Of a DNA stretch of 46,321 nt, positions 1 through 46,321 are shown piece after piece. A program made the translations under genes and the position numbers. Under the pieces are notes generated by a model. That model searched no databases. It was not told where the DNA came from and was given only the letters and a program-made list of their open reading frames with translations. Numbering within the stretch: position 1 is the stretch's first letter; each line of letters begins with the position of its first letter. Origin of the DNA: Treponema sp. (GTDB taxonomy: Bacteria > Spirochaetota > Spirochaetia > Treponematales > Breznakiellaceae); assembly GCA_003245635.1 (NCBI GenBank), contig QKCO01000016.1, positions 1-46,321 on the forward strand. The letters are read 5' to 3'.

Positions 1-78
1 TCAAGTTTCGATCCGCCCGAGAACGTCGTCAAGACGCTTATGACGCGCTTGCGGCGTTGACGAAAAGTCATTGCTGTT

Positions 79-107
79 TTGACAAATGACCGGCCCTGCG
101 CTAATAA
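79..107 (+). promoter_or_regulatory. sigma70-like promoter (TTGACA-17 nt-TAATAA) upstream of the yegP-like gene
   Basis: TTGACA at 79-84, a 17-nt spacer, then TAATAA at 102-107. The GGAGGA RBS at 131-136 and ATG at 140 follow. Confidence 0.35.
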
Positions 108-139
108 TTCAACAGCGAACTCATTCTACGGAGGACATT

Positions 140-322
140 ATGGCTGCAAAATTCGAGGTGTATCAGGACAAAGCAAAGAAGTTCCGCTTCAGGCTCAAAG
201 CCGGCAACGGACAGGTGATAGCGGTAGGCGAAGCCTACGAATCCAAGGCCTCCTGCTTGAACGGCATCGAGTCGATCAAGAAGAACGCCGCGGACGCCTC
301 AGTCGTCGACGTCGAGGAATAG
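140..322 (+). CDS. YegP/UPF0339 (DUF1508) family small protein
   Basis: ATG at 140 preceded by GGAGGA. The translation MAAKFEVYQDKAKKFRFRLKAGNGQVIAVGEAYESKASCLNGIESIKKNAADASVVDVEE has the single-repeat DUF1508 pattern (FRFRLKAGNGQVIA...Y.SK). Confidence 0.65.
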   Translation: MAAKFEVYQDKAKKFRFRLKAGNGQVIAVGEAYESKASCLNGIESIKKNAADASVVDVEE

Positions 323-326
323 CTTT

Positions 327-383
327 TACAAGGGGCTGTCCAAAAAGTTCGTAACACTTGTTTGGACAGCTTCCTTCTTGCGG
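327..383. repeat. ~57-bp intergenic palindromic element, copy 1
   Basis: The core GCTGTCCAAAAAGTTCGTAACACTTGTTTGGACAGC (335-370) is a 10-bp-arm inverted repeat, followed by TTCCTTCTTGC. It lies between the convergent ends of the yegP-like and 2-hydroxyacid dehydrogenase genes and is highly similar to the copy at 3345-3401. Confidence 0.5.
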
Positions 384-405
384 GTCAGCCTTTTTCGGAA
401 AACGG

Positions 406-1365
406 TCAGAGCTTCGGTTTGTTGACCGGCCAGCTCGGCGCCTTCCCCGAAAGCACTTCATCGATGCACCTTGCCGCATGCAGCGCCATGCGCAGGGTCG
501 CTTCTGCGGTCAAAGCCGCCGTATGCGGCGACAGGATCACGTTCTGCAAGCTCAACAGCGGATTGTCGGATCGAGGCGGCTCCGGGTCCAGCACATCCAG
601 GCCGGCCCCGGCTATGCGCCCCGACTTCAGGAACTCGTATATGTCCTCCTCGTTCACCACTTCGCCGCGCGCCGCGTTTACGAGATACGCGCTCGGCTTC
701 ATCAAGCCCAGCAGCTTCCTGTCGACGATCTTCTTCGTTTCCGCCAGGGCAGGCAGATGCAGGCTTATGAAATCCGCATTCTTGAACACGTATTCGATAT
801 CGGTCACGATTTCGGCATCGGGTACATCGCGGACGCTCTTGACGAAGGGGTCGTAGGCCAGGATTTTCATGTCCAAGCCGAAACGCGCTTTCCGGGCGAC
901 TAGGGAGCCGATGCGCCCCGCCCCCACGATGCCCAGCGTCTTGCCTTCCAGGTCGCAGCGTTTCGCCCGATTGCGGTACTCCCAGTCGCCGGCCCTCGCC
1001 GCCGCATCGCAGCGGACGGAATCCCGCGCAAGCGCGATCAGCATGCCGACGGCGTACTCGGCCACCGAGCCGGAGTTCGATTCCGGCGCGTTGGTGACCC
1101 ATATGCCGCGCTCGGCGGCGGCTGCGCAGTCGATATTGTCCACGCCGACGCCGTGCCGCGCTATCACCTTCAGCTTTTTGCCTGCTTCGATCACTTCCTT
1201 CGGGAAGGGCGCCGTCCGCGCCAGGATCGCGTCGCAATCGACGACGTCGGCTTTGATCGCTTCGATCGAGGCGCCGCTTCCCATTCTGATCTCGTATCCG
1301 CGATCGGTTAGATACTTCTTTCCCTCCGCCGCGATATCCTGCGGAATAAGAACGGTGAAACCCAT
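406..1365 (-). CDS. D-isomer-specific 2-hydroxyacid dehydrogenase (glyoxylate/hydroxypyruvate reductase / PGDH-like)
   Basis: The likely start is ATG at 1365 (MGFTVLIP), preceded by AGGGGG. It has the NAD-binding motif GIVGAGRIGS and the catalytic region typical of the D-2-HADH family (LHLP...NAARG...D...SPH). Confidence 0.85.
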   Translation of the reverse strand: MGFTVLIPQDIAAEGKKYLTDRGYEIRMGSGASIEAIKADVVDCDAILARTAPFPKEVIEAGKKLKVIARHGVGVDNIDCAAAAERGIWVTNAPESNSGSVAEYAVGMLIALARDSVRCDAAARAGDWEYRNRAKRCDLEGKTLGIVGAGRIGSLVARKARFGLDMKILAYDPFVKSVRDVPDAEIVTDIEYVFKNADFISLHLPALAETKKIVDRKLLGLMKPSAYLVNAARGEVVNEEDIYEFLKSGRIAGAGLDVLDPEPPRSDNPLLSLQNVILSPHTAALTAEATLRMALHAARCIDEVLSGKAPSWPVNKPKL

Positions 1366-1431
1366 ATTACCCCCTGAATCAAGCAGCGCTTTCGTCTTTG
1401 ACACCGGCGGGAGCATTGCGCTCCCGCTCGC

Positions 1432-2157
1432 CTACTTCGCGTTGCGCAAGGCGGCCATTTGGGTCCGCCATTCCTTCAGCGCCGCAAGATCCACTTCCTT
1501 GCCTTCGGCTATCGCTTTCCGGCAGCCGTCGAGAACCGGCATTTCGGCGGCGGCCGCTTTGCGGCAAGCGTCGCCCAGCTCGTGGGCGATCTCGTTCGGA
1601 ATCAGCACGACGCCGTGAACGTCCGCGGCCAGCAGATCTCCGGGCTTCACGGTCACGCCGGCGAAGGTCACCGGGCAGTCGTATTCCTCGATGTGGATAT
1701 ACCCGTGGGTGACCAGCAGGCACTTGGCGAAAAAGCCGAAGCCCAAGGGACCGACCTCATGGAGATCGCGCACGCCGCCGTTGGTGATCGTGCCCACCGC
1801 ACCCAGCGATTTATGCACGGTCGCGTTGACTTCGCCCCAGAAAGAGCCGACCGGTACCGGATCGATATCCTCGATGACGGCGATCGACGGACGCGGGGTC
1901 TTCTGCAGGACCCCGTAGTATTTCATCCAGTTTTCCAGATGCGCCGGGGTCGGCGGGTTGGCGGCCGACACTTTCGCCGTGCACGCGTACCCGATCATCG
2001 TCTTGCCGTACGGCAGAATGCACTTTATCTCCGGCGTCATGGCGCCTTCGATCCTCGAGCGAAGACCGAAACGCTCGATGGCGTTGGCGATGGTCGGTGT
2101 ATCGAATCCCCGCAGGCCTGCGACCTGGGCCGCCGTCAATTGCTTATTCGCTTCCAT
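1432..2157 (-). CDS. RraA-family protein (4-hydroxy-4-methyl-2-oxoglutarate / 4-carboxy-4-hydroxy-2-oxoadipate aldolase or oxaloacetate decarboxylase-like)
   Basis: 241 aa with AAGGAG upstream of the ATG at 2157. The RraA/MenG-like fold signature (GFDTPTIANA...GDLLAADVHGVVLIP) is present. Confidence 0.75.
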   Translation of the reverse strand: MEANKQLTAAQVAGLRGFDTPTIANAIERFGLRSRIEGAMTPEIKCILPYGKTMIGYACTAKVSAANPPTPAHLENWMKYYGVLQKTPRPSIAVIEDIDPVPVGSFWGEVNATVHKSLGAVGTITNGGVRDLHEVGPLGFGFFAKCLLVTHGYIHIEEYDCPVTFAGVTVKPGDLLAADVHGVVLIPNEIAHELGDACRKAAAAEMPVLDGCRKAIAEGKEVDLAALKEWRTQMAALRNAK

Positions 2158-2194
2158 CAGCGCGTTCTCCTTGTTCTATCCGTCAGTCTCATTT

Positions 2195-3316
2195 TTAAGA
2201 AGAATAGTTGCCCAGCTGCTTCCAGACCGAGGTGACCTCGGCGTAGCTGGCCATCGTCACTCCGGGCTCGAGAATATTGCCGCTCGTAAAGACGAAGCCG
2301 CCGCCGGGGGCCCCGTACGTCAAGGCGCGGGAGGCTTCTTCGCGGATTTCTTCCTTCGTTCCGGATATCAGCGTTTCCACGTTCATCCCGCCGAACAAGC
2401 ATAGTTTGCCGCCGTAACGTTCCTTCAGGAGCTTGATGTCCATTCCGATGCTCGGCTGAATTCCGTGCCAGCCGTCGATCCCCATCTCGACGAAGGAGTC
2501 GAGCACGTCCCACATCACGCCGTCTCCATGCTTGATGAAGTATTTGCCTTTCGCGTGCACGCTGTCGCAGATCCGCTTCAAATACGGCTGGATGAATTCC
2601 TTATAGCGGTCGACGCCCATGATGAGGCTCTTGCTGTCCGCGTAGTCCTCGGTCTCCATAACCGCGTCGCAGCCCGCATCGATGAAGGCATCAGCGTACG
2701 CGATGAACTTATTGCATTCGATATCCGCGATCTTATGGACTTGTTCTGGCTCGATTATCATCCGGATAAGGAACTCTTCCATCCCGACGGTATTCAGATA
2801 GGGGAACGTTCCCCCCACCGGAGGCTTGCCGATGATGAAGTGCGTCTTGCCCAGCTTTTTTACGATCGCCTCCGCGATCTCCATTTCGCAGTCTTCGATA
2901 TGAGCGACCGGGTCCGCGAAGATCTTTTCGACTTCCGCGTCGGGGTCCGTCACCACGGGGCAAACGACATTTCCCGCTTCCGGGTTGAATTCGAACTTTT
3001 TCTTTCCGTCGGTGAAAGCATGGTCGGCGACGCGCTTATACGCGGAATAATCCTTTTTCTTGGGCGCCGCCGGGACCCGAACATAATCCCACCCCATCTT
3101 CTCCGTGAGGGCGACGATCGAATCTATGTAGTCCGCAACCACCTTGTCCCGGTTGCCGGACCATAAGCTGTCGAGCTCTTCCCATCCGTGGTAGCAGAGC
3201 GAACTGTGCCCCATCACCTCTTGGAAAAAGGTATAGTCGAAGGCATTCTCGCCCCGAGGCACGCGATCGGCCTCCCGATGGCCGAGAGCGGCGATCATTC
3301 GTTCTTTTGAAGTCAT
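2195..3316 (-). CDS. uroporphyrinogen decarboxylase (URO-D) family protein (MtaA/CmuA-like)
   Basis: 373 aa. The N-terminus MTSKERMIAALGHREADRVP and the overall length and pattern are typical of URO-D-family decarboxylases/methyltransferases of anaerobes. Confidence 0.75.
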   Translation of the reverse strand: MTSKERMIAALGHREADRVPRGENAFDYTFFQEVMGHSSLCYHGWEELDSLWSGNRDKVVADYIDSIVALTEKMGWDYVRVPAAPKKKDYSAYKRVADHAFTDGKKKFEFNPEAGNVVCPVVTDPDAEVEKIFADPVAHIEDCEMEIAEAIVKKLGKTHFIIGKPPVGGTFPYLNTVGMEEFLIRMIIEPEQVHKIADIECNKFIAYADAFIDAGCDAVMETEDYADSKSLIMGVDRYKEFIQPYLKRICDSVHAKGKYFIKHGDGVMWDVLDSFVEMGIDGWHGIQPSIGMDIKLLKERYGGKLCLFGGMNVETLISGTKEEIREEASRALTYGAPGGGFVFTSGNILEPGVTMASYAEVTSVWKQLGNYSS

Positions 3317-3344
3317 ATTGTCGTCCTACCTGGATCTCCAGAAG

Positions 3345-3401
3345 ATAAGAGGCTGCCCGAACAGTTCGTAGAACTTGTTCGGACAGCTTCCTTATTGCTG
3401 C
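3345..3401. repeat. ~57-bp intergenic palindromic element, copy 2
   Basis: The core GCTGCCCGAACAGTTCGTAGAACTTGTTCGGACAGC (3352-3387) is followed by TTCCTTATTGC. It shares about 46 of 57 positions with copy 1. A compensatory A-to-G / T-to-C pair in the arms maintains the stem. It lies between the HIBADH-family stop and the URO-D-family start. Confidence 0.5.
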
Positions 3402-4312
3402 TAAGCGGAAGCTACGGCAGCCTTCTTTCTCACTTCGACACCCGCCACTTCCTCGAAAACCTTGATGATCGCCGAAGCGTCTTCCCGGCCGTAGCCCTTT
3501 CCGTTCGCCCAGAGGAATACCTCGCGGGATGCGGCGGAAGTATACAAGGGCACGTTGAGCTCCCTGCCGGTTTTCAGGCAGATATCGATATCCTTGATCT
3601 GAATATCCAGAGCGCCGCGGGTGCTGAAGTCGCCGTTCAGCAGCGCGTCGATCTTGTTCTCGAACATCCAGGAGCTTCCGGCGCTTTTCCTGATGATGTT
3701 CGCCATGATCTCCGGATCCGCACCCGCTTTGGTTCCGAGCACCAGAGCCTCCGCCATGGCGACCAGGTGCACCGTCACCATGAGCTGATTCGCGGCCTTG
3801 ACGACCGATCCGATGCCGATCTCGTCACCGACTTTCACCGCGTTGGAGCCGACGGCGAGAATAGCGTCCTTGCATTTCTGGAAGACCCGCTCCTCGCCGC
3901 CGACCATGATGACCAGCGTCCCGTTGGCGGCGCCGACAGAGCCGCCGCTGACCGGCGCGTCGAGCACCTCGACGCCCAAGGCGGAAGCGGCTTTCGCGAT
4001 CTGCTTGATCTCCGAAGGCGCGATCGTGCTGGTGACGATCAAGGTGCTCCCCGGCTTCATCCCGGACAGCACGCCGCCTGAGGCGACGGTGCTCGACTCG
4101 ACCTGGGCGAAATTCAGCACCATGACGAACACGATCTCAGAACGCTCTCCGACTTCCTTCAGGTTCGACGCGCCGAAAGCGCCCAGGCCGACCATTTCCT
4201 GAATAGGCTCCGGACGGATATCGAAAACGGTCAGTTCATACCCGGCCTTCAGCAGATTCTTCGCCATCGATTTGCCCATCGAACCTAAACCGATGATTCC
4301 TACCTTCTTCAT
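3401..4312 (-). CDS. NAD-binding beta-hydroxyacid dehydrogenase (3-hydroxyisobutyrate dehydrogenase / tartronate-semialdehyde reductase family)
   Basis: ATG at 4312 (MKKVGIIGLGSMG) with AGGAG 6 nt upstream. The Rossmann motif GLGxMG and the conserved catalytic lysine region (KAANQ) are present. Confidence 0.85.
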   Translation of the reverse strand: MKKVGIIGLGSMGKSMAKNLLKAGYELTVFDIRPEPIQEMVGLGAFGASNLKEVGERSEIVFVMVLNFAQVESSTVASGGVLSGMKPGSTLIVTSTIAPSEIKQIAKAASALGVEVLDAPVSGGSVGAANGTLVIMVGGEERVFQKCKDAILAVGSNAVKVGDEIGIGSVVKAANQLMVTVHLVAMAEALVLGTKAGADPEIMANIIRKSAGSSWMFENKIDALLNGDFSTRGALDIQIKDIDICLKTGRELNVPLYTSAASREVFLWANGKGYGREDASAIIKVFEEVAGVEVRKKAAVASA

Positions 4313-4321
4313 ATTCAACTC

Positions 4322-5206
4322 CTAGAGCGTATCGATGACAGCCTGGATCTCTGTATCGCTGAGCGTGATGTACTTGCCGCCGCGAACAGCCGTATTCTCG
4401 AACATTTCCAGAGTCCAGATATCGAACTCGGGTTCATTCTTGAAAATGAACGTTTCCTGGCTGGGCCGGATGGTCACGTTCGGGTTGTACTTCCAGGTGA
4501 TGTCGAACACTTCCTCCGGATGCGCGAGGGAATAGGTGATCTTTCCGCGGTACTCGTCGCCGACCTTGTACACGCAGGGAGTCGCGTTGCAGATCTTCCA
4601 TCCGATGCTTTCCATCTCGCGGCGGGCGAACATATCCAGCACCTTGGGATCGAAATTGATCTCGGTATTGCAGTGGATATGGGTAATGCCTTCCTTCTCG
4701 AAGTTCTCGACGTAGTAGGTCAGCCGCTTCCATTGCCGGGTGTTCTTGAACCAGTTCCGGATTTCTTCCTCTTCCTCGTATCCGACGCATTTGAAATCGA
4801 ACTGGCTGAACCACTTGTCCATGTACTTCTTGCCCCACCACAGGAGGTTCGTGCCGGCCTCGCCCCGGTTGTTGTCCATGGGCTGCAGGATCTTGTCGGC
4901 GCTGTATTCCCAGAACCAGTCGGTGAGCGGCATGAACCCCTTCCCCGCCGGATGGAGACCGTGCAGCGCGGCCCGGCCGGGCCCCGGTCCGACATGATCG
5001 ATGGCGCGGTCGAGGATCAGCCCGTTCGCCTTCATGCTGGCCTCGACGATCGGTTCCAGGCACTTGTACTCGACCTGGTTGTCCACGAAGGCGTGCACGT
5101 GGTAGACGGGTTCCTGCGGATTCTTCCACAGATCCATCGTGTCCTTCCAATGCTTGGATTTAAAATAATCGCTGACTTCCTGTACGATCTTGCTTCGCGT
5201 ATTCAT
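4322..5206 (-). CDS. hypothetical protein (294 aa, aromatic-rich, no recognisable family)
   Basis: ATG at 5206 with AGGAGG 6 nt upstream, and the gene is followed directly by the next gene's RBS. Its GC is lower than the neighbours, and the W/Y/F/K/E-rich sequence contrasts with typical proteins in this window. Reading-frame codon bias is clear. Confidence 0.6.
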   Translation of the reverse strand: MNTRSKIVQEVSDYFKSKHWKDTMDLWKNPQEPVYHVHAFVDNQVEYKCLEPIVEASMKANGLILDRAIDHVGPGPGRAALHGLHPAGKGFMPLTDWFWEYSADKILQPMDNNRGEAGTNLLWWGKKYMDKWFSQFDFKCVGYEEEEEIRNWFKNTRQWKRLTYYVENFEKEGITHIHCNTEINFDPKVLDMFARREMESIGWKICNATPCVYKVGDEYRGKITYSLAHPEEVFDITWKYNPNVTIRPSQETFIFKNEPEFDIWTLEMFENTAVRGGKYITLSDTEIQAVIDTL

Positions 5207-5216
5207 TGAATTCCTC

Positions 5217-5237
5217 CTGGTATACCTTGTATACGTT
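5217..5237. promoter_or_regulatory. candidate GntR-family operator (TGGTATACCTTGTATAC)
   Basis: Perfect 8-bp palindrome GGTATACC (5219-5226) followed by TTGTATAC. It sits just 5' of the RBS of the 294-aa gene. A near-identical motif occurs at 42945-42966. Confidence 0.4.
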
Positions 5238-5311
5238 CGTTCTACAGACTTGCTGCGTCTCTTTACCGTTTGCTGAAACGTGAGTGTTCGGCTATGCCGT
5301 TCTTAGTTCAT

Positions 5312-6826
5312 TCACTTTTTTGTTATTGCCTCCTTGATCTTCCCGACGATCATCCGAGGAATCCCGATCTGACTCAGGATCGTGTAGACAATCATGGCGA
5401 GAACGATCAGCGCGATCGGCCGCGTAACGAAAGGAGCGAAACTGCCGTCCGCGCCCTGCAGCGCCCGCCGGATATTGGTATCCGCCAGGGGCCCCAGAAT
5501 CACTCCGAGCACGATGGGCGCGGCGGGGTACTTCAGGCGATCGAAGGCATAGCCGAGAAGGCCGAACAGGAACATGACATAGAGATCGAAGATATTGATG
5601 TTGAGCGCGTAGCTTCCGATAATGGACAGCACAGCGACGATCGGCATCAGGATATACGGCTTGACCTTCAGAATATTCGGCGCGACATGGCAGATTGCCA
5701 GCGCGAATATCCGCATCACGAAAGCGGCCAGCAGCAGTATTCCTCCCATCTTGAAAATGAAGGTGGGGAACTCGAACGAGAGCATGGGGCCCGGCCGGAT
5801 GCCGTGCAGCCACAGCGCTCCCAGAAGGACCGCCGCCGGAGCGCTTCCGGGGATGGCGAGGCTGAGCAGTGGTATCAGCGCTCCGCCGATCGCGGCGTTG
5901 TTCGCCGTCTCGGCGGCGATGACGCCGTCGTAGGAACCGGTGCCGAATTTCTCAGGAGTCTTGCTGGCTTTCTTAGCCTGGTCGTAGGAGAGCCAGGCGG
6001 CGACATCCTCGCCGACGCCAGGGATCGCGCCGATGAAGGTTCCGATGGCGCCGGAACGCAGTATCGTCGGCGTGAACCGTCTGAGCATGGAGAACATGCT
6101 CATCTTCTCGGTCTTGCCGATTCCCGTCACTTTCGCCTCGCCCGGCTCAGCGGACAATTCGGCGATCACGTTCGGGATTCCGAACAAGCCGATCATGGCG
6201 GAGACGAACGCGACGCCTCCGAGCAAACCCATAATGTTGAATGTGTATCGGGGATACGAATAGATTCCTTCGAAGCCGATCGTCGAAATCGCGAGCCCCA
6301 GGAGGCCACCGATCCACCCCTTGATAACCTTCCCGGTCGCCGATAGGGAACCGCAGATCATGACGCCGAAAATAGCCAGCAATGCGAACTCTGCCGAAGT
6401 GAAGTTCAGCGCCAGCTTCTGCAGCAGCGGAGTGAAGCCCGCCAGGCAGATCATCCCGAACAGCGTTCCCAAGAAGGAAGCTATGAACGAAAGTTTGAGC
6501 GCCGTGCCGCCCTCGCCCTTGACGGCGAGCGGATGGCCGTCGAGGACCGTCGCCGCGGCGGAACCCGTCCCCGGTATTCCGATCAGAACCGACGATATCG
6601 AACCGCCCGATATGCCGCCGACATAGATGCCGAGAAGCACTATAAGCGCGACGTCGGTCGACATTCCATATGTGAGCCCCGCGAGCAGCGCGATGCCCAT
6701 GGTCGCGGTAAGCCCCGGCAACGCGCCCATGATCAGTCCGGCGACGGAGCTTACGGCCAGCAACAGAATATTCTGCACGGTGATCAAGTGCACTAATTCG
6801 GTGAAGAGACCAATTATCGAGTTCAT
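5312..6826 (-). CDS. tctA: tripartite tricarboxylate transporter permease TctA
   Basis: 504 aa, polytopic, with a glycine-rich TctA signature (GALPGLTATMGIALL, GIYVGGISGGSISSVLIGIPG). GAGAGGA RBS upstream. Confidence 0.9.
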   Translation of the reverse strand: MNSIIGLFTELVHLITVQNILLLAVSSVAGLIMGALPGLTATMGIALLAGLTYGMSTDVALIVLLGIYVGGISGGSISSVLIGIPGTGSAAATVLDGHPLAVKGEGGTALKLSFIASFLGTLFGMICLAGFTPLLQKLALNFTSAEFALLAIFGVMICGSLSATGKVIKGWIGGLLGLAISTIGFEGIYSYPRYTFNIMGLLGGVAFVSAMIGLFGIPNVIAELSAEPGEAKVTGIGKTEKMSMFSMLRRFTPTILRSGAIGTFIGAIPGVGEDVAAWLSYDQAKKASKTPEKFGTGSYDGVIAAETANNAAIGGALIPLLSLAIPGSAPAAVLLGALWLHGIRPGPMLSFEFPTFIFKMGGILLLAAFVMRIFALAICHVAPNILKVKPYILMPIVAVLSIIGSYALNINIFDLYVMFLFGLLGYAFDRLKYPAAPIVLGVILGPLADTNIRRALQGADGSFAPFVTRPIALIVLAMIVYTILSQIGIPRMIVGKIKEAITKK

Positions 6827-6842
6827 TCGTTTTCCTCTCTGC

Positions 6843-7388
6843 TTACGGCAGGGGTATCAGCGCATAATGCGAGAACCCGTAACTGACGATGAAGGAAGTC
6901 AGACCGCTGATGATCGTTATCTTCGCAAGCACTTTCCAGCTGAATTTCTCGTCTTTGAAAACCATCATGGTGATGAACAGGTAAAGGAAGGTAGAAATCT
7001 CGTATTGCACCCGCCCGATCATTACGTAGATATAGAGGACCAGAAGTCCCGTCGCGATCGACCATCTCCGGAAATGGGCCGTCTTAAAATAGGCAAGAGC
7101 TCTCTTGATATCCTCGCGATGGATTCCCTTCGATTCGGGAACGATCTGAATGAATAGGATCGCGAGGGCGATGAACATGCCGATGCTGATGATGATGGGG
7201 AAAACAGCCGGCGCCGTATACCATTTCTGCGGATCTCCGGTCACCGACTCTACCGGCATGCGCAGCGCGCCTATGAAGTAGAAGATGGTCGCGATCAGCA
7301 AGATCCCTCCGAAGATGAGATCTTTTTTCCGTAGGATTCTATTCTGTTCTTGTTCTTCGGTCTCGGAAATGTCTCTTTCGTCTGCCAT
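6843..7388 (-). CDS. tctB: tripartite tricarboxylate transporter small subunit TctB
   Basis: Small 4-TM membrane protein between tctC and tctA. Start chosen as ATG at 7388; the TTG at 7403 is also possible. Confidence 0.65.
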   Translation of the reverse strand: MADERDISETEEQEQNRILRKKDLIFGGILLIATIFYFIGALRMPVESVTGDPQKWYTAPAVFPIIISIGMFIALAILFIQIVPESKGIHREDIKRALAYFKTAHFRRWSIATGLLVLYIYVMIGRVQYEISTFLYLFITMMVFKDEKFSWKVLAKITIISGLTSFIVSYGFSHYALIPLP

Positions 7389-7440
7389 ACCGTCCACCTG
7401 CAAACCCGGCTCGGGATTTACGTCTTACCGTTCGTCGATC

Positions 7441-7470
7441 ACCGGAAAACGATTCTGATGCATGCCGCGC
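7441..7470 (-). promoter_or_regulatory. intercistronic stem-loops downstream of tctC
   Basis: CATGC-CGC-GCATG (7441-7453) overlaps ATGGGCGG-TTAG-CCGCCCAT (7451-7470; 8-bp perfect stem). No immediate U-tract follows on the minus-strand RNA. Confidence 0.35.
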
Positions 7471-7525
7471 ATGGGCGGTTAGCCGCCCATACACGGCAGT
7501 TCCAGATAAGCCAGCGCCCCTTGGC

Positions 7526-8557
7526 TTAAGGCTTCGCGATCCCGAAATCGCTGGGGGATTTCTTGGCCGCACCGAGGTCGTACAACGCCCAGGAATAAAC
7601 GGAATCCAGCTCCTTGGTTAGGTCGGCGGCTTCTTTTCCCTGGATACCGAGAAGATCGAACTTGGTATCGTTCGAAAGCTTTTTCATCAAATCCGATTTC
7701 ATCGCCACGGTGAACGCTTTCTGGTATGCATCCTTGATGTTCTGGGGCGTATCGCCGGGGATGCCGACGCCGACCCATACTTTTGGAGCAGGGAGCTTAT
7801 TGAAATCGGGATACAGTCCTGAAATCGCCGGAATCTCGCCGAATCCTTCCATCTTTACCGGCTCTTTCTCGATAACCGCGAGCGGCTTCAGTTTTCCGGC
7901 AAGAATGTACTCCCGCTGCTCCGCAAGTCCGGTGAGCGTGAAATCGACCTCGTGCGAGAGCGCCGCGACCATAGAAGGCTGGCTGCCTTCGTAGGGCATA
8001 TGATTGATTTCGAGTCCGGATACCTTCTCAAGCTGGGAAACTTTGAGATCCCATACGCTGCCGGCGGAGGAGCCGGAGGACTTGAGCTTTTTCGATTTGC
8101 CGGCGTTGATCAAATCCTGGATCGATTTATAGGGAGAATCTTCCGGAACGGACAAAACGCCGGGAGTCCCCATGGACATCAGGTAGTCCCATTTATCGTT
8201 GGTCACGTCGAAAGCGCCCACGACGTTGAGGGAATGCACGCCGGAAGAGCAGCCGAACAAAGTATAGCCGTCATGCTTCTGATTCCAAACATAATTCGCG
8301 GCAACGCCGCCCGCGCCGCCGGTCATGTTCACGACGGAAAAGGGAACGCCGAAATACTCTTCGAAAGCTTTTCCCAGGCCGCGCGCGGAAAGATCCGTGG
8401 CGCCGCCGGCTCCTGCAAATACGACGATGGATACCGGCCGAGCGGGCTTCCACTCTCCGGAGGACGCGCTGCTCGCTTCCTTTCTACCGTTGGCGAATGC
8501 CGTTGCCCCCAACAGCAAACAGAGCAGCAGAACCAGTGAATTTTTACCGAACTTCAT
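7526..8557 (-). CDS. tctC: tripartite tricarboxylate transporter substrate-binding protein TctC (Bug family)
   Basis: 343 aa with an N-terminal signal peptide and Bug/TctC family motifs (GGATDLSARGL...VNMTGGAGGV). AAGGAGG RBS upstream. Confidence 0.9.
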   Translation of the reverse strand: MKFGKNSLVLLLCLLLGATAFANGRKEASSASSGEWKPARPVSIVVFAGAGGATDLSARGLGKAFEEYFGVPFSVVNMTGGAGGVAANYVWNQKHDGYTLFGCSSGVHSLNVVGAFDVTNDKWDYLMSMGTPGVLSVPEDSPYKSIQDLINAGKSKKLKSSGSSAGSVWDLKVSQLEKVSGLEINHMPYEGSQPSMVAALSHEVDFTLTGLAEQREYILAGKLKPLAVIEKEPVKMEGFGEIPAISGLYPDFNKLPAPKVWVGVGIPGDTPQNIKDAYQKAFTVAMKSDLMKKLSNDTKFDLLGIQGKEAADLTKELDSVYSWALYDLGAAKKSPSDFGIAKP

Positions 8558-8792
8558 ACTAGATCCTCCTTAGTTCAACCCTGCAGGATTACTGCTTTAG
8601 TCGACTTTAGAAATCATTTTAATACACTTCTGAATATTGTCAATTTATTTCGCTTTATAATAAATCTATTTTTTGATATAATGAATTCATTTATAGATAA
8701 ATATCGCCTTATTTAAAGAGCTGAGAAACATTCTTGACGGAAAAGTTCCGAGGGAGTAATCTGATTTCACTTTAGTAAGATAGGATTCATAT
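8558..8792. promoter_or_regulatory. AT-rich divergent promoter region (tctC leftwards, gntR rightwards)
   Basis: 235 bp that is visibly far more AT-rich than the rest of the window, lying between the tctC and GntR starts, with multiple TATAAT/TTGAC-like hexamers. Confidence 0.5.
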
Positions 8793-9545
8793 ATGACTGA
8801 AAAGAATTCAAACAAACAAAAACCCTCGATGGATAAAGAACCGAGCGATGCTATCGTCATGGTCCACAACGCTTTGCGGGAAAAAATCATGAACAAGGAA
8901 CTGCTGCCGGGTGAAAAGATCAACCAGATTGCGGAGGCCAACCTACTTCATGTCAGCCGCACACCCGTGGTCAATGCATTGCATCGGCTTGAGTCGGAGG
9001 GCTTGGTAGACCGAACCCAGAATTCAGGTTTTACCGTACACCGCCTATCCATAGGTGAGCTTCAGGAGTTATTCGATCTGCGTGAGGTTTTCGACATCAT
9101 AGTAGCCAACGATTTGGCGATAAACGCTACCGATGAGGAAATCGACGTTCTCGAGAATCTATTTTCCCACTATTTAACGCATCCTGAAGAGTTGACGGTA
9201 GAGACCTACCGTGCGCTGGACCTGGAATTTCATACGCTGCTTGTCAAATACTGCCGCAACAGCATGATGCATAAGATCTACGATAATTTTCAGATACTTG
9301 CGAGAACCTATACGGCCGGACTGATCCGCCACTATACAGAAACGCTGCAGGAACACATGACCATCATAAACGCCTTTCGGCAACACGATCCGAAGGCCGC
9401 GGAAAAGGAAATGCGAGAACACAATGCTAAGACGACCTCTTTGATTCATGAAACCATATCGGGACTCAAGCGAATGGGGCTTGATCCCGGCACGATCCAT
9501 GTCGATGATGTCATGCTTTCGCGAAACGATCGCGCGGCGCCCTAA
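8793..9545 (+). CDS. GntR-family transcriptional regulator (FadR/FCD C-terminal domain)
   Basis: N-terminal winged HTH (GEKINQIAEANLLHVSRTPVVNALHRLESEGLV) plus an FCD-type helical C-terminal domain, 250 aa. Confidence 0.85.
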   Translation: MTEKNSNKQKPSMDKEPSDAIVMVHNALREKIMNKELLPGEKINQIAEANLLHVSRTPVVNALHRLESEGLVDRTQNSGFTVHRLSIGELQELFDLREVFDIIVANDLAINATDEEIDVLENLFSHYLTHPEELTVETYRALDLEFHTLLVKYCRNSMMHKIYDNFQILARTYTAGLIRHYTETLQEHMTIINAFRQHDPKAAEKEMREHNAKTTSLIHETISGLKRMGLDPGTIHVDDVMLSRNDRAAP

Positions 9546-9637
9546 TATCGGAGGAATGGAGCCGAAGCCATCCATCGGATTTATTTGACATTTAAGTCAT
9601 ATTTGAGAAATTTCTTCCTTATAGAAGGAGAGCCTTC

Positions 9638-10057
9638 ATGTTCGATTTCAGCCTTTCCTGGGTTCCGCTCGTCGTCGTCGCGCTCGCCAACTTCTTCATG
9701 AGCTGGCTCTGGTATTCCCCGATCCTGTTCATGAAGCCCTGGGCAAAAGCCCTCGGCACCTACGGCAAGACGGAAATGACAGAAGCCGAGAAGCGCGCCA
9801 TGCCCTTCCTTTTCGCCAGCGGACTCCTCTCGTCCTTCATCCTATCTTTCGGCCTGCAGGCGGTGGTCCGCGGACTCGGCGCCGAAAGCTTCGCGCAGGG
9901 AGCGCTCGCCGGAACGGTGCTGTGGGCGGTCTTCGCGCTCACCCACAGCCTCAATACGCTCTGGGAGGGCCGCAAACCGATCGTGCTCCTAATCAACAAC
10001 GGCCTGTTCCTGCTCACTTACGCGCTTTTCGGCGGTACCGTCGCCGTCTGGCGTTGA
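9638..10057 (+). CDS. DUF1761 family membrane protein
   Basis: The MFDFSLSW... start, 4 TM segments and 139 aa are typical of the DUF1761 architecture. GAAGGAG RBS upstream. Confidence 0.65.
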   Translation: MFDFSLSWVPLVVVALANFFMSWLWYSPILFMKPWAKALGTYGKTEMTEAEKRAMPFLFASGLLSSFILSFGLQAVVRGLGAESFAQGALAGTVLWAVFALTHSLNTLWEGRKPIVLLINNGLFLLTYALFGGTVAVWR

Positions 10058-10126
10058 CGCCGCCGCGCCGTTCTTCCTGGACTTTTCGCGCGATTACCGC
10101 TATTTTACCCGGATCAAGGAGTAACC

Positions 10127-10633
10127 ATGGACAACACGCGCGTACTGTTCGAAACGACCCTCGGAAATATCACGATAGAGCTCGACGACGAGAAGGCGCC
10201 CAATACCGCCAAGAATTTCGCCGACTACGCCCGCTCGGGCTTCTACGACGGCACGATCTTCCACCGGATCATCCCCGGCTTCGTCGTGCAGGGCGGCGGT
10301 ATGGAGAGCGGCATGAAGCAGAAAAAGGGCATGGACCCGATCCGCAACGAGGCGACCAACGGCCTCAAGAACCTGCGCGGAACCCTCTCCATGGCGCGCA
10401 CAAACGATCCTCATTCCGCCACGAGCCAGTTCTTCATCAACCTGACGGACAACGCGGCGCTCGACCACAAGGCGCCGACCGGCGCGGGCTGGGGCTACGC
10501 CGTTTTCGGCAAGGTGGTCGAAGGCATGGACGTGGTCGACGCGATGGCGAAGGTTCCGACCGGCAGTGCGGGCTTCCACGACGACGTGCCGAAGACCGAC
10601 ATTTCCGTCGTCAAGGCGTCCGTGGTCGGCTGA
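10127..10633 (+). CDS. ppiB: peptidyl-prolyl cis-trans isomerase, cyclophilin type
   Basis: Cyclophilin signature ([14 protein letters not shown]...GTLSMAR...SQFFIN); 168 aa; AAGGAG RBS upstream. Confidence 0.9.
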
Positions 10634-10657
10634 TCGCGGTCCCCCGGCGGGAAGCCG

Positions 10658-11455
10658 CTACGCTTTCCGCTCTTTCTTTCCCCAGCCCACGGCCGCGCGC
10701 ATGCGGGCGTGGGCGGCGGGGGAGAATTCCAATTTAACCGAAAGAGAAGCGAAGCCCGGCGCGTCGGCCGACTGCGCGGCTTCGGAACATTCGCCCTTCA
10801 GCGTGCAGGAGAGATCCCCCTCGGAGGGCTCGAACTCCACGATATCGCCGGGAGCGGGAAGCGGTCCTTCGAATTCGCCGAAAACGCGCATCGACCGCGC
10901 TGATATAGCGACGACCTTCAATCGATCCGCGACGCAGCCTTCCTTCAGGATCGATACGTGCGCGCATTGGAGGGTCTTCTCGATCTGCTCGCCGGACAGG
11001 TCCCCGTCCGGCGCTTCCTTGTAGAAGAGCTCCGCTTCGTCGACATTCATGAAATACGACACGAGCAGTTCCTTGAACGCGAGAGGCGCGGTCGAAAACT
11101 CGATGTCGATGAAGCAGTAGGGGGAGGCGGGATCGGGCTTGCGGAACGCGACGATGCGGCAGACCAGAAAGAAGCTCTCCGGCTTCGAGCTGTAGGGCGA
11201 TTTCCAGGTGATCGAGAATTTCTGCTGCTTCGCCGCGTACGGCGAGAAGAAGCCGACTTCGCGTTCGCTCAAGAAAGCCAGAAGACTCGCCTTGCCGAGC
11301 GAAAGGTCGAACGGCACGCAGGAAACGAAGAATTCCTCGATCCGCAAATGGATGCTTTTCTTTATCAGCCCGAGCCGATCGAAAACCGCCGGCGTCAGCC
11401 GGAGCGTCCGATCCTGGTAGGCCGCTGCTTTCTCGTTGACCAGTCGGGAGTCCAT
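10658..11455 (-). CDS. hypothetical protein, possible PilZ-domain (c-di-GMP binding) protein
   Basis: Start ATG at 11455 (MDSRLVNEK) with GGAG upstream. The N-terminal half has an RxxR...(~30 aa)...DxSxG arrangement reminiscent of PilZ, but the match is weak. Confidence 0.45.
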   Translation of the reverse strand: MDSRLVNEKAAAYQDRTLRLTPAVFDRLGLIKKSIHLRIEEFFVSCVPFDLSLGKASLLAFLSEREVGFFSPYAAKQQKFSITWKSPYSSKPESFFLVCRIVAFRKPDPASPYCFIDIEFSTAPLAFKELLVSYFMNVDEAELFYKEAPDGDLSGEQIEKTLQCAHVSILKEGCVADRLKVVAISARSMRVFGEFEGPLPAPGDIVEFEPSEGDLSCTLKGECSEAAQSADAPGFASLSVKLEFSPAAHARMRAAVGWGKKERKA

Positions 11456-11566
11456 CGTTCCCACTTTACTCCAAGGCACGGCGGCGGTAAAGATCGGCCG
11501 AACGGCGGAGCGCCTTTTTGCATGCGAAATCTGTTCGGTTTCAGCCCGAACGTGCTATAACCGGGC

Positions 11567-12148
11567 ATGGAACGAACACGGATCGAAACCCTCTGCGTCT
11601 ACTGCGGATCCAATTACGGGATATCGCCCGAATACAAGGCCGGCGCCGAAGCGCTCGCCGACGCCATGGCGAAACGCGGCATATCATTGGTGTACGGGGC
11701 GGGCAACGTCGGCCTCATGGGAGCGCTCGCCGATCGGCTCATCGAACGGGGAGGACGGGCCGTCGGCGTGATTCCGCGCAAGCTCGCCGACCTCGGGCTG
11801 TCCCACGGCGGACTACATGAAACGGTCATCGCCGAAACGATGCGCGAACGCAAGGCGGCCATGATCGAGCGCGGCGACGCCTTCGTCGCCCTGCCCGGCG
11901 GCATCGGCACCATCGAGGAGCTTGCGGAGCTCATGACGCTCAACCAGCTCGGGTACACGGCCAAGCCGATCGGCCTGCTCGATTCGGGCGGCTTCTGGCA
12001 GCCGTTCATCGCCTTCATGGAGCACGTCGTCGCGGAGGGCTTCCTGAAGCGGGCCCAGCTAGACCAACTGGTCGTCGAATCCGATCCCGAACGGCTCCTC
12101 GATCGCCTCGCCTCCGCCGAGACGCGCTACGTTCCCAAATGGAATTGA
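11567..12148 (+). CDS. LOG-family cytokinin riboside 5'-monophosphate phosphoribohydrolase (TIGR00730)
   Basis: Has the CVYCGS...GG...PGGIGTIEE motifs diagnostic of the LOG/YvdD family; 193 aa. Confidence 0.85.
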   Translation: MERTRIETLCVYCGSNYGISPEYKAGAEALADAMAKRGISLVYGAGNVGLMGALADRLIERGGRAVGVIPRKLADLGLSHGGLHETVIAETMRERKAAMIERGDAFVALPGGIGTIEELAELMTLNQLGYTAKPIGLLDSGGFWQPFIAFMEHVVAEGFLKRAQLDQLVVESDPERLLDRLASAETRYVPKWN

Positions 12149-12220
12149 GCTGCGGGCTTTTTGCATTGCGGCGGCCGAAGAATTAGGATTAGAGCTTAGC
12201 CGCTTTTCCGGGAGAATCGA

Positions 12221-14125
12221 ATGAAACGCATTTCTACGTTCGTTGTCGTCGTCAACGCCGCAATCTTCGCGCTCGTGCTCGGCGTCTTTTCCGTGCTCGT
12301 CACCCGGCAATCCGCGTCGATGATCGAAGACGACTCGCGCCAGCTGCTGACCGAATGGACGGAGTCCTGGGGCAAACGGGTCGACGGCATCTTCGCCGAA
12401 CGCTTCGCGTACATCAAATTCTACAAGGACTATATCGCCCGCACGCTGACCCTCGACACGCTCGGCGACGGCAAAGCGCTGCGCGAATACTTCAAGAAGA
12501 TGATCGAAGTCGGCTCCGGAGTGATGGAGAAGGAGCGTTTCCTCGACCTCTACGCGTGGTTCGCCCCCGAGTACACCGACGATGTGCAGCACCTCACGAT
12601 ACAGAGCCTCAAGATGGACGGCAAGCTCGAGTACAAGAGCGATACGCGCTACAAGCGCGCGGACATGGGAGGGGCTGACTGGGCCTGGTTCACCGACGCG
12701 GAAAAGAACGGAAGAACCATCACCGAACCGTACGTCTGGGAAGGCTTCGACGACAAGCTCGTCTCCATGACCGAAGTCCTCGAGATCGCCGGAAAGAAGG
12801 TCGGCGTCGTCGGATCGGACCTGTTCGTCGGATCCTTCGGCAAGGATCTCGACGCGCAGAAGATCCTGAAGACGGGCTATTTCGCGGTTCTAAGCGATTC
12901 GGGAACCCTGCTCTTCCATCCGACGGCGGCGGGCAAGAAGGCGGAGGAAGTTTTCGGCCCCGAAGGGGCGAAGCTCATCGACCGCATCAAAGCGACGAAG
13001 ACGGGTTCGGGCGTCCTCGAGATCAAAATGAACGGTCAGCGTCAGCTGATCGGGTTCAGGACCCTTTCGAGCGGCTGGCGGCTTCTGGCGGTGCCGACCA
13101 TGAGCGAGATCTTCGCGCCCGTCTATCGGCTCATCGCGATGATGGTCCTGTTCTCCCTCATGGCCATCGCCGTCCTCGTGGCGCTTTCGCTGGTCGTCGG
13201 CCGCTCGCTCGCCAAGCCCATCGGTTCGGTGACCCAGCTCCTTTCGGTGATCGCGTCGGGAGATCTCCAGATCGACATCCCCGAAACGCTGCTCGCGCGC
13301 AAGGACGAACTGGGAGCGCTCGCCGCTTCGACCGGCCGGATGGTTGAGAACATAGCCGACATCATCGAGAACGCGAAAGGCGCGTCCGCGGTGGTCCTCT
13401 CCGGCTCGAACGAGATCACCGACGCATCAGCGCAACTCAGCCAGGGCGCTTCCGAGCAGGCGGCCTCCATGGAGGAGGTTTCGAGCTCGATGGAGGAGAT
13501 GGCCGCGAACATCAAGCAGAATTCGGACGGAGCCCAGGAGACCTACTCCATCGCGGCGAAGACGGCGGACGACGCCAAGCGGGGCGGCCAGATGGTCGCG
13601 CAGGCGGTCGAAGCGGTCCGCCGCATCTCCGAGAAGATCGGCATCATAGACGAGATCGCGCGCCAGACGAATCTGCTCGCGCTCAACGCCGCGATCGAAG
13701 CCGCCCGGGCGGGAGACGCCGGCAAGGGCTTCGCGGTCGTCGCGAGCGAAGTGCGCAAGCTCGCCGAACGCAGCCAAGTGGCCGCGGCGGAAATCACCGA
13801 CCTATCGGGAAACACCGTTTCGGTATCGGAGCAGACCCTCGCCATCATCGAGGCCATCGTCCCGAGCATCGAGAAAACCACCGAAATGCTGCAGGAGATA
13901 GCCACCGCCAGCCGCGAGCAGACGGTCGGCGCCGAGCAGATCAACCTCGCGCTCGCGCAACTGGATAAAGTCGTCCAGCAGAACGCGGCTTCTTCCGAGG
14001 AGCTGTCTGCGACCGCGGGCACGCTCAACGGCAAGGCGACCGAACTCGACGAAATCGTATCGTTCTTCAAAATCGGCGGCGGCAAAGACCGAGGCGGCAA
14101 GCTGCTCGAACTGCCGGAGGCGTAG
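12221..14125 (+). CDS. methyl-accepting chemotaxis protein with a Cache-type periplasmic sensor domain
   Basis: Order is N-terminal TM, periplasmic domain, second TM, HAMP, then a conserved MCP signalling domain ([32 protein letters not shown]). Confidence 0.9.
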
Positions 14126-14130
14126 GGGGA

Positions 14131-14166
14131 CGCAACCGCCCGGAAGCGGAGAACTTCCGGGCGTTG
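14131..14166. terminator. bidirectional stem-loop between the convergent MCP and aminotransferase genes
   Basis: GCAACcGCCCGGAAG-cggagaa-CTTCCGGGCGTTGC forms a 14-bp stem with one bulge. It sits between the stops at 14125 and 14178, and T-rich sequence follows. Confidence 0.5.
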
Positions 14167-14177
14167 CTCACTCGGCG

Positions 14178-15374
14178 TTATTTTTCCGCGTATTCCTTGA
14201 ACTTTCCCAGACCTTCCTCGATCAAGGCCATGTCGATGCCCGAATAGGCTAGGCGCACGTAGCGGCGCGTCTCTCCCGGCAGCGCGCGGCCGAAATGGAG
14301 CCGCGTGCAGAAGGAAACGCCGGTCGTGTGCAGGACATCTTTGCGGAAACCCTCGTAGTCGTCGGCGAATCCCTTGGCCTTCATCAGAGCGGTCACGTCG
14401 GGGTACAGGTAGAAGGTGGCGTCGGGGCGGTAGCAGGTGACGCCGGGGACGGAATTGAGGATGACGGCCGCTCTGTCCCGCCGCTCCTTCAGGATACCGA
14501 TGATCTTCCGCGATCCGCTCTGGTCGCCGGTGAGAGCTTCGATGCCGGCCAACTGGATGAAGTTGGAGGTGCAGGATTCGTCGTTGAGGTTGAGCTTGGC
14601 GATGACGTCGATCACCGACCGGGGTCCGAGCGCGGCGCCCAGGCGCCATCCGGTCATCGCGTACTTCTTGGAGAAGGTGTAGAGGATAATTGAGCGCTCG
14701 GCCATGCCGGGGAAGGATACCAGCGTCTTCGACTTGCCCGAGAAGCGCATGTCGAAATAGGCCTCGTCGCACAGGACGTAAAGGCCGTGCTTCACCGCGA
14801 ACTCCGCGATCGCCTTCAGCTCCGCCTCAGAAGCCTCGGCTCCGGTCGGATTCTGCAGGTCGTTGACGATGAGGAGCCTCGTCTTGGGAGTGACCGCCTT
14901 CTCGAGCGACGCCATGTCGAAGCCGAAATTGTCCTTACCGGGCACGAAGCCGTACGGAACGGCCTTGCCGCCGTGGAACTCTATCTGCGACTCGTAGATC
15001 GGGTAGCCGGGGTTCGGGTAGAGGACTTCGTCGCCGGGGTTCATGAGCGATAGGATGAACTTGCCGATGACCGGCTTCCCGCCGGGCTGGATCGCGACGT
15101 TCGAGGCGTCGAAGGACGTGCCGTGGCTGGCGTTGACGTCGGCGGCGAGCGCTTCCCGGAGTTCGGCGATGCCGGCGTTGGCGACGTAGCCGGTCTTTCC
15201 GTCGAGCATCGCCTTATGTGCCGCCTCGATGATGTTGTCGGGCGTGCGGATATTGATGTCGCCTATGTGGAAGGCGTAGACCTTGTGGCCCTGCGCCGCC
15301 CACTCGCGGGCTTCCGCCGAAACGGCGAACGCGGTTTCCGTGCCGAGCCGTCCGATCCTTTCCGCGTTTTTCAT
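14178..15374 (-). CDS. pyridoxal-phosphate-dependent aminotransferase, class I/II (aspartate aminotransferase family)
   Basis: Start ATG at 15374 (MKNAERIG) with AGGAGG upstream. The family N-x-P-x-N-P-T-G motif (NDLQNPTGA) and PLP-lysine motif (FSKKYAMTGWRLG) are present. Confidence 0.85.
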   Translation of the reverse strand: MKNAERIGRLGTETAFAVSAEAREWAAQGHKVYAFHIGDINIRTPDNIIEAAHKAMLDGKTGYVANAGIAELREALAADVNASHGTSFDASNVAIQPGGKPVIGKFILSLMNPGDEVLYPNPGYPIYESQIEFHGGKAVPYGFVPGKDNFGFDMASLEKAVTPKTRLLIVNDLQNPTGAEASEAELKAIAEFAVKHGLYVLCDEAYFDMRFSGKSKTLVSFPGMAERSIILYTFSKKYAMTGWRLGAALGPRSVIDVIAKLNLNDESCTSNFIQLAGIEALTGDQSGSRKIIGILKERRDRAAVILNSVPGVTCYRPDATFYLYPDVTALMKAKGFADDYEGFRKDVLHTTGVSFCTRLHFGRALPGETRRYVRLAYSGIDMALIEEGLGKFKEYAEK

Positions 15375-15498
15375 GCTGCCTCCTGTCGTATCCGAAATGC
15401 GAATTCCACTGTCGCGCCGCTCGCCGGCGCTGTCAAGAGAAAAGAGCCGCGCCTGCCTCGGGCCTTGCACGGTTCGGCCGACGCGGGAGGCGAAGGGC

Positions 15499-15963
15499 TT
15501 ATTCCGCGGCCCTCGTCTGCATCATGACCGTATGCTCGCCTTCGGCGACGGTCTCGCCGCGCTGATTCACGAGCCGCACCGATTCGACGACGATGCCCCT
15601 CCCGCTCTTGCTGGTGGACCGCTTCGATTCGATGCGCCACTCGACATGCACCGTATCGCCGATGAGCACAGCCTTCTTGAAGCGCCAGGACCACTCGAGG
15701 GATGCGAGGGACGTGCCTTCGAACAGCCCGAGGCGCGACTTGAGGCCTTCGGCGATCGAGAGCCCCAGCAGACCGTGGGCGATCCGGGTGCCGTAGATGC
15801 TCGTTTCCTTGGAGTATTCCTCGTCCGTATGGAGCTGGTTGTAGTCCCCTGTCAAACCCGAATATGCGGCCACGTCCGCTTCGGTGATGGTCCGGCCGGG
15901 GCTCTCGAACTCCTCGCCGACCTTGAAATCCTCGAAATACTTTCCCTGGTGCCGGTATGCCAT
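15499..15963 (-). CDS. MaoC-like (R)-specific enoyl-CoA hydratase / dehydratase (hot-dog fold)
   Basis: Start ATG at 15963 (MAYRHQGKYFEDFKVGE) with AAGGAG upstream. Hot-dog fold motifs (DYNQLHTDEEY...GTRIAHGLL) over 154 aa. Confidence 0.8.
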   Translation of the reverse strand: MAYRHQGKYFEDFKVGEEFESPGRTITEADVAAYSGLTGDYNQLHTDEEYSKETSIYGTRIAHGLLGLSIAEGLKSRLGLFEGTSLASLEWSWRFKKAVLIGDTVHVEWRIESKRSTSKSGRGIVVESVRLVNQRGETVAEGEHTVMMQTRAAE

Positions 15964-15982
15964 TTCAATCTCCTTAGAGGAA

Positions 15983-17068
15983 TTACGGCGTGCTCTTAAT
16001 CGGCGGCGGACAGGTCGATTGCCTGACGACCAGCGGCGCGGGAAGAAACACCCGCTTCGGACCGGCATGCGGGTGCTCGATCGCGTATAGAAGCATGCGG
16101 GCGGCTTCCGCGCCGATGAGCTCGGGACAGGTCGAAATGGTCGTAAGGGGAGGACGCCAGGATGCCGACCAGGCGCTGTCGTCGAACCCGACGACGGAAA
16201 AATCCTTCCCCGCTTCCATCCCGAGGGTGTTGAGCCCGAAGACCACTCCGTAGGCGATGCTGTCGTTGTAGCAGAACGCGGCGGTCGGCGGATCGGACAG
16301 GCGGCGTTCAAGAAGCTCCCGGATCGCCTCGCTCCCTTCATGCAGCGATATGTTGGTGGGAATGTTGAGCGCCGGATCCACGGGAATGCCCGCCTCTTCG
16401 TGGGCGAGCAGATAGCCCCGCTCGCGATCCCCGCGGGGAGAAGCGCTGCAGCTGCCGCCGATGAACGCGATGCGCCGATGCCCGAGGGAGATCAGATGAT
16501 TCACCGCGGAGAACGAGCCTTCCACATTGTTGCCCTCGACATAGCTCGACTTGAGTCCCTTGACGTAGCGGGTGAACATAACGTGAGGGACGCCGCTGCC
16601 GGTCAACGCCGAGAGATCCTGCTTCCTGGTACCGCGCGCGGGACAAATGAGGATGCCGTCGGTGCCGTGCTCGAACATCGCTTCGATCGATTTTCTCTGC
16701 CGCTCGATGCTTTCGGACGTGTTCGCCAGCAGCACGACGCGGCCCGCCTTTTCGAATTCCTTCTCCACGCCGACGATGAGCTCGGCGAAAAACGGGTTGG
16801 TGATATCGGCGACGATCAGTCCGACGGTATGGGATTTCTGCGAGCGAAGCGTGGCGGCTGCGCGGTTGTACACATAACCTAGCTTTTGGATCGATCTAAC
16901 GACGCGGACCCGCGTCTCCTGCGCGACGGCGGTGCTCCCGCGAAGCACGAGCGAAACGGTCGATCTGGATACGCCCGCATCCGTCGCCACGTCGGTGAGC
17001 GTCGCCTTTTTAAGCGTTCGGCCGTTATCCTCCACGATAAATCCCCATTCGAAAAGCTTGTTCGACAA
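15983..17068 (-). CDS. LacI-family transcriptional regulator
   Basis: HTH (ATLTDVATDAGVSRSTVSLVLRG) plus a periplasmic-binding-protein-like sugar-binding domain. The start is uncertain (TTG at 17068 or an internal GTG). Confidence 0.8.
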   Translation of the reverse strand: MSNKLFEWGFIVEDNGRTLKKATLTDVATDAGVSRSTVSLVLRGSTAVAQETRVRVVRSIQKLGYVYNRAAATLRSQKSHTVGLIVADITNPFFAELIVGVEKEFEKAGRVVLLANTSESIERQRKSIEAMFEHGTDGILICPARGTRKQDLSALTGSGVPHVMFTRYVKGLKSSYVEGNNVEGSFSAVNHLISLGHRRIAFIGGSCSASPRGDRERGYLLAHEEAGIPVDPALNIPTNISLHEGSEAIRELLERRLSDPPTAAFCYNDSIAYGVVFGLNTLGMEAGKDFSVVGFDDSAWSASWRPPLTTISTCPELIGAEAARMLLYAIEHPHAGPKRVFLPAPLVVRQSTCPPPIKSTP

Positions 17069-17103
17069 CCCTATCCAGGTTGGATCGGGTTGTCAAGTTT
17101 ACC

Positions 17104-17118
17104 CTCGAACGATTCGAG
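17104..17118. promoter_or_regulatory. candidate LacI-family operator (CTCGAA-CGA-TTCGAG)
   Basis: 6-bp perfect inverted repeat with a central CG, nested inside the outer 7-bp inverted repeat TTGTCAA...TTGACAA, in the divergent lacI/dctP promoter region. Confidence 0.4.
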
Positions 17119-17182
17119 TTTGACAAATCGGAATATGCGTCTTACCCTGATTTAGATCGATCCAATAAACAAGGAGGACTTG

Positions 17183-18211
17183 ATGAAACGCACGCTTTCT
17201 GCATTGGCATTGATCGCCCTCGCGGCGACCCTATCGCTTCCCGTCTTCGCCGGCGGTTCGAAGGACACGGCACCTTCCGCGGCGCCCGCCCCGCAGACGA
17301 TCAAGCTCGTCGGCCATACCATGCTCCCGAAGGAGCATGTCTATTACCGGACGATCGAAAAATTCGCCGAGCTGGTTAACCAATACTACAAGGGGCCGGT
17401 CAAGATCGAATGGGATCTCCACCACTCGGGCGATATCGGCACGGAAAAGGACGCCATCGAGTACATGATCCAGGGCACGGCCATCGACTTCTCGATCATC
17501 TCCCCCGCGTGGATCGCCAATTGGGACAAGACCGCGTCCTTCATCGACGCGCCCTTCATATTCAAGAGCGTCGACCATTGGAACAAGTGCATCGACGCCG
17601 ACGTGTTCGCGCCCATCCAGAAAACCATGATCGGCAAGGGCGTCCGCTTCATCGGCTACGGCGGCGGCGGCGTGCGCAACATCATCAGCAAGAAGGAAAT
17701 CCGCACTATCGATCAGTTCCCGACCCTGCAGATGCGCGTCCAAGGATCCCCGCTGCACCAGGCAGCCTTCTCCGCGACCGGCATCAAGGCGACTCCGATG
17801 GACTACATGGAAGTCTACAACGCCATCAAGACCGGCGTCCTCGACGCGCTGGAGAACGAGCCCGCGGGCCTTCAGGGCATGAAGTTCTATGAAGTCGCGC
17901 CGTACTACATCCTGACCGCCCACCAGATCACGACCCGCATCCTCGGCTTCAGCGAAAAGAAATTCCAGAGTCTGCCGAAAGATCTCCAGGATGCCGTTCT
18001 GAAAGCGGGCAAGGAAGCCTCGGCTTTCCACCGCAAGACCGAAGTCGCCGAAGGCGACGGCATCCTCAAACTCCTTGTCGAAAAGAACGGACTGAAGATC
18101 ATCCCCTTCGACAACACCGAGATGCGCCGCCGCGCCATGCCGGCGGTGGAGAAATTCGCCAAGGATAACGGGGCCTTCGAAGTCCTCGAAGCGATCAACG
18201 CCGTCAACTGA
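17183..18211 (+). CDS. dctP: TRAP transporter substrate-binding protein DctP family
   Basis: ATG at 17183 with AAGGAGG 5 nt upstream; signal peptide with AGGSKD; DctP-family fold; 342 aa. Confidence 0.9.
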   Translation: MKRTLSALALIALAATLSLPVFAGGSKDTAPSAAPAPQTIKLVGHTMLPKEHVYYRTIEKFAELVNQYYKGPVKIEWDLHHSGDIGTEKDAIEYMIQGTAIDFSIISPAWIANWDKTASFIDAPFIFKSVDHWNKCIDADVFAPIQKTMIGKGVRFIGYGGGGVRNIISKKEIRTIDQFPTLQMRVQGSPLHQAAFSATGIKATPMDYMEVYNAIKTGVLDALENEPAGLQGMKFYEVAPYYILTAHQITTRILGFSEKKFQSLPKDLQDAVLKAGKEASAFHRKTEVAEGDGILKLLVEKNGLKIIPFDNTEMRRRAMPAVEKFAKDNGAFEVLEAINAVN

Positions 18212-18313
18212 CGATCGGCGGCCCGCGACTCGAACAGTCTATTGAACGCTCACGGATCCGGGGGTTAAAAGCCCTCGGATCTTTGTTCCAAGCCGATCAC
18301 ACGGAAGGTTCGC

Positions 18314-18835
18314 ATGTACTTTAAATTCTGCAACGCAGTTAGTTTCATTCTCCAGAAAATCTTGATCATTCTCGGAATCATCCTGCTCGCCGCCGTCACC
18401 CTGCAGGTCGCGGGCCGCTACGTGCCCTTCATTCCCCGCTGGCTCTGGCCGCTCGAAGTGGCGAACTGGGCCATGATATGGATGGTGTTCATCGGCGCCA
18501 GCATGGGGCTCCGCGAAGGACGCCACTTCATGGTCGACCTGTTCCTGGGCAAAAGGCTCCCCGAGCCGTTCTTTATTTTCCTCAGGGTGGTCTACTACCT
18601 GATCATCGGAAGCGTCACCCTCGTGTTCATCGTATTCGGCTACACGTATCTAGTAAAATGGGGCTTCATCCAATCCTCGGAAATAATGGGAATCAATATG
18701 GGATTCCTTTACCTTTCGGTGCCCTTGTCCGGCGTCATCTGGCTGCTGTTCCTTATAGAGAACATCATCAAGGATCTGAGCGGTAAAACGAACGTGGCGC
18801 ACACCGCGCTCGACGCGGCCCAGGGGGCTCTGTGA
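18314..18835 (+). CDS. dctQ: TRAP transporter small permease DctQ
   Basis: 4-TM protein of about 170 aa immediately upstream of, and overlapping, the large permease. Confidence 0.85.
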   Translation: MYFKFCNAVSFILQKILIILGIILLAAVTLQVAGRYVPFIPRWLWPLEVANWAMIWMVFIGASMGLREGRHFMVDLFLGKRLPEPFFIFLRVVYYLIIGSVTLVFIVFGYTYLVKWGFIQSSEIMGINMGFLYLSVPLSGVIWLLFLIENIIKDLSGKTNVAHTALDAAQGAL

Positions 18836-20142
18836 TGACGCTGACCGCAGGAACCGTTTTCTTCATTATGTTCGGCACGCTGCTGGTGCTCATCGCGCTC
18901 CGGGTCCCCGTCGCCTTCGCCCTCGCGTTCGCCGTGGTGCCCATCCTGATCATGACCCCGACGGTCACGCCCATCATGCTCCTGCAGCGCATGATGATGC
19001 AGTACGGATCGTTCATACTCCTGGCGATACCGTTCTTCGTGCTGGCCGCGAACCTCATGAACGTGGCGGGGATCACAAACCAGCTCCTGAAGCTGTCCGG
19101 CGCAATGGTCGGGCATCTTCCCGGAGGGCTCGGACACGTCAACGTAGTGGTGAGCATGATCTTCGCCGGCATCAGCGGTTCATCGAACGCCGACGCCGCG
19201 GGCATCGGCGGCGTGCTCATCCCGGCGATGCGGAAGGAAGGCTACGACGTCAATTTCAGCGTGGCGGTCACCGCCTGCTCCGCGGTCATGGGCGTCATCA
19301 TCCCTCCCAGCATCATCATGGTCGTCTGGGGCGGCGTCATGAACACGTCCGTGTCGGGCCTATTCCTGGCGGGCATCATTCCCGGCGTGATGATCGGTCT
19401 CCTGCAGATGGGATTGGTCTACCTCTACGCCGTAAAACGCCATTATCCGCGCAATTCGCAGTTCTCCTTCAAGGCCCTGGTCGAAGCCTTCAAGTCCTCC
19501 ATCCTAGCGCTGTTCACCCCGATCATCATCGTCGGCGGCGTCGTGTTCGGCCTGGTCACCCCGACCGAAGCGTCCCTGATCGCGGTGCTCTACGCCATGG
19601 CGCTCGGCTTCTTCGTCTTCAAGACCCTGAACGTGAAGACCTTCATCTCCGTGCTGGGAGACACCCTCAAACTCTCCTCGGTGGTGCTGTTCTGCGTGGG
19701 GACCGCGTCGATCTACGCCTGGGTCATGGCCTACTACAAGATTCCGGCCTTCCTGGTGAACGTCATGAGCGCCATGACGACCAATCCCTCCATCATGCTG
19801 GTCCTGATCGTCGGCGTATTCCTGATCGTCGGCATGTTCATCGACGCTGTTCCTGCGATCATCATCTTCGCCCCGCTGCTCAAGCCCCTCACCGAAGCGG
19901 TCGGCATCCATGCGCTGCATTTCGCCGTCGTCGGCTGCGTCGCCCTTTCCTACGGTCTGATCACGCCGCCGTACGGCCTGTGCCTGCTCATCGCCAGCGA
20001 AATCGGCGGCATCAACTGCATGCAGCCCCTCAAGGAAGTGGCCTCGTTCCTGCTGGCCATGCTCGTGGTCCTGATCCTCATGATCTTCGTTCCGGACATC
20101 ACCCTCGGCATCCCGAGGCTGCTCATGCCCAGCCTGTTCTGA
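18832..20142 (+). CDS. dctM: TRAP transporter large permease DctM
   Basis: 436-aa polytopic protein with DctM-family motifs; its start overlaps the dctQ stop (ATGA). Confidence 0.9.
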   Translation: MMTLTAGTVFFIMFGTLLVLIALRVPVAFALAFAVVPILIMTPTVTPIMLLQRMMMQYGSFILLAIPFFVLAANLMNVAGITNQLLKLSGAMVGHLPGGLGHVNVVVSMIFAGISGSSNADAAGIGGVLIPAMRKEGYDVNFSVAVTACSAVMGVIIPPSIIMVVWGGVMNTSVSGLFLAGIIPGVMIGLLQMGLVYLYAVKRHYPRNSQFSFKALVEAFKSSILALFTPIIIVGGVVFGLVTPTEASLIAVLYAMALGFFVFKTLNVKTFISVLGDTLKLSSVVLFCVGTASIYAWVMAYYKIPAFLVNVMSAMTTNPSIMLVLIVGVFLIVGMFIDAVPAIIIFAPLLKPLTEAVGIHALHFAVVGCVALSYGLITPPYGLCLLIASEIGGINCMQPLKEVASFLLAMLVVLILMIFVPDITLGIPRLLMPSLF

Positions 20143-20154
20143 CCGGAGCGTTCG

Positions 20155-21678
20155 ATGCAGAAACCTATACTTTCCGCCGCCGAGGCGGCGGCCCTGGTCC
20201 CCGACGGGGCCTGGGTCGCCGTCCAAGGGTCCGGCGGCGGCGTGGGGGAACCGACGGCCCTCCTCCGGGCCCTCGGAACCCGCTACCGCGAAAGCGGCGC
20301 GCCGAAGGATCTCACCCTCGTCCATTCCACCGGACTCGGCGATAAGAAGGAAATAGGCTTGGACTATCTGGCGATTCCCGGCCTGGTCAAACGGGACATC
20401 GCCGGCCACTTGGGCATGGCCCCCGCCATGGGAAAGCTCATACTGGAAAACAAGCTCGAATGCTACAACTTCCCCCAGGGAGTCCTTTCGCACATGTACC
20501 GGGCGGTCGCGGCCAAGACCCCCGGTGTCATCACGAAGGTGGGACTGGGGACCTACATCGATCCCCGCCTGGAAGGCGGCAAGATGAACGCCGCGACCAA
20601 GGAGGACCTGGTGGAGGTCCTGACCGTCAAAGGGGAGGAATACCTCTTTTGGCCGCGCTTCTCCTTCGACGTCGCCTTCGTGCGGGGCACCACGGCGGAC
20701 GCCAAGGGCAACATCACCTTCGAAGAGGAAGGCGCCTTCCTGGAGAATCTGTCCATCGCCCAAGCGGCCAAGAATTCGGGCGGAATCGTGGTGGCCCAGG
20801 CGAAATATCTGGCCCAGGCGGGCACCCTCGACGCCCAGCAGGTCAAAATTCCCGGCATCTACGTGGACTATATCGTCGTGGACAGCGAGCAGAAGCAGAC
20901 CTGCCTGGACGTCTACAACCCCGCCTACTGCGGCAGGATCAAGGTCCCCCGGGACAGCATTCCGCCGATTCCATTAGACGAGAGAAAGGTCGTCGCCCGC
21001 CGCGCGGCCAAGGAACTGTTTCCGGGCGCGGTGGTGAACCTCGGCGTCGGGTTCCCGAGCGGGATCGCCGCGGTCGCGACGGAAGAAGGCTTCATCGACG
21101 ATTTCACGCTGACCGTCGAGCAGGGGGCCGTCGGCGGGACTCCGGTGGGCGGGGTCGTGTTCGGCGTCGCGTACAACGCGGAAGCCATCATCCCCATGGA
21201 TGCCCAGTTCGCCTTCTACGACGGGGGCGGCCTCGACGTCGCCTTCCTCGGCATGGCGGAGGCCGATGCCCGGGGAAACGTCAATTCCAGCAAGGTCGGA
21301 GCGATGCTGGCCGGCTGCGGAGGCTTCATCAACATCACCCAGAACGCGAAAGAGGTCGTATTCTGCGGTACTTTCCGCGCCAAGGATTTCGCCTGCCGCG
21401 TCGGCGGCGGCAGCCTCTCGATCGAGAGCGAGGGGAAATTCCCCAAGTTCGTCGAGCGGGTCAATCAAGTCACCTTCTCCGGGGACTACGCCCGAAAGAA
21501 GGGCCAGCGGGTGCTCTACGTCACCGAGCGGGCCGTGTTCGAACTGTTCGCCGACGGCGTCCATCTGATCGAGGTCGCTCCCGGCATCGACCCGGTGAGG
21601 GACGTGGTCGACCTCATGGAATTCAAGCCCATCGTCGGTCCCGACTTGAAAACCATGGACCAGGAGCTGTTCCGATGA
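20155..21678 (+). CDS. family-I CoA-transferase, fused alpha/beta type (propionate/acetate CoA-transferase YdiF/Pct-like)
   Basis: 507 aa with typical fused family-I CoA-transferase N- and C-terminal halves (SGGGVGEP...; ...GMAEADARGNVN...). Confidence 0.8.
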   Translation: MQKPILSAAEAAALVPDGAWVAVQGSGGGVGEPTALLRALGTRYRESGAPKDLTLVHSTGLGDKKEIGLDYLAIPGLVKRDIAGHLGMAPAMGKLILENKLECYNFPQGVLSHMYRAVAAKTPGVITKVGLGTYIDPRLEGGKMNAATKEDLVEVLTVKGEEYLFWPRFSFDVAFVRGTTADAKGNITFEEEGAFLENLSIAQAAKNSGGIVVAQAKYLAQAGTLDAQQVKIPGIYVDYIVVDSEQKQTCLDVYNPAYCGRIKVPRDSIPPIPLDERKVVARRAAKELFPGAVVNLGVGFPSGIAAVATEEGFIDDFTLTVEQGAVGGTPVGGVVFGVAYNAEAIIPMDAQFAFYDGGGLDVAFLGMAEADARGNVNSSKVGAMLAGCGGFINITQNAKEVVFCGTFRAKDFACRVGGGSLSIESEGKFPKFVERVNQVTFSGDYARKKGQRVLYVTERAVFELFADGVHLIEVAPGIDPVRDVVDLMEFKPIVGPDLKTMDQELFR

Positions 21679-22454
21679 AATCCTCCGTCCGTGCGCGAAT
21701 CGAAGACGGCGTCGGCCGCATCCTGATGGAGTGCTCTGTCCCCGAGAAACCGCCGACCTTGGATTACGAGGTATTGGACGGCTTGGAAGCGGCGATCGAG
21801 GGGTTCGCAGATGCAGCGTCGGAAGGCGCCCTCAGAGCGGTCACCGTTGAAAGCGCGTCCGAAAAATACTTCGTGGTCGGCGCGAACCTGGAGGCCCTGA
21901 AGAAGATAGACAAGGACAGCATCCGCGCGTGGGTCGAGCGGGGGCACCGCGTGTTCAACGCGCTTGCGGATCTCCCGGTGCCCGTTATCGCCAAGGTTTC
22001 GGGATTCGCCCTCGGGGGCGGCCTCGAGCTGGCGATGGCCTGCGATTTCATCGCCGCCTCCGAGGGAGCCCGGTTCGGGCTTCCGGAAGCTGGCCTCGGA
22101 TTCGTGCCGGGTTGGGGCGGGATTTCGCGGCTCGCCTCCCGCGTCGGAGTGCCGCGGGCAAAGGAACTCCTCGCCACGGGGCGGATCGTGGACGCGGCCG
22201 AAGTCTACCGGCTGGGCATCGCGGACTTCGTCGGCGACGCCGCGGAGCTCGACGCCTACCTGGGCCGAACCCTGGATTCGATCAAGCGGAATTCCGCCCT
22301 GGCGATCTCGCTGACCAAAAAAATATTGAACGCGGAATCCGAGCGCCGCGCGCGGTCGGTCTTGGACGAAGCGGCCGCTTCCGCGGTATGCCTGGCCTCG
22401 GGAGATACCGCGGATCGTCTGGCGGCTTTCTTCAAGAGCAGGGAAAAGAAATGA
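21675..22454 (+). CDS. enoyl-CoA hydratase/isomerase (crotonase) family protein
   Basis: Start ATG at 21675 overlapping the previous stop. Crotonase oxyanion-hole region (KVSGFALGGGLELAMACDFIAASEGARFGLPE). Confidence 0.8.
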   Translation: MKSSVRARIEDGVGRILMECSVPEKPPTLDYEVLDGLEAAIEGFADAASEGALRAVTVESASEKYFVVGANLEALKKIDKDSIRAWVERGHRVFNALADLPVPVIAKVSGFALGGGLELAMACDFIAASEGARFGLPEAGLGFVPGWGGISRLASRVGVPRAKELLATGRIVDAAEVYRLGIADFVGDAAELDAYLGRTLDSIKRNSALAISLTKKILNAESERRARSVLDEAAASAVCLASGDTADRLAAFFKSREKK

Positions 22455-23314
22455 GAATAGACGGAACGACGGTCGTCTGCGCGTCATTGGGGTACCCGAA
22501 CAAGCAATCGATATCGCCCGTCCTGCACAACGCCGGGTATCGGGCGTTCGGCCTCAACAACGTATTCCTGGCGCTGGAGGTCGAGCCGGACCGGCTCGAA
22601 GAGGCGGTTCTCGGAGCGCGGGCGCTCGGATTCAGGGGCTGCAGCGTCACGAAGCCGTTCAAGGAAGCGGTCCTTCCGCTACTGGACCGTCTGGACGAAA
22701 CGGCTTCCGCCATCGGAGCGGTCAACACGATCCTGAACGAAGGCGGCGTTCTCTCAGGCTACAATTCCGATTGGATCGGAGCCGTCCGGGCGATCGAAGG
22801 AGCTGCCGGCGTCCGCCCCTCGGATGGACCGATGCCCGAACGGCTCTCGCTGGCGGGCAAGCGCGCCTGCGTCGTCGGGGCGGGCGGCGCGGGAAAAGCG
22901 ATCGTCTGGGGATTGGTCCGCGCCGGCTGCCGCGTCGTTCTTTACAACCGCGATCAGGATAAGGGCCGGGCCGTAGCCGGTTCCCTAGCGGTCGAGTTCG
23001 GCGGCGCTCCTTCCGCCCTCGGCGAAGGCGGCCCATTCGACATCCTGGTCAACGCGACCTCCGTCGGAATGGGCGACGCCGCGGCGCCCTCGCCCATTCC
23101 GGCATCGGCTTTCCGGTGGAAGCCGACGGTCCTGGACGCGGTCATCCACCCCCGAACGACCGCGCTGCTGAGAGCCGCCCGCGCTGCCGGCTGCGCCGCG
23201 GTACCCGGAGCGGCGATGCTTCTCTTCCAGGGCTTGTTCCAATTCGAACTCTTCACCGGGCGCAAGCCGCCGATCGAGACAATGCGGAGAGCCTTGGACC
23301 GGGCGCTCCGCTGA
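22451..23314 (+). CDS. shikimate/quinate dehydrogenase (AroE) family protein
   Basis: Start ATG at 22451 overlapping the previous stop. AroE-family motifs (SISPVLHNAGY...NTILNEGGVLSGYNSDWIG...VVGAGGAGKA). Confidence 0.8.
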   Translation: MRIDGTTVVCASLGYPNKQSISPVLHNAGYRAFGLNNVFLALEVEPDRLEEAVLGARALGFRGCSVTKPFKEAVLPLLDRLDETASAIGAVNTILNEGGVLSGYNSDWIGAVRAIEGAAGVRPSDGPMPERLSLAGKRACVVGAGGAGKAIVWGLVRAGCRVVLYNRDQDKGRAVAGSLAVEFGGAPSALGEGGPFDILVNATSVGMGDAAAPSPIPASAFRWKPTVLDAVIHPRTTALLRAARAAGCAAVPGAAMLLFQGLFQFELFTGRKPPIETMRRALDRALR

Positions 23315-23324
23315 CGCTCCGGAT

Positions 23325-23345
23325 CGGCGCGGAAATCGCGCGCCG
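23325..23345. terminator. GC-rich hairpin between convergent genes (weak terminator candidate)
   Basis: CGGCGCG-gaaatcg-CGCGCCG forms a 7-bp stem with no U-tract. Confidence 0.25.
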
Positions 23346-23363
23346 GCCGATTCAGCGAACCGT

Positions 23364-25373
23364 CTATCCGCCGCTCCTCCTGGGCTTGTACAGATCGCCT
23401 TCGCGGAAGGCCCGCCAGACGTTTTCGAACCAATCGTCGGATTCGGGAATCGGACGCCTCGGCAGCCATCGGGTCGCGAATCGGGCGCCGTCCCACCGCG
23501 TTTCCTGCAAGTATCCGAGCAATTCGCGTTTCTCGGGAATCGCATTCCACGCAGGATCGAGGGCCGCGTCGAGGCTTTCCCCGTCGGGACCCGCGACGAT
23601 CGCCGAACCGCGCGCTCCGCCGCCCGCCTCCGCGTACGCCGCGCACGCGTCCAAATACGCGGCGTGCGCGAGGACGAGCTGGCGAGCCCGCAACAAGCGA
23701 ACCAGGTCGCTGCGCGAGCCGACGACGATAGACGGAAAACGGTTCACCTGGTCGATCGCGTCCGACGCCGCCCGCCTCGCTTCCGCGGCTACCCGGATGA
23801 TCCCGCCGTGCTTATCCATCCGGGAACGGAATTCGCATTCGTACGCGTCCAGGCTTTCAGCGCTTTCGGCTGGACGCAGCGCGGTCGAAATGACGCGGAA
23901 AAGAGACTCGACGCGCGGTGCGGCGACGGAGCGCCAGGGAGCTTCCGCCGCGTCGCCGCGGCCGACGGCGCCGATTATCCGGCGCGCCGCGCGGAGGGCC
24001 CCGACCTGCCCGGAGTTCAGCGCCGCCCCTCCGGGACGATACACGCCATGGGAACCGTTGACCTCGCCGACGGGAAAGAGCCGGTCGATATTCACGGACT
24101 CCCACCAGGAATCGGCCGCGAGGCCTCCGTTGTTGTGCTGCGCGCATACGGCGATTTCGAGCATGCGCCTGGAGAGGTCGATGCCGTTCCGGGCGTAATG
24201 CTCGACGGCGATCGGATTCATCCGGCGCAGGCGATCGAGCGGCGCGCCGCTTGTCGCGCCCGACTTTTCGAGGTAGGCGAGGGCTTCGGGAGAGAGGCTC
24301 GCGGGATTCCAGCCGGACGGGTTCCTCGTGAAATCCATATAGACGCGCCGGCCGCGGACGAGCCGCTCGCGGTGCACGAGCAGATCTATCAGGGATGAGC
24401 CGTGGTCCCGTACTTTCCGGGGATCGAAGGGCCACTGATAGCCCTTCAGGAAGACGGCGCTGTCCCGCGCGCCGGGAGAAGGAAAAAACGGCGAAAGGAA
24501 CTCCTCCTCGTCTCCGTCCGGGCCTACGGAGACGTAGCGCGGCACGGCCTGCTGATAGGTGCCCGACACGTTCCATCGATATTCGATCGACGCCAGTCCG
24601 TATTGGCTTTCGGTCAAGTTCACGCAGGCGGCGCCCGCTTCGATCGCGAGGCCTATCGCCCCGCTCTGCACCGAGGGGTATACGGAAGACTCGTATAGGC
24701 CGCCGGGCCCGCCGACGCCGAAAACGACCGCGTCCGCGACGATGAGCCGCAGCCCGAACGAAGGATCGGACAGGCGGGACTCGTCCAGGAATAGCGCTCC
24801 GTAGACTCGTCCGAACTCCGCAACGAGGGAGACGGCGTGCAGCCCCTCGAGGATAGGGACTCGACGGGCGCGGACCTCGGAAAGGAGGCGCTCAACCATG
24901 ACTTTGGAGGTATACGGTCCGATGGATGTGCCGCGCTGCCGAGGATCGTGATCGGTCTTGTATCCGACGAAGCCGCCGAATTCGTTCATCGGGAAGGGAA
25001 CGCCTATCGAAACGAGATGGAAAAAGGCTTCCGCCGATCCGACGGCTTCCGCGAGGGCGATGTCTCCATGGACGGCCCCGCCCCGCCAGAGCGCGTCGGC
25101 CATTTCGTACGCGGAATCGCCGGAGCGGTCGGCGAGGGAAAGCCGATAATAGGTCTGCTTGTCCGAACCGGTATTGTAGGAAGTGCCGCCGGAGAGCGAT
25201 TCGGTGGCAATAACTATGTCGCGGGCGACGTTTTGAGGATCGGCCGCCGCGGCGAACGCGGCCAAGCGATCGGCGGCGGCCAGGGACGCCGCCCCGGAAC
25301 CGATGACGAGCACGCCGCAGCGCTCGACCGGAACCTCGATGCCGCCGACGATCAGGGAATCGCATCGCGTCAT
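23364..25373 (-). CDS. FAD-binding oxidoreductase, fumarate reductase / succinate dehydrogenase flavoprotein-like (AprA/NadB-like)
   Basis: 669 aa with an N-terminal dinucleotide-binding motif (GVLVIGSGAASLAAA) and the flavoprotein-family middle region. Confidence 0.7.
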   Translation of the reverse strand: MTRCDSLIVGGIEVPVERCGVLVIGSGAASLAAADRLAAFAAAADPQNVARDIVIATESLSGGTSYNTGSDKQTYYRLSLADRSGDSAYEMADALWRGGAVHGDIALAEAVGSAEAFFHLVSIGVPFPMNEFGGFVGYKTDHDPRQRGTSIGPYTSKVMVERLLSEVRARRVPILEGLHAVSLVAEFGRVYGALFLDESRLSDPSFGLRLIVADAVVFGVGGPGGLYESSVYPSVQSGAIGLAIEAGAACVNLTESQYGLASIEYRWNVSGTYQQAVPRYVSVGPDGDEEEFLSPFFPSPGARDSAVFLKGYQWPFDPRKVRDHGSSLIDLLVHRERLVRGRRVYMDFTRNPSGWNPASLSPEALAYLEKSGATSGAPLDRLRRMNPIAVEHYARNGIDLSRRMLEIAVCAQHNNGGLAADSWWESVNIDRLFPVGEVNGSHGVYRPGGAALNSGQVGALRAARRIIGAVGRGDAAEAPWRSVAAPRVESLFRVISTALRPAESAESLDAYECEFRSRMDKHGGIIRVAAEARRAASDAIDQVNRFPSIVVGSRSDLVRLLRARQLVLAHAAYLDACAAYAEAGGGARGSAIVAGPDGESLDAALDPAWNAIPEKRELLGYLQETRWDGARFATRWLPRRPIPESDDWFENVWRAFREGDLYKPRRSGG

Positions 25374-25529
25374 ACCATTGGCCCTCTCTTTCTATATCGG
25401 ATGCTCGCTACAACGATCGGGCGGTTCAGCCGGCCCGTCAAGGCGCAATCGGCGGGAAAAGCCGTTTGCGGCCCGATTCGATCATCGATGCAGTATTATT
25501 GAAGCCAATATCGTTCAAGGAGGAATCGC

Positions 25530-26321
25530 ATGGATCTCGGACTGAAGGGAAAGGTAGCCCTGGTGACCGCCGCTTCTAAGGGACTGGGCAAGGCGTCGGC
25601 GCTCGCGCTGGCGAAGGAAGGGGCGAAGGTCGCCGTCTGCGCGCGCGGCGAAAGCATCGAGACAGCGGCCGCCGAAATCCGCGCTTCGGCCCCGGGGGCC
25701 GAAGCGTTCGCCATCCGCGGGGACGTATCGATTCCGGCGGACGTCGAGCGGGTAGTCGCCGAAACGCTCAGCCATTTCGGGCGCATCGATATCCTGGTGC
25801 TGAACGCGGGCGGACCGCCGGCCGGAAACTTCTTCGACTTCGGGCCGGAGGACTGGCGGAAGGCGGTCGACCTGACCCTGATGAGCGCGGTGGGACTCCT
25901 GTACGCGGTGCTCCCGGGCATGCGCGAACGGAAGGAAGGCAGCGTCGTCGCGATCGAGTCCGTATCGGTCAAGCAGCCGATCGACAAGCTGATCCTGTCG
26001 AACTCCGTCCGCATGGCGGTCATCGGCCTCCTCAAATCGCTGGCGAACGAGGTCGGCTCCGACGGGATACGGATCAATTCGATCAATCCGACCTACACGA
26101 GCACCGACCGGGTGACGTCGCTGCTCGGCGCGCGGGCGGCGAGCAGGGGCACGAGCCTCGAGGCGGAGACGGCAGCCATGCAGGCGGCGATCCCGCTCGG
26201 CAGGCTGGGGACGCCCGAGGAATTCGGCAGGACGGTCGCCTGGCTCGCTTCCCCCGCCGCGTCCTTCATCCACGGCCACGCGCTCATGTTCGACGGGGGC
26301 GCGGTCAAGGCCGCGCTTTAG
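25530..26321 (+). CDS. SDR-family oxidoreductase (3-oxoacyl-ACP reductase-like)
   Basis: TGxxxGxG (VTAASKGLGKA), NAG motif, and catalytic tyrosine/lysine region; AAGGAGG RBS upstream. Confidence 0.85.
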   Translation: MDLGLKGKVALVTAASKGLGKASALALAKEGAKVAVCARGESIETAAAEIRASAPGAEAFAIRGDVSIPADVERVVAETLSHFGRIDILVLNAGGPPAGNFFDFGPEDWRKAVDLTLMSAVGLLYAVLPGMRERKEGSVVAIESVSVKQPIDKLILSNSVRMAVIGLLKSLANEVGSDGIRINSINPTYTSTDRVTSLLGARAASRGTSLEAETAAMQAAIPLGRLGTPEEFGRTVAWLASPAASFIHGHALMFDGGAVKAAL

Positions 26322-26330
26322 GGCGCGCGC

Positions 26331-26936
26331 ATGAGCTGCTTGGTTGGATCGGACGGGAAGAGCCGCTGCCCGTGGCCCGGCGAGGATCCCGAATACCTGC
26401 GCTACCATGACGAAGAATGGGGCGTCCCGCTGCGCGACGACAAGAAACTATTCGAGCTGCTGCTGCTCGAGGGCGCGCAGGCGGGCCTCAGCTGGATCAC
26501 CATACTGCGGAAACGGGAAAACTACCGCAGAGCCTTCGACGGCTTTGATCCAGAGAAGATGGCCGCGTACGACGAGACCCGTTTCGCACGGCTCCTCGTA
26601 GACGGCGGCATCGTGCGCAATCGGCTCAAGGTGCGCGCGTTCTCGACGAACGCGAAGGCGTACCTGAAGCTGACCGAACAGGAAGGCCGCTTTTCCGATT
26701 GGCTGTGGCGCTTCGTCGACGGGACCCCGATCGTCGGAGACTGGGAGAGGATGGACGAGGTGCCCGCCGAGACGGAGATATCGAAGGCGATGAGCAGGGA
26801 GCTGAAGTCTAGGGGCTTCACTTTCGTCGGCTCAACCATCTGCTACGCGTTCATGCAGTCTGCGGGACTCGCGGACGATCATCTTTCCGGCTGCTGGAGG
26901 CACCGGACGAGCATCGAACGCGCGATTCCGCTATAA
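26331..26936 (+). CDS. tag: DNA-3-methyladenine glycosylase I
   Basis: Strong similarity to E. coli Tag (YHDEEWGVP...KKLFELLLLEGAQAGLSWITILRKRENYR...GFTFVGSTICYAFMQSAGL), including the Zn-binding Cys/His. Confidence 0.85.
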   Translation: MSCLVGSDGKSRCPWPGEDPEYLRYHDEEWGVPLRDDKKLFELLLLEGAQAGLSWITILRKRENYRRAFDGFDPEKMAAYDETRFARLLVDGGIVRNRLKVRAFSTNAKAYLKLTEQEGRFSDWLWRFVDGTPIVGDWERMDEVPAETEISKAMSRELKSRGFTFVGSTICYAFMQSAGLADDHLSGCWRHRTSIERAIPL

Positions 26937-26945
26937 TCGCGCTCT

Positions 26946-27881
26946 ATGAATGAACACAACGAAGGCGGACGGCTTCCCGATTCCTCCCTCGCGGCCGCGA
27001 TATTGATCGCCGCGGTATGGGGCTTCAACTTCACCGTCATCAAGGTAGGAGTCGCGGGCGTGCCGCCGCTCTTCCTCGCGTTCCTGCGCTTCGCGCTCAG
27101 CGCGTTTCCGGCGATCCTCTTCGTCCGCAGGCCGCGGGGGTCCTGGCTTCCGCTGGCCGCCTACGGGCTGCTGCTGGGGGTCGGCCAGTTCGGGCTCCTG
27201 TTCACCGCGATCAAACGGGGCGCGCCGGCGGGCCTGAGCTCAATAATGCTGCAGTCGCAGGCCTTCTTCACCGCGATCATCGCCGCAGCCGTCCTCAAGG
27301 AGAAGATCAGGCCGACGAGCGTCGCCGGCATGATCGCCGCGGCGGCCGGACTGGCGCTCATCGGTCTGTCCGGTTCGGGATTGGGCGGCGGCTCGGCGGT
27401 CCCCCTACTGGTCATGGTGCCGCTGGCCGCTTTCTTTTGGGCCTGCACGAACATCATCGCGCGCCGGATGCCGGGCACGGGCGGCCTCGCCCTGGTCGTC
27501 TGGTCGAGCCTGTTCTCGCCGCTTCCCCTGCTCGCCCTTTCGCTTTGGCTCGAAGGCCCCTCCGCGATCGGCTCCGCGCTTTCCGCCCTGCGCCCGGTTT
27601 CCGTCGGAGCGCTCGCCTACCTGGTGATCGGATCGACCCTTTTCGGCTACGGTGTCTGGAACCGGCTAATCATGAAGCACGGAGCGGGGCGTATCGCCCC
27701 CTTCTCCCTGCTCGTTCCCGTGTTCGGCGTCAGCGCCGCCAGCCTCGCGATCGGCGAGCCCTTCTCTGCGGCGGACGCCGCGGCGTCGGCGCTCGTGGTC
27801 GGGGGACTCGCGCTCCACGCCTTCGGGGGAAGACGATGCTTCGGCGGAAAGCGCCCGTTCGGGGTTCGCCGGCGCGCCTAA
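26946..27881 (+). CDS. EamA/DMT-family transporter
   Basis: 10-TM protein with a duplicated EamA domain; 311 aa. Confidence 0.8.
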   Translation: MNEHNEGGRLPDSSLAAAILIAAVWGFNFTVIKVGVAGVPPLFLAFLRFALSAFPAILFVRRPRGSWLPLAAYGLLLGVGQFGLLFTAIKRGAPAGLSSIMLQSQAFFTAIIAAAVLKEKIRPTSVAGMIAAAAGLALIGLSGSGLGGGSAVPLLVMVPLAAFFWACTNIIARRMPGTGGLALVVWSSLFSPLPLLALSLWLEGPSAIGSALSALRPVSVGALAYLVIGSTLFGYGVWNRLIMKHGAGRIAPFSLLVPVFGVSAASLAIGEPFSAADAAASALVVGGLALHAFGGRRCFGGKRPFGVRRRA

Positions 27882-27910
27882 ACAAAAACCCGTTTCCGCT
27901 CCTTCGCCCC

Positions 27911-27959
27911 TTGACAGCTTGTACTACGCGGCCTAGTATTGTACTAGATGAATAGTACA
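27911..27959 (+). promoter_or_regulatory. promoter (TTGACA-17-TAGTAT) with overlapping inverted-repeat operator TGTACTA-N6-TAGTACA
   Basis: -35 at 27911-27916 and -10 at 27934-27939. The perfect 7-bp inverted repeat 27940-27959 spans the ATG of the YtrA-like gene, and a further GTACTAC copy sits at 27921-27927. The predicted TSS is within a few nt of the ATG. Confidence 0.45.
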
Positions 27960-28346
27960 AAGTCCGAAAAGCTAGTACGATTCACGCTCGACCCCGCGAG
28001 CGGCGTGCCCGTCTACCGGCAGATCATACGGCAGATCGAGCACTCGATCGTCGCCCGCAAGCTCGAGCCGGGGGACAAGCTGCCGACCATACGGTCCCTC
28101 GCGGTCGAGCTCAAGATCAACCCGAACACCATCGCGAAGGCGTACGGGGAACTGGAAATCCGCGGCCTCGTGACCACCCAGGTCGGCAGCGGAACCTTCA
28201 TCTCGACCAAGAAACCGGCGATGGAGGAGTTCGAGCGGGAGAATCTGCTCCTCGAGCGGACCGCCCGCTTCGTGCATGAAATGAGATCCCTCGGCGCGAG
28301 CAGGACGGAAATGATCGATCTCGTCCGCGACTTCAAGGAGGACTGA
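27948..28346 (+). CDS. GntR-family transcriptional regulator, YtrA subfamily
   Basis: 132 aa with a winged HTH (DKLPTIRSLAVELKINPNTIAKAYGELEIRGLV) and a short C-terminal domain. It is followed by an ABC transporter operon. Confidence 0.8.
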   Translation: MNSTKSEKLVRFTLDPASGVPVYRQIIRQIEHSIVARKLEPGDKLPTIRSLAVELKINPNTIAKAYGELEIRGLVTTQVGSGTFISTKKPAMEEFERENLLLERTARFVHEMRSLGASRTEMIDLVRDFKED

Positions 28347-28347
28347 C

Positions 28348-29445
28348 ATGTGGTTCCGGAAGCAGCCCGCGGAAAAGCGGCTGATCAAAAACGAGCCAAC
28401 GCAGCGCAAAAGGACCGACTTTTCGGTCAACGCCGTCGGCATCGCCTTCTTCGCCGCCCTCCTTTCCTTCGCACTCGCGGTCAGGATGCTGGTCGGCCGT
28501 TCGCCGACGCTCATCGATCTCTCGGTCCTGGTCGCCACCCCGATCGCGGTCATGGGGATAATGGCGCTCTTCCCCCGATGGACCGTCGCGGCCAAGGTGC
28601 TGATCCTCGTAGCGATCGCCGCCGCGGCCCTCAATTTCGGAGAAGCGAGTCTCGCCTTCGCGTTCGCCTTCACCGGCGCCATCCTCGCCCCCGCCGTCCA
28701 GAAAATGGAAGAATGGGAGCGGGCGATCATCCTCCGCTTCGGCGCCTTCCACCGCGTGCGCGGCCCCGGGCTTTTCCTCGTGTTCCCCTTCGCCGACCGC
28801 ATCGCCAAGACGGTTGACCTCCGCATCCGGGTGACGGACTTTTCCGCCGAAACGACGCTCACCAAGGATTCGGTGACCGTCACCGTGGACGCCCTCTGCT
28901 TCTGGATGGTGTGGGACGCCGAGAAGGCCGTGCTCGAGGTCCAGGACTACCAGGAGGCGGTGGTGCTCTCCTCCAAGACGGCGCTCCGCGACGCGATCAG
29001 CAAGCACGACTTGTCGGCCTTCCTCGAGCACGGCGACGCGATCGAGGAGCGCATACGGGAGGAGGTCGACAAGAAGACGACCGAATGGGGCATCACGGTC
29101 CAGCACATCGAGATCACCGACATCCAGATTCCCGAAGCCCTGCAGGATTCCCTGAGCCGCCTGGCGCAGGCCGAGCGGGAGAAGCAGGCGCGCGTGTACC
29201 TGGCGGCGGCCGAGATCGAGATCGCCGAAAAGCTCGAGCAAGCCGCCCGGATCTACGACGCGAACGGGACGGCGATGAAGCTGAAGAATCTTTCCATATT
29301 GAACGAAGGCCTCAGGGCGGGCAATTCGATGATGCTCGTGCCCAATTCGATCACCGAGGAGCTCAGGACAAAGGACCTGTTCGGGCTCGAAGCGCTCGCG
29401 GAGCGCCGGCGGGAGGCCAAGGAGGACGAGCATGGCGGTAGTTGA
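28348..29445 (+). CDS. SPFH/band-7 (stomatin/prohibitin-like) domain membrane protein
   Basis: N-terminal multi-TM region, then a band-7 core (ERAIILRFGAF...VDLRIRVTDFSAETTLTKDSVTVTVDA...) and a coiled-coil tail. Confidence 0.75.
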   Translation: MWFRKQPAEKRLIKNEPTQRKRTDFSVNAVGIAFFAALLSFALAVRMLVGRSPTLIDLSVLVATPIAVMGIMALFPRWTVAAKVLILVAIAAAALNFGEASLAFAFAFTGAILAPAVQKMEEWERAIILRFGAFHRVRGPGLFLVFPFADRIAKTVDLRIRVTDFSAETTLTKDSVTVTVDALCFWMVWDAEKAVLEVQDYQEAVVLSSKTALRDAISKHDLSAFLEHGDAIEERIREEVDKKTTEWGITVQHIEITDIQIPEALQDSLSRLAQAEREKQARVYLAAAEIEIAEKLEQAARIYDANGTAMKLKNLSILNEGLRAGNSMMLVPNSITEELRTKDLFGLEALAERRREAKEDEHGGS

Positions 29446-30115
29446 GACGACGAACCTGGTGAAGGACTACGCCCTCAACGGGCTGTCGGTGCACGCCCTG
29501 CGCGGCGTGAGCCTCTCGTTCGAGAAGGGCGAATTCGCGGCGGTAGCCGGCCCCTCCGGCAGCGGCAAATCGACGTTCCTGCACCTGGTCGGCTGTCTGG
29601 ACGCGCCGACCGCGGGGAAAGTCTCCATCGAGGGAACCGATGTCTCGGCGCTTTCGAAAAAGGAGCTCGCCCTCCTGCGGCGCGCGAACATCGGCTTCAT
29701 ATTCCAGGCGTACAACCTGATTCCGGTGCTGACCGCGGAGGAGAACGTGTCGCTTCCGCTCACCCTCCTGGGGCAAAGCAAGGCGGAGGCGCGTTCCCGC
29801 GCAGGCGAGGCGCTGGCCGAGGTCGGCTTGGCCGACTACGCCAAGCGGCGGCCCAAGGAGATGTCCGGCGGCCAGCAGCAGCGGGTCGCCATCGCCCGGG
29901 CGCTGGTGAAGAAGCCCTCCCTCATCCTGGCCGACGAGCCGACGGCGAACCTCGACTCCAAGACCGGCATGGAAATCCTCGAGCTCATGCTCGCGCTCAA
30001 CCGGAGCGTCGGCACCACCTTCATATTCTCCACCCACGACAAGATGGTCATGGACTACGCCCGGCGGCTGATCCTCCTCAAGGACGGTGCGGTCGATTCG
30101 GAGACGGTCAAATGA
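29432..30115 (+). CDS. ABC transporter ATP-binding protein (MacB/LolD-type)
   Basis: Walker A GPSGSGKST, signature LSGGQQQRVAIARAL, Walker B ILADEPT. Confidence 0.9.
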   Translation: MAVVETTNLVKDYALNGLSVHALRGVSLSFEKGEFAAVAGPSGSGKSTFLHLVGCLDAPTAGKVSIEGTDVSALSKKELALLRRANIGFIFQAYNLIPVLTAEENVSLPLTLLGQSKAEARSRAGEALAEVGLADYAKRRPKEMSGGQQQRVAIARALVKKPSLILADEPTANLDSKTGMEILELMLALNRSVGTTFIFSTHDKMVMDYARRLILLKDGAVDSETVK

Positions 30116-31851
30116 CCGCCGCGAGCTTCCGCGACATCGCCGGCATGGCCTTCCGCAACCTGGGGCGCCATCGGGTCAAGACGATCATCACGACGACCGC
30201 GGTGGCCGTCAGCGTCGCGCTCTACATCTTCATGGACGCCTGGATACTCGGCATGAACCTGGACTCGCGGCGGAACATCATCGCCTACGAGACGGGCGCG
30301 GCGAAGATCCAGACGAAGGCGTACTTCGCGAAGAAGGACGAGCTGCCGATGTACGAGAGCTTCGGCGGCTGGAAGGAGCTTTCCGCGGCGCTCGCGAAGG
30401 CCGGCTACGATTCGGCGCCCCGATTCGCGTTCGCGGGCACCCTCTATTCCCGCTCCGGCACCGCGCCGATGGCCTTCAACGGCATCGAGCCGGACACGGA
30501 ACGGAAACTCCTGCGCTACTCGGGCTTTCTCGAAGCCGGCCGCTTTCCCCGGCCGGGAACCTTCGAGATGGCGATCGGCACGCTCGCGGCGGACAAGCTG
30601 CGCGTCGGCCTCCCGCGCCGGGCGACGAAAGCTGAAGTCGAGGAACTGGCGGCCGCCGCTTCGACGGCGGAGGACGCCGCCTTCGTGCGGAGCCTCTACG
30701 TCGATTTGAAGGAAGGCGTCAAGCGCTCCTTTTTCGGTTCCGCGGACGAGGAAAAGCTGAAAGCCGATGCGGCCAAGCTCGCGCTCAGGAAAGACGCGCC
30801 GAAAGCCGACCTCGAGCGGCTGTGGGGCATACTGGCGGCAGCCGGGCGCATGGACGTGCGCATCTCGACCGTGATCGACGTGAAGGCCGTGCCCGAAACG
30901 GTCGGCGCGCGGAAATTCGAGGAAGACCTCCTCCCCTCGCTCAAGGATGACGCGCGGAGGACGGTTTCAGCCGCCTACGAGAGGCAAGCCAACTCTGGCG
31001 ACTACCGCCTAGTCGAGACCGACGCGGCCAAGCTCGAAACGGTGCTCGCCGCGATGACCGGCGCGGACTTCCCCGGCGCCATCCGCCACGTGAACCAGCT
31101 CATCGACGCGGTCGTGGTCGGCGTCGTGAACGCGCCGAATCCGAAGCTCAACGGCAATATCGCCTTCATGCCCCTCGGCGCCCTGCAGGACGAGACGGGC
31201 CTCATGGCGCACGGCCGAGTCACCGAGCTCCTGATCCGCAAGACCGGCGCCAAGGACGAGCGGCTTCCGGGCAAGGACGAATCGGCGGCGGCCATCCGGG
31301 CCGCGCTCGTAGAGAGCCTCGCCGCGGAAGGGAAGACGCTGCCGGACAGCCTAGAGGTCCATGGCTGGAGGGACTACGTGGCCGACTATCTGGCGGCCTC
31401 GAACGGCGACAACGTGACCACGCGCATCATGTCGGCCTTCCTGTTCATCCTGGCGTTCATCGGCATCGCGAACACGATGCTCATGGCCATCCTCGAGCGG
31501 ACCAAGGAGACGGGAATGCTGCGCGCGCTCGGGATGACCGACTCGCAGGTGCTGCTGGCCTACGTAATCGAGGCCGGCTGCGTCGGCGCGATCGGCGCGA
31601 TCATCGGCATCGCGCTCGGCTGCCTGCTCAACATCCCGATGGTCACCCACGGCGTCGACTTTTCGGCGATGAGCAAGGAGATGGGCGGCGACATCGGATA
31701 CCGGGTCGCGTCGCTGTTCAAGTCGGCCTGGAATCCGGCCACGGTCGTCGTCACGGGCTTCGCCGCGACGATCCTGTCGGCCGCGGCGGCCATCCTGCCG
31801 ACCCTGCGGGCGCTCCGGATGCCCGTGACCGACAGCTTGCGGTTTGAGTAA
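30112..31851 (+). CDS. ABC transporter permease, FtsX/MacB-like, with a large extracytoplasmic domain
   Basis: 579 aa with N-terminal TM, a periplasmic domain of about 400 aa and a C-terminal FtsX 3-TM bundle. Confidence 0.8.
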   Translation: MTAASFRDIAGMAFRNLGRHRVKTIITTTAVAVSVALYIFMDAWILGMNLDSRRNIIAYETGAAKIQTKAYFAKKDELPMYESFGGWKELSAALAKAGYDSAPRFAFAGTLYSRSGTAPMAFNGIEPDTERKLLRYSGFLEAGRFPRPGTFEMAIGTLAADKLRVGLPRRATKAEVEELAAAASTAEDAAFVRSLYVDLKEGVKRSFFGSADEEKLKADAAKLALRKDAPKADLERLWGILAAAGRMDVRISTVIDVKAVPETVGARKFEEDLLPSLKDDARRTVSAAYERQANSGDYRLVETDAAKLETVLAAMTGADFPGAIRHVNQLIDAVVVGVVNAPNPKLNGNIAFMPLGALQDETGLMAHGRVTELLIRKTGAKDERLPGKDESAAAIRAALVESLAAEGKTLPDSLEVHGWRDYVADYLAASNGDNVTTRIMSAFLFILAFIGIANTMLMAILERTKETGMLRALGMTDSQVLLAYVIEAGCVGAIGAIIGIALGCLLNIPMVTHGVDFSAMSKEMGGDIGYRVASLFKSAWNPATVVVTGFAATILSAAAAILPTLRALRMPVTDSLRFE

Positions 31852-31861
31852 GGAAAGCGCT

Positions 31862-33127
31862 ATGCAGCAGAAAACGGGCGGGCTCGGGGAGCTCGCGACG
31901 ATAGCCTACCGGAACATCTGGCGCAACGGCCGGCGCACCGCGCTCTGCGTCGTCGCCGTGGCCGTCGCGGTATTCTTCAACATCTTCATGCAGGCCTGGA
32001 TCGACGGCATGCTGGACAGCATCGAGGAAGTCGTACGCACCTACGAGACCGGCCACGTGAACGCGGTCTCCTCCCGCTTCGAGGCCGACAAGGAATACTT
32101 CCCCGTCCAGTTCCCCCTCGCCGACGGACGAAACGCCGATCAGCTGATCGCCGAGATCGACGCGGTGCCGGGCGTCCAGGCGGCGGTGCCGCGGATCACC
32201 GCGTACGCGACCCTCTTCGACAGCACGGTCAAGCACGCGCTCCTGTGGGGCATCCGCATCGATACCGAACGGAAGATCAACCATTTCAACCTGACCGACC
32301 GGAACGACGGCCTCAAGGAAGGGCGCTACCCCGGAGAGAATGAAAACGCCTGCGCCATCGGCTTCGAGCTGGCCCGCAAGACGGGTCTCAAGGTCGGCGA
32401 CAAGCTGCCGCTCAAGACCGTCTCCGCGCAATTCTCCGACAAGTACTGGAGCCCGACGGTAGTCGGCATCTTCTCCTTCGACTACGCCAAATACGACGAG
32501 AACGTCGTCATCGTCCCCTTCGAACGGCTCAGGCGCATCCTGGTGCTCGGAGAGGGGACGCAGCAGCTGTTCGTCTACGCGAAGAACGGCGCCGACAGCC
32601 CGCGCATCAAGGCGGAGGTCTCGCGCATCCTGGGGCAAGGGAATACGGTGCGGGAATGGACGGACAACTACTGGGTGGCCGTCATGCGCCAGAGTTCGTT
32701 CATGTACACGATCGTCTACGCGGTCTTCCAGATCGTCGCGAGCTTCCTCATCATCAACACCGTGCTCATGGTCATCCACGAGCGCATCAAGGAGATCGGC
32801 ATGATGGGAGCCCTCGGCATGACCCGAAAGGAGATCGTTCTGACCTTCTTTTTCGAGGCGGTGTTCCTGAGCGTGTTCGGGGCCTTCGCCGGCTGCCTGA
32901 TCGCCGGCATCGTCACGAAGATCGGCTCGCTCTTCCCCATCGACATCGAGCTGTTCACCGGCGGCGGCTTGAAGGACATGCCGCTCTCGAGCACGCTCTT
33001 CATCGCCTTCTCGCCCGCGCTCCTGGCGAAGGGCTTCGTCTTCGGCGTCGCGGTCTCCTCGATCTGCACGCTGATACCGTCCCTCAAGAGCGCTTTCATC
33101 GAACCGGTGGAAGCCCTCCGGCGCTGA
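31862..33127 (+). CDS. ABC transporter permease, FtsX/MacB-like
   Basis: Start at ATG 31862 (MQQKTGG) preferred over 31844 because of the AAGGAAAG RBS. C-terminal FtsX 4-TM domain. Confidence 0.8.
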   Translation: MQQKTGGLGELATIAYRNIWRNGRRTALCVVAVAVAVFFNIFMQAWIDGMLDSIEEVVRTYETGHVNAVSSRFEADKEYFPVQFPLADGRNADQLIAEIDAVPGVQAAVPRITAYATLFDSTVKHALLWGIRIDTERKINHFNLTDRNDGLKEGRYPGENENACAIGFELARKTGLKVGDKLPLKTVSAQFSDKYWSPTVVGIFSFDYAKYDENVVIVPFERLRRILVLGEGTQQLFVYAKNGADSPRIKAEVSRILGQGNTVREWTDNYWVAVMRQSSFMYTIVYAVFQIVASFLIINTVLMVIHERIKEIGMMGALGMTRKEIVLTFFFEAVFLSVFGAFAGCLIAGIVTKIGSLFPIDIELFTGGGLKDMPLSSTLFIAFSPALLAKGFVFGVAVSSICTLIPSLKSAFIEPVEALRR

Positions 33128-33148
33128 GCCGGATTCAAGGAGAAATCG

Positions 33149-33904
33149 ATGCGAACGATGCGAACGGCGGCCCGCCTGGCCGCGGCGATGGCGGGCCTGA
33201 TATTCTCGGCCGCGGCCTACGCCCAGACGCCCTCGGCGGCCGAGCTTTTGAAGAAGGTGGACGATAACGAAATATACGCCTCCATCACCTATTCCGGGGA
33301 GATGACGGTCGAATACCGGGGCAAGCGCTTCGTGAAACGCTTCAACGCGGCGGCCCGCGGCTCGGAGGAAAGCTATATCGAGTTCGTGAATCCCGAGGAC
33401 GCGGGCACCAAGTACCTCAAGAAGGGCGGCCGGCTCTACGTGTATTCGCCCGACACCGAAGAGGTGATGCTCATTTCGGGGCACCTCCTGAAGGAATCGA
33501 TGATGGGCTCGGACATGTCCTACGAGGACACGATCGACAACGACAAGCTTTCGGTCCGCTACACGCCGACGCTGACCGGATCGGAGACGATCGGGGACAG
33601 GAAGGCGTGGGTCCTCGACCTCAAAGCGAAGAAGAAGACCGAAAGCTACCCGCGCCAAATGCTCTGGATCGACGCAGGGAACGGGGACCTCCTGCGCTAC
33701 GAGCTCTACGCCCTCTCGGGGGCCAAGCTCAAGGAGTATGAGCTGATCCGCGCCGAACCGATCGGGAGCCGCCGCTTCCCCGTGGAAGGCGTCATGCGCG
33801 ACCTTCTGCGGAAAGGAAGCCGGACCACCTTCTCCATGACCGACGTGAAGCTGGACGCGCCGGTCCCCGAATCGACCTTCAGCATGCGGAATTTGGAGCG
33901 ATGA
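33149..33904 (+). CDS. LolA-like outer-membrane lipoprotein-sorting / carrier protein
   Basis: Signal peptide, 251 aa, LolA-like beta-barrel pattern; occurs in its usual context beside MacB-type transporters. Starts with the tandem duplicate ATGCGAACGATGCGAACG. Confidence 0.55.
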   Translation: MRTMRTAARLAAAMAGLIFSAAAYAQTPSAAELLKKVDDNEIYASITYSGEMTVEYRGKRFVKRFNAAARGSEESYIEFVNPEDAGTKYLKKGGRLYVYSPDTEEVMLISGHLLKESMMGSDMSYEDTIDNDKLSVRYTPTLTGSETIGDRKAWVLDLKAKKKTESYPRQMLWIDAGNGDLLRYELYALSGAKLKEYELIRAEPIGSRRFPVEGVMRDLLRKGSRTTFSMTDVKLDAPVPESTFSMRNLER

Positions 33905-35037
33905 GGACTTTAGGCTCCGTTCGGGCGGCGCGCGCAGCGGCGGCCGCCGTTCTGGCGTTCGCCGCGGCCGCAGCCCTGAACGCCGCGCCGTCAAGCTTGA
34001 ACTTCACCGGGTCCGCGGAAACCCTCCTCTCGGGCGGCGCGCTCGACGACGAAGCAGGCGGCGGCGCCTTCTTCGGCGCGGAGCAGTACGCGAACCTCAG
34101 ACTCAAGGCGCGCTTCGGCGACCGCGGCACCTTCTACGGCGCGCTCAACCTGATCGCCGCGACGGGGGCGCCCGTCGCGGCGGGCGGCGATTCCCTGCTG
34201 TCGGTCGGCGACAACTACGCGGCGGCGCTCGAGCTCGAGCGGCTCTACTACCGTATCGAAAGCGACGCCGCGGACGTGGAGGCGGGGCTCATGCGCCTGC
34301 CTTTCGGCTACGGCCAGGCCTGGAGCCCGTCGGACTTCCTGAGCCCGCGCAACCCCATGCTGCCCGACGCGCGCACGCGCGGAGTCCTGGCCGCCGCGGC
34401 GAGCGCCTACCCAGACGACCGCTTGAAGCTGAAAGCCTTCGCCGTCGCGCCGAAGGACGCCGAAAGCGCCGACGGCGCCGGGGCTGTCTTCGGCGCGACC
34501 GCCGACTTCCACGCCGAACGCGCAAGCGTCCAGGTCCTCTATTCGGCCGAAGCCCTGTCGGAACCAATCCACCGCGTCGGCCTCTCGGCCAAGATCGAAG
34601 CCGGTCTAGGCATCGCGCTCGACGCGCTTCTCACCGTCGGCAGCGCCGACGCCGCAAACCTCGACGCCGACGCGGCGCTCGACGGACTGCAGGCGAGCGC
34701 TGGCTTCGACTATTCGTTTTTCGGGGGAAACCTCTACGTGCTGGCCGAATACCTGTGGGACGGCGGCAGCGCGGACAATCCCGGCGCCTTCGAAGGCGGT
34801 AACTATCTCTACGGTTCGATCGTTTATTACTTCGACGACTACACGAGCGCGACGCTCGACTGCGCGGCGGCCCTCGACGACGGCTCGCTCGCGCCGGGCC
34901 TGACGCTCGGCTACGAACCCTTCCAGGGCTTCAGCCTGAGCCTATCCTGCCGGACGCCGCTCGGCGACGGCGAGTACGGACCGAGCGCCGAGAATCCGCG
35001 GCTGACGGTGAGCGCGACCGCGAAAGCCAAATTCTGA
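33901..35037 (+). CDS. secreted protein, probable outer-membrane beta-barrel (C-terminal Phe)
   Basis: Signal peptide (AAAAALNAAPSS), Ala/Gly/Asp-rich with alternating hydrophobic pattern, terminal ...ATAKAKF. Confidence 0.5.
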   Translation: MRTLGSVRAARAAAAAVLAFAAAAALNAAPSSLNFTGSAETLLSGGALDDEAGGGAFFGAEQYANLRLKARFGDRGTFYGALNLIAATGAPVAAGGDSLLSVGDNYAAALELERLYYRIESDAADVEAGLMRLPFGYGQAWSPSDFLSPRNPMLPDARTRGVLAAAASAYPDDRLKLKAFAVAPKDAESADGAGAVFGATADFHAERASVQVLYSAEALSEPIHRVGLSAKIEAGLGIALDALLTVGSADAANLDADAALDGLQASAGFDYSFFGGNLYVLAEYLWDGGSADNPGAFEGGNYLYGSIVYYFDDYTSATLDCAAALDDGSLAPGLTLGYEPFQGFSLSLSCRTPLGDGEYGPSAENPRLTVSATAKAKF

Positions 35038-35088
35038 GCCTCGCGCAACTCGGTTGACGATCGGCGGCCGCCTTCGTATGTTCTCCTT

Positions 35089-35844
35089 ATGGTCGGATTG
35101 CCCCACGAGCAGGCCCTCAACTGGTTCCTCTACTTCACCGCGACGTCCTTCATGGGCTGGATCATCGAATCGGCCTACCGGAGCGCGATCGAACGCCGGC
35201 CGGTCAATTCGGGCTTCCTTTCCGGCCCCTTCGTCCCGATCTACGGATTCGGCGCGCTCGCGATCGCGGCGCTCGCGCGGCTGCTGGTCCACGCCCACGG
35301 CAGCCTGTACTGGGCCGCGCTCGTCGCCGCTCCGACGGTCCTCGAGTACCTCGCGTCCTTTTTCCTCGAAAAGGCGTTCGGCCTGCGGCTTTGGGACTAT
35401 TCGAACGAGGCTTTCAATCTGCGCGGACGGATTTGCCTGCTCTATTCGTTTTTTTGGGCGGCGCTCACCGCGCTGACCGTCTACCTGTTCGAACCTTTCC
35501 TGATCGGCCGCATCAACGCCGTGGAACCGTACGCGCGGTATTTCCTTTCGGGCGCCTTCACGATGTACTTCGTAATGGACACGATCGGCTCGAGCCGCGC
35601 GCTCATCAACTTCAAGGCCTTCGTCTCCGAGCTCAAGGAACAGATCGCCCGCAGCGGCAGCGCGCTCCTGCCCGCTTTGGAAACGGAGGCCCGCAAGCTG
35701 CCGAGGGAAGTAAGGCGCCTTCTGAAGCCGCTCAAGGCTTTCCCCCTGCTCGCCCGGCACCTGAATCCATTGCGGAAGGGTATTCCCGACTGGATCACGG
35801 CGCGCCTGGAATCGATGATCGGAGGACGCCATTTCCGACGCTAG
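35089..35844 (+). CDS. PF06541-type membrane protein (putative ABC-transporter type IV, CmpB-like)
   Basis: N-terminal motif FLYFTATSFMGWIIESAY...GFLSGPFVPIYGFGA matches the DUF1113/CmpB pattern. Confidence 0.6.
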   Translation: MVGLPHEQALNWFLYFTATSFMGWIIESAYRSAIERRPVNSGFLSGPFVPIYGFGALAIAALARLLVHAHGSLYWAALVAAPTVLEYLASFFLEKAFGLRLWDYSNEAFNLRGRICLLYSFFWAALTALTVYLFEPFLIGRINAVEPYARYFLSGAFTMYFVMDTIGSSRALINFKAFVSELKEQIARSGSALLPALETEARKLPREVRRLLKPLKAFPLLARHLNPLRKGIPDWITARLESMIGGRHFRR

Positions 35845-35953
35845 GGAGTTCGCCCGCCGGTCCAAGGAAGAACGGCTCTGCGCCAGGGACGAAGAGTTCG
35901 CGCGCATCGCCCGGCCGATCGTCCGCTCGGCGGCCTACGGAAAGATACGCGGC

Positions 35954-36352
35954 TTGCCGCACCACGACGCGACGCTCGCAGACCACTCGGTCGCGGTCGC
36001 CTTCTATGCGTTCAAGATGGCGAAGCTATGCGGGATGGCCGGCAACGCGGATCAGATCGTGAGGGGAGCCCTACTCCACGACTTCTTCCATTACGACTGG
36101 CGGACGGCGAAACCGCGCAGCGGAGGCCTCCACGGCTTCGACCACCCGCGCGAAGCCCTGGAGAACGCCGAAGAGGAATTCGGACCGCTCACCCGCATAG
36201 AACGGGACTGCGTGCTCAGGCACATGTGGCCGCTTACGCCGATTCCGCCGCGCTACGGGGAAAGCCTCCTGGTCTGCCTGACGGACAAGGCTATAGCCCT
36301 CCAGGAATCCTGGAGAGCGCTGCGGAGCGGGAAGGGGCTCGGAGTGCTGTAG
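35954..36352 (+). CDS. HD-domain phosphohydrolase-like protein
   Basis: H..HS.AVAFYA...LLHD motif. Only a TTG start is available at 35954, and the in-frame open sequence extends upstream to 35819 with no ATG or GTG. Confidence 0.55.
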   Translation: MPHHDATLADHSVAVAFYAFKMAKLCGMAGNADQIVRGALLHDFFHYDWRTAKPRSGGLHGFDHPREALENAEEEFGPLTRIERDCVLRHMWPLTPIPPRYGESLLVCLTDKAIALQESWRALRSGKGLGVL

Positions 36353-36360
36353 CCGGGGAC

Positions 36361-36567
36361 TCAGCCTTCCTTTTTCTTCGTCGAAATGCCCAGCGGCAGG
36401 TAGAGCGGGCAGAACGCCACGACGGCGGTCAGCAGGAATACGACCGCGAGGATGCCGAGCACGACTGCGGCGACGCCGGTGATCTGACCCGTGAAGAAAA
36501 GCACCGCGACGACTATCGCAAACGCGATCCTGATAAGCCGGTCAACCGTACCCATGTTTGTCTTCAT
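36361..36567 (-). CDS. DUF2892 (YgaP-like) small membrane protein
   Basis: Start ATG at 36567 with GGAGG 5 nt upstream. MKTNMGTVDRLIRIAF...FCPLYLPLGIST matches the DUF2892 pattern. Confidence 0.7.
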   Translation of the reverse strand: MKTNMGTVDRLIRIAFAIVVAVLFFTGQITGVAAVVLGILAVVFLLTAVVAFCPLYLPLGISTKKKEG

Positions 36568-36574
36568 AAGAACC

Positions 36575-36588
36575 TCCATATATATGGA
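36575..36588. promoter_or_regulatory. 14-bp perfect palindrome TCCATATATATGGA in a divergent promoter region
   Basis: Perfect palindrome lying immediately 5' of, and overlapping, the DUF2892 RBS, and about 75 bp upstream of the TM1266-like regulator start. Confidence 0.35.
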
Positions 36589-36661
36589 TAATATACAACC
36601 TTTTGTGGAGAGCGCGAGCAAAATCGCCTATACTTGTCTAAAACGCCGCTCGGAGGGACCC

Positions 36662-36910
36662 ATGGACTACACGATTCTCGCGCTCAAAATCGGAAACCGC
36701 GAAGGCACCGCCCAGTCGATCCAAGCGATCCTGACCGAATACGGTTGCCTTATCAAAGTACGGCTCGGCCTGCACAACCTGCCGCCCTCCTCTTGCTCGC
36801 CCCTCGGCCTGGTGATCATGGAGCTGGTGGGCGAGGACGCCGAAATCGAGGCCCTGGTCGACAAGCTCAACGAGGTGCCCGAGGCTACCGCCAAGCTGAT
36901 CTCGCTCTGA
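36662..36910 (+). CDS. TM1266-like small regulator (putative iron-only hydrogenase system regulator; NikR C-terminal/ACT-like fold)
   Basis: 82 aa, ATG at 36662 with GGAGGG upstream. The pattern ILALKIGNREGTAQ...LIKVRLGLHNL...LVIMELVGEDAEIEALVDKLNEVP resembles the TIGR03959 family. Confidence 0.55.
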   Translation: MDYTILALKIGNREGTAQSIQAILTEYGCLIKVRLGLHNLPPSSCSPLGLVIMELVGEDAEIEALVDKLNEVPEATAKLISL

Positions 36911-36924
36911 CGATTGAGTTCGGG

Positions 36925-36953
36925 GCCGGCCGACGCCGGGACGTCGGTCCGGC
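36925..36953. terminator. GC-rich hairpin between the convergent regulator and hydrogenase-like genes
   Basis: GCCGGCCGACG-ccggga-CGTCGG(t)CCGGC forms an 11-bp stem with one bulge and no U-tract. Confidence 0.3.
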
Positions 36954-36958
36954 ATGCC

Positions 36959-38305
36959 TCAGAACTCCCGTTCGAAAAGGCGGCCCTTGCCGCTTTTCAT
37001 GATCGCCTCGGGGCCGAAGATCCCGAGCTTTCCGAGAATTTCCTTCATGCAGTCGCTGTCGACGGCGACGCCGATCGCCGATGATACGGCGAAAGAGTCG
37101 ACGGACGATTTCCCCTCCTCCCGCGGGATGAGGGCCTTCGGACCGCCGACGCAACCGCCGACGCAGCCCATGCCCTCGATGAAGGTCGCGCCGGCCTTTC
37201 CCGCGCCTGCCCGAGCGAGCAGATCCTTGCAGGCGGGAACGCCGTCCGCCGCCGCGACGCTCAGATAGCGCGCCTTTTCAGGGTACAGGGCGGCGATCGC
37301 CTCGGACACGGCTATCGATACGCCTCCCGCGCGCGCGTACAGCCTCCCGCCGCGCGAACTGTACTCGAAGGAAGACTCCCCCGTCATAGCCCCGGGATCG
37401 ATACCGGCCGCCGCGAACACGTCCCTGATCTCGGCGAACGTAAACACATGGTCGATATCCCCGGCGAGGTCGGCCTCCTTCGATTCTGCCTTCTTGGCGA
37501 CGCAGGGCCCCACGAAGACGACCGCGCAGCCGGGGCTCAGGAGCTTGAGGACCCGGCCCGCCGCGATCATCGGCGAGACGGACGGCGAGACGTGCTTGAC
37601 CAGGTCCTTGTAAACGCGCTTGAGCATGGCCACCCAGATGGGGCAACAGCAGGAGGAAATGAGGAAATCGTCCTTGGAAAGGACGTGCGCGTCGAACTCG
37701 CCGGCTTCCTTCATCGTCAGCATGTCGGCGAAGAAGGCGACTTCGACCATGTCGGCATAGCCGAGCTTCTTGAAGGCTGCGCGAAGCTTCTCGATCGTCG
37801 CGTCCGGCCCGAACTGCCCGATGATTGCCGGAGCGACGGCGGCGACGACCGGCCGGCCCTCGCGTAGGAGCTTGGCGGCGGGGATGAACTCGACCCGGTC
37901 GGCAAGGACGCCATCGGGACAGGCTTCCACGCAGAGGCCGCAATCCACGCACTTGGAGCGGTCGATGGTCAGCCCGTTCGTCTTGCGGTCGACCATGATC
38001 GCGTGGAAGGGACAGGCGCCCGCGCAGGGTGCGCCGCCGGGCCGGTCCCGGCAGCCCTCGTTCGAACACGTTCCGGCCGAGACGACGACCTTTCCGTCCG
38101 CGGCCGAGGCTTCCACATCGGCGGCGAGCCGTCTCCCGAAATCCGCTCCGAACGGGGTGCCGACGCCGCAGAGATTGGCGACCATGAAGGCGGCGCGCGC
38201 TCTCTCCTCCCCTGCTCCGTCGACGATCGAATCCGCCTCTTCGGCGATCCGCCGGTCCCATGCGGCCCGCACGAGGCGCATGAACGCCTCATCCCTATCG
38301 ATCAT
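36959..38305 (-). CDS. [FeFe]-hydrogenase-like protein (H-cluster domain plus 2x[4Fe-4S] ferredoxin-like region plus N-terminal extension)
   Basis: H-cluster motif variants are L1 SSCCCPIW, L2 GPCVAKKAE and L3 EGMGCVGGCVGGP. Preceded by CVDCGLCVEACP and C-x4-C-x8-C-x3-CP iron-sulfur motifs. GGGGGA RBS upstream. Confidence 0.8.
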   Translation of the reverse strand: MIDRDEAFMRLVRAAWDRRIAEEADSIVDGAGEERARAAFMVANLCGVGTPFGADFGRRLAADVEASAADGKVVVSAGTCSNEGCRDRPGGAPCAGACPFHAIMVDRKTNGLTIDRSKCVDCGLCVEACPDGVLADRVEFIPAAKLLREGRPVVAAVAPAIIGQFGPDATIEKLRAAFKKLGYADMVEVAFFADMLTMKEAGEFDAHVLSKDDFLISSCCCPIWVAMLKRVYKDLVKHVSPSVSPMIAAGRVLKLLSPGCAVVFVGPCVAKKAESKEADLAGDIDHVFTFAEIRDVFAAAGIDPGAMTGESSFEYSSRGGRLYARAGGVSIAVSEAIAALYPEKARYLSVAAADGVPACKDLLARAGAGKAGATFIEGMGCVGGCVGGPKALIPREEGKSSVDSFAVSSAIGVAVDSDCMKEILGKLGIFGPEAIMKSGKGRLFEREF

Positions 38306-38364
38306 CGGCTTCCCCCTTTTTCGTTTCCCTAAGCATAGGCTAAAGGGGGAGCCGACGCAAAGCG

Positions 38365-38388
38365 GGAAGCGGCGCGCGCTCCGCTTCC
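38365..38388 (-). promoter_or_regulatory. stem-loop between gudD and the hydrogenase-like gene
   Basis: GGAAGCGG-cgcgcgct-CCGCTTCC forms an 8-bp perfect stem in the 85-nt gap. Confidence 0.4.
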
Positions 38389-38390
38389 GT

Positions 38391-39674
38391 CTACCAGCGC
38401 GTCGCCTGGAACTTCCAACCGGGTACTTTTTTCTGCATCTCGATCTCGTCGTCGCGGTCCTCGATGCCGCAGCGCAGGTAGTTCGCGTGCAGCCGCGCCA
38501 GGGCTTCCCGGTCGAGCTCCACGCCGAGCCCCGGCTCGCGCGGCACCTCCACGGCGCCGTCCTCGATCTTGATCTTCCCGCCGACGATGACTTCCTCCCG
38601 CTGCCAGGGGTAGTGGGTGTCCGCCTCGTAGGCGAGCTCGTCCAGCGCGCCGGCCAGGTGGATCATCGCCGCGAAGGAGATGCCGACGTGGCTGTTGGAG
38701 TGCATCGAGAGCTTGCGGCCGAAGGTGCGGCAGACGCGGCTGAGGTCCATCGACGCCTGGAGGCCTCCCCAGATGTGGTGGTCGGAGAGGATGATGTCTT
38801 CGGAGCCGTGCCGGATGCTGCCGGGGAGCTCGTCGAAGTTCGTCGTGCACATGTTGGTCGCCAGCGGTATCTTGATCGCCTTGCGGAGGGCGGCCATCGT
38901 CTCCTGCCCGCGGCAGGGGTCCTCGAAGTACTGCAGGACGCCTTCGAGCTCCTTGCCGTACTTGATGGAAGTCTCGAGCGACCAGAGCGCGTTCGGATCG
39001 ATGCGCAACGGCATCGACGGCCCGAAGGCGTCGCGGAGAGCGAGCATGGTGTCGGTCTCCACGCGCGGCTCGAACACGCCGCCCTTGAGCTTGAGGGAGG
39101 CGAAGCCGAAGCGCTTCACCATCGCCTGGGCCTGGGCTACGAGCCCCGCCGGATCGAGAGCCGCGGCCTGAAGATCCTTCTCCCAACCGGCCGCCGCCTG
39201 ATCCCGTTCGAAGCCGAACTCGCCGCCCGAGCCTTCGTACTTGTAGAAGAGGTAGGCCGCGAAGTCGACCCGGTCGCGCACGCGCCCGCCGAGGATGTCG
39301 ACCACCGGGCGCCCGCTGTCCTTGCCGATGATGTCGAACAGGGCCACGTCGATGCCCGAATGCACGCGCAGGGCGAGCTGGCGCGCCGCGTAGAGCGCCT
39401 TGGGATCAGGCGCCGAACCGGCCAGGCGTTCCTCGATGGCACGGCGGATCGCGGTCCGCTGGTAGGGGTCCCTGCCGACGACGACGTCGCGGATCGCATC
39501 GTAGGCCGCCAGCGCGGCGGAGCTTCCGGGGATCTCGCCCAGGCCGTAGATGCCGCGGTCGGTGACCAGCTCCACGATGATGCGCAGGGCGTAGGGCGCG
39601 TGGAGGCCGGCCGCGTTCAGCAGAGGCGGGTCGGAAACGGCGATGGGAGTGGCGCGCAATTCTTGAATCTTCAT
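38391..39674 (-). CDS. gudD: glucarate dehydratase (enolase superfamily)
   Basis: 427 aa. Close similarity to E. coli GudD throughout, including the C-terminal ...ARDD..MQ..IPGW region (our DRDDEIEMQKKVPGW) and enolase-superfamily metal ligands. Confidence 0.85.
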   Translation of the reverse strand: MKIQELRATPIAVSDPPLLNAAGLHAPYALRIIVELVTDRGIYGLGEIPGSSAALAAYDAIRDVVVGRDPYQRTAIRRAIEERLAGSAPDPKALYAARQLALRVHSGIDVALFDIIGKDSGRPVVDILGGRVRDRVDFAAYLFYKYEGSGGEFGFERDQAAAGWEKDLQAAALDPAGLVAQAQAMVKRFGFASLKLKGGVFEPRVETDTMLALRDAFGPSMPLRIDPNALWSLETSIKYGKELEGVLQYFEDPCRGQETMAALRKAIKIPLATNMCTTNFDELPGSIRHGSEDIILSDHHIWGGLQASMDLSRVCRTFGRKLSMHSNSHVGISFAAMIHLAGALDELAYEADTHYPWQREEVIVGGKIKIEDGAVEVPREPGLGVELDREALARLHANYLRCGIEDRDDEIEMQKKVPGWKFQATRW

Positions 39675-39702
39675 ACGGTTTCCTTTCTCGTTGAGAGGCT
39701 GG

Positions 39703-40551
39703 TCAGCTCTTCACGGCGCCGGACGCGAGGCCCTGCACCAGGTAGCGCTGGAGGAAAATGAACAGAAGGACTATCGGGAGCGAGGTGAGGACCGAAGCGG
39801 CCATGACCGCGTTCCAGGGCGTCATATCGCCCGAGACGAGGGTCAGGAAGCCGATGGAGACCAGCTTCTTGGATTCGTGGCTGATGAAGCTCAGGGGATA
39901 GATGACGTTGTTCCAGCCGAGGATGAACGAGTAGGTCAGCGTCGCGACCAGGCCCGGAGCCGCGATGGGCAGCACCACCCGGAATATGGAGGACAGCCGC
40001 GAGCAGCCGTCGATCATCGCCGCCTCCTCGAGCTCCTTCGGGATGGCGGAGAAGTAGCCCTTCATCATCCAGATCGAATACGGCAGGGAGAAGGTGCAGA
40101 AGACGATGACGAGCGACAGGAGGTTGTTGTACAGCCCGAGCTTGATGATCAGGATGAGGAGCGGAATGGTCAGGACCATCTGCGGGAACATGTAGACGTA
40201 GAGGATGGCCTGCCCGATTCCGTCGCGCCGCTTGTAGGTGAAGCGCGCCAGGCTGTAGCCGGCAAGGATGGATATCGCGAGGCTGATCAGGCAGGAGACG
40301 CTCACGACGATGACGCTGTTCCACAGATATCGCTTGAACTGTATCTGTGAAGCGTAGTCGGTGCCGTTCCATACGTTGACGTAGCTCGAGAAGTCCGCGG
40401 ACGAAATGCCCAGGGACACGTCCCGGCTCATGACAGTCTCCACCGGAGCCAGGGAAGTCTTCACCATCCAGTAGATCGGAAAATCGAGCACGACGATGGC
40501 CAGGACAGCCGCCGCGTACAGGAAGATCATGTTTCGTCTTTCGCCGCGCAT
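39703..40551 (-). CDS. carbohydrate ABC transporter permease (MalG-like)
   Basis: Start ATG at 40551 with AAGGAGG upstream. EAA-loop region (AAMIDGCSRLSSIFRVVLP); 6 TM. Confidence 0.85.
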   Translation of the reverse strand: MRGERRNMIFLYAAAVLAIVVLDFPIYWMVKTSLAPVETVMSRDVSLGISSADFSSYVNVWNGTDYASQIQFKRYLWNSVIVVSVSCLISLAISILAGYSLARFTYKRRDGIGQAILYVYMFPQMVLTIPLLILIIKLGLYNNLLSLVIVFCTFSLPYSIWMMKGYFSAIPKELEEAAMIDGCSRLSSIFRVVLPIAAPGLVATLTYSFILGWNNVIYPLSFISHESKKLVSIGFLTLVSGDMTPWNAVMAASVLTSLPIVLLFIFLQRYLVQGLASGAVKS

Positions 40552-40553
40552 CG

Positions 40554-41444
40554 TCAGTCCTCCTTTTGAAGCTTCGCGAAGAAGAAGAGGAACAGCGCGA
40601 GGATGGCCAGGATCACCACGGAGAGTGCCGCGGCCTGGTCGTAGCGCATGTTCACGAAGGCGAATTCGTAGGCCAGCGTATTGAGGATGTGGGTGGAGCT
40701 CGAGGGGCCGCCGCGCGTCATAAGCCACACGACGTTGAACGCGTTGAAGGTCCAGATGACGCTCAGGATGACCGCGATGGTGAGAATGTTGCGCAGGCTC
40801 GGCAGCGTGATGTGGAAGAAGCGCTGGAACACGTTGGCGCCCTCGACCTTCCCCGCCTCGTAGAGTTCGTCGGGAATGGCCTGAAGACCGGCCAGAATCA
40901 TCAGCATGAACTGCGGATAGCCTAGCCAGATGCCGGCGGCCAACACGGAGGCCAAGGCCCAGTGCTTGTCGCCGAGGAAGTTGACTGCCTCATGGATCAA
41001 GCCGGCCCGCAGGAGCAGCAGGTTGACGATGCCGTACATGCTGTCGAGCATCCAGGACCAGGTGGTCAGGGAGGCGGTGATGGGCACGACCCAGGGCAGC
41101 ATGAGGAGCGCGCGCACCAGGCCGCGGCCCTTGAACCTGCGGTTGAGGAGCAGCGCGAGCAGCATGCCGAGCGCTAGCTTTCCGGCGGCGCCGACGAAGG
41201 CGTACACGAACGTATTGCGGAACGCCACGGCGAAGCGGGGATCGGAGAACACCTTCAGGTAGTTCGCGATGCCGACGAAAGGCTTGGCGATCTCCGTCGG
41301 CCGCCAGCGGAGGAAGCTCATCTGGAGCGAATACGCGACGGGGAAAACGATGATGCAGAGCAGGACGACTATCGCCGGGACGAGGAACATCTTTCCGGTG
41401 CGGTTGTCCCTCGCCTCCAGGGATACTCTCGATGTGCGGGCCAT
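40554..41444 (-). CDS. carbohydrate ABC transporter permease (MalF-like)
   Basis: 296 aa, 6 TM, EAA loop (EAGKVEGANVFQRFFHITLP); its stop overlaps the next start. Confidence 0.85.
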   Translation of the reverse strand: MARTSRVSLEARDNRTGKMFLVPAIVVLLCIIVFPVAYSLQMSFLRWRPTEIAKPFVGIANYLKVFSDPRFAVAFRNTFVYAFVGAAGKLALGMLLALLLNRRFKGRGLVRALLMLPWVVPITASLTTWSWMLDSMYGIVNLLLLRAGLIHEAVNFLGDKHWALASVLAAGIWLGYPQFMLMILAGLQAIPDELYEAGKVEGANVFQRFFHITLPSLRNILTIAVILSVIWTFNAFNVVWLMTRGGPSSSTHILNTLAYEFAFVNMRYDQAAALSVVILAILALFLFFFAKLQKED

Positions 41445-41536
41445 TCTTCCACCTACGGGTACGCTGATGCGGAGAAGCCGCGCCGGCCCCGGGAACCCGG
41501 AATCCGGCGCGTTTTCCTTTTTTCAGAAAATCTGCC

Positions 41537-42895
41537 TCATTCGAACGCGGACTTGACCTTGTCCTCAATTTCCTTGACCGTCTGCTCGGGCGTCCACTTG
41601 TCGACCGCGATGCGGGAAAGCGCGTCGTCCCAGACGAAGGAATTGTACGCGGCGTTCAGCTTGGGGTTCGGGTCTCCCGGGTAGCCGATGCCGGCGATGT
41701 ACTTGTTGGCCTCGAGGAACATGCGCTCGCGCTGGCCGATGGTGGAGAAGAAGGGATCGTCGATGACGTCGGCGCGGAGCGGGCCGTAGTAGCCGACGCC
41801 CATCTTCTTGAACATCTTGACCTGCGTATCCTTCTTGAGGAGGTAGAGCGCGAACTTCTTGGCGGCCGAAGCGGCGGGCGTCTTGAAGATCGTCAGGGAT
41901 TCGGGCGAAGCGCTCTGCACGCGGGTGCCGCGCGGCCCCTTGGGCGGCGGCGCGATGCCGACGTCGTCCTTCGAGAAGGTCGTGTTCGATCCGACGCCGA
42001 CCTTGGCCAGGATGCTGTTCGAGTTCATGACGATGCCGACCGTTCCGTTGAGGAAGTTGAGGTTGTTCGCGTTGCCGTCCCAGGTGACCACGCTTTCGGG
42101 CATGGCACCGCTCTCATAGAACTTCTTCAGGAAGGCGAAGGCCTCGACGCTTTCCTTGGAGTTGATAGCGACCTTGCCGGTCTTCGGGTCGAGGAAATGG
42201 CCGTCGAAGGAATTGACCAGCATCTGCGTGGTGCCGGCGGAGTCTCCGAAGCCCTTGCGGCTGTACTGAAAACCGGCGCCGTAGCGGTTCTGCGAAGCGT
42301 CGGTGATCTTCTTGGCGGTAGCCAACACGTCTTCCCAGCTGTCCAGGGCCTTCACGACCAGGCGGCCGCTCGCGTCCTTCTCGGGTTCGGGATTGAGGCC
42401 CGCGGCCTTCAGCCAGTCCTTGCGGTAATGGAGGCCGGAGAGGCGGGAGAGGAAGGGAACTTCGTACTGGACTCCGCCGAGCTGGAACATCCGAAGCACC
42501 GAGTCGGAGAACTTGTCCTTGCCGACCTGGGAAACGACGTCGGCCAGCGGCTCGACGGCGCCGGTCTCGGAGAATTCGAGTCCGGGGTTGATGTTCCAGA
42601 CGACCATCGCCGGGTACTGCTTGGCGGCGACGTTGGTGACCAGCTTCGTATGGAAATCGTTGGTGGGTATGCGGACGTAGTTGACCTTGATGCCGCTCTC
42701 CGCGGTGAAGTCGGCGGCGGCCTCGTCGAACGCGGCGATGATCTCCGGAACCGGGTTGTTGATCATCCATACGTCGATTTCCTTGGCCTCCGGAGCGGCG
42801 GCGGCTTCCTTGGAGCCGCCGGCAAAGACGGAAACTGCGGCGAGCGCCGTAATCAGGAACGCGCCCGCGGCGCGGGCGAACGGTCTCTTGTTCAT
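41537..42895 (-). CDS. ABC transporter extracellular solute-binding protein (family 1)
   Basis: 452 aa with a signal peptide and probable lipobox-like region (AVSVFAGGSKE). AGGAGG RBS upstream. Confidence 0.85.
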   Translation of the reverse strand: MNKRPFARAAGAFLITALAAVSVFAGGSKEAAAAPEAKEIDVWMINNPVPEIIAAFDEAAADFTAESGIKVNYVRIPTNDFHTKLVTNVAAKQYPAMVVWNINPGLEFSETGAVEPLADVVSQVGKDKFSDSVLRMFQLGGVQYEVPFLSRLSGLHYRKDWLKAAGLNPEPEKDASGRLVVKALDSWEDVLATAKKITDASQNRYGAGFQYSRKGFGDSAGTTQMLVNSFDGHFLDPKTGKVAINSKESVEAFAFLKKFYESGAMPESVVTWDGNANNLNFLNGTVGIVMNSNSILAKVGVGSNTTFSKDDVGIAPPPKGPRGTRVQSASPESLTIFKTPAASAAKKFALYLLKKDTQVKMFKKMGVGYYGPLRADVIDDPFFSTIGQRERMFLEANKYIAGIGYPGDPNPKLNAAYNSFVWDDALSRIAVDKWTPEQTVKEIEDKVKSAFE

Positions 42896-42944
42896 GAATG
42901 CCTCCTAGATTTGCGTTGTCTATCCCTTGATTTCTAACCGAAAG

Positions 42945-42966
42945 AATGGTATACCGCTTATACATG
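42945..42966. promoter_or_regulatory. candidate GntR-family operator (TGGTATACCGCTTATACATGG)
   Basis: GGTATACC perfect palindrome (42947-42954) followed by TTATACAT, in the divergent region between the ABC uptake operon and the FCD-GntR gene. Near-identical to the site at 5217-5237. Confidence 0.4.
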
Positions 42967-43090
42967 GGATGTCAATTTTTTTCTGGCGCAATTTCCGAAG
43001 CCGGGCGAGAATGGCGTTACCTGTGAGAAACCGTCATGAACGACGGAGACGCCCGAATTTCACGGCTTTCGGGATGCCGGAATCAAAGGG

Positions 43091-43789
43091 ATGACAATGA
43101 TAGAAGATTTTGACGCGAACGACCCGTCGGTCACGTCCGGCGAACGGACCTACCAGGCGATACTGCAGAAGATACTCACGGGGGAGCTGCCTCCCGGCAC
43201 GCGCATCACGCGCCGGCCGCTGTCCCAGATGCTCGGCGTGAGCCATATTCCAGTGCTGGAAGCCATGAAGCGGCTCGAGCAGGACGGCCTTATCGAATAT
43301 CATCCGCATTGGGGCTCCGTCGTCACCATCCCGACGCCCGAGAAAATCAAGGACATGTTCACCCTGCGGGAGGGCATCGAGTGCCAGGTTGTCCGGGAAG
43401 TCGCGGCGGACGCGAACGACAAACGGCTCGACGCCCTCGAAGCCCTCGCGGCCGAACTCGACAAGATCCCCTTCGAAAGCACCGACCCCTTCCTCTATAC
43501 CGACGTCCACTACAAATTCCACATGACGCTCGCGGATTACTCGGGATCGACCTCCCTCTACCAGGCGCTGCGCCGCAACAGCTTCTTCTGGATTCTCTGC
43601 CGGCAGGTCCAGTCGCGCAGGCCGAGGGAGCCGCAGTACCTCAACCGGCACAAATTCCTGGTGGAGGTGCTGCGCGGGGCGGACGTACAGAAAGCCGAAG
43701 ATACCATGCGCGAGCACGTTCAAGCCGGTTACCGGGGACTTCTCATGGACATCGAGTACGCGAAAGCCCACCCGGAAGCCAGGACCTAG
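43091..43789 (+). CDS. GntR-family transcriptional regulator (FCD domain)
   Basis: HTH GTRITRRPLSQMLGVSHIPVLEAMKRLEQDGLI plus an FCD C-terminal domain. The start may be the second ATG at 43097, which has the better RBS spacing. Confidence 0.85.
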   Translation: MTMIEDFDANDPSVTSGERTYQAILQKILTGELPPGTRITRRPLSQMLGVSHIPVLEAMKRLEQDGLIEYHPHWGSVVTIPTPEKIKDMFTLREGIECQVVREVAADANDKRLDALEALAAELDKIPFESTDPFLYTDVHYKFHMTLADYSGSTSLYQALRRNSFFWILCRQVQSRRPREPQYLNRHKFLVEVLRGADVQKAEDTMREHVQAGYRGLLMDIEYAKAHPEART

Positions 43790-43792
43790 CTC

Positions 43793-43811
43793 GGCGGTAA
43801 AACGCCGTTTC
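43793..43811 (+). terminator. short intrinsic-terminator-like hairpin after the gntR gene
   Basis: CGGCG-gtaaaa-CGCCG followed by TTTCC. Confidence 0.3.
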
Positions 43812-43835
43812 CGCGACTTGGCCTGACCGGCGTTT

Positions 43836-43864
43836 TGCAGTCGTTCATATTATTAGTATATTAG
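43836..43864 (+). promoter_or_regulatory. promoter for msrB (TTGCAG-17-ATATTA), probably giving a leaderless transcript
   Basis: -35 at 43836-43841 and -10 at about 43858-43864. The ATG at 43871 has no Shine-Dalgarno. An ATTAGT-AT-ATTAGT direct repeat overlaps the -10. Confidence 0.35.
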
Positions 43865-43870
43865 TCATCT

Positions 43871-44440
43871 ATGAAACAGCGAATACGCATCGTCCCCTGG
43901 AGGACGGTAGCCGCGGTCTCGGCGCTGCTGTTCGTCCCGCTCGGAATCTCCTGCGCCGACAGGAAGGAGGCGCTTCAAGTGCGCAAGGAAGCCAACCCGG
44001 AATACGTCTGCGTCGTGCCGGACGAGGTCCTCAAGGACAAGCTCACGCCGCTTCAGTTCGCGGTGACTCGAACGGGCGCGACCGAACGGCCCTTCGAGAA
44101 CGCCTACTGGAACAACCACGAGGCCGGCATCTACGTCGACGTGATCGACGGGACGCCGCTGTTCGCCTCGTCGACGAAATACGATTCGGGGACCGGCTGG
44201 CCGAGCTTCTGGCAGCCGATCGACAAGAACGCGCTCGACTTGGTCGAGGACAAGAGCTACGGCATGGTCCGGATCGAGGTCCGCTCGAAATCCTCGGGGG
44301 CGCACCTCGGACACGTCTTCGACGACGGCCCCGAGCCGACGGGACTCCGCTATTGCATGAACTCCGCCTCCCTCCGCTTCGTGCCCGCCTCGGAGCTCGA
44401 GAAGGAAGGGCTCGGGAAGTACGCTAGCCTGCTCCGCTAA
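43871..44440 (+). CDS. msrB: peptide-methionine (R)-S-oxide reductase MsrB with N-terminal signal/lipoprotein-like peptide
   Basis: SelR/MsrB signature (GTGWPSF...[21 protein letters not shown]...RYCMNS) preceded by a hydrophobic leader ending in ...PLGISC. Confidence 0.85.
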
Positions 44441-45051
44441 CGCCGTTCGCCTGAACCAGGCGAGATAAAGCGCGCGGGCAGGAACGCCCGGAGTCCGTCG
44501 AGGTCAAGGGGCTCTCCCCCGTTCGGCAGGTCGGGGAACGGCGCGAGCGGATCGAGCAGCGCGGGGAGCCGAAGGACGGCTCCTCCCGCGGCCGGCGCGG
44601 GAGGAGCCCAGGGAGGAGGAGCCGCCGCGTAGGATCCGTCCGCCAGAAGCATATGCGACCGATCCGATTCGAAACGGGAGGCGAAGGCGGGCGCCGGCAC
44701 GAGGCGGAAAAGCGGCCGGAACGGCAGCAGCGCGCGCGGGAACGCCCCGGCCGTCCCGAAGGATCTGTCGAGGTATTCGCCCGCCGGGGACTCCACACCG
44801 GCTGTGCTGTCGAAATCGAGAACGCGCGGAATTATTCCGGCCCGAAGATCGAGCGCGGCGACGTGATAGTCCCAGAAGACCAGTCCGCCGCGCGCGGGAT
44901 CGCCCGCTTTCTGGCCGAAGACCGCGACGTTCCCCGCCGCGCCGAACATGAACAGCGCATAGGCCTCCCCCCGATCGCGGTACTCGGGTCGGGAAAGGAG
45001 GCGCCAAACATTTTCCTCGCAATAGTATGCCGCGTAGTCGTACGGGCTCAC
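44437..45051 (-). CDS. protein N-terminal glutamine amidohydrolase (Ntaq1/WDYHV1)-like protein
   Basis: [28 protein letters not shown] and [15 protein letters not shown] match the hallmark blocks of eukaryotic Ntaq1 (CYCEENIWKL, YAVFISNE, IWDYHVVLL, ASDRSHMKD). GTG start overlaps the upstream stop. Confidence 0.7.
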
Positions 45052-45749
45052 GGCGTCTTCCTCGACCGGACGCCCGCGCTCGGGACCCGCACCACGCCGA
45101 GTCCGCGCTCGTGGATGTCGCTCGGCAGATCGTCGTAGAACAGCCCCTCGCTGGGCTCGAGCCCGAGGAGCGAGGAAAAGGAGCGCTTGGGCGACGGCGC
45201 CGAATAGAGGACCGCGAGCGCTTCGACGCGCAGTTCGGCCGCTCCGGCGCGGCCCGCGTGTGCGCGCGGGTTGTGCTCCGCGGCGAGGCGGAGCAGGAGC
45301 GGCAGGTTTTCATCGACCAGCTCGCGCTCGCTCCGGTCCTCGGGGGCGAAGGTCCGCGCGAAGCGCATGAAGCACTTGTCCCGGGAAAGGAGTTCGAAGC
45401 TCCACCCCTCCCCCGCCGCGCAGGCGTAGCGCAGAAGGAGGTCTTCTGGGGACAGAGCCCCGACCAGGGCCGAATCGCGGCCCAGGCCGCGCACGACCAG
45501 CGGCGTCCAGCCGTTCGCGCTCGGCCAGGCGTAGCCGCCGGACCCGGAACGGCGCAGCAGGTCGACGCCCGCGGCCTGGAGCGGCGAGCGCAGGTAATAG
45601 GCGTGAACCCGCCCGCCTACGCCGGCGCCCACGGCTCTTCCCCGAAAACCGCACGGACGGCTTCTTCGTATTCGTACGTTCCGTTCGCGCGCCCTATCCG
45701 CTTGATCACCCGGCCGCTCTCCGCGAAGCCCGGCGCCATGAAGCCCCAC
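45048..45749 (-). CDS. hypothetical protein (start uncertain)
   Basis: Long GC3-biased open frame whose stop overlaps the Ntaq1-like start (GTGA). The 5' limit is unclear: the frame overlaps the 3' end of dus, and there are no clear ATG or GTG starts after the dus stop. Confidence 0.35.
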   Translation of the reverse strand: MGLHGAGLRGERPGDQADRARERNVRIRRSRPCGFRGRAVGAGVGGRVHAYYLRSPLQAAGVDLLRRSGSGGYAWPSANGWTPLVVRGLGRDSALVGALSPEDLLLRYACAAGEGWSFELLSRDKCFMRFARTFAPEDRSERELVDENLPLLLRLAAEHNPRAHAGRAGAAELRVEALAVLYSAPSPKRSFSSLLGLEPSEGLFYDDLPSDIHERGLGVVRVPSAGVRSRKTP

Positions 45750-46321
45750 AGTTCCTTCATTTTGTCCAGCGCGTGCCGCGGACCGTGGAGCAGGTCCGAG
45801 TACGAGGCGTATAAGTCGTCGTGGAAGGACTCGAGCACCTCGAGCGGCCGATCCGGGCGGGGAAGCCCCTTGATGTCGAGCGCGATGAAAGGATTCGCCA
45901 GCGCGCCGCGGCCGATCATCCAGGCGCCGATTCCGGGGAAGCGCTCCGCGAGCGCCGCCCAGCCTGAGGCGCTCGTGATGTCGCCGTTGTAGACCACCGG
46001 GTGGCGAAGCTCCGCGGCCGCCCGCGCGAAGCCCGCAAGATCGACTTTTCCCTCGTACATCTGCGTACCGATGCGCGGATGCACGCTCACGCGGGAAAGG
46101 GAATGCTTATTCAGCACCGGTATCAGCGCGTCAAGTTCCCTGGAGGATTCCCGCCCGAGGCGTATCTTGGCCGACACCGGCACGCGGATGCGCGGCAGAG
46201 CCTCTGACAGGATCGAATCGATGAGTTCCGGATGCGGCAGCAGCCCCGAGCCGCGCTTCTTGTTCGCGACCATCGGGTACGGACAGCCGAGGTTCCAGTC
46301 CACTTCCGCGTACCCCGCGCC
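45617..46321 (-). CDS. tRNA-dihydrouridine synthase (Dus family), 5'-truncated by the window edge
   Basis: TIM-barrel Dus motifs (VDWNLGCP, SAKIRLG, VHPR); the frame continues beyond position 46321. Confidence 0.8.
   Translation of the reverse strand, partial: GAGYAEVDWNLGCPYPMVANKKRGSGLLPHPELIDSILSEALPRIRVPVSAKIRLGRESSRELDALIPVLNKHSLSRVSVHPRIGTQMYEGKVDLAGFARAAAELRHPVVYNGDITSASGWAALAERFPGIGAWMIGRGALANPFIALDIKGLPRPDRPLEVLESFHDDLYASYSDLLHGPRHALDKMKELWGFMAPGFAESGRVIKRIGRANGTYEYEEAVRAVFGEEPWAPA

Follow-up and report, generated by a model that had tools for sequence, protein, structure and literature searches.

Near one end of the 46,321-nt Treponema contig analysed here (the window) lie two short palindromic sequences that resemble each other, and the question they raise is whether they are a private pair of local hairpins or belong to something more widely dispersed. 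The first-pass annotation had described two look-alike copies of about 57 bp, about 80% identical, in the same orientation and at gene ends, and each part of that description held. A repeat search of the whole window (family D8) paired 330-389 with 3347-3406 at 82% identity over 60 nt; the other repeat families in the window lie at 60-79% identity, which is chance level, with the exception of one 28-nt copy at 89%. When a pattern of 27 specified bases common to both copies is run against the window, it matches these two sites only (0.00 expected from shuffles), and the arm pattern GCTGYCC-N18-26-GGACAGC occurs at no site except these two. Both copies lie on the plus strand, where a covariance model gives them 65 and 58 bits as against 21-24 bits on the minus strand, and both are intergenic beside stop codons (Table 1).

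Table 1. Positions of the two palindromic units and of the features that surround them in the window.
Feature	Coordinates	Strand	Basis
Copy 1 of the palindromic unit	325..383 (hairpin core 330-376)	+	Repeat pair D8; R1 71.7 bits; R2 65.1 bits
Copy 2 of the palindromic unit	3342..3400 (hairpin core 3347-3393)	+	Repeat pair D8; R1 66.1 bits; R2 58.2 bits
DUF1508 (YegP-like) gene	86..322	+	ORF list; Pfam PF07411, E = 1e-24
D-isomer 2-hydroxyacid dehydrogenase (2-HADH) gene, last in the minus-strand operon	406..1416	-	ORF list, Pfam
URO-D-family gene, the next gene after copy 2 on the transcribed (minus) strand	2195..3316	-	
HIBADH-family dehydrogenase gene, directly upstream of copy 2 on the transcribed strand	3401..4318	-	
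Promoter-like site of the TctC-to-2-HADH gene string	8616..8643	-	TTGACA-16-TAAAAT, 11/12 matches

Copy 1 fills a convergent gap: it starts right after the stop codon of the DUF1508/YegP-like gene (322), and 22 nt separate it from the stop codon of the 2-HADH gene (406-408). A promoter-like site at 79-108 would put the start of the DUF1508/YegP-like gene at ATG 140. Copy 2 abuts the stop codon of the HIBADH-family gene (3401-3403), and 25 nt lie between its other end and the start codon of the URO-D-family gene (3316). The promoter scan found no promoter-like site between 3317 and 3400, in the gap between these two genes, and the site at 8616-8643 is the sole strong one for the gene string that runs from TctC to 2-HADH; a transcript that begins there has to pass copy 2 before it comes to the last three genes. 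Both copies belong to the first 9.5 kb of the window, where the GC content is lower (0.56 versus 0.64).

When the unit is sought in other genomes, it is apparent that the pair is not private. A genome scan with an arm-plus-flank pattern gave 29 matches in nine termite-gut Treponema/Spirochaetaceae MAGs, the richest being Gsp477_bin147 with 8 copies and Cc175_bin57 with 7, where both counts are of the exact pattern in fragmentary MAGs and do not include diverged copies; of the 64 matches that the genome scan gave, about half arose by chance or belong to ordinary terminators of other phyla, as with Paenibacillus L036. A looser flank pattern found 38 matches in metagenomes, of which the real ones are three full units (L068, L071, and L080) and one truncated unit (L092), the rest being chance matches in coding sequence. 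A loop pattern specific to the window (GTTCGTANNACTTGTTNGGACAGC) had no match in the metagenome contigs, the viral contigs had no match to the unit, and the plasmid collection gave nothing but an unrelated YegP match. A model built from 28 foreign copies only (R2), drawn from MAGs and metagenome contigs with the window copies left out, recovers exactly the two window sites, 325-383 at 65.1 bits (E about 1e-13) and 3342-3400 at 58.2 bits (E about 5e-12), and at E <= 1 it finds nothing further in the window beyond the reverse strands of the same copies. With a second model, R1, members of the family score 50.6 to 85.8 bits. Among the three options that had been offered at the outset, the REP-like repeat is thus supported by copies across nine MAGs and by the R2 matches. 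At the level of sequence, these matches establish that both window elements belong to the family, and we take them to be solo units of a dispersed REP/MITE-like palindromic repeat of termite-gut Treponemataceae.

The consensus of the family is an asymmetric unit, GGGGCTGTCCGAAAAGTTTGAAAAACTTGTTCGGACAGCTTCCTT-ARTGCGG, in which GGG precedes the left arm and CTTCCTT-NNTGC follows the right one. The window copies carry the same flanks as (G/A)GG...CTTCCTT-NTTGC and are 86.5% (copy 1) and 84.6% (copy 2) identical to the consensus. They share three derived bases, seen in GTTCG-TA and TTGC, and so descend from one sub-lineage of the family. The host of the window is Treponemataceae-like: the nearest named relative of its [FeFe] hydrogenase, at 75% identity, comes from a Treponemataceae MAG. 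The repeat-bearing MAGs are themselves those of termite treponemes, with a GltX that is 76% identical to that of Leadbettera azotonutricia and 73% identical to that of T. primitia. The foreign copies are intergenic, stand in either orientation relative to the adjacent genes and have unrelated neighbors (ABC transporters, purA, gltX, GH3, and znuA, among others); several are at contig ends. No copy was found in the syntenic locus L001 or in 62 kb of sequence from the relatives nearest to the window host. Rfam 15 at gathering score gave no match in the window and none to the unit in 77 kb of Treponema loci (12 loci), and scans by E-value, run on 250-3500 and on one composite (described below), returned only chance-level, sub-threshold matches. 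No transposase stands beside the copies among the 25 of 50 Pfam families listed for the 37 nearest ORFs, or in 10 small ORFs checked singly. An integron attC site was also considered and rejected, as the ends of the unit have no GTTRRRY core and the genes around it are an operon with a syntenic counterpart in L001, where the unit is missing.

Both copies can form a long hairpin on either strand, with folding energies of -23.6 (plus) and -26.7 kcal/mol (minus) for copy 1 and of -30.6 (plus) and -30.0 kcal/mol (minus) for copy 2, and z-scores of -2.4 to -4.8. The hairpin described in the first-pass annotation is present, but not with the 10-12-bp arms and 12-16-nt loop given there: the stem is longer, with 10 pairs, a one-base bulge and 4-5 further pairs, the loop is only 3-7 nt, and AAGG/CCTT flanks lengthen the stem. 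A compensatory change that had been taken as a sign of selection on structure is also real, CCAAA/TTTGG in copy 1 corresponding to CCGAA/TTCGG in copy 2, but the selection does not follow from it. In a covariation test on a 30-sequence alignment (20 stem pairs, 500 shuffles), copy 1, with its A-U/G-C swap, provides the single double-sided change among the 20 pairs, a result equaled by 114 of the 500 shuffles; significant stem covariation was not found in this alignment. Copy 2 additionally has an uncompensated T-to-C change (GCTGCCC) that leaves a C.A mismatch on the plus strand and a G.U pair on the minus strand. Reading the strand of function from such G.U and C.A pairs was rejected, as the signals conflict between the copies. 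The loop and flanks show about the same degree of conservation as the stem, a pattern that speaks for common descent and not for selection on structure alone.

The U-rich tail that had been noted on the minus strand of copy 2, CUCUUAUCUUCU, is indeed there, but it partly pairs with the A-rich 5' flank. The corresponding minus-strand sequence 3' of the stem is CCCUUGUAAAA in copy 1, a poor U tract, and on the plus strand the stem is followed by UUCCUUCUU or UUCCUUAUU. A simple consensus terminator scan called neither copy, and most native hairpins at gene ends or between cistrons in the window are also without a clear U tract. Measured from the stop codons at 322, 406-408, and 3401-3403, the nearest end of a hairpin is 4-30 nt away. 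When copy 2 is folded in the context of the minus-strand mRNA, the hairpin forms and the Shine-Dalgarno stretch is mostly unpaired.

The positions of solo units elsewhere, and the fate of orthologous gene junctions, bear on what such hairpins might do. All eight solo units with readable context are downstream of at least one gene 3' end, and five of them fill convergent gaps (binomial P about 0.03 against an expectation of 25%), short ones in the case of L034 and L067. At the syntenic HIBADH-family/URO-D-family junction of L001 there is an unrelated 8-9-bp hairpin followed by UUUU. The gltX junction contains the unit in L017, a different perfect palindrome in L115 and L116 (whose GltX is 97% identical), and a third hairpin in L117. 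In the two orthologous junctions compared, a hairpin is thus always there and its sequence turns over. The loci of distant URO-D homologs (L112-L114), also tried as a comparison, are non-syntenic and uninformative. Copies 1 and 2 most likely act as ordinary transcript-end hairpins, and it is plausible that copy 2 is an attenuator or partial terminator, given that the gap has no promoter-like site and that the L001 junction has an unrelated hairpin with a T run.

We therefore consider it reasonably probable that both things are true together, namely that the copies are solo units of a dispersed REP/MITE-like family and that they act as RNA 3'-end hairpins; of these, we infer the mobility and the RNA role from distribution and context. 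Each copy probably came to its site by inserting into an earlier 3'-end hairpin or by replacing one, and the family may have spread through a transposase acting in trans or through recombination. Once transcribed, each copy would fold into a stable hairpin. Copy 1 would then serve as a bidirectional transcript-end hairpin or terminator between the convergent YegP-like gene and the operon, and copy 2 as an intercistronic hairpin that may partly terminate transcription, or protect the upstream TctCBA-to-HIBADH-family segment of the mRNA, and would still permit read-through into the URO-D-family, RraA-like, and 2-HADH genes.

The alternative that survives best is that the copies are neutral relics: a repeat that was once active would here be in decay, having perhaps come in with a lower-GC operon by horizontal transfer, and its remnants would have no role beyond filling intergenic space. 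The divergence of the copies is consistent with this: they differ by about 17% from each other and by 13-15% from the consensus, as compared with an average pairwise identity of 94% among the Treponema copies, and copy 2 has its uncompensated stem change. Their distribution is as well, since both are in the segment 1-9500, which is lower in GC and in GC3, and neither the remaining 37 kb of the window nor the 62 kb from close relatives has a copy. Decay alone, however, accommodates less easily that both hairpins are still almost fully paired, that they sit where relatives retain some hairpin, and that solo units elsewhere are likewise at 3' ends, and we regard it as possible but distinctly less probable than the joint reading of dispersed repeat and 3'-end hairpin.

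In other members of the lineage the unit mostly occurs as hairpin 1 of a three-hairpin composite, 136 or 153 nt long, in which the two outer hairpins are related to each other in inverted form; the window has solo units only. The ends of the composite are inverted repeats of 10-19 nt (GGGGCTGTCC...GGACAGCCCC, reaching 19 nt in L042). No direct repeat that could be a target-site duplication was seen by eye in the flanks of 13-15 composites; these flanks tend to be reverse complements that continue the palindrome, as in AATTT|GGGG...CCCC|AAATT. The fetched loci contain no parent insertion sequence with matching ends. An origin of the CTTCCTT flank in the target site, suggested by AAGGAAGC at the empty gltX site of L115, was rejected, as CTTCCTT is internal in the composites, between hairpins 1 and 2. 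A bolder version of the favored reading, which we think unlikely, is that the unit and the composite together are an undescribed mobile hairpin cassette of termite-gut treponemes that spreads between genomes and has repeatedly been co-opted to replace ancestral 3'-end or intercistronic hairpins; the composite could then be an RNA selected for structure, or else a non-autonomous transposon of a new kind that makes no target-site duplication.

A structured RNA module is less probable again. Here the fold of the unit, and especially of the composite, would be what selection acts on, the functional RNA perhaps being an sRNA or a mobile regulatory RNA, and the window copies would be reduced forms acting as attenuators. 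RNAalifold does predict three hairpins from 13 composites, with 9 of the 49 pairs, mostly in hairpins 2 and 3, held through double changes, and the variant L068 keeps the fold with several pairs of hairpins 2 and 3 rewritten. Palindromic DNA repeats, however, keep their arms complementary even without an RNA function, and the element occurs in both orientations beside unrelated genes, has no built-in promoter or terminator, matches no Rfam family, and has no significant covariation in hairpin 1.

The two remaining explanations fare poorly. That the copies are ordinary local terminators, similar through local duplication or convergence and without a wider family, would fit their location at gene ends, their good folds and the plus-strand UUCCUUCUU or UUCCUUAUU after the hairpin, but it is already contradicted by the genome scan and by the matches of the foreign-only model, and 28 copies at unrelated loci have the loop and flanks in common with the window copies, leaving it very improbable. 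That the palindrome binds a protein, as an operator of the divergently encoded GntR/FCD regulator or a signal of the DNA-uptake type, is least credible of all: the arms are perfect 10-bp inverted repeats and a GntR/FCD regulator gene does lie upstream of the operon, but the sites are at 3' ends, the promoter region (8558-8792) has neither GCTGTCC nor GGACAGC, the GCTGTCC 7-mer is not enriched outside the elements, the 16-nt spacing of the arms is atypical for operators of this kind, and the unit adjoins unrelated genes in other genomes, which also makes it unlikely that the protein or sRNA target proposed in the first-pass annotation is a pathway-specific one.

An apparently private pair has thus become a recognizable family that can be annotated in Treponemataceae MAGs, where its copies, several of which lie at the ends of contigs, break assemblies and might otherwise be taken for regulatory RNAs. 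Should the hairpin role prove correct, the unit would be a spirochete counterpart of the REP elements that set transcript ends and expression ratios within operons, and an example of 3'-end hairpins that turn over by replacement, not point mutation. If the mobile-cassette reading is true, the polarity of the operon, that is the ratio of TctCBA-to-HIBADH-family to URO-D-family/RraA-like/2-HADH expression, would be set by a mobile element. No new kind of mechanism is opened by these results; the element is real but of a familiar sort.

The closest known systems are the REP and BIME elements of enterobacteria and pseudomonads, which are mobilized by RAYT Y1 transposases. Like these, the Treponemataceae unit is a short imperfect extragenic palindrome, its stem having one bulge and wobble pairs, that is multi-copy, can face either way and frequently lies at 3' ends or in the gaps between cistrons, and it is extragenic in the window and in all foreign genomes. 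BIMEs are mosaics of two related palindromes inverted around a linker, as are the composites of hairpins 1, 2, and 3 in the Treponema loci, though not the solo units of the window. The expected effect on the mRNA is also the same, a 3' hairpin that would stabilize the upstream transcript or attenuate read-through, and by analogy the proposed role of copy 2 would resemble that of REP hairpins inside E. coli operons. The differences are in size (20-40 nt in REP, about 45-57 nt in the unit), in the conserved 5' GTAG-type motif of REP, in place of which the alignment has variable bases 5' of GGGG and no GTAG, in the copy number seen (tens per MAG at most, as against hundreds), and in the phylum, which for the unit is Spirochaetota. 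A RAYT gene flanked by units, another REP trait, was not found beside the unit among the nearest-ORF Pfam matches listed.

A published census reports Spirochaetes, Treponema included, to be rich in MITEs (PMC11602168). The 136/153-nt composite is MITE-like in being non-coding, intergenic, multi-copy and bounded by terminal inverted repeats, and differs in having no visible target-site duplication and no parent insertion sequence in the fetched loci; the window itself has only the solo hairpin. Unrelated palindromes shaped like the unit occupy native convergent gaps both in the window and in L115. Finally, copy 1, L034, and L067 are alike in resembling bidirectional intrinsic terminators, each being a long hairpin in a short convergent gap, flanked by A/G-rich sequence on its 5' side and by U/C-rich sequence on its 3' side. 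Unlike such terminators, the unit has U tracts that are interrupted or absent, and its sequence, loop and flanks included, is shared across unrelated loci and genomes.

A repeat search of the complete MAG contig (46,321 bp) paired positions 330-389 with 3347-3406 (60 nt, 82% identity; family D8). The pattern of bases common to both copies occurs at these two sites only in the window, where shuffles give an expectation of 0, and the arm pattern GCTGYCC-N18-26-GGACAGC likewise matches at copies 1 and 2 only, bearing out the repeated palindromic pair 3 kb apart that the first-pass annotation described. Both copies are on the plus strand and intergenic, in agreement with the shared orientation and gene-end positions claimed for them. 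On both strands the copies fold into long hairpins (z -2.4 to -4.8, about -24 to -31 kcal/mol). Ten pairs are followed by a one-base bulge, 4-5 further pairs and a loop of 3-7 nt, with the stem lengthened by the AAGG/CCTT flanks; the proposed hairpin stands, with a longer stem than was claimed and a loop of a different size. The compensatory change in the stem is also present (CCAAA/TTTGG in copy 1 and CCGAA/TTCGG in copy 2); copy 2 additionally has a T-to-C change in its left arm that is not compensated.

A genome scan with the pattern GCTGNCC-N20-24-GGACAGCTTCCTT, taking one genome per species, returned 64 stretches, 28 of which hold near-identical copies of this unit (29 matches). The carriers are nine termite-gut Treponema/Spirochaetaceae MAGs, with eight copies in Gsp477_bin147, seven in Cc175_bin57 and four in Gx481_bin31. 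The other stretches were chance coding-sequence matches or ordinary terminators from other phyla. Three further full units and one truncated unit came from a metagenome scan. The unit consensus is GGGGCTGTCCGAAAAGTTTGAAAAACTTGTTCGGACAGCTTCCTT-ARTGCGG, to which the two window copies are 86.5% and 84.6% identical, with three derived bases common to both. To guard against circularity, a covariance model was built from 28 foreign copies alone; it recovers 325-383 at 65.1 bits and 3342-3400 at 58.2 bits, and nothing else in the window at E <= 1 except the reverse strands of those two sites. This recovery and the 29 matches in nine MAGs support the suggestion that the element is a REP-like repeat. 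The window host and the repeat carriers are one lineage; the latter are kin of Leadbettera azotonutricia, Treponema primitia and Breznakiella, and the [FeFe] hydrogenase of the window is 75% identical to its counterpart in a Treponemataceae MAG. The viral contigs scanned held no unit copies, no Rfam family matched the unit, and our search of the literature on palindromic and miniature repeats in spirochaetes, Treponema among them, yielded no paper on the family, which is apparently undescribed so far. Spirochaetes, including Treponema, are MITE-rich according to a recent census (PMC11602168).

The stem change had been read as a sign that the fold was kept under selection, a claim that the wider alignment does not uphold. 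In the 30-sequence unit alignment 90% of cells pair, and the copy-1 swap is the sole double-sided change (1 in 20 pairs); with 114 of 500 shuffles equalling it, and conservation in the loop and flanks almost as high as in the stem, the evidence for selection is not significant. Such a pattern is that of a repeat family with recent common ancestry or under sequence constraint.

Family copies are intergenic and stand in either orientation to the adjacent genes, which are unrelated (ABC transporter parts, purA, gltX, a GH3 glycosidase, znuA and others). Several lie at contig ends, as expected since repeats break assemblies. All eight solo units with readable contexts, the window's two included, are downstream of at least one gene 3' end, and five of these eight fill convergent-gene gaps, above the 25% expectation in a small sample (P about 0.03). 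No transposase is among the Pfam families listed for the ORFs nearest unit copies, and no target-site duplication is visible. In most loci the unit serves as hairpin 1 of a 136- or 153-nt composite; a second hairpin (GCATTTGCG...GCAAATGC) comes next, then a third (GGGCTGTCCGGGAAGT...ACTTCCTGGACAGCCCC) related to the first in inverted orientation, which gives the composite inverted ends. RNAalifold predicts the three hairpins from 13 composites; 9 of 49 pairs retain their pairing despite double changes, most of them in hairpins 2 and 3. The composite, for which there was no Rfam match, could represent either a structured RNA or a MITE-like element not yet described. It recurs in termite-gut Treponema MAGs; composite loci are L005, L019, L020 (6612-6764), L023, L032, L033 (2479-2614), L041, L042, L045, L048, L050, L060, L066, L068 and L071. 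A second repeat, the short hairpin AACCRRCCGGGTT...ACAAGTC, occurs in seven Treponema loci, at 8-90 nt from a unit or composite in six of them and much farther away in L031; its spacer varies, so different repeat families cluster in these intergenic regions. This second repeat is absent from the window.

Genes around the two window copies, with the positions of the second hairpin repeat in Treponema loci
Feature	Coordinates	Strand	Remark
DUF1508/YegP-like gene	stop 322	+	neighbour of copy 1
D-2-hydroxyacid dehydrogenase gene	stop 406-408	-	neighbour of copy 1; last of the string
RraA-like gene		-	after URO-D-family gene
URO-D-family gene	start 3316	-	neighbour of copy 2; after HIBADH-family gene
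HIBADH-family gene	stop 3401-3403	-	neighbour of copy 2; after 294-aa ORF
294-aa ORF	4322-5206	-	between TctA and HIBADH-family gene; no Pfam match
TctA	5312-6826	-	
TctB		-	between TctC and TctA
TctC	7526-8557	-	first gene of string
GntR/FCD regulator gene	8793-9545		divergent from minus-strand string
Second hairpin repeat	L014:7217-7241		
Second hairpin repeat	L031:6513-6537		
Second hairpin repeat	L032:251-275		
Second hairpin repeat	L033:2384-2408		
Second hairpin repeat	L041:908-932		
Second hairpin repeat	L042:3-27		
Second hairpin repeat	L045:5930-5954		

Copy 1 lies at the end of the operon and, on the opposite strand, the end of the YegP-like gene. Since the sole strong promoter-like site for the TctC-to-dehydrogenase string is at 8643-8616, and none was found between the HIBADH-family and URO-D-family genes, transcripts can arrive at the last three genes only by passing through copy 2. 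The operon (406-8557, minus strand; L001:4767-12976 in the syntenic locus L001) brings together TctCBA, the HIBADH-family, URO-D-family, RraA-like (aldolase/decarboxylase family) and 2-hydroxyacid dehydrogenase genes under the GntR/FCD regulator, and looks like an uncharacterised organic-acid catabolic pathway; a second TctCBA set adjoins it in L001. The 294-aa ORF, 89% identical in L001, adds a conserved unknown to the transporter and enzyme genes of this operon. The 1.1 kb from the GntR gene to a PilZN3-domain ORF (9546-10657) contains no confidently assigned gene, and Pfam gave no match for the ORF at 9922-10737. Segment 1-9500, with the Tct operon and both copies, has a GC of 0.56 vs 0.64 in 9501-46321 and a third-position GC of 0.59-0.82 vs mostly 0.78-0.92; these values and the GC of L001 (0.49) suggest that the operon came from a lower-GC donor.

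The L001 proteins are 65-89% identical to those of the window, except for the last dehydrogenase (47%), and the locus holds no unit copy. Its HIBADH-family/URO-D-family junction carries an unrelated hairpin of 8-9 bp with UUUU after it, and an unrelated terminator lies 3' of its last gene. The gltX junction holds a rearranged unit in L017, a different perfect palindrome across both stop codons in L115 and L116 (97%-identical GltX) and a third hairpin in L117 (78%). With unrelated hairpins at orthologous junctions in both comparisons, it follows that both junctions always hold a hairpin, with turnover of its sequence through replacement. In the window itself, gene-end and intercistronic hairpins take the form of long palindromes, most of which lack a clear U tract, and the weak U tracts of the unit are therefore no argument against a 3'-end role here.

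Very strong unique hairpins at 7404-7525, 18212-18313 and 41445-41536 directly follow the TctC, DctP and SBP_bac_8 genes and precede membrane-component genes; one has a 16-bp stem, its whole intergenic region folding at -58 kcal/mol. Such a layout is classically associated with higher expression of the binding protein. In this lineage, convergent gaps are filled by long perfect palindromes that have no U tract: 14126-14177 and 23315-23363, as well as L115:6480-6535, where both stop codons are covered, and L109:12050-12102. Transcripts in this lineage may end without reliance on canonical U-tract terminators. Another intercistronic hairpin, unrelated to the unit, is a 50-nt AT-rich perfect palindrome, ATTAGAGTCTGTCTATAA...TTATAGACAGACTCTAAT, between clpS and clpA on a termite treponeme contig (L115:222-275).

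We infer that copy 1 is most likely a bidirectional transcript-end hairpin and copy 2 most likely an intercistronic hairpin that would attenuate read-through or protect the mRNA upstream, in the manner of the REP hairpins of E. coli operons. The attenuator role proposed in the first-pass annotation is plausible for copy 2. A serious rival is that both window copies are neutral relics: they have diverged from one another by 17%, both fall within the first 9.5 kb with its lower GC and third-position GC, and neither the other 37 kb of the window nor 62 kb of sequence from the closest relatives contains a unit copy.

We file the unit family as a REP/MITE-like dispersed palindromic repeat, a proven member of neither kind, REP/BIME elements and MITEs being the closest known kinds. 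Like REP/BIME elements, it consists of extragenic palindromic units, forms mosaic composites with inverted units in Treponema loci, and occupies sites at 3' ends and between cistrons; unlike them, it lacks a GTAG-type motif, and no RAYT gene was detected among the Pfam families listed for the ORFs nearest its copies. The scan counted up to eight copies per MAG. With MITEs it shares size, inverted ends and an intergenic multi-copy distribution, whereas it has neither a target-site duplication nor a known parent element.

Follow-up and report, generated by a model that had tools for sequence, protein, structure and literature searches.

A transporter-linked catabolic operon featuring an undescribed tandem-repeat protein in Treponema sp.

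The 46,321-nucleotide stretch of Treponema sp. DNA analysed here (contig QKCO01000016.1; hereafter the window) carries a catabolic operon linked to a TTT transporter and accompanied by a divergent FCD-GntR gene, a reading that the analysis supports. We interpret the operon, with confidence no better than even, as a mobile non-phosphorylative cassette of anaerobes that would break down a sugar-type hydroxy-(di)carboxylic acid and end by cleaving a 2-oxo acid to release pyruvate. Among candidate substrates, polyhydroxy mono- and dicarboxylates such as aldarates, aldonates, tartrates or threonates appear the most likely.

Organization and conservation of the operon

Eight ORFs, all on the minus strand, occur in the order tctC-tctB-tctA, a gene encoding an orphan protein of 294 aa, and genes encoding a HIBADH-family beta-hydroxyacid dehydrogenase (beta-HAD), a URO-D-superfamily protein, an RraA-like protein and a D-2-hydroxyacid dehydrogenase (2-HADH) (Table 1). 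All of these ORFs, the FCD-GntR gene on the opposite strand and the corresponding domains were found as the initial annotation had described them. Consecutive genes are separated by 122, 16, 105, 3, 84, 37 and 15 nt, and we infer co-transcription of all eight. RBS overlaps and short gaps had been reported for the array; the gaps are short, but the only true overlap of an RBS with a stop codon is found at the orphan-HIBADH junction, where GGAG overlaps the TAG of the orphan gene. Because of this overlap, the two genes are apparently translationally coupled. The HIBADH-family gene likely starts at ATG 4312, and the 2-HADH gene probably starts at codon 18 (ATG 1365), which widens the gap preceding it to ~66 nt.

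Table 1 Features of the operon and of its surroundings (positions in the window).
Feature	Position	Strand	Evidence
DUF1508 gene	140-322	convergent to operon	adjoins operon end
Perfect 10-nt inverted repeat	335-344 / 361-370	.	between convergent operon end and DUF1508 gene
2-HADH, D-isomer-specific, PGDH/glyoxylate-reductase-like	406-1416	-	PF02826 + PF00389
RraA-like protein	1432-2157	-	PF03737, 88.2 bits
URO-D/MtaA-superfamily TIM barrel, 373 aa	2195-3316	-	PF01208, 86.6 bits
beta-HAD (HIBADH family)	3401-4318	-	Pfam NAD_binding_2 + NAD_binding_11
Orphan (signature) gene, 294 aa, undescribed family	4322-5206	-	tandem duplication, HxH motifs
tctA, large membrane subunit	5312-6826	-	PF01970, 441 bits
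tctB, small membrane subunit, start codon uncertain	6843-7403	-	PF07331, 38.9 bits (cut-off 29.1)
tctC, periplasmic solute-binding protein	7526-8557	-	PF03401, 88.9 bits (cut-off 27)
AT-rich divergent region, putative control region	8558-8792	.	promoter-like sites on both strands, RBS
FCD-type GntR regulator, divergent, 250 aa	8793-9545	+	Pfam GntR + FCD

In the putative control region, a near-consensus promoter-like site (TTGACA-16-TAAAAT, 11/12) lies on the minus strand at 8643-8616, 5' of tctC, which is itself preceded by a strong AAGGAGG RBS. A divergent promoter-like site for gntR lies on the plus strand at 8654-8682, and weak inverted repeats occur at 8588-8617 and 8660-8694. The FCD-GntR protein, whose orthologue in the related locus L001 (64% identity) is encoded at the equivalent position, is likely the repressor of the operon. 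The 3' end of the operon is at 406. The inverted repeat located beyond it possibly functions as a bidirectional terminator; a consensus terminator scan returned no call for it, and the number of terminator-like sites in positions 1-9700 (13) shows no excess above chance (9.3 +/- 2.4 in shuffles).

Conservation of the gene order elsewhere, a check named beforehand, was confirmed: the full order recurs in an Oceanispirochaeta MAG, at 74-89% protein identity, and the operon core is repeated in six further loci. The arrangement is therefore not a chance juxtaposition. Despite ~26-28% DNA divergence, L001 preserves the complete order of all eight genes seen in the window, which suggests selection on the array as a whole. 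Orthologues of the orphan protein, defined by at least 56% identity, were found in eight independent loci. A beta-HAD gene accompanies them in all eight (immediately adjacent in 7), a TTT transporter in 7, an RraA-like gene in 6 and a 2-HADH gene in 5. Locus L002 lacks the RraA-like gene, the place of which in the gene set is taken by HpcH/HpaI- and DHDPS-family genes, and L006 features all three. The top match of the L006 HpcH protein is GarL (245 bits, under the cut-off of 393). In L002, an orphan paralogue has as its neighbour a true tartronate-semialdehyde reductase, which scores 494 bits against a cut-off of 397. In the glucarate/galactarate pathway, this reductase uses up the aldehyde that GarL releases.

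The orphan protein and its partners

Searches of Pfam, NCBIfam and PDB revealed no relative of the orphan protein, and among 1.84 billion representative proteins only ~109 clusters gave a match; it thus appears to belong to a rare family that no database describes. The structure model is confident (pLDDT 90.5), and no homologue of it was found among solved structures. The protein demonstrably arose by internal tandem duplication of a ~145-aa domain, and both repeats carry one YFxSxxW and one HxH motif (H36/H38 and H176/H178). Across 51 members, the identity of which falls to 19%, H176 and H178 are invariant, and H36, H38, R67 and K222 are at least 90% conserved. We predict a cytoplasmic metalloenzyme. 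The initial annotation treated the orphan as a bystander, yet no other component of the operon is as tightly conserved or as unusual. Its paralogues neighbour SDR, 2-HADH, Gfo/Idh/MocA, PF04199 "cyclase" hydrolase, HpcH and PrpD genes, contexts resembling the succession of dehydrogenase, lactonase, dehydratase and aldolase in non-phosphorylative sugar-acid routes, with the dehydratase missing here.

The best NCBIfam models of the beta-HAD are L-threonate dehydrogenase (270.5 bits; cut-off 350) and tartronate-semialdehyde reductase (267.8 bits; cut-off 397), and its PDB matches 3cky, 3g0o and 1vpd each score ~215 bits. Among the orphan-linked beta-HADs of related loci, eight were scanned: 7 score highest with L-threonate dehydrogenase and the eighth with tartronate-semialdehyde reductase; the other model scores nearly as well, and all miss both cut-offs. 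By these scores, the orphan-linked beta-HADs appear to form a sister clade to 2,3-dihydroxy-acid enzymes. The 2-HADH, orthologues of which occur in 4 related loci (45-53% identity), reaches 289 bits with PGDH (cut-off 454) and 218 bits with glyoxylate reductase (cut-off 455).

The RraA-like protein is probably a metal-dependent 2-oxo-acid lyase, that is, an aldolase, a decarboxylase or a dehydratase-decarboxylase. Its GGVRD motif aligns with AGVRD of 3NOJ, deposited as HMG/CHA aldolase/oxaloacetate decarboxylase, and hence retains the Arg-Asp dyad. The aldolase chemistry assigned earlier is favoured by this dyad and by the lyase genes that stand in at L002. It is weakened by the scores of the CHA aldolase models, which rank second and third in NCBIfam and miss their cut-offs (64 bits vs 179 and 58 bits vs 304.5), and by an equal closeness, at 27% identity, to FlDet, the 2-keto-3-deoxyglucarate dehydratase/decarboxylase that represents the third demonstrated chemistry of the RraA family (PMC8563752). 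Orthologues in 5 related loci share 51-86% identity; the subfamily is common (837 hits at E<=1e-20) and also occurs outside the cassette, as in L059. The common denominator of the RraA-like, HpcH and DHDPS proteins would be pyruvate-type lyase chemistry on 4-hydroxy-2-oxo acids.

The URO-D-like protein scores higher with MtaA/CmuA methyltransferase models (60-73 bits) than with HemE (29 bits), all far under the cut-offs, and features HxD (H263, D265) in place of the HxC motif of MtaA when aligned to 4ay7. Its AF2 model (pLDDT 89) matches MtaA (TM 0.73/0.79) and UROD (~0.7) in Foldseek, and the modelled fold appears equally similar to both. Only 2 of the 8 related loci carry an orthologue; in addition, L023 holds a remnant, a deletion having removed most of the gene and spared the others. 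Other orthologues are found in L024 (68% identity), alongside 2-HADH, TctBAC and sigma-54 PrpR-type activators but no orphan gene, and in L026, with GntR and an FGGY kinase. The gene therefore looks like an accessory, an add-on module of one sublineage, and the scores and its scarcity lend little weight to the decarboxylation step earlier assigned to it.

TctC starts with a signal-like peptide (MKFGKNSLVLLLCLLLGATAFA). Its top solved relatives are 25hk (1e-31), an unannotated binding protein, and 5oei, deposited like 4x9t as uncharacterised, along with terephthalate-binding and Bordetella Bug proteins; none of these nearest solved relatives is annotated for citrate or tricarboxylates. The ligands of these relatives are adipate (5oei), Asp/Glu, nicotinate or quinolinate, and they are not known to bind citrate. 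Mono- and dicarboxylates are the usual ligands of TTT binding proteins, and the earlier argument from a TTT transporter to a tricarboxylate finds little backing in these relatives. TctB is 70% identical to its L001 orthologue, and TctA 62-87% identical to those of 7 related loci.

Proposed route and alternative readings

None of the enzymes of the window operon passes a curated equivalog cut-off, and consequently no reaction is assigned by homology; we infer the substrate and every catalytic step. The acid would be imported by TctABC and converted by the orphan HxH protein, acting as a metal-dependent dehydratase or as an enediol-type isomerase/epimerase. Together, the orphan, the coupled beta-HAD and the 2-HADH would yield a 2-oxo acid, which the RraA-like enzyme would cleave or decarboxylate to pyruvate and a short acid-aldehyde or acid. 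FCD-GntR would keep the operon repressed as long as neither the acid nor an intermediate is present. Neither a sugar-acid dehydratase nor a lactonase or kinase was recognised in the window operon, and the route hinges on the predicted activity of the orphan. The pyruvate-type aldolase step draws its support from related loci, the substrates of which, though related, may differ. This scheme leaves the URO-D-like gene without a role.

An unlikely alternative is a dehydrogenase-first route through a beta-keto acid, amounting to a net redox-neutral decarboxylation of a tartrate- or threonate-like substrate. An LtnD-like beta-HAD or the 2-HADH would oxidise the substrate to an oxo-hydroxy acid, the orphan would serve as an epimerase or as a metal-dependent tautomerase/isomerase comparable to OtnI or hydroxypyruvate isomerase, the RraA-like protein would be a decarboxylase of the oxaloacetate type, and reduction by the remaining dehydrogenase would give glycerate or a related compound. 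L-threonate dehydrogenase is indeed the top model of the beta-HAD, the orphan and beta-HAD are coupled, 3NOJ is deposited with decarboxylase activity, and two dehydrogenases plus one lyase suit a redox-neutral scheme in anaerobes. The published threonate pathway likewise places the isomerase OtnI after a dehydrogenase (PMC12994016). However, neither a kinase nor an OtnC-type decarboxylase is present, and the orphan shows no homology to any isomerase. Moreover, part of the replacement for the RraA-like protein in L002 comes from DHDPS-type enzymes, a group not known to include beta-keto-acid decarboxylases.

The initial annotation envisaged a hydroxy- or oxo-tricarboxylate (CHA-, citrate- or homocitrate-like) broken down to pyruvate and oxaloacetate by URO-D-family decarboxylation, reduction by the two dehydrogenases and HMG/CHA-type aldolase cleavage. 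The transporter, the CHA aldolase hits and the conserved dyad of the RraA-like protein, and a distant orphan paralogue in Dehalococcoidia, adjoining PrpD/MmgE (a tricarboxylate dehydratase family), fit this model, which is nevertheless distinctly unlikely: the CHA aldolase cut-offs are missed widely, the TctC relatives lack the expected annotation, and the URO-D-like gene, no nearer to UROD than to MtaA, is missing from most related loci. Furthermore, the GarL/HpaI- and DHDPS-like aldolases found elsewhere and the true tartronate-semialdehyde reductase of L002 point to straight-chain sugar diacids. It is very unlikely that recombination fused two modules serving two substrates (orphan, beta-HAD and RraA; URO-D and 2-HADH, perhaps with TTT) and that no single linear pathway exists. 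The gene contents of L024 and L026, the deletion in L023 and the orphan paralogue occupying the URO-D slot in L004 favour such a mosaic; the order shared with L001 despite DNA divergence, and the 2-HADH orthologues that occur with the orphan in loci lacking URO-D (L002, L006 and L008), argue against it. Finally, several homologues are auto-annotated as "regulator of RNase E activity RraA", but it is scarcely credible that the RraA-like protein is such a regulator, the orphan non-enzymatic and the clustering metabolically meaningless. RraA equivalogs score only 25-30 bits (cut-offs 136-241), the aldolase dyad and the His residues of the orphan are conserved, and the gene shares conserved neighbourhoods with dehydrogenase and transporter genes in different phyla. 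The HpcH/DHDPS substitution in L002 also fits a 2-oxo-acid lyase better.

Hosts and mobility

GC3 values range from 0.59 to 0.82 in the operon, with 0.59 in gntR, compared with 0.85-0.90 in host genes. A Spirochaete MAG of 48% GC harbours the nearest operon, and transposases flank L023. On these grounds, the operon appears to be a horizontally acquired, mobile cassette. Its hosts include Oceanispirochaeta, an anaerobic-bioreactor Clostridia MAG, Dehalococcoidia, Desulfobacterales and Bathyarchaeia, and Rhodovulum holds one distant paralogue locus. Taxon names and sample sources indicate that the hosts are probably mostly anaerobes, which argues against an oxygenase role; the host of the window carries an [FeFe]-hydrogenase-like gene. 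In the sugar-acid route that we propose, one dehydrogenase would oxidise and the other would reduce, for instance, a tartronate-semialdehyde-type product, so that the route would be redox-balanced and would proceed without kinase, CoA or O2.

Operon layout, transporter and origin

The initial annotation had described an eight-gene array on the minus strand at 406-8557, divergent from an FCD-GntR regulator gene. The eight ORFs are co-directional, their Pfam families agree with those listed there, and the regulator gene is present. Short gaps, which had also been claimed, are found throughout (122, 16, 105, 3, 84, 37 and 15 nt, the 16-nt gap separating tctB from tctA), but the claimed RBS overlaps are real at one junction only. 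This is the junction between the gene for the orphan, a 294-aa protein without family match, and that for the HIBADH-family beta-hydroxyacid dehydrogenase (beta-HAD), where GGAG overlaps the TAG stop codon. The likely start of beta-HAD is the ATG at 4312; for the last gene, encoding a D-2-hydroxyacid dehydrogenase (2-HADH), codon 18 is the probable start. The eight genes are presumably co-transcribed.

Features of the operon and its divergent regulator gene
Feature	Coordinates	Strand	Basis
TctC gene	7526-8557	minus	Pfam
TctB gene	6843-7403	minus	Pfam
TctA gene	5312-6826	minus	Pfam
Orphan gene, 294 aa	4322-5206	minus	no Pfam match
beta-HAD gene, HIBADH family	3401-4318	minus	Pfam
URO-D-family gene	2195-3316	minus	Pfam
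RraA-like gene	1432-2157	minus	Pfam
2-HADH gene	406-1416	minus	Pfam
FCD-GntR regulator gene	8793-9545	divergent from operon	

The control region (8558-8792, 235 bp) is very AT-rich and contains near-consensus divergent promoter-like sites at 8643-8616 (minus strand) and 8654-8682 (plus strand), and an AAGGAGG RBS lies ahead of tctC. Terminator-like sites within the array show no excess over chance. The operon ends at position 406; beyond it come a perfect 10-nt inverted repeat and, in convergent orientation, a DUF1508 gene. A near-consensus promoter-like site (TTGACA-18-AATAAT, 79-108) precedes this small YegP-like gene (140-322).

All three subunits of the tripartite tricarboxylate transporter (TTT) were recognized. 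TctA matches PF01970 over its full length (441.5 bits, threshold 28.9), TctB matches PF07331 (38.9 bits, threshold 29.1) and TctC matches PF03401 (88.9 bits, threshold 27); the N-terminus of TctC, read by eye, is a hydrophobic signal-like peptide. The nearest solved relatives of TctC are the unannotated binding protein 25hk, the uncharacterised 5oei and 4x9t, Bordetella Bug proteins and terephthalate-binding proteins, none of which is annotated as a citrate binder. The complete subunit set and the canonical C-B-A order are shared with the TctCBA citrate transporter and with Bug/TctC systems. In contrast to the citrate transporter, the operon has no adjacent TctDE two-component regulator, control falling instead to the FCD-GntR protein. 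In L001, an Oceanispirochaeta MAG locus, the uptake and regulator module has been amplified locally: upstream of the same operon (1-9882) there are three tctC genes, two tctBA pairs and two GntR genes, 64-87% identical to those of the window.

GC3 values are 0.59-0.82 in the operon, compared with 0.85-0.90 in neighbouring host genes. The closest operon is that of the Oceanispirochaeta MAG (48% GC), in which seven of the eight operon proteins are 74-89% identical to those of the window, 2-HADH is 48% and GntR 64% identical; DNA identity is about 71-74% over the operon genes and 68% in gntR. The lower GC3 of the operon, its AT-rich control region and a spirochaete MAG as nearest relative together point to an old, partly ameliorated horizontal acquisition. 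A megablast search of a plasmid collection with 406-9545 gave no match. At another locus (L023), transposase genes (Transposase_mut, IS110) flank the cassette at 3551-4443 and 10898-14020, and an internal deletion has left fragments of a second beta-HAD gene and of a URO-D gene.

The window host is a high-GC diderm with LolCE, TRAP transporters and an [FeFe]-hydrogenase-like gene, the last of which suggests an anaerobe. With the model of monomeric FeFe hydrogenase B1, the encoded protein (36959-38305) reaches 306.6 of the 450 bits required. A second acid-uptake neighbourhood (14178-20142) comprises a class I/II aminotransferase, a MaoC-like dehydratase, a TRAP DctP (17180-18211) and DctM (18832-20142); the 664-aa ORF after DctM (20460-22454) is enoyl-CoA hydratase-like in its C-terminal part.

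A cassette conserved around the orphan gene

Only 15 relatives of the orphan were found among 5.8 billion proteins. Their gene neighbourhoods were read and then compared by BLAST, which revealed orphan orthologues (56-89% identity) in eight independent loci, including the window. A beta-HAD orthologue is present in all eight and is immediately adjacent to the orphan in seven. Seven loci encode a TTT system, replaced by ABC and MFS transporters in L006; six have an RraA-like orthologue (51-86% identity) and five a 2-HADH orthologue. The URO-D-like gene is found in two loci only (the window and L001), aside from the deletion remnant in L023; one 4.4-kb JGI contig probably carries it as well, since a contig of this length is recorded alike for homologues of the orphan, of the URO-D-like gene and of the RraA-like gene. 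In the Firmicutes MAG locus L002, which lacks the RraA-like gene, HpcH/HpaI- and DHDPS-family genes occur in its stead, while all three kinds of gene are present in L006. These counts define the cassette as a TTT system, the orphan, beta-HAD, a pyruvate-type lyase and 2-HADH. The cassette hosts appear to be mostly anaerobes.

Several loci also contain an orphan paralogue of 288-293 aa (37-41% identity), which in L004 occupies the exact slot held by URO-D in the window. In L002, an orphan paralogue and a DHDPS-family gene are directly followed by a bona fide tartronate-semialdehyde reductase gene (16563-17465; 494 bits, cut-off 397). The HpcH protein of L006 has GarL as its best model, and that of L002 has HpaI followed by GarL, in each case below threshold. 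In L004, L006 and L023, genes for Gfo/Idh/MocA dehydrogenases and LacI regulators adjoin the cassette or paralogues of it. No kinase, CoA-dependent enzyme or oxygenase was found among the characterised genes of the cassettes, and literature searches did not retrieve a description of this gene combination.

A genome scan added 12 loci (two of which duplicate L001 and L004) and a metagenome scan 31. In the new loci, members of a 306-aa paralogue group (Dehalococcoidia and others) are repeatedly accompanied by SDR dehydrogenases, PF04199 'cyclase' hydrolases, 2-HADH and HpcH. The most paralogues found together are three of the 306-aa type, in tandem on a metagenomic contig (L040, 4666-7600). A Dehalococcoidaceae MAG locus (L016, 12-12075) begins with a formate-dehydrogenase-N-like Mo enzyme, an FeS subunit, a cytochrome b and an FdhE-like protein, and continues in the same direction with a paralogue, PrpD/MmgE, an SDR, a second paralogue, a glyoxalase, 2-HADH and an FMN reductase. 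A 139-aa ORF located after Dehalococcoidia paralogues, considered as a single-repeat relative of the orphan, proved unrelated. An RraA homologue 82% identical to that of the window was likewise set aside as a clue to orphan replacement, the gene being solitary, with GntR regulators and a secreted protein next to it.

Enzymes encoded by the operon

The orphan and 51 diverse family members matched no Pfam, NCBIfam or PDB entry in sequence and profile searches. When 1.84 billion cluster representatives were searched exhaustively by profile, only 109 clusters were retrieved at E<=1e-3, 50 of them at E<=1e-30. The protein consists of an internally duplicated tandem domain, its residues 1-140 aligning with 141-294 (hhalign probability 99.7%, E 8.4e-26), and HMMs of either half detect two domains per family member. 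Each repeat, a domain of about 145 aa, features a YFxSxxW helix at its start and a single HxH motif on its first long strand. Among members down to 19% identity, H176, H178 and P187 are invariant, and H36, H38, R67, K222 and several aromatic residues are at least 90% conserved. The structure model is confident, and the four His, the Arg and the Lys make up a clear candidate active site of the family, with a putative metal site and basic residues that would suit a carboxylate substrate. Apparently undescribed, this family could amount to a new type of enzyme or of fold.

Tandem beta-alpha-beta-beta-beta-containing modules with a His on the first strand of each repeat are shared with the VOC (glyoxalase/HPPD) superfamily, and the top Foldseek matches, although non-significant, are all of VOC type (HPPD, hydroxymandelate synthase, glyoxalase I and methylmalonyl-CoA epimerase). 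Neither in sequence nor in structure did the orphan match VOC modules significantly, and profile comparison with a neighbouring glyoxalase did not support VOC membership. As the hosts seem for the most part to be anaerobes, an O2-dependent oxygenase role of the HPPD/HglS type is unlikely.

The beta-HAD contains NAD_binding_2 (149 bits) and NAD_binding_11 (114 bits) domains. Its best NCBIfam model is L-threonate dehydrogenase (LtnD; 270.5 bits, cut-off 350), followed by tartronate-semialdehyde reductase (GarR; 267.8 bits, cut-off 397). The eight orphan-linked beta-HADs scanned in related loci likewise fall below both cut-offs; seven score best with L-threonate dehydrogenase and one (L008) with the reductase. 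The group is a distinct clade beside enzymes acting on 2,3-dihydroxy acids. In the PDB, the window protein matches 2-(hydroxymethyl)glutarate dehydrogenase, a HIBADH and a tartronate-semialdehyde reductase best, with essentially equal scores. The 2-HADH carries both expected domains (PF00389, 103 bits; PF02826, 191 bits) and is PGDH/glyoxylate-reductase-like, with scores below the equivalog cut-offs of either enzyme.

The RraA-like protein (241 aa) has the RraA fold (PF03737, 88.2 bits, threshold 24.5) and falls short of every curated equivalog, whether HMG/CHA aldolase (TIGR02798, 58.3 against 304.5 bits; NF006731, 64.3 against 179) or RNase E regulator (NF006875, 29.7 against 136; TIGR02998, 24.8 against 241). 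The RNase E regulator RraA is also shorter, at about 160 aa. The Arg-Asp dyad is kept, as GGVRD aligns with AGVRD of the HMG/CHA aldolase 3NOJ (LigK/GalC/ProA), the catalytic dyad of which is R123/D124. This aldolase belongs to gallate degradation and to protocatechuate 4,5-cleavage; fold and dyad are shared with it, and pyruvate would be among the products. In contrast, the match to 3NOJ reaches only about 40 bits, the hosts seem to be anaerobes, and the operon has no gene for ring cleavage, for a hydratase or for an isomerase. Flavobacterium sp. UMI-01 has an RraA-family protein, FlDet, that uses a sugar diacid as a 2-keto-3-deoxyglucarate dehydratase/decarboxylase (PMC8563752), which brings to three the proven 2-oxo-acid chemistries of the RraA family. 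FlDet (237 aa) shares the T-[DN]-G-G-x-R-D motif and 27% identity over 245 residues with the window protein, which is as distant from it as from the HMG/CHA aldolase. In its aerobic alginate pathway, FlDet is partnered by an aldehyde dehydrogenase (PMC8563752), for which the window operon has no gene. Sequence comparison does not choose among the three chemistries.

The URO-D-like protein belongs to the superfamily (PF01208, 86.6 bits, threshold 23.9) and is modelled as a full-length URO-D/MtaA barrel (AF2 pLDDT 89), similar in Foldseek to MtaA 4ay8 (E 3e-15, TM 0.73/0.79), one of the MtaA/MtbA methylcobamide:CoM methyltransferases, and to UROD (TM about 0.7). It scores only 29 bits against the 303 of the HemE model TIGR01464, and has G-N at the position aligned to NLGHG, where UROD has G-H-G. 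Scores with MtaA/CmuA models (59-73 bits) are far below the cut-offs of 235-400. The zinc site of MtaA/CmuA is HxC...C, and HxD replaces HxC in the window protein. The family is large and occurs in anaerobes (743 matches at E<=1e-10). The gene is an accessory of one sublineage, and orthologues also occur apart from the orphan. In a Clostridia MAG (L024, 2119-12996), a 68% identical orthologue accompanies 2-HADH, TctBAC and two sigma-54 PrpR-type activators, with a second set (TTT/2-HADH/Ldh_2/PIG-L) downstream; in L026, an orthologue occurs with GntR and an FGGY kinase. Pfam detected no corrinoid (B12-binding) partner gene in the window operon. In L008, a distant URO-D-family gene (4702-5907, 401 aa) and a Pterin_bind plus B12-binding gene pair (16242-17719) could form a corrinoid methyltransferase set. 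This role was rejected for the URO-D-like gene of the window, which lacks such partners and is only 27% identical to the L008 protein over 96 residues.

A candidate pathway for sugar-type acids

Acid catabolic clusters that are linked to a TTT or TRAP transporter and follow a GarL/GarR-like logic are familiar, and the operon is one of them. None of its components belongs to a characterised equivalog family. In the pathway that we propose, TctABC would import a carboxylate of the sugar-acid type, which the orphan, the apparently translationally coupled beta-HAD and the 2-HADH would convert to a 2-oxo acid, the orphan acting putatively as a dehydratase (our first choice) or as an enediol isomerase/epimerase. 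The RraA-like lyase would cleave or decarboxylate the 2-oxo acid, yielding pyruvate and a short acid or acid-aldehyde. One dehydrogenase would oxidise and the other reduce, for a redox-balanced route suited to fermenters. This general scheme, from uptake of a sugar-type acid and its conversion to a 2-oxo acid to the lyase step and redox balance, could equally well prove right or wrong. It accommodates two sub-schemes, either dehydratase-first and aldarate-like, or dehydrogenase-first and tartrate/threonate-like.

Among the closest known systems is the glucarate/galactarate pathway, which consists of a GudD or GarD dehydratase, the HpcH-type aldolase GarL and the tartronate-semialdehyde reductase GarR, with the MFS carriers GudP/GarP. 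Acid-sugar uptake, a divalent-metal pyruvate lyase, a HIBADH enzyme of the GarR/LtnD branch and a non-phosphorylative logic are shared, and related loci add GarL-like aldolases and one true GarR. The operon differs in using a TTT system rather than an MFS carrier and an RraA-type rather than an HpcH-type lyase, in the score of its beta-HAD (268 against the GarR cut-off of 397), and in lacking a glycerate kinase and any enolase-superfamily or GarD-type dehydratase. Where a dehydratase would be expected, it has the undescribed orphan. The tartrate/threonate-like variant recalls the L-threonate/D-erythronate pathway (LtnD, OtnI, OtnK, OtnC), LtnD being the best model of the window beta-HAD (270 against a cut-off of 350). 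In the L-threonate pathway, LtnD is reported to be paired with the isomerase OtnI (PMC12994016), an arrangement of dehydrogenase and second small enzyme like that in the operon. In contrast, no kinase scored in the window operon, and Pfam and NCBIfam recognized no OtnK-, OtnC- or OtnI-type proteins. The initial annotation had instead proposed import of a tricarboxylate and its decarboxylation by the URO-D-family protein; this reading is possible yet improbable, and fits less well than the sugar-acid scheme.

It is quite possible, if short of probable, that the orphan founds a new metalloenzyme family, with a fold absent from the PDB, a tandem domain and two HxH motifs. On this reading it would catalyse the committed step, either a dehydration or an enediol isomerisation/epimerisation, in a redox-neutral and kinase-free pathway, as yet undescribed, by which anaerobes break down sugar-type hydroxy acids, and the paralogues found in Dehalococcoidia, Clostridia and further anaerobes would do likewise for other acids. 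The rarity of the family limits the breadth of impact. Because the orphan is in fixed partnership with a dehydrogenase and a binding protein, its function can be tested directly. TTT-linked catabolic operons are common and mostly unassigned, and the window operon offers a clean entry to a family described by no database. Assigning the orphan reaction would give sugar-acid metabolism a new enzyme family, possibly a new fold, and would provide a function for about a hundred protein clusters, which come mostly from anaerobes that are hard to culture (Dehalococcoidia, Clostridia, Spirochaetes and Desulfobacterales). Also broadened would be what is known of the reactions catalysed by RraA-like lyases and by non-haem, non-corrinoid URO-D-like barrels.

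What the first reader, a model, noticed from the sequence alone, without database searches (positions are those of the whole stretch)
5217..42966. A TGGTATACC-type operator shared by two GntR(FCD)-controlled loci with near-identical recognition helices
CTGGTATACCTTGTATACG sits at 5217-5237, immediately upstream of the RBS of the 294-aa gene in the tct operon. ATGGTATACCGCTTATACATGG sits at 42945-42966, in the divergent region between the glucarate-ABC operon and the GntR gene at 43091. Both match the GT-N-AC logic of FadR-type operators.

The two FCD-GntR proteins (8793 and 43091) have very similar recognition helices (HVSRTPVVNALHRLESEGLV versus GVSHIPVLEAMKRLEQDGLI). This points to paralogous regulators with overlapping specificity, or to one regulon covering the tricarboxylate and sugar-acid loci.
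Basis: partly seen in the sequence, partly recalled or inferred. Interest (0 to 1): 0.6.

Follow-up and report, generated by a model that had tools for sequence, protein, structure and literature searches.

The report
One repressor's operator at two loci
Two copies of a short DNA site in this spirochaete genome are very probably binding sites for one sugar-acid repressor (the GntR gene at 43091), linking two separate gene clusters into one regulon; this is an ordinary kind of bacterial gene control, and the second GntR regulator has a different site of its own.

Summary
The DNA observation is real. TGGTATACC-N3-TATAC occurs exactly twice in the window, at 5218-5234 and 42947-42963, both intergenic, where about 1e-4 is expected by chance.

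Each site is a 19-bp composite. It has a strong FadR-type palindrome (TGGT-AT-ACCA, 9 of 10 bases) and a weaker (G)TATAC box 9 bp away.

The same composite is conserved upstream of orthologues of the regulator at 43091 (GntR-B) in four other spirochaete lineages. There it always overlaps the -10 region of a TTGACA or TTGATA promoter.

Across the GntR-B family, the first residue of the recognition helix tracks the box. His goes with TGGTATACCA, Gln with TGCTATAGCA, and Pro/Ala/Thr with TGATATATCA.

GntR-A (8793) and GntR-B are 29% identical, and their "recognition helices" match only at family-wide positions (10 of 20). GntR-A regions carry a different conserved palindrome, AATGAATTCATT (8680-8691).

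The best reading is that GntR-B alone binds both sites. It would repress its divergent ABC/dehydratase operon by promoter occlusion, and gate the five enzyme genes downstream of tctA.

The tctA-proximal site is lineage-specific and its mechanism is inferred. Overall this is an ordinary new member of a known kind.

The parts
5218..5236 (.). Site A: 19-bp composite operator TGGTATACCTTGTATACGT. The strong box is 5218-5227 and the weaker box is 5227-5236. On the coding (minus) strand it reads ACGTATACA-AGGTATACCA-GGAGG, so it abuts the Shine-Dalgarno sequence of the 294-aa gene.
   Evidence: It has 2 mismatches to the consensus TGGTATAC-N3-GTATACCA derived from orthologous loci. Matches with up to 3 mismatches are expected 0.01 times in the window.
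42947..42965 (.). Site B: 19-bp composite operator TGGTATACCGCTTATACAT. The strong box is 42947-42956, nearest the ABC operon, and the weaker box is 42956-42965.
   Evidence: In the 89%-identical relative L059 it lies in a 35-nt conserved island inside an otherwise diverged spacer. Equivalent sites occur in L001, L002/L003/L063 and L005.
42946..42975 (-). Predicted sigma-70-type promoter of the ABC/dehydratase operon: TTGACA (42975-42970), an 18-nt spacer, then TACCAT (42951-42946). Site B fills the spacer and the -10 hexamer.
   Evidence: 10 of 12 matches. The TTGACA hexamer is conserved next to the operator in L059, L001, L002/L003 and L005.
43091..43789 (+). gntR-B: a GntR+FCD regulator with the recognition helix start S51-H52-I53-P54. 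It is the proposed binder of both sites.
38391..42895 (-). Operon divergent from gntR-B: solute-binding protein (41537-42895), two permeases (40554-41444 and 39703 to about 40570), and an enolase-superfamily dehydratase related to glucarate dehydratase (38391-39674).
   Evidence: The same gene order sits next to GntR-B orthologues in L001, L003, L005 and L059.
406..5206 (-). Five genes downstream of site A: a 294-aa protein of unknown family (4322-5206), an L-threonate dehydrogenase / tartronate-semialdehyde-reductase-like protein (3401-4318), a URO-D-like protein (2195-3316), an RraA-like aldolase (1432-2157) and a 2-hydroxyacid dehydrogenase (406-1416).
   Evidence: Intergenic gaps are listed.
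5312..8557 (-). tctC-tctB-tctA tripartite tricarboxylate-type transporter genes, upstream of site A on the same strand.
   Evidence: No terminator-like or promoter-like site was found in 5207-5311.
8793..9545 (+). gntR-A: a GntR+FCD regulator with the helix start S-R-T-P, divergent from tctC. It is not the predicted binder of the TGGTATACC sites.
8680..8691 (.). Palindrome AATGAATTCATT, the candidate GntR-A operator. It overlaps an extended -10-like TGATATAAT (8674-8682) facing gntR-A. It lies about 45 bp upstream of the TTGACA (8643-8638, minus strand) that faces tctC.
   Evidence: It is unique in the window. It occurs exactly twice in L054, both times in GntR-A-orthologue/tctC spacers. Related ATGAATGCAT and AATGTATTCATT repeats occur in L120 and L121. 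The promoter hexamers were read by eye.
43070..43079 (.). CGGGATGCCG, a decayed counterpart of the gntR-proximal box. The relative L059 has CGGTATACCG at the aligned position, and more distant orthologues have a full second operator there.

Best explanation
Both sites are operators for a single regulator, GntR-B (43091-43789). GntR-B belongs to a spirochaete clade of FCD-type GntR repressors.

**The operator.** It is a 19-bp composite. One part is a strong FadR-type palindrome, TGGT-AT-ACCA. The other is a weaker (G)TATAC box 9 bp away. Together they approximate TGGTATAC-N3-GTATACCA.

**Site B.**
- The operator fills the spacer and the -10 hexamer of the promoter of the divergent ABC-transporter/dehydratase operon (TTGACA-18-TACCAT).
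- A bound repressor would therefore exclude RNA polymerase.
- An effector, probably the transported sugar acid or its dehydration product, would bind the metal-containing FCD domain and release the repressor.

**Site A.**
- The same regulator would bind immediately upstream of the ribosome-binding site of the 294-aa gene. That position is inside the tctCBA-enzyme cluster, which is headed by a different regulator, GntR-A.
- No good promoter or terminator lies between tctA and site A.
- The bound repressor most likely blocks RNA polymerase reading through from the tctC promoter. Alternatively it blocks a weak internal promoter (TGTAGA-18-TACCAG).
- Either way, the five enzyme genes would be expressed only when both regulators permit it.

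**GntR-A.** It has its own operator, the palindrome AATGAATTCATT at 8680-8691.

**Shown:** the motif statistics, the conservation next to orthologues, the promoter overlap, the residue-box covariation, and the distinct GntR-A motif.

**Inferred:** actual binding, repression, the effector, the roadblock mechanism at site A, and the metabolic link between the loci.
For: 1. **Statistics.** The consensus was built only from other genomes. In the window it finds just these two sites with up to 3 mismatches, where 0.01 is expected. The 10-mer TGGTATACCA with up to 1 mismatch also hits only these two.
2. **Phylogenetic footprint.**
   - GntR-B orthologues at 53-89% identity have the same divergent SBP-permease-permease-dehydratase operon.
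   - They carry the composite site upstream.
   - Against L059, the operator plus the -35 hexamer form a 35-nt conserved island in a diverged spacer.
3. **Promoter overlap.**
   - In the window the site overlaps TTGACA-18-TACCAT.
   - In the orthologues, TTGACA-17 or TTGATA-17-TATACT promoters overlap every site. This was read.
4. **Covariation** (clusters are regulators grouped at 90% identity).
   - 5 of 6 His-type clusters have TGGTATACCA boxes.
   - 9 of 9 Gln-type clusters have exact TGCTATAGCA.
   - 6 of 6 Pro/Thr/Ala-type clusters have TGATATATCA.
   - Nine of the 33 loci also carry a one-mismatch match to a box of another class, or to their own class, away from the gntR promoter region (for example L001 at -1050, L013 at -312 and L021 at -590 and +439).
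5. **Family habit.** GntR-B-family members elsewhere sit next to tctC/tctA operons, with their boxes between gntR and tctC. A site in a tct cluster fits that habit.
6. **GntR-A is different.** It is 29% identical to GntR-B. It has its own palindrome, which is conserved in L054 (twice). Related palindromes occur in L120 and L121. None of these regions has GTATAC boxes.
7. **Pathway logic (inference).**
   - A glucarate-dehydratase-related enzyme is encoded at locus B.
   - An RraA-type pyruvate aldolase, a tartronate-semialdehyde-reductase-like dehydrogenase and a 2-hydroxyacid dehydrogenase are encoded at locus A.
   - Together these could form one acid-sugar pathway.
8. **Precedents.** The UxuR site is AAATTGGTATACCAATTT (PMC8092373). 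Weaker accessory boxes 7-12 nt from FadR-type palindromes are common (PMC4494728). NanR dimers bind GGTATA repeats cooperatively, and that operator recurs in three operons (PMC8012715).
Against: - Site A is not conserved. The tctA-294aa junction lacks it in the closest relative found (L054, 89%-identical 294-aa protein) and in L055, L057, L061 and L062.
- No promoter is recognisable at site A, so the roadblock mechanism is conjecture.
- One His-type orthologue (L004) has no box nearby.
- The covariation follows three clades. It therefore represents only about two independent changes.
- GntR-A keeps the canonical Arg-Thr residues, which many TGGT...ACCA-binding regulators also have. Sequence alone cannot exclude weak cross-binding.
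- Only 46 kb of this genome was available, so no genome-wide scan was possible.
- There are no binding data of any kind.
Confidence: 0.7

Rival explanations
1. One reading: GntR-A and GntR-B are paralogues with overlapping specificity, and both bind the TGGTATACC operator. Each would control its own locus through the shared motif, with cross-talk.
For: - Both are GntR+FCD proteins.
- Site A lies in the cluster adjacent to gntR-A.
- GntR-A has the canonical S-R-T-P helix start, typical of regulators that read TKGT/ACMA boxes (PMC4494728).
Against: - The proteins are 29% identical, and the helix segment is 10/20 identical. That is no more than either shares with an unrelated PDB GntR.
- GntR-A's own 235-bp divergent spacer has no such box.
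- Its orthologues in L054 (identical helix), L120 and L121 have none either. They share AATGAATTCATT-type palindromes instead.
- Within the GntR-B family, a single change at residue 52 goes with a different box.
Confidence: 0.1
2. Only site B is functional. Site A would be a chance or relic match with no regulatory role.
For: - Site A is absent from every homologous tctA-294aa junction examined.
- No promoter is detectable around it.
- It lies inside what looks like a single transcription unit.
Against: - It matches the orthologue-derived 19-bp consensus better than site B does (2 versus 3 mismatches), and 0.01 such matches are expected in the window.
- It is intergenic, keeps the two-box 9-bp architecture, and has the same weak-then-strong box order relative to the downstream gene as site B.
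- Relatives of GntR-B commonly regulate tct clusters.
Confidence: 0.1
3. Each locus has its own binder. GntR-B would bind site B. Site A would be bound by GntR-A, or by a third regulator encoded outside the window. The identity of the two sequences would be convergence on the common FadR-type core.
For: - TGGTATACCA-like cores are used by unrelated FadR-subfamily regulators such as UxuR.
- Only 46 kb of the genome is visible.
Against: - The identity extends beyond the core: 9 + 5 bases at the same 3-nt spacing, with the same accessory box.
- This is the architecture specific to GntR-B orthologue loci.
- The only other FCD-type GntR gene in the window is gntR-A, beyond a weak 132-aa GntR-like ORF.
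Confidence: 0.07
4. The shared sequence is a promoter element, a TATAC-type -10 region, rather than a repressor site.
For: The boxes coincide with predicted -10 hexamers in site B and in all orthologous sites.
Against: - Conservation covers a symmetric 19-bp composite, far more than a -10 hexamer.
- The box changes to GCTATAGC or GATATATC in step with a regulator residue.
- Site A has no matching -35 hexamer.
Confidence: 0.03

Closest known systems
E. coli UxuR/ExuR-type operators (FadR/FCD subfamily of GntR regulators, hexuronate regulon)
   Same: - The core is the same: the UxuR site is AAATTGGTATACCAATTT (PMC8092373) and the window's strong boxes are TGGTATACC(T/G).
[quoted passage not shown]
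- The regulator is of the FCD type, the genes are for sugar-acid catabolism, and the operator sits between or over the promoter hexamers.
   Different: - The regulator is not a UxuR/ExuR orthologue. No NCBIfam equivalog reached its cutoff, and the best PDB relatives reach only E about 1e-17.
- His replaces the canonical Arg at the start of the recognition helix.
- The outer AATT flanks are absent.
- A second box 9 bp away is always present.
FadR-subfamily palindromes with a weaker accessory box (Suvorova, Korostelev and Gelfand 2015, PMC4494728)
   Same: - TKGT/ACMA palindrome.
- A weaker additional box 7-12 nt from the site centre; here it is 9 nt.
- A single site in a divergent spacer.
   Different: - Spirochaetes were not in that survey's taxon table, as quoted.
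- The sister clades of GntR-B use CT/AG and AT/AT in place of the canonical GT/AC.
E. coli NanR and its (GGTATA)3 repeat operator (PMC8012715)
   Same: - An FCD-type GntR repressor that recognises repeated GGTATA-containing boxes with a short fixed period.
- Two or more boxes at a defined spacing are needed.
- The operator lies in or just downstream of the promoter.
- The same operator recurs at several operons of one regulon.
   Different: - NanR repeats are direct GGTATA hexamers bound by three dimers through a 32-residue N-terminal extension. Here the boxes are palindromic (G)GTATAC(C), usually two per site.
- GntR-B matches the NanR model only weakly (55 bits against a cutoff of 260).
- The stoichiometry here is unknown.

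Membership tests
FadR-subfamily (FCD) GntR operator | Palindrome with TKGT / ACMA boxes separated by 2-3 nt (PMC4494728) | tested here: met
   Both strong boxes read TGGT-AT-ACC plus one variable base, 9 of 10 to TGGTATACCA. The definition is quoted.
FadR-subfamily (FCD) GntR operator | Lies in the 5' non-coding region of the regulated operon and/or of the regulator gene, overlapping promoter elements | tested here: met
   Site B fills the spacer and -10 hexamer of TTGACA-18-TACCAT in the gntR-B/ABC divergent region. Site A is intergenic and abuts an RBS, but no promoter was found there, so the feature is met for B and only partly for A.
FadR-subfamily (FCD) GntR operator | Conserved next to orthologous regulators in other genomes | tested here: met
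   For site B it is present in L059, L001, L002/L003/L063 and L005 and absent in L004. For site A it is not conserved in L054, L055, L057, L061 or L062.
FadR-subfamily (FCD) GntR operator | Physical binding by the cognate regulator, relieved by an effector | not testable with these tools
   This needs EMSA or footprinting with purified protein.
GntR/FCD regulator (protein side, GntR-B) | N-terminal GntR winged helix plus a C-terminal FCD domain with conserved Asp/His metal ligands | tested here: met
   Pfam GntR (52 bits) and FCD (62.8 bits) both match. D124, H140, H144, H187 and H209 are invariant in 40 homologues. The expectation of three His and one Asp is quoted. Which residues actually ligate the metal was not tested.
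   The segments are 10/20 identical, no higher than to the unrelated 7u5q (12/20 and 11/20). The helix starts are R-T versus H-I, and the proteins are 29% identical overall.
   GntR-A spacers in the window, L054 (two copies), L120 and L121 have no GTATAC boxes and share AATGAATTCATT-like palindromes. L122 has almost no spacer.
UxuR/ExuR hexuronate regulon | The regulator is orthologous to UxuR/ExuR and the regulated genes are uxa/uxu hexuronate genes | tested here: inconclusive
   No curated family reached its cutoff for GntR-B. The regulated genes are an ABC transporter and a glucarate-dehydratase-related enzyme, not uxaCA/uxuAB. No direct comparison with the UxuR sequence was made.
NanR-type repeat operator | Three direct GGTATA repeats bound cooperatively by dimers through an N-terminal extension | tested here: not met
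   There are two palindromic boxes per site in the window. The match to the NanR model is 55 bits against a cutoff of 260 and covers only the C-terminal part. This is a resemblance in logic only.

The most novel reading that the evidence does not exclude
A spirochaete clade of FCD-GntR repressors has replaced the canonical Arg at the first position of the recognition helix (my alignment places it at FadR Arg45, from memory). It appears to use that single residue as a specificity switch.

- His reads TG-G-TATA-C-CA.
- Gln reads TG-C-TATA-G-CA.
- Pro, Ala or Thr reads TG-A-TATA-T-CA.
- The last two box types break the family's GT...AC rule.
- The boxes are arrayed with a 9-bp period.

This would let many paralogues control TTT and ABC acid-sugar operons in one cell without cross-talk.

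The window would also show a recent regulon capture. A His-type operator has appeared inside an operon headed by an unrelated GntR regulator, so the enzyme genes would need two signals.
Probability: 0.4. Interest if true: 0.45.

Novelty: new member of a known kind. Interest (0 to 1): 0.3.

Why it matters
- It assigns a concrete, testable operator (TGGTATAC-N3-GTATACCA) to an uncharacterised spirochaete GntR/FCD regulator.
- It predicts that regulator's regulon: an ABC transporter with a glucarate-dehydratase-like enzyme, plus five enzyme genes in a distant tct cluster.
- That link suggests the two loci encode parts of one acid-sugar pathway. This helps annotate several enzymes of unknown role, including a rare 294-aa protein family.
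- It corrects a tempting but wrong inference: GntR helix similarity at family-conserved positions says nothing about shared specificity.
- The residue-to-box covariation gives a small, clean system for testing how one recognition-helix residue sets base preference in GntR regulators.
- None of this changes how GntR regulation is understood.

Tried and rejected
**Repeat or mobile element.**
- I asked whether the two sites belong to a larger repeat or mobile element. The whole-window repeat search found no family covering them, and the flanks are unrelated.

**RNA-level element at site A.**
- The tctA-294aa spacer does not fold better than shuffles (z = -0.03).
- Rfam found nothing in the window.

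**Internal promoter or terminator at site A.**
- The consensus scan found neither.
- By eye, only a weak TGTAGA-18-TACCAG lines up with site B's TTGACA-18-TACCAT.

**Conservation of site A.**
- Five loci with homologues of the 294-aa gene were fetched (L054, L055/56, L057/58, L061, L062). None has the motif.

**Locating the source genome for a genome-wide scan.**
- GntR-B has no exact match in the contig index.
- GntR-A has one exact match, on a 4.4-kb contig only.

**Metagenome scan for more His-type loci.**
- It added only a duplicate of the L002 lineage (L063), plus Pro/Ala-type loci.

**Neighbours of His-type orthologues.**
- I checked L001, L004 and L005 for locus-A-type enzymes. I found only a 29%-identical 2-hydroxyacid dehydrogenase in L001 and a frameshifted HIBADH-like gene in L004. 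That is too weak to use.

**Structure of the 294-aa protein.**
- The model is confident (pLDDT 90.5).
- Foldseek gave only marginal HPPD hits (TM 0.17).
- The AFDB library was unavailable.

Full report

CTGGTATACCTTGTATACG is at 5217-5235 and ATGGTATACCGCTTATACATGG is at 42946-42967, so the coordinates were 1-2 bases off.

Their common part is TGGTATACC-N3-TATAC, 14 specified bases at identical spacing. It occurs exactly twice in the 46,321-base window. From the window's composition (62% GC) about 8e-5 occurrences are expected. Dinucleotide shuffles give 0.4 matches even with three mismatches allowed.

Both copies are intergenic.
- Site A lies in the 105-bp gap between the tctA stop (5312) and the ATG of a 294-aa gene (5206, minus strand). 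On the coding strand it reads ACGTATACAAGGTATACCA-GGAGG-aattca-ATG, so the box shares its last A with the Shine-Dalgarno sequence.
- Site B lies in the 195-bp divergent spacer between a solute-binding-protein gene (start 42895, minus strand) and a GntR gene (start 43091).

Pfam confirms the gene calls.
- Around site A: tctC/B/A, then the 294-aa protein with no family, an NAD_binding_2 dehydrogenase, a URO-D-like protein, an RraA-like protein and a 2-hydroxyacid dehydrogenase. A GntR+FCD regulator, here called GntR-A (8793), is divergent from tctC.
- Around site B: a solute-binding protein, two permeases and an enolase-superfamily enzyme. A second GntR+FCD regulator, GntR-B (43091), is divergent from them.

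**2. What the site is.**

Homologues of GntR-B are almost all from spirochaetes (Sphaerochaetaceae, Treponemataceae and relatives). I fetched 53 genomic loci with relatives of GntR-B.

The closest ones keep the same divergent SBP-permease-permease-dehydratase operon. These are L001 Oceanispirochaeta at 62%, L002/L003 Sphaerochaeta at 58% and L005 at 53%. L059, found by exact-protein look-up, is 89% identical.

All of them carry the motif in the spacer, usually twice.
- One copy is next to the SBP operon: L002 TGGTATACACGGTATACCA, L001 TGGTATACCGCGTATACTA, L005 TGGTATATACGGTATACCA, L059 TGGTATACCGCTTATACCT.
- One copy is just upstream of the regulator's own RBS: CGGTATACCATGTATACT(T/A).

The general form is a 19-bp imperfect inverted repeat, TGGTATAC-N3-GTATACCA. 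It can equally be described as two (G)GTATAC(C) boxes 9 bp apart, one strong and one weaker.

I then searched the window with this consensus, which was derived without using the window. It returned only 5218-5236 (2 mismatches) and 42947-42965 (3 mismatches), against 0.01 expected.

In an alignment of the window spacer with L059, the operator plus the adjacent TGTCAA form a 35-nt island with one change, inside otherwise diverged sequence.

**3. Promoter context.**

The consensus scan finds one sigma-70-like promoter in the gntR-B/SBP spacer. It is TTGACA (42975-42970), an 18-nt spacer, then TACCAT (42951-42946), pointing into the SBP operon. Site B occupies its spacer and -10 hexamer.

In the orthologues, the sequences show two recurring arrangements.
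- A TTGACA lies 4-12 nt from the operator on the SBP side.
- A TTGATA or TTGGTG, a 17-nt spacer and TATACT lie over the gntR-proximal operator.

These were read by eye, not by the scan tool. Every orthologous site therefore overlaps a -10 region, the classic arrangement for repression by promoter occlusion.

The window lacks a good gntR-proximal copy. At the position where L059 has CGGTATACCG, the window has CGGGATGCCG (43070-43079).

**4. Who binds it.**

The box co-varies with one residue of the regulator family.
- Aligned homologues are invariant through the recognition helix (S-x-IP[VI]LEA[ML]KRLEQDGL) except at x, which is residue 52 of GntR-B.
- I scanned -1500 to +2200 around each of 33 loci for three 10-mers, allowing up to one mismatch, and de-duplicated the regulators at 90% identity.
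- 5 of 6 His-type clusters carry TGGTATACCA-type boxes.
- 9 of 9 Gln-type clusters carry exact TGCTATAGCA.
- 6 of 6 Pro/Thr/Ala-type clusters carry TGATATATCA.
- Every perfect match belongs to the regulator's own class, and so do the boxes next to the gntR promoters. The partition is not perfectly clean at one mismatch. Nine of the 33 loci also have a one-mismatch hit away from the gntR promoter region. Most are to a box of another class (L011 and L065 at -1190, L013 at -312, L021 at -590 and +439). The rest are to their own class (L001 at -1050, L013 at -1379, L020 at -1170).
- The Pro/Thr/Ala-type boxes lie between the regulator gene and a downstream tctC, and about 1 kb upstream.

Residue 52 aligns with Arg45 of E. 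coli FadR in my own alignment to the FadR sequence recalled from memory. The role of Arg45 as a DNA-contact residue is also from memory.

There is a caveat. The three residue classes are three clades, so the association amounts to about two independent changes rather than many.

Even so, the covariation, the footprints and the promoter overlap together make GntR-B (His52) the natural binder of GGTATACC boxes.

**5. The second regulator.**

The evidence goes against it.
- The two 20-residue segments are 10/20 identical. The identical positions (VS, PV, A, RLE, GL) are the ones conserved across the family.
- An unrelated GntR regulator in the PDB (7u5q) is 12/20 identical to GntR-A and 11/20 to GntR-B.
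- The whole proteins are 29% identical.

GntR-A's own 235-bp divergent spacer has no GTATAC box. It contains the palindrome AATGAATTCATT at 8680-8691, which is unique in the window.
- The same 12-mer occurs exactly twice in locus L054. Both copies lie in spacers between GntR-A orthologues (about 64% identical, with the identical helix) and tctC genes.
- More distant GntR-A homologues, L120 and L121 (57-61%), have repeated ATGAATGCAT, AATGTATTCATT and TTGCATTCAT elements at the same place and no GTATAC boxes. In L122 (54%) the genes almost abut, so there is no comparable spacer.
- In the window the palindrome overlaps an extended -10-like TGATATAAT (8674-8682) facing gntR-A. This was read by eye.

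So each regulator has its own candidate operator.

**6. Site A in particular.**

The 294-aa gene belongs to a rare family, with 15 homologues in the 5.8-billion-protein search.

In every locus recovered it is flanked by genes of the same cluster type.
- In four lineages it follows tctA directly: L054, L055/L056, L057 and L061.
- In L062 a second HIBADH-like gene precedes it instead of tctA.
- In every locus held long enough to show the downstream gene, a HIBADH/LtnD-like dehydrogenase gene follows it. In L056 and L058 that gene is cut off at the contig end.

None of these junctions has the motif, including L054, whose protein is 89% identical. Site A is therefore a lineage-specific acquisition.

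It is still unlikely to be noise.
- It is the better of the two matches to the external consensus.
- It keeps the two-box architecture.
- On the coding strand its box order (weak, then strong, then gene) is the same as at site B.
- Relatives of GntR-B habitually regulate tct clusters.

No promoter-like or terminator-like site was found between tctA and the 294-aa gene. The best alignment to site B's promoter is a weak TGTAGA-18-TACCAG, read by eye.

I therefore favour a repressor bound at -12 to -30 from the start codon. It would block polymerase coming from the tctC promoter, or block a weak internal promoter. That would place the five enzyme genes under GntR-B in addition to whatever GntR-A does at the head of the cluster. 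This step is inference.

**7. Why one regulon could make sense.**

NCBIfam gives these closest matches.
- The locus-B enzyme is closest to glucarate dehydratase (282 bits, below the 829-bit equivalog cutoff).
- The locus-A dehydrogenase is closest to L-threonate dehydrogenase or 2-hydroxy-3-oxopropionate (tartronate semialdehyde) reductase.
- The RraA-like protein is closest to 4-carboxy-4-hydroxy-2-oxoadipate-type pyruvate aldolases.

From established knowledge of the glucarate/galactarate pathway (my own knowledge), the sequence is dehydratase, then aldolase, then tartronate semialdehyde reductase. That pattern would be covered only by the two loci together. This is a plausible rationale, not a demonstration.

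**8. Comparison with what is known.**

- The strong box is a canonical FadR-subfamily palindrome. The subfamily has TKGT/ACMA boxes, with a GT-AC distance of 3 nt in most groups and 2 nt in some, including UxuR (PMC4494728).
- The E. coli UxuR site used in a biosensor is AAATTGGTATACCAATTT (PMC8092373).
- Weaker accessory boxes 7-12 nt from such palindromes were reported as common (PMC4494728).
- The closest analogy for repeated GGTATA-type boxes at a short fixed period, reused at several operons, is NanR. [quoted passage not shown]
- GntR-B is not a member of any of these orthologous groups. No curated model reached its cutoff, and the nearest solved structures are generic GntR/FCD proteins at E about 1e-17.

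**9. Verdict.**

- The DNA observation is confirmed.
- The operator interpretation is supported.
- The claim about near-identical helices and overlapping specificity is not supported.
- 'One regulon' is supported in a modified form: GntR-B alone, with site A a recent addition.
- This is a new member of a well-known kind of system. Interest is modest (0.3).
- The most interesting by-product is the residue-52/box covariation in the spirochaete clade.

Noticed in passing
window 330-389 and 3347-3406: Two copies (82% identical) of a 60-nt element. On the coding (minus) strand each folds into a long hairpin, with z = -4.1 and -4.5 against shuffles. One lies just after the 2-hydroxyacid dehydrogenase gene and the other just after the HIBADH-like gene. 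They may be terminators or REP-like stabilisers. They would split the enzyme cluster into 294aa-HIBADH and UROD-RraA-2HADH.
   Followed up: partly
[not shown]
   Followed up: partly
window 8680-8691; L054 791-802 and 6488-6499; L120/L121 about 7280-7320: The palindrome AATGAATTCATT, and ATGAATGCAT-type variants, is conserved in GntR-A/tctC divergent spacers. In the window it overlaps an extended -10-like TGATATAAT facing gntR-A. It is a candidate GntR-A operator that does not follow the GT...AC rule.
   Followed up: partly
loci L001-L023, L059, L063-L070 (regions around GntR-B homologues): In the spirochaete GntR-B family, residue 52 (His / Gln / Pro, Ala or Thr) goes with the box TGGTATACCA / TGCTATAGCA / TGATATATCA respectively. 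Boxes often form arrays of two or three with a 9-bp period, for example TGCTATATT-TGCTATAGCA-TCTATAGCA in L017.
   Followed up: yes
window 43070-43079 versus L059 2785-2794: The gntR-proximal box present in relatives (CGGTATACCG in L059, and full CGGTATACCATGTATACT sites in L001, L002 and L005) has decayed to CGGGATGCCG in the window. Direct autoregulation at that position may have been lost.
   Followed up: no
L055 about 9900-9960: In a Firmicutes relative, the same tctA-294aa junction carries a different array of palindromic boxes (GATAGCTATA, GGTAGCTATA, GGTAGCTACA) just before the RBS. L054 and L055 also share a GAATCTGCGA element. Some form of internal control at this junction may therefore recur with different regulators.
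   Followed up: no
window 36959-38305 (minus strand): A gene with an [FeFe]-hydrogenase large-subunit C-terminal domain plus 4Fe-4S ferredoxin domains lies 85 bp downstream of the dehydratase gene on the same strand. It may belong to the same transcription unit.
   Followed up: no
window 27948-28343 (plus strand): A 132-aa ORF matches the GntR-B family profile weakly (E = 5e-4). It is probably a small GntR/YtrA-like regulator unrelated to the finding.
   Followed up: no

Follow-up and report, generated by a model that had tools for sequence, protein, structure and literature searches.

A conserved TRAP transporter operon in Treponema sp. and its possible role in CoA-assisted catabolism of a polyhydroxy acid

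A gene cluster that joins a TRAP transporter to a CoA-transferase, two hydratases, and an AroE-family dehydrogenase raises the question of which compound is imported and how CoA might take part in its breakdown. Nine such genes were examined in a 46,321-nucleotide stretch of Treponema sp. DNA (contig QKCO01000016.1), hereafter called the window. An initial annotation had tentatively assigned them to the catabolism of an alicyclic acid. As described below, its TRAP-fed operon and its tie to AroE hold up, whereas its ring-opening crotonase, its inclusion of an aminotransferase, and its proposed operator do not.

All nine gene families named in that annotation were recovered with Pfam and NCBIfam models (Table 1), including the three components of a TRAP transporter (DctP, DctQ, and DctM). 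Start and stop codons overlap as ATGA between the CoA-transferase and crotonase genes (21675-21678) and between the crotonase and AroE-like genes (22451-22454), and these overlaps suggest that the crotonase and AroE-like genes are translationally coupled. The dctQ and dctM genes overlap as GTGATGA. The ATGA overlap also claimed between dctM and the CoA-transferase gene is instead a gap of 12 nt. On the opposite strand, the MaoC gene lies 19 nt from lacI and is probably cotranscribed with it.

Table 1. Features of the locus, with positions in the window
Feature	Position	Strand	Evidence
Aminotransferase	14178-15374	-	Pfam/NCBIfam
MaoC-type (R)-specific enoyl-CoA hydratase, 154 aa	15499-15963	-	PF01575, 74.8 bits
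LacI-family repressor	15983-17035	-	LacI HTH and Peripla_BP_1/3 domains
Second operator-like site TTGGATCGATCTAA	16886-16899		Inside 5' part of lacI
Putative lacI promoter, TTGACA-17 nt-TAGGGT	17068-17096	-	Read from sequence
Palindrome CTCGAAcgaTTCGAG	17104-17118		Between two back-to-back TTGACA boxes
Putative dctP promoter, TTGACA-17 nt-TACCCT	17120-17148	+	Read from sequence; -35 box kept in orthologous loci
Best candidate LacI operator TTAGATCGATCCAA	17152-17165		14-bp palindrome, central CG
TRAP solute-binding protein DctP, 342 aa, signal peptide	17183-18211	+	PF03480
TRAP small membrane subunit DctQ	18314-18835	+	PF04290
TRAP large membrane subunit DctM	18832-20142	+	PF06808; TIGR00786, 379 bits (cut-off 268)
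Fused family-I CoA-transferase, YdiF/Pct/FadX type, 507 aa	20155-21678	+	YdiF alignment
Crotonase-family enoyl-CoA (de)hydratase, 259 aa	21675-22454	+	PF00378
Noncanonical AroE-family NAD(P) dehydrogenase, PN[RK] type, 287 aa	22451-23314	+	Shikimate_dh_N and SDH_C

Genome-context comparisons indicate that the cluster is real. Its core, which comprises the TRAP genes and the genes for the YdiF-type CoA-transferase and the crotonase, recurs in at least 10 further loci, both in Spirochaetales and in genomes unrelated to them, and in most of these it is accompanied by the MaoC hydratase and the LacI repressor. Because the gene set recurs with different flanks (L014, L015, L003, L004, L007, L105, L107, L109, and L111), its arrangement reflects more than chance. 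Orthologues in related loci share 55-90% identity for DctP, 68-87% for MaoC (beside lacI or dctP in L003, L014, L015, and L107), and 45-81% for LacI (L014, L015, L003, L007, and L111). The conserved gene set thus supports the earlier view of a repressor-controlled, TRAP-fed catabolic operon. The aminotransferase gene is not conserved with the module in related loci, which places it outside the conserved unit.

The dehydrogenase slot of the module is interchangeable among loci. Elsewhere its occupants, alone or in combination, are a canonical-type AroE, an SDR, and a glycyl radical enzyme of the diol-dehydratase type. For example, L109 carries a canonical-type AroE (Ser/Ser/Tyr) together with an SDR, L008 has an SDR as the partner, and such glycyl radical enzymes are present in L103 and L111. 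The L111 module has no AroE, and an SDR gene upstream of its lacI shares the operator motif of dctP. In L109, the association of an AroE-family gene with the YdiF-type CoA-transferase and crotonase genes outlasts both a gene rearrangement and a swap of regulator, and a functional tie among these enzymes is supported by such comparisons; the ydiB-aroD-ydiF order of E. coli is a parallel. The gene calls for L014, L015, L103, L107, L109, and L111 include neither a thiolase nor an acyl-CoA dehydrogenase, nor do the neighbors scanned in the window, and the cluster therefore does not have the marks of a beta-oxidation-like acyl-CoA pathway. Likewise, no ring hydrolase was found in related loci with gene calls and Pfam annotation, and no dehydroquinase or dienoyl-CoA reductase in any related locus with gene calls.

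Conservation also extends to the regulatory region. Back-to-back TTGTCAA...TTGACAA boxes between lacI and dctP are kept in L014, L015, L007, L003, and L002. The lacI reading frame extends to a TTG at 17068, but the GTG at 17035 is the preferred start because a GGGGA ribosome-binding site precedes it and the putative promoter lies upstream of it. A consensus promoter scanner called neither the lacI nor the dctP promoter, and the lacI promoter must therefore be regarded as putative. The palindrome CTCGAAcgaTTCGAG, previously offered as the LacI operator, is present here but was not found in orthologous intergenic regions, and the two -35 boxes that flank it here lie much closer together in L014 and L015. 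In a chance test, at least one match to it with up to 2 mismatches occurred in 35 of 100 shuffles. This palindrome is therefore disfavored and probably is not the LacI operator. A different, even palindrome with a central CG, of the TTGGATCGATCCAA type, is conserved instead. It occurs at dctP and within lacI, and two loci (L003 and L004) have it before the CoA-transferase gene as well. Its representative at dctP, TTAGATCGATCCAA, is placed 4 nt past the -10 box and ahead of the ribosome-binding site, and is the best operator candidate. L014 and L015 have a perfect copy of the motif at this position, L004 and L003 also carry it there, and L007 has a 3-mismatch version. In L111, TTGTAACGTTCCAA precedes dctP and its reverse complement precedes the SDR gene. 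The window contains two matches to TTGGATCGATCCAA with up to 2 mismatches where 0.24 would be expected; one of them is TTGGATCGATCTAA, and an operator-like site inside lacI recurs in L014, L015, and L007. A repressor with the N-terminal HTH and periplasmic-binding-protein-like domains of the LacI family would thus be paired with a candidate palindromic operator at a putative promoter.

The AroE-like protein retains the Lys65/Asp102 dyad of AroE as well as Asn86 and Gln244 (K65, N86, D102, and Q244). Its carboxylate site departs from that of biosynthetic AroE: the loop reads PNKQSISP, Tyr215 is replaced by Ile, and NTD has become NSD (T101 to Ser), while His13 is lost and a Lys/Arg is gained at position 12. 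In the sample of canonical sequences, to which AroE-AroK fusions, E. coli AroE, and YdiB belong, nearly every member has HSxSP, NTD, and Tyr (the last in 72 of 73). In a neighbor-joining tree, the protein and SdhL-type proteins fall together in a clade that lacks this Tyr, and the clade holds no canonical AroE and no AroE-AroK fusion. Of the 150 highest-ranking representatives of 50%-identity clusters, only about 7 have the PN[RK]xxxxP loop. Family models give a mixed picture, with TIGR00507 passed (210 vs. a cut-off of 200.2), NF001319 failed (249.7 vs. 252), and the cut-offs for YdiB not reached (NF009390, 120.6 vs. 349; NF010631, 101.6 vs. 515). Because the protein belongs to this rare, SdhL-related branch, a housekeeping role is unlikely. 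A second AroE copy with canonical residues is encoded nearby in L007.

The CoA-transferase is 45% identical to E. coli YdiF over its full length, and its TVEQG motif aligns with TVE(333)TG of YdiF, which contains the catalytic Glu E333. Its fused alpha/beta architecture and its size agree with the YdiF/Pct subgroup of family I (approximately 500-530 aa); the FadX model NF052271 scores 400 bits, under its cut-off. The two catalytic Glu residues of the Clostridium crotonase 5z7r, in the GGGxE and PE motifs, have aligned counterparts in GGGLELAM and FGLPEAGLG of the crotonase encoded here. Because both residues are kept, the protein is an ordinary (de)hydratase. Its best NCBIfam families are short-chain enoyl-CoA hydratases; among the 25 listed of 74 matches, nearly all are enoyl-CoA hydratase or generic crotonase-family models and none is a BadI/MenB model. 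The suggestion that it is a BadI/Oah-type ring opener is rejected on these grounds. The MaoC protein carries the hydratase-2 motif of (R)-specific hydratases, YSGLTGDYNQLH, in which, as read from the sequence, Asp and His are kept and Pro is replaced by Gln.

Some indication of the substrate is provided by DctP. Its best solved relative is 4nx1/4ovp (E 4e-70), although the 39% identity between them does not fix specificity. We take the ligands of these structures to be D-taluronate and D-mannuronate. The AF2 model of DctP has a pLDDT of 92, and TM-scores in the structural comparison are 0.80-0.90. The solved relatives ranked highest are sugar-acid binders, namely 4ovp/4nx1 (Sulfitobacter EFI-510292), SiaP, DctPAm, and 4mhf (Polaromonas Bpro_3107). 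Glucuronate and galacturonate are the ligands described for 4mhf (PMC7660916). The Sulfitobacter, Polaromonas, and SiaP systems feed isomerase or reductase routes of uronate or sialate catabolism, and none of them is known to be linked to CoA-transferase and hydratase genes. A binder of C4-dicarboxylates, 9dsy, comes 50th, and a DctP of the C4-dicarboxylate type is not indicated. R165 and R185 are invariant across 38 orthologues and are candidates for the conserved Arg that pairs with the substrate carboxylate (compare SiaP R147).

The reading that we favor, to which we would give a probability of roughly 0.4, is LacI-repressed catabolism of an imported hydroxy-carboxylate, likeliest a six-membered-ring polyhydroxy acid, by CoA-assisted dehydration followed by a redox step. 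We infer the substrate class, the order of steps, and the recycling of CoA as follows. DctPQM would import the acid, and the YdiF-type CoA-transferase would convert it to a CoA thioester. The crotonase and MaoC enzymes, with opposite stereospecificity, would then remove water across the alpha,beta-position, which on a uronate means loss of H5 and the C4 hydroxyl. The CoA could then move on to a fresh substrate molecule and would serve only as a transient activating handle. Finally, the AroE-like enzyme would carry out NAD(P)-dependent redox chemistry on the ring polyol or keto product. Uronates are beta-hydroxy acids, whereas quinate and shikimate have no beta-hydroxyl, and pyranuronates would therefore suit crotonase/MaoC chemistry. 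Furthermore, a 4,5-unsaturated uronate is an oxygen-ring analog of shikimate, which would explain the recruitment of an AroE-family enzyme. A pyranuronate-type sugar acid thus appears more probable than quinate or shikimate. Genes for sugar-acid enzymes adjoin the module or its CoA-transferase gene in several loci (MR_MLE, acid-sugar dehydratase or cycloisomerase-like, in L004 and L009; UxuA and an SDR in L005; a FucI-like isomerase in L022), but such neighbors may be coincidental in saccharolytic genomes. Several observations weigh against this reading. No precedent for a uronyl-CoA intermediate was found in the literature searched, the AroE-like protein exceeds the TIGR00507 cut-off, and the glycyl radical enzymes of L103 and L111 and the DhaKLM proteins of L107 are not explained by the model. 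In addition, the recurrence of two independent AroE-family lineages beside the module and the E. coli ydiB-aroD-ydiF gene order point equally well to genuine substrates of the shikimate/quinate type.

This last point bears on the route originally proposed, in which quinate, shikimate, or hydroxycyclohexanecarboxylate would be imported by the TRAP system and broken down under anaerobic conditions. The AroE-like enzyme would oxidize or reduce it, the CoA-transferase would activate it, and MaoC and the crotonase would (de)hydrate it, with eventual ring opening or aromatization. The residues that bind ring hydroxyls are kept in the AroE-like protein, two AroE lineages (the PN[RK] type in the window and the canonical type in L109) adjoin an orthologous module, and the glycyl radical enzymes could strip ring hydroxyls. 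Streptomyces collinus makes cyclohexanecarboxyl-CoA from shikimate, probably by way of CoA esters. E. coli K-12 also carries ydiN-ydiB-aroD-ydiF-ydiO in one direction. Even so, we consider this route unlikely. The crotonase is a canonical hydratase, the gene-called related loci show no dehydroquinase, ring hydrolase, thiolase, acyl-CoA dehydrogenase, or dienoyl-CoA reductase, and DctP clusters with sugar-acid binders. Moreover, quinate and shikimate offer no beta-hydroxyl to the two hydratases, whose one fitting reaction would be to hydrate the double bond of shikimoyl-CoA, and L002 and L107 contain the core without any AroE.

The occurrence of the CoA-transferase, crotonase, and MaoC genes without AroE in L011, L077, and L079 would be expected if the module served a short-chain hydroxy or enoic acid (3-hydroxybutyrate, 3-hydroxypropionate, or crotonate). 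After activation by the CoA-transferase, MaoC and the crotonase would interconvert (R)- and (S)-3-hydroxyacyl-CoA via enoyl-CoA in a fermentation, and aroE would have a biosynthetic role and just happen to lie on the same transcript, as its TIGR00507 score would allow. YdiF/Pct-type transferases generally prefer short acyl groups, and the crotonase itself is matched best by short-chain enoyl-CoA hydratase, 3-hydroxybutyryl-CoA dehydratase, and 3-hydroxypropionyl-CoA dehydratase. We nevertheless judge this scheme improbable, given the Tyr215-less clade of the AroE-like protein, the survival of its link to the module in L109, the SDR gene under the same operator motif in L111, the LacI-type regulator, and the resemblance of DctP to sugar-acid binders. 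Least probable of the readings considered is a route along the lines of beta-oxidation for a linear sugar acid (2-deoxy or 3-hydroxy) of the deoxyribonate type, in which MaoC and the crotonase would epimerize or hydrate, the AroE-like enzyme or an SDR would oxidize, and cleavage elsewhere would yield acetyl-CoA and a C3/C4 product. Acyl-CoA intermediates have a precedent in the deoxyribonate pathway of Klebsiella michiganensis (Price et al. 2019; PMC6365646). Supporting hints include the 3-ketoacyl-reductase-type SDR of L109, which scores over its cut-off, the FGGY kinase, transketolase, and RpiB genes near L111, and the DhaK/DhaL/DhaM genes after the crotonase gene in L107, although the 232-bp gap before dhaK means that these may form a separate operon. 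No thiolase or lyase was found in any locus with gene calls, AroE-family enzymes are not known to oxidize acyl-CoAs, and the relatives of DctP bind pyranose-form acids.

No characterized pathway matching the operon was found in the literature searched, in keeping with the earlier impression of a poorly described pathway. The K. michiganensis cluster likewise handles a sugar acid as its CoA thioester and includes a CoA-transferase, but it encodes a CoA synthetase, a beta-hydroxyacyl-CoA dehydrogenase, a thiolase, and a glycerate kinase, all absent here, and contains no hydratases or AroE-family enzyme. The Bad pathway of Rhodopseudomonas palustris for cyclohexanecarboxyl-CoA (BadK hydratase, BadH dehydrogenase, BadI ring hydrolase) shares an alicyclic CoA thioester, a crotonase-family hydratase, and a dehydrogenase. 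However, it activates its substrate with a ligase rather than a transferase, its dehydrogenase is an SDR rather than an AroE-family protein, and the operon in the window has neither a BadI-type hydrolase nor an acyl-CoA dehydrogenase. In the E. coli ydi cluster, too, genes for a transporter, a dehydrogenase of the AroE family, and a CoA-transferase of the YdiF type are neighbors, but its transporter is of the MFS type, it includes a dehydroquinase as well as an acyl-CoA dehydrogenase and ETF, it has no crotonase or MaoC, and YdiB keeps the canonical Ser/Ser/Tyr carboxylate site. SdhL (H. influenzae HI0607, PDB 1npy), of the shikimate-dehydrogenase-like class and from the same clade as the AroE-like protein, shares its fold and Lys/Asp dyad and also has no carboxylate-binding Tyr, but SdhL-type proteins carry an xRPSxFG loop in place of PN[RK]xxxxP.

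The region at 14178-23314 carries a conserved operon in which a TRAP transporter (DctPQM) is tied to an enzyme of the AroE family and to (de)hydration that depends on CoA. All of the genes listed in the initial annotation were found there using Pfam and NCBIfam (see table). The lacI ORF extends to 17068, but the GTG at 17035 is the likelier start. The start/stop overlaps claimed for the genes following dctPQM are present as ATGA at the CoA-transferase/crotonase and crotonase/AroE junctions, but dctM ends 12 nt short of the CoA-transferase gene; dctQ and dctM overlap in GTGATGA. The window DNA is also found on a Logan contig, and its nearest genomes are Spirochaetales/Treponemataceae MAGs.

Genes and candidate operators of the module in the window, and gene content of related loci
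Feature or locus	Position or source	Strand	Basis or content
Class I/II aminotransferase	14178-15374	-	Pfam, NCBIfam
MaoC-type hydratase	15499-15963	-	Pfam, NCBIfam
LacI-family regulator	15983-17035	-	Pfam, NCBIfam
dctP	17183-18211	+	Pfam, NCBIfam
dctQ	18314-18835	+	Pfam, NCBIfam
dctM	18832-20142	+	Pfam, NCBIfam
Fused family-I CoA-transferase	20155-21678	+	Pfam, NCBIfam
Crotonase	21675-22454	+	Pfam, NCBIfam
AroE-family protein	22451-23314	+	Pfam, NCBIfam
Candidate operator TTAGATCGATCCAA	17152-17165		4 nt after inferred dctP -10 box
Candidate operator TTGGATCGATCTAA	16886-16899		inside lacI
L107	7.3-Mb genome		MaoC (68%) / DctP (64%) QM-CoA-transferase (71%)-crotonase (55%)
L109	147-kb MAG contig		GntR-CoA-transferase-crotonase-DctPQM-AroE-SDR
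L111	4.5-Mb genome		LacI / DctPQM-CoA-transferase-crotonase-glycyl radical enzyme-activase
L103	metagenome contig		DctPQM (55/44/64%)-glycyl radical enzyme-activase-AroE-like
L022	low-GC metagenome contig		LacI-DctPQM-FucI-like isomerase-MaoC-CoA-transferase-crotonase
L002	Spirochaetales MAG		core only, without AroE

The gene order, with lacI and the MaoC gene diverging from dctPQM-CoA-transferase-crotonase-AroE, is kept in three related loci (L014, L015, and L003) and partly in three more (L004, L007, and L105). The AroE proteins of L014 and L015 are 70-73% identical to that of the window. Further loci were reached by a search through binding-protein orthologues, and a metagenome scan with the crotonase returned mostly generic crotonases, with only L021-L023, L077, and L079 being informative. 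The core of the module is the TRAP system, the CoA-transferase, and the crotonase, and its recurrent partners are MaoC, a dehydrogenase of the AroE family or SDR type, and a glycyl radical enzyme. The gene set of L109 is rearranged and has a regulator of another type (GntR), and in L107 genes for DhaK/L/M follow the crotonase gene after a 232-bp gap.

The cluster does recur as a unit amid unrelated flanks, but its borders differ from those originally proposed. The aminotransferase, which had been counted as a pathway member, falls outside, given that it is not beside MaoC in L003, L014, L015, or L107; in L014 and L015, the gene next to MaoC belongs to an unrelated FAD/Fe-S pair. Downstream, a Band_7/ABC/FtsX-MacB/LolA-like (TP_0789-like) block at 28348-33904 is syntenic with L014 (14487-20879) and with L015, but the genes between this block and the operon differ. 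Thus, the module borders are set by function and not by simple synteny.

Some of the regulatory signals can also be followed among these loci. The sequence CTCGAAcgaTTCGAG (17104-17118), previously offered as the LacI operator, sits between back-to-back TTGACA boxes (17091-17096, minus strand; 17120-17125, plus strand). Orthologous intergenic regions, in which these boxes are much nearer to each other than in the window, lack this sequence, and a single match of this kind is not unusual by chance. A conserved 14-bp palindrome with a central CG, which behaves like an operator, is the preferred candidate. Its only window matches at two or fewer mismatches are TTAGATCGATCCAA and TTGGATCGATCTAA, where 0.24 would be expected. 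Across roughly 1 Mb of fetched loci, the matches are mostly within orthologous modules; the few outside them each carry two mismatches. The 14-mer precedes dctP in L014, L015, L003, and L004, lies inside lacI in L014, L015, and L007, and precedes the CoA-transferase gene in L003 and L004. A variant, TTGTAACGTTCCAA, precedes dctP in L111, and its reverse complement precedes an SDR gene, which places that gene in the putative regulon. A separate 14-3-14 inverted repeat at 17064-17094 (GACAACCCTATCCA ggt TGGATCGGGTTGTC, 93% complementary) overlaps both the 5' end of lacI and its inferred promoter and includes a TTGGATCG half-site. A consensus promoter and terminator scan gave nothing above shuffle expectation.

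Along its full length, the CoA-transferase shares 45% identity with E. coli YdiF, and the catalytic Glu is matched in the alignment. Copies 75% identical to the spirochaete enzyme are found without a crotonase in Betaproteobacteria MAGs (Accumulibacter and Burkholderiales; L005 5819-7384 and L006 2576-4090), which suggests horizontal spread of the transferase; the L005 copy also has a TAL_FSA-like gene for a neighbor. The crotonase aligns with both catalytic glutamates of a Clostridium crotonase, and (de)hydratases of short-chain enoyl-CoA, 3-hydroxybutyryl-CoA, and 3-hydroxypropionyl-CoA are its top hits by family and by structure. Nothing ties it to ring hydrolases, and the BadI/Oah-type ring opening once envisaged is therefore not retained. 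The hydratase-2 motif of MaoC is intact at its Asp and His. None of the six related loci for which gene calls and Pfam annotation were available has a thiolase, acyl-CoA dehydrogenase, or ETF. This absence disfavors a pathway resembling beta-oxidation or the Bad route, and favors a use of CoA solely as a handle that activates the acid for (de)hydration.

The AroE-like protein narrowly passes TIGR00507 (210 versus 200.2) and narrowly fails NF001319. In an alignment of 126 homologues, canonical enzymes (including AroE-AroK fusions, E. coli AroE, and YdiB) carry P[IV]xHSxSP, NTD, and Tyr215. The window protein and every module-linked copy aligned (P0002, P0003, P0005, L003, L004, and L007) have PN[RK]xxxxP and Ile, Phe, or Val at the Tyr215 position, but retain Lys65, Asn86, Asp102, and Gln244; NSD replaces NTD in most of them. 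A neighbor-joining tree places 51-53 Tyr-less sequences (PN[RK], SdhL-like xRPSxFG, and KQN types) in one clade with zero canonical members. The PN[RK] lineage is also rare, since a profile search of 1.84 billion cluster representatives gave about seven such proteins among the best 150. Furthermore, L007 has another AroE-family gene at a distance of 6 kb, and the residues of this second copy are canonical. These observations make a purely biosynthetic role unlikely and suggest a ring polyol substrate whose carboxylate end is held differently. A housekeeping aroE is likewise an unlikely identity, as even the rearranged L109 locus retains an AroE-family gene. The L109 enzyme is a different one, with canonical motifs, beside the same TRAP/CoA-transferase/crotonase set. 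Taken with the E. coli K-12 order ydiN-ydiB-aroD-ydiF-ydiO, this recruitment indicates that the association of AroE-family and YdiF-family enzymes arose more than once.

Diol-dehydratase-type glycyl radical enzymes with activases (L103 4492-8770, L111 15277-18569, and L019 6241-11351) directly adjoin PN[RK]- or SdhL-type AroE-like genes, the TRAP-CoA-transferase-crotonase set, or both, an association not found in the literature searched. With 633 bits to 1r8w and a GCDE Cys loop, the enzyme of L103 is similar to glycerol and diol dehydratases of the B12-independent kind, and that of L111 belongs to a second subfamily (35% identical; GCVE).

Several clues bear on the ligand. The best solved relative of DctP is the Sulfitobacter binding protein EFI-510292 (4nx1/4ovp; E 4e-70, 39% identity, TM 0.80-0.90), reportedly crystallized with D-taluronate and D-mannuronate. 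The next neighbors among solved structures are sialic-acid and other sugar-acid binders, including 4mhf, which binds glucuronate or galacturonate (PMC7660916), and a C4-dicarboxylate binder ranks only 50th. Acid-sugar dehydratase or cycloisomerase-like enolase-superfamily genes directly adjoin the module in L004 and L009, UxuA and SDR genes adjoin the 75%-identical CoA-transferase of L005 (the Accumulibacter MAG), the L022 operon includes a FucI-like isomerase, and IolM/IolO-like genes precede the L109 operon. These relatives and neighbors are evidence for a sugar-acid-like ligand, whereas the repeated recruitment of AroE-family enzymes is evidence for a hydroaromatic one. Chemical inference from known structures helps in choosing between them. 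Crotonase and MaoC enzymes add or remove water at the alpha,beta-bond of an acyl-CoA. In quinate, the alpha-carbon bears the hydroxyl and the beta positions are CH2 groups; shikimate is unsaturated between alpha and beta. Neither offers a beta-hydroxyl for this chemistry. A pyranuronate has both an alpha-hydrogen (C5) and a beta-hydroxyl (C4), and so uronyl-CoA would be a natural substrate.

It is therefore hypothesized, with a probability of about one in five, that the module encodes a so far undescribed uronate dehydratase route assisted by a CoA thioester. In it, a monomeric pyranuronate would be converted to uronyl-CoA, which crotonase or MaoC would beta-eliminate depending on C4/C5 configuration; since the two hydratases are of opposite stereochemistry, each could act on different C4/C5 epimers. 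The product would be a 4,5-unsaturated uronate, an oxa-analogue of shikimate in which the ring oxygen replaces C6H2, and the specialized AroE-family enzyme would then act on it. This compound would open to 4-deoxy-5-keto-uronate, which known pathways reduce or isomerize to KDG, thereby rationalizing the AroE-family or SDR reductase and the FucI-like isomerase. In some genomes the glycyl radical diol dehydratase might be an alternative or additional deoxygenation step. However, the uronate model does not account for the glycyl radical enzymes, the DhaKLM genes of L107, or the altered carboxylate site of the AroE-like protein. This leaves room for the hydroaromatic reading of the initial annotation, which would be a true anaerobic CoA-dependent quinate/shikimate pathway, for a route through deoxy-sugar acids as in Klebsiella michiganensis (PMC6365646), or for some other pathway.

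The literature searched contained no report of uronyl-CoA or such a uronate route, and none that connects the AroE family with CoA-transferases, TRAP systems, or glycyl radical enzymes. The interpretation in the initial annotation is partly supported: the operon is real and conserved, and no characterized counterpart was found for it. The ring-opening step, aminotransferase, and operator proposed there are not supported. If true, the proposal would add a new way for ring-shaped acids of plants or algae (uronates or hydroaromatics) to enter anaerobic metabolism, with CoA serving as a recyclable activating handle and not for beta-oxidation. It would also give a physiological role to the SdhL-related Tyr-less shikimate-dehydrogenase branch, whose function has been open for about 20 years, and might explain the long-standing ydiB/aroD-ydiF adjacency in E. 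coli. The small gene set and the conserved candidate operator make the system readily testable in vitro.

Other genes flank the module in the window. A 669-aa FAD_binding_2 flavoprotein gene (23364-25373, minus strand), convergent to the AroE-like gene, encodes a distant likeness to fumarate reductase or L-aspartate oxidase and is absent from L014 and L015. A 53%-identical homologue in an unrelated 6.5-Mb genome (L016 4474-6456) lies two genes from the PN[RK]-type AroE P0008 and adjoins 2-hydroxyacid and GFO/IDH/MocA dehydrogenases; the flavoprotein and this type of AroE may be functionally linked. On the other side, a convergent methyl-accepting chemotaxis protein gene (12221-14125, plus strand) ends 53 nt from the aminotransferase gene and is not kept beside the module in related loci. 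Farther out, at 406-9545, is a separate acid-catabolic island with genes for a GntR/FCD regulator, a TctCBA tripartite tricarboxylate transporter, an unassigned 294-aa ORF, a 3-hydroxyisobutyrate-dehydrogenase-like enzyme, a URO-D-like protein, an RraA-like aldolase, and a D-2-hydroxyacid dehydrogenase.
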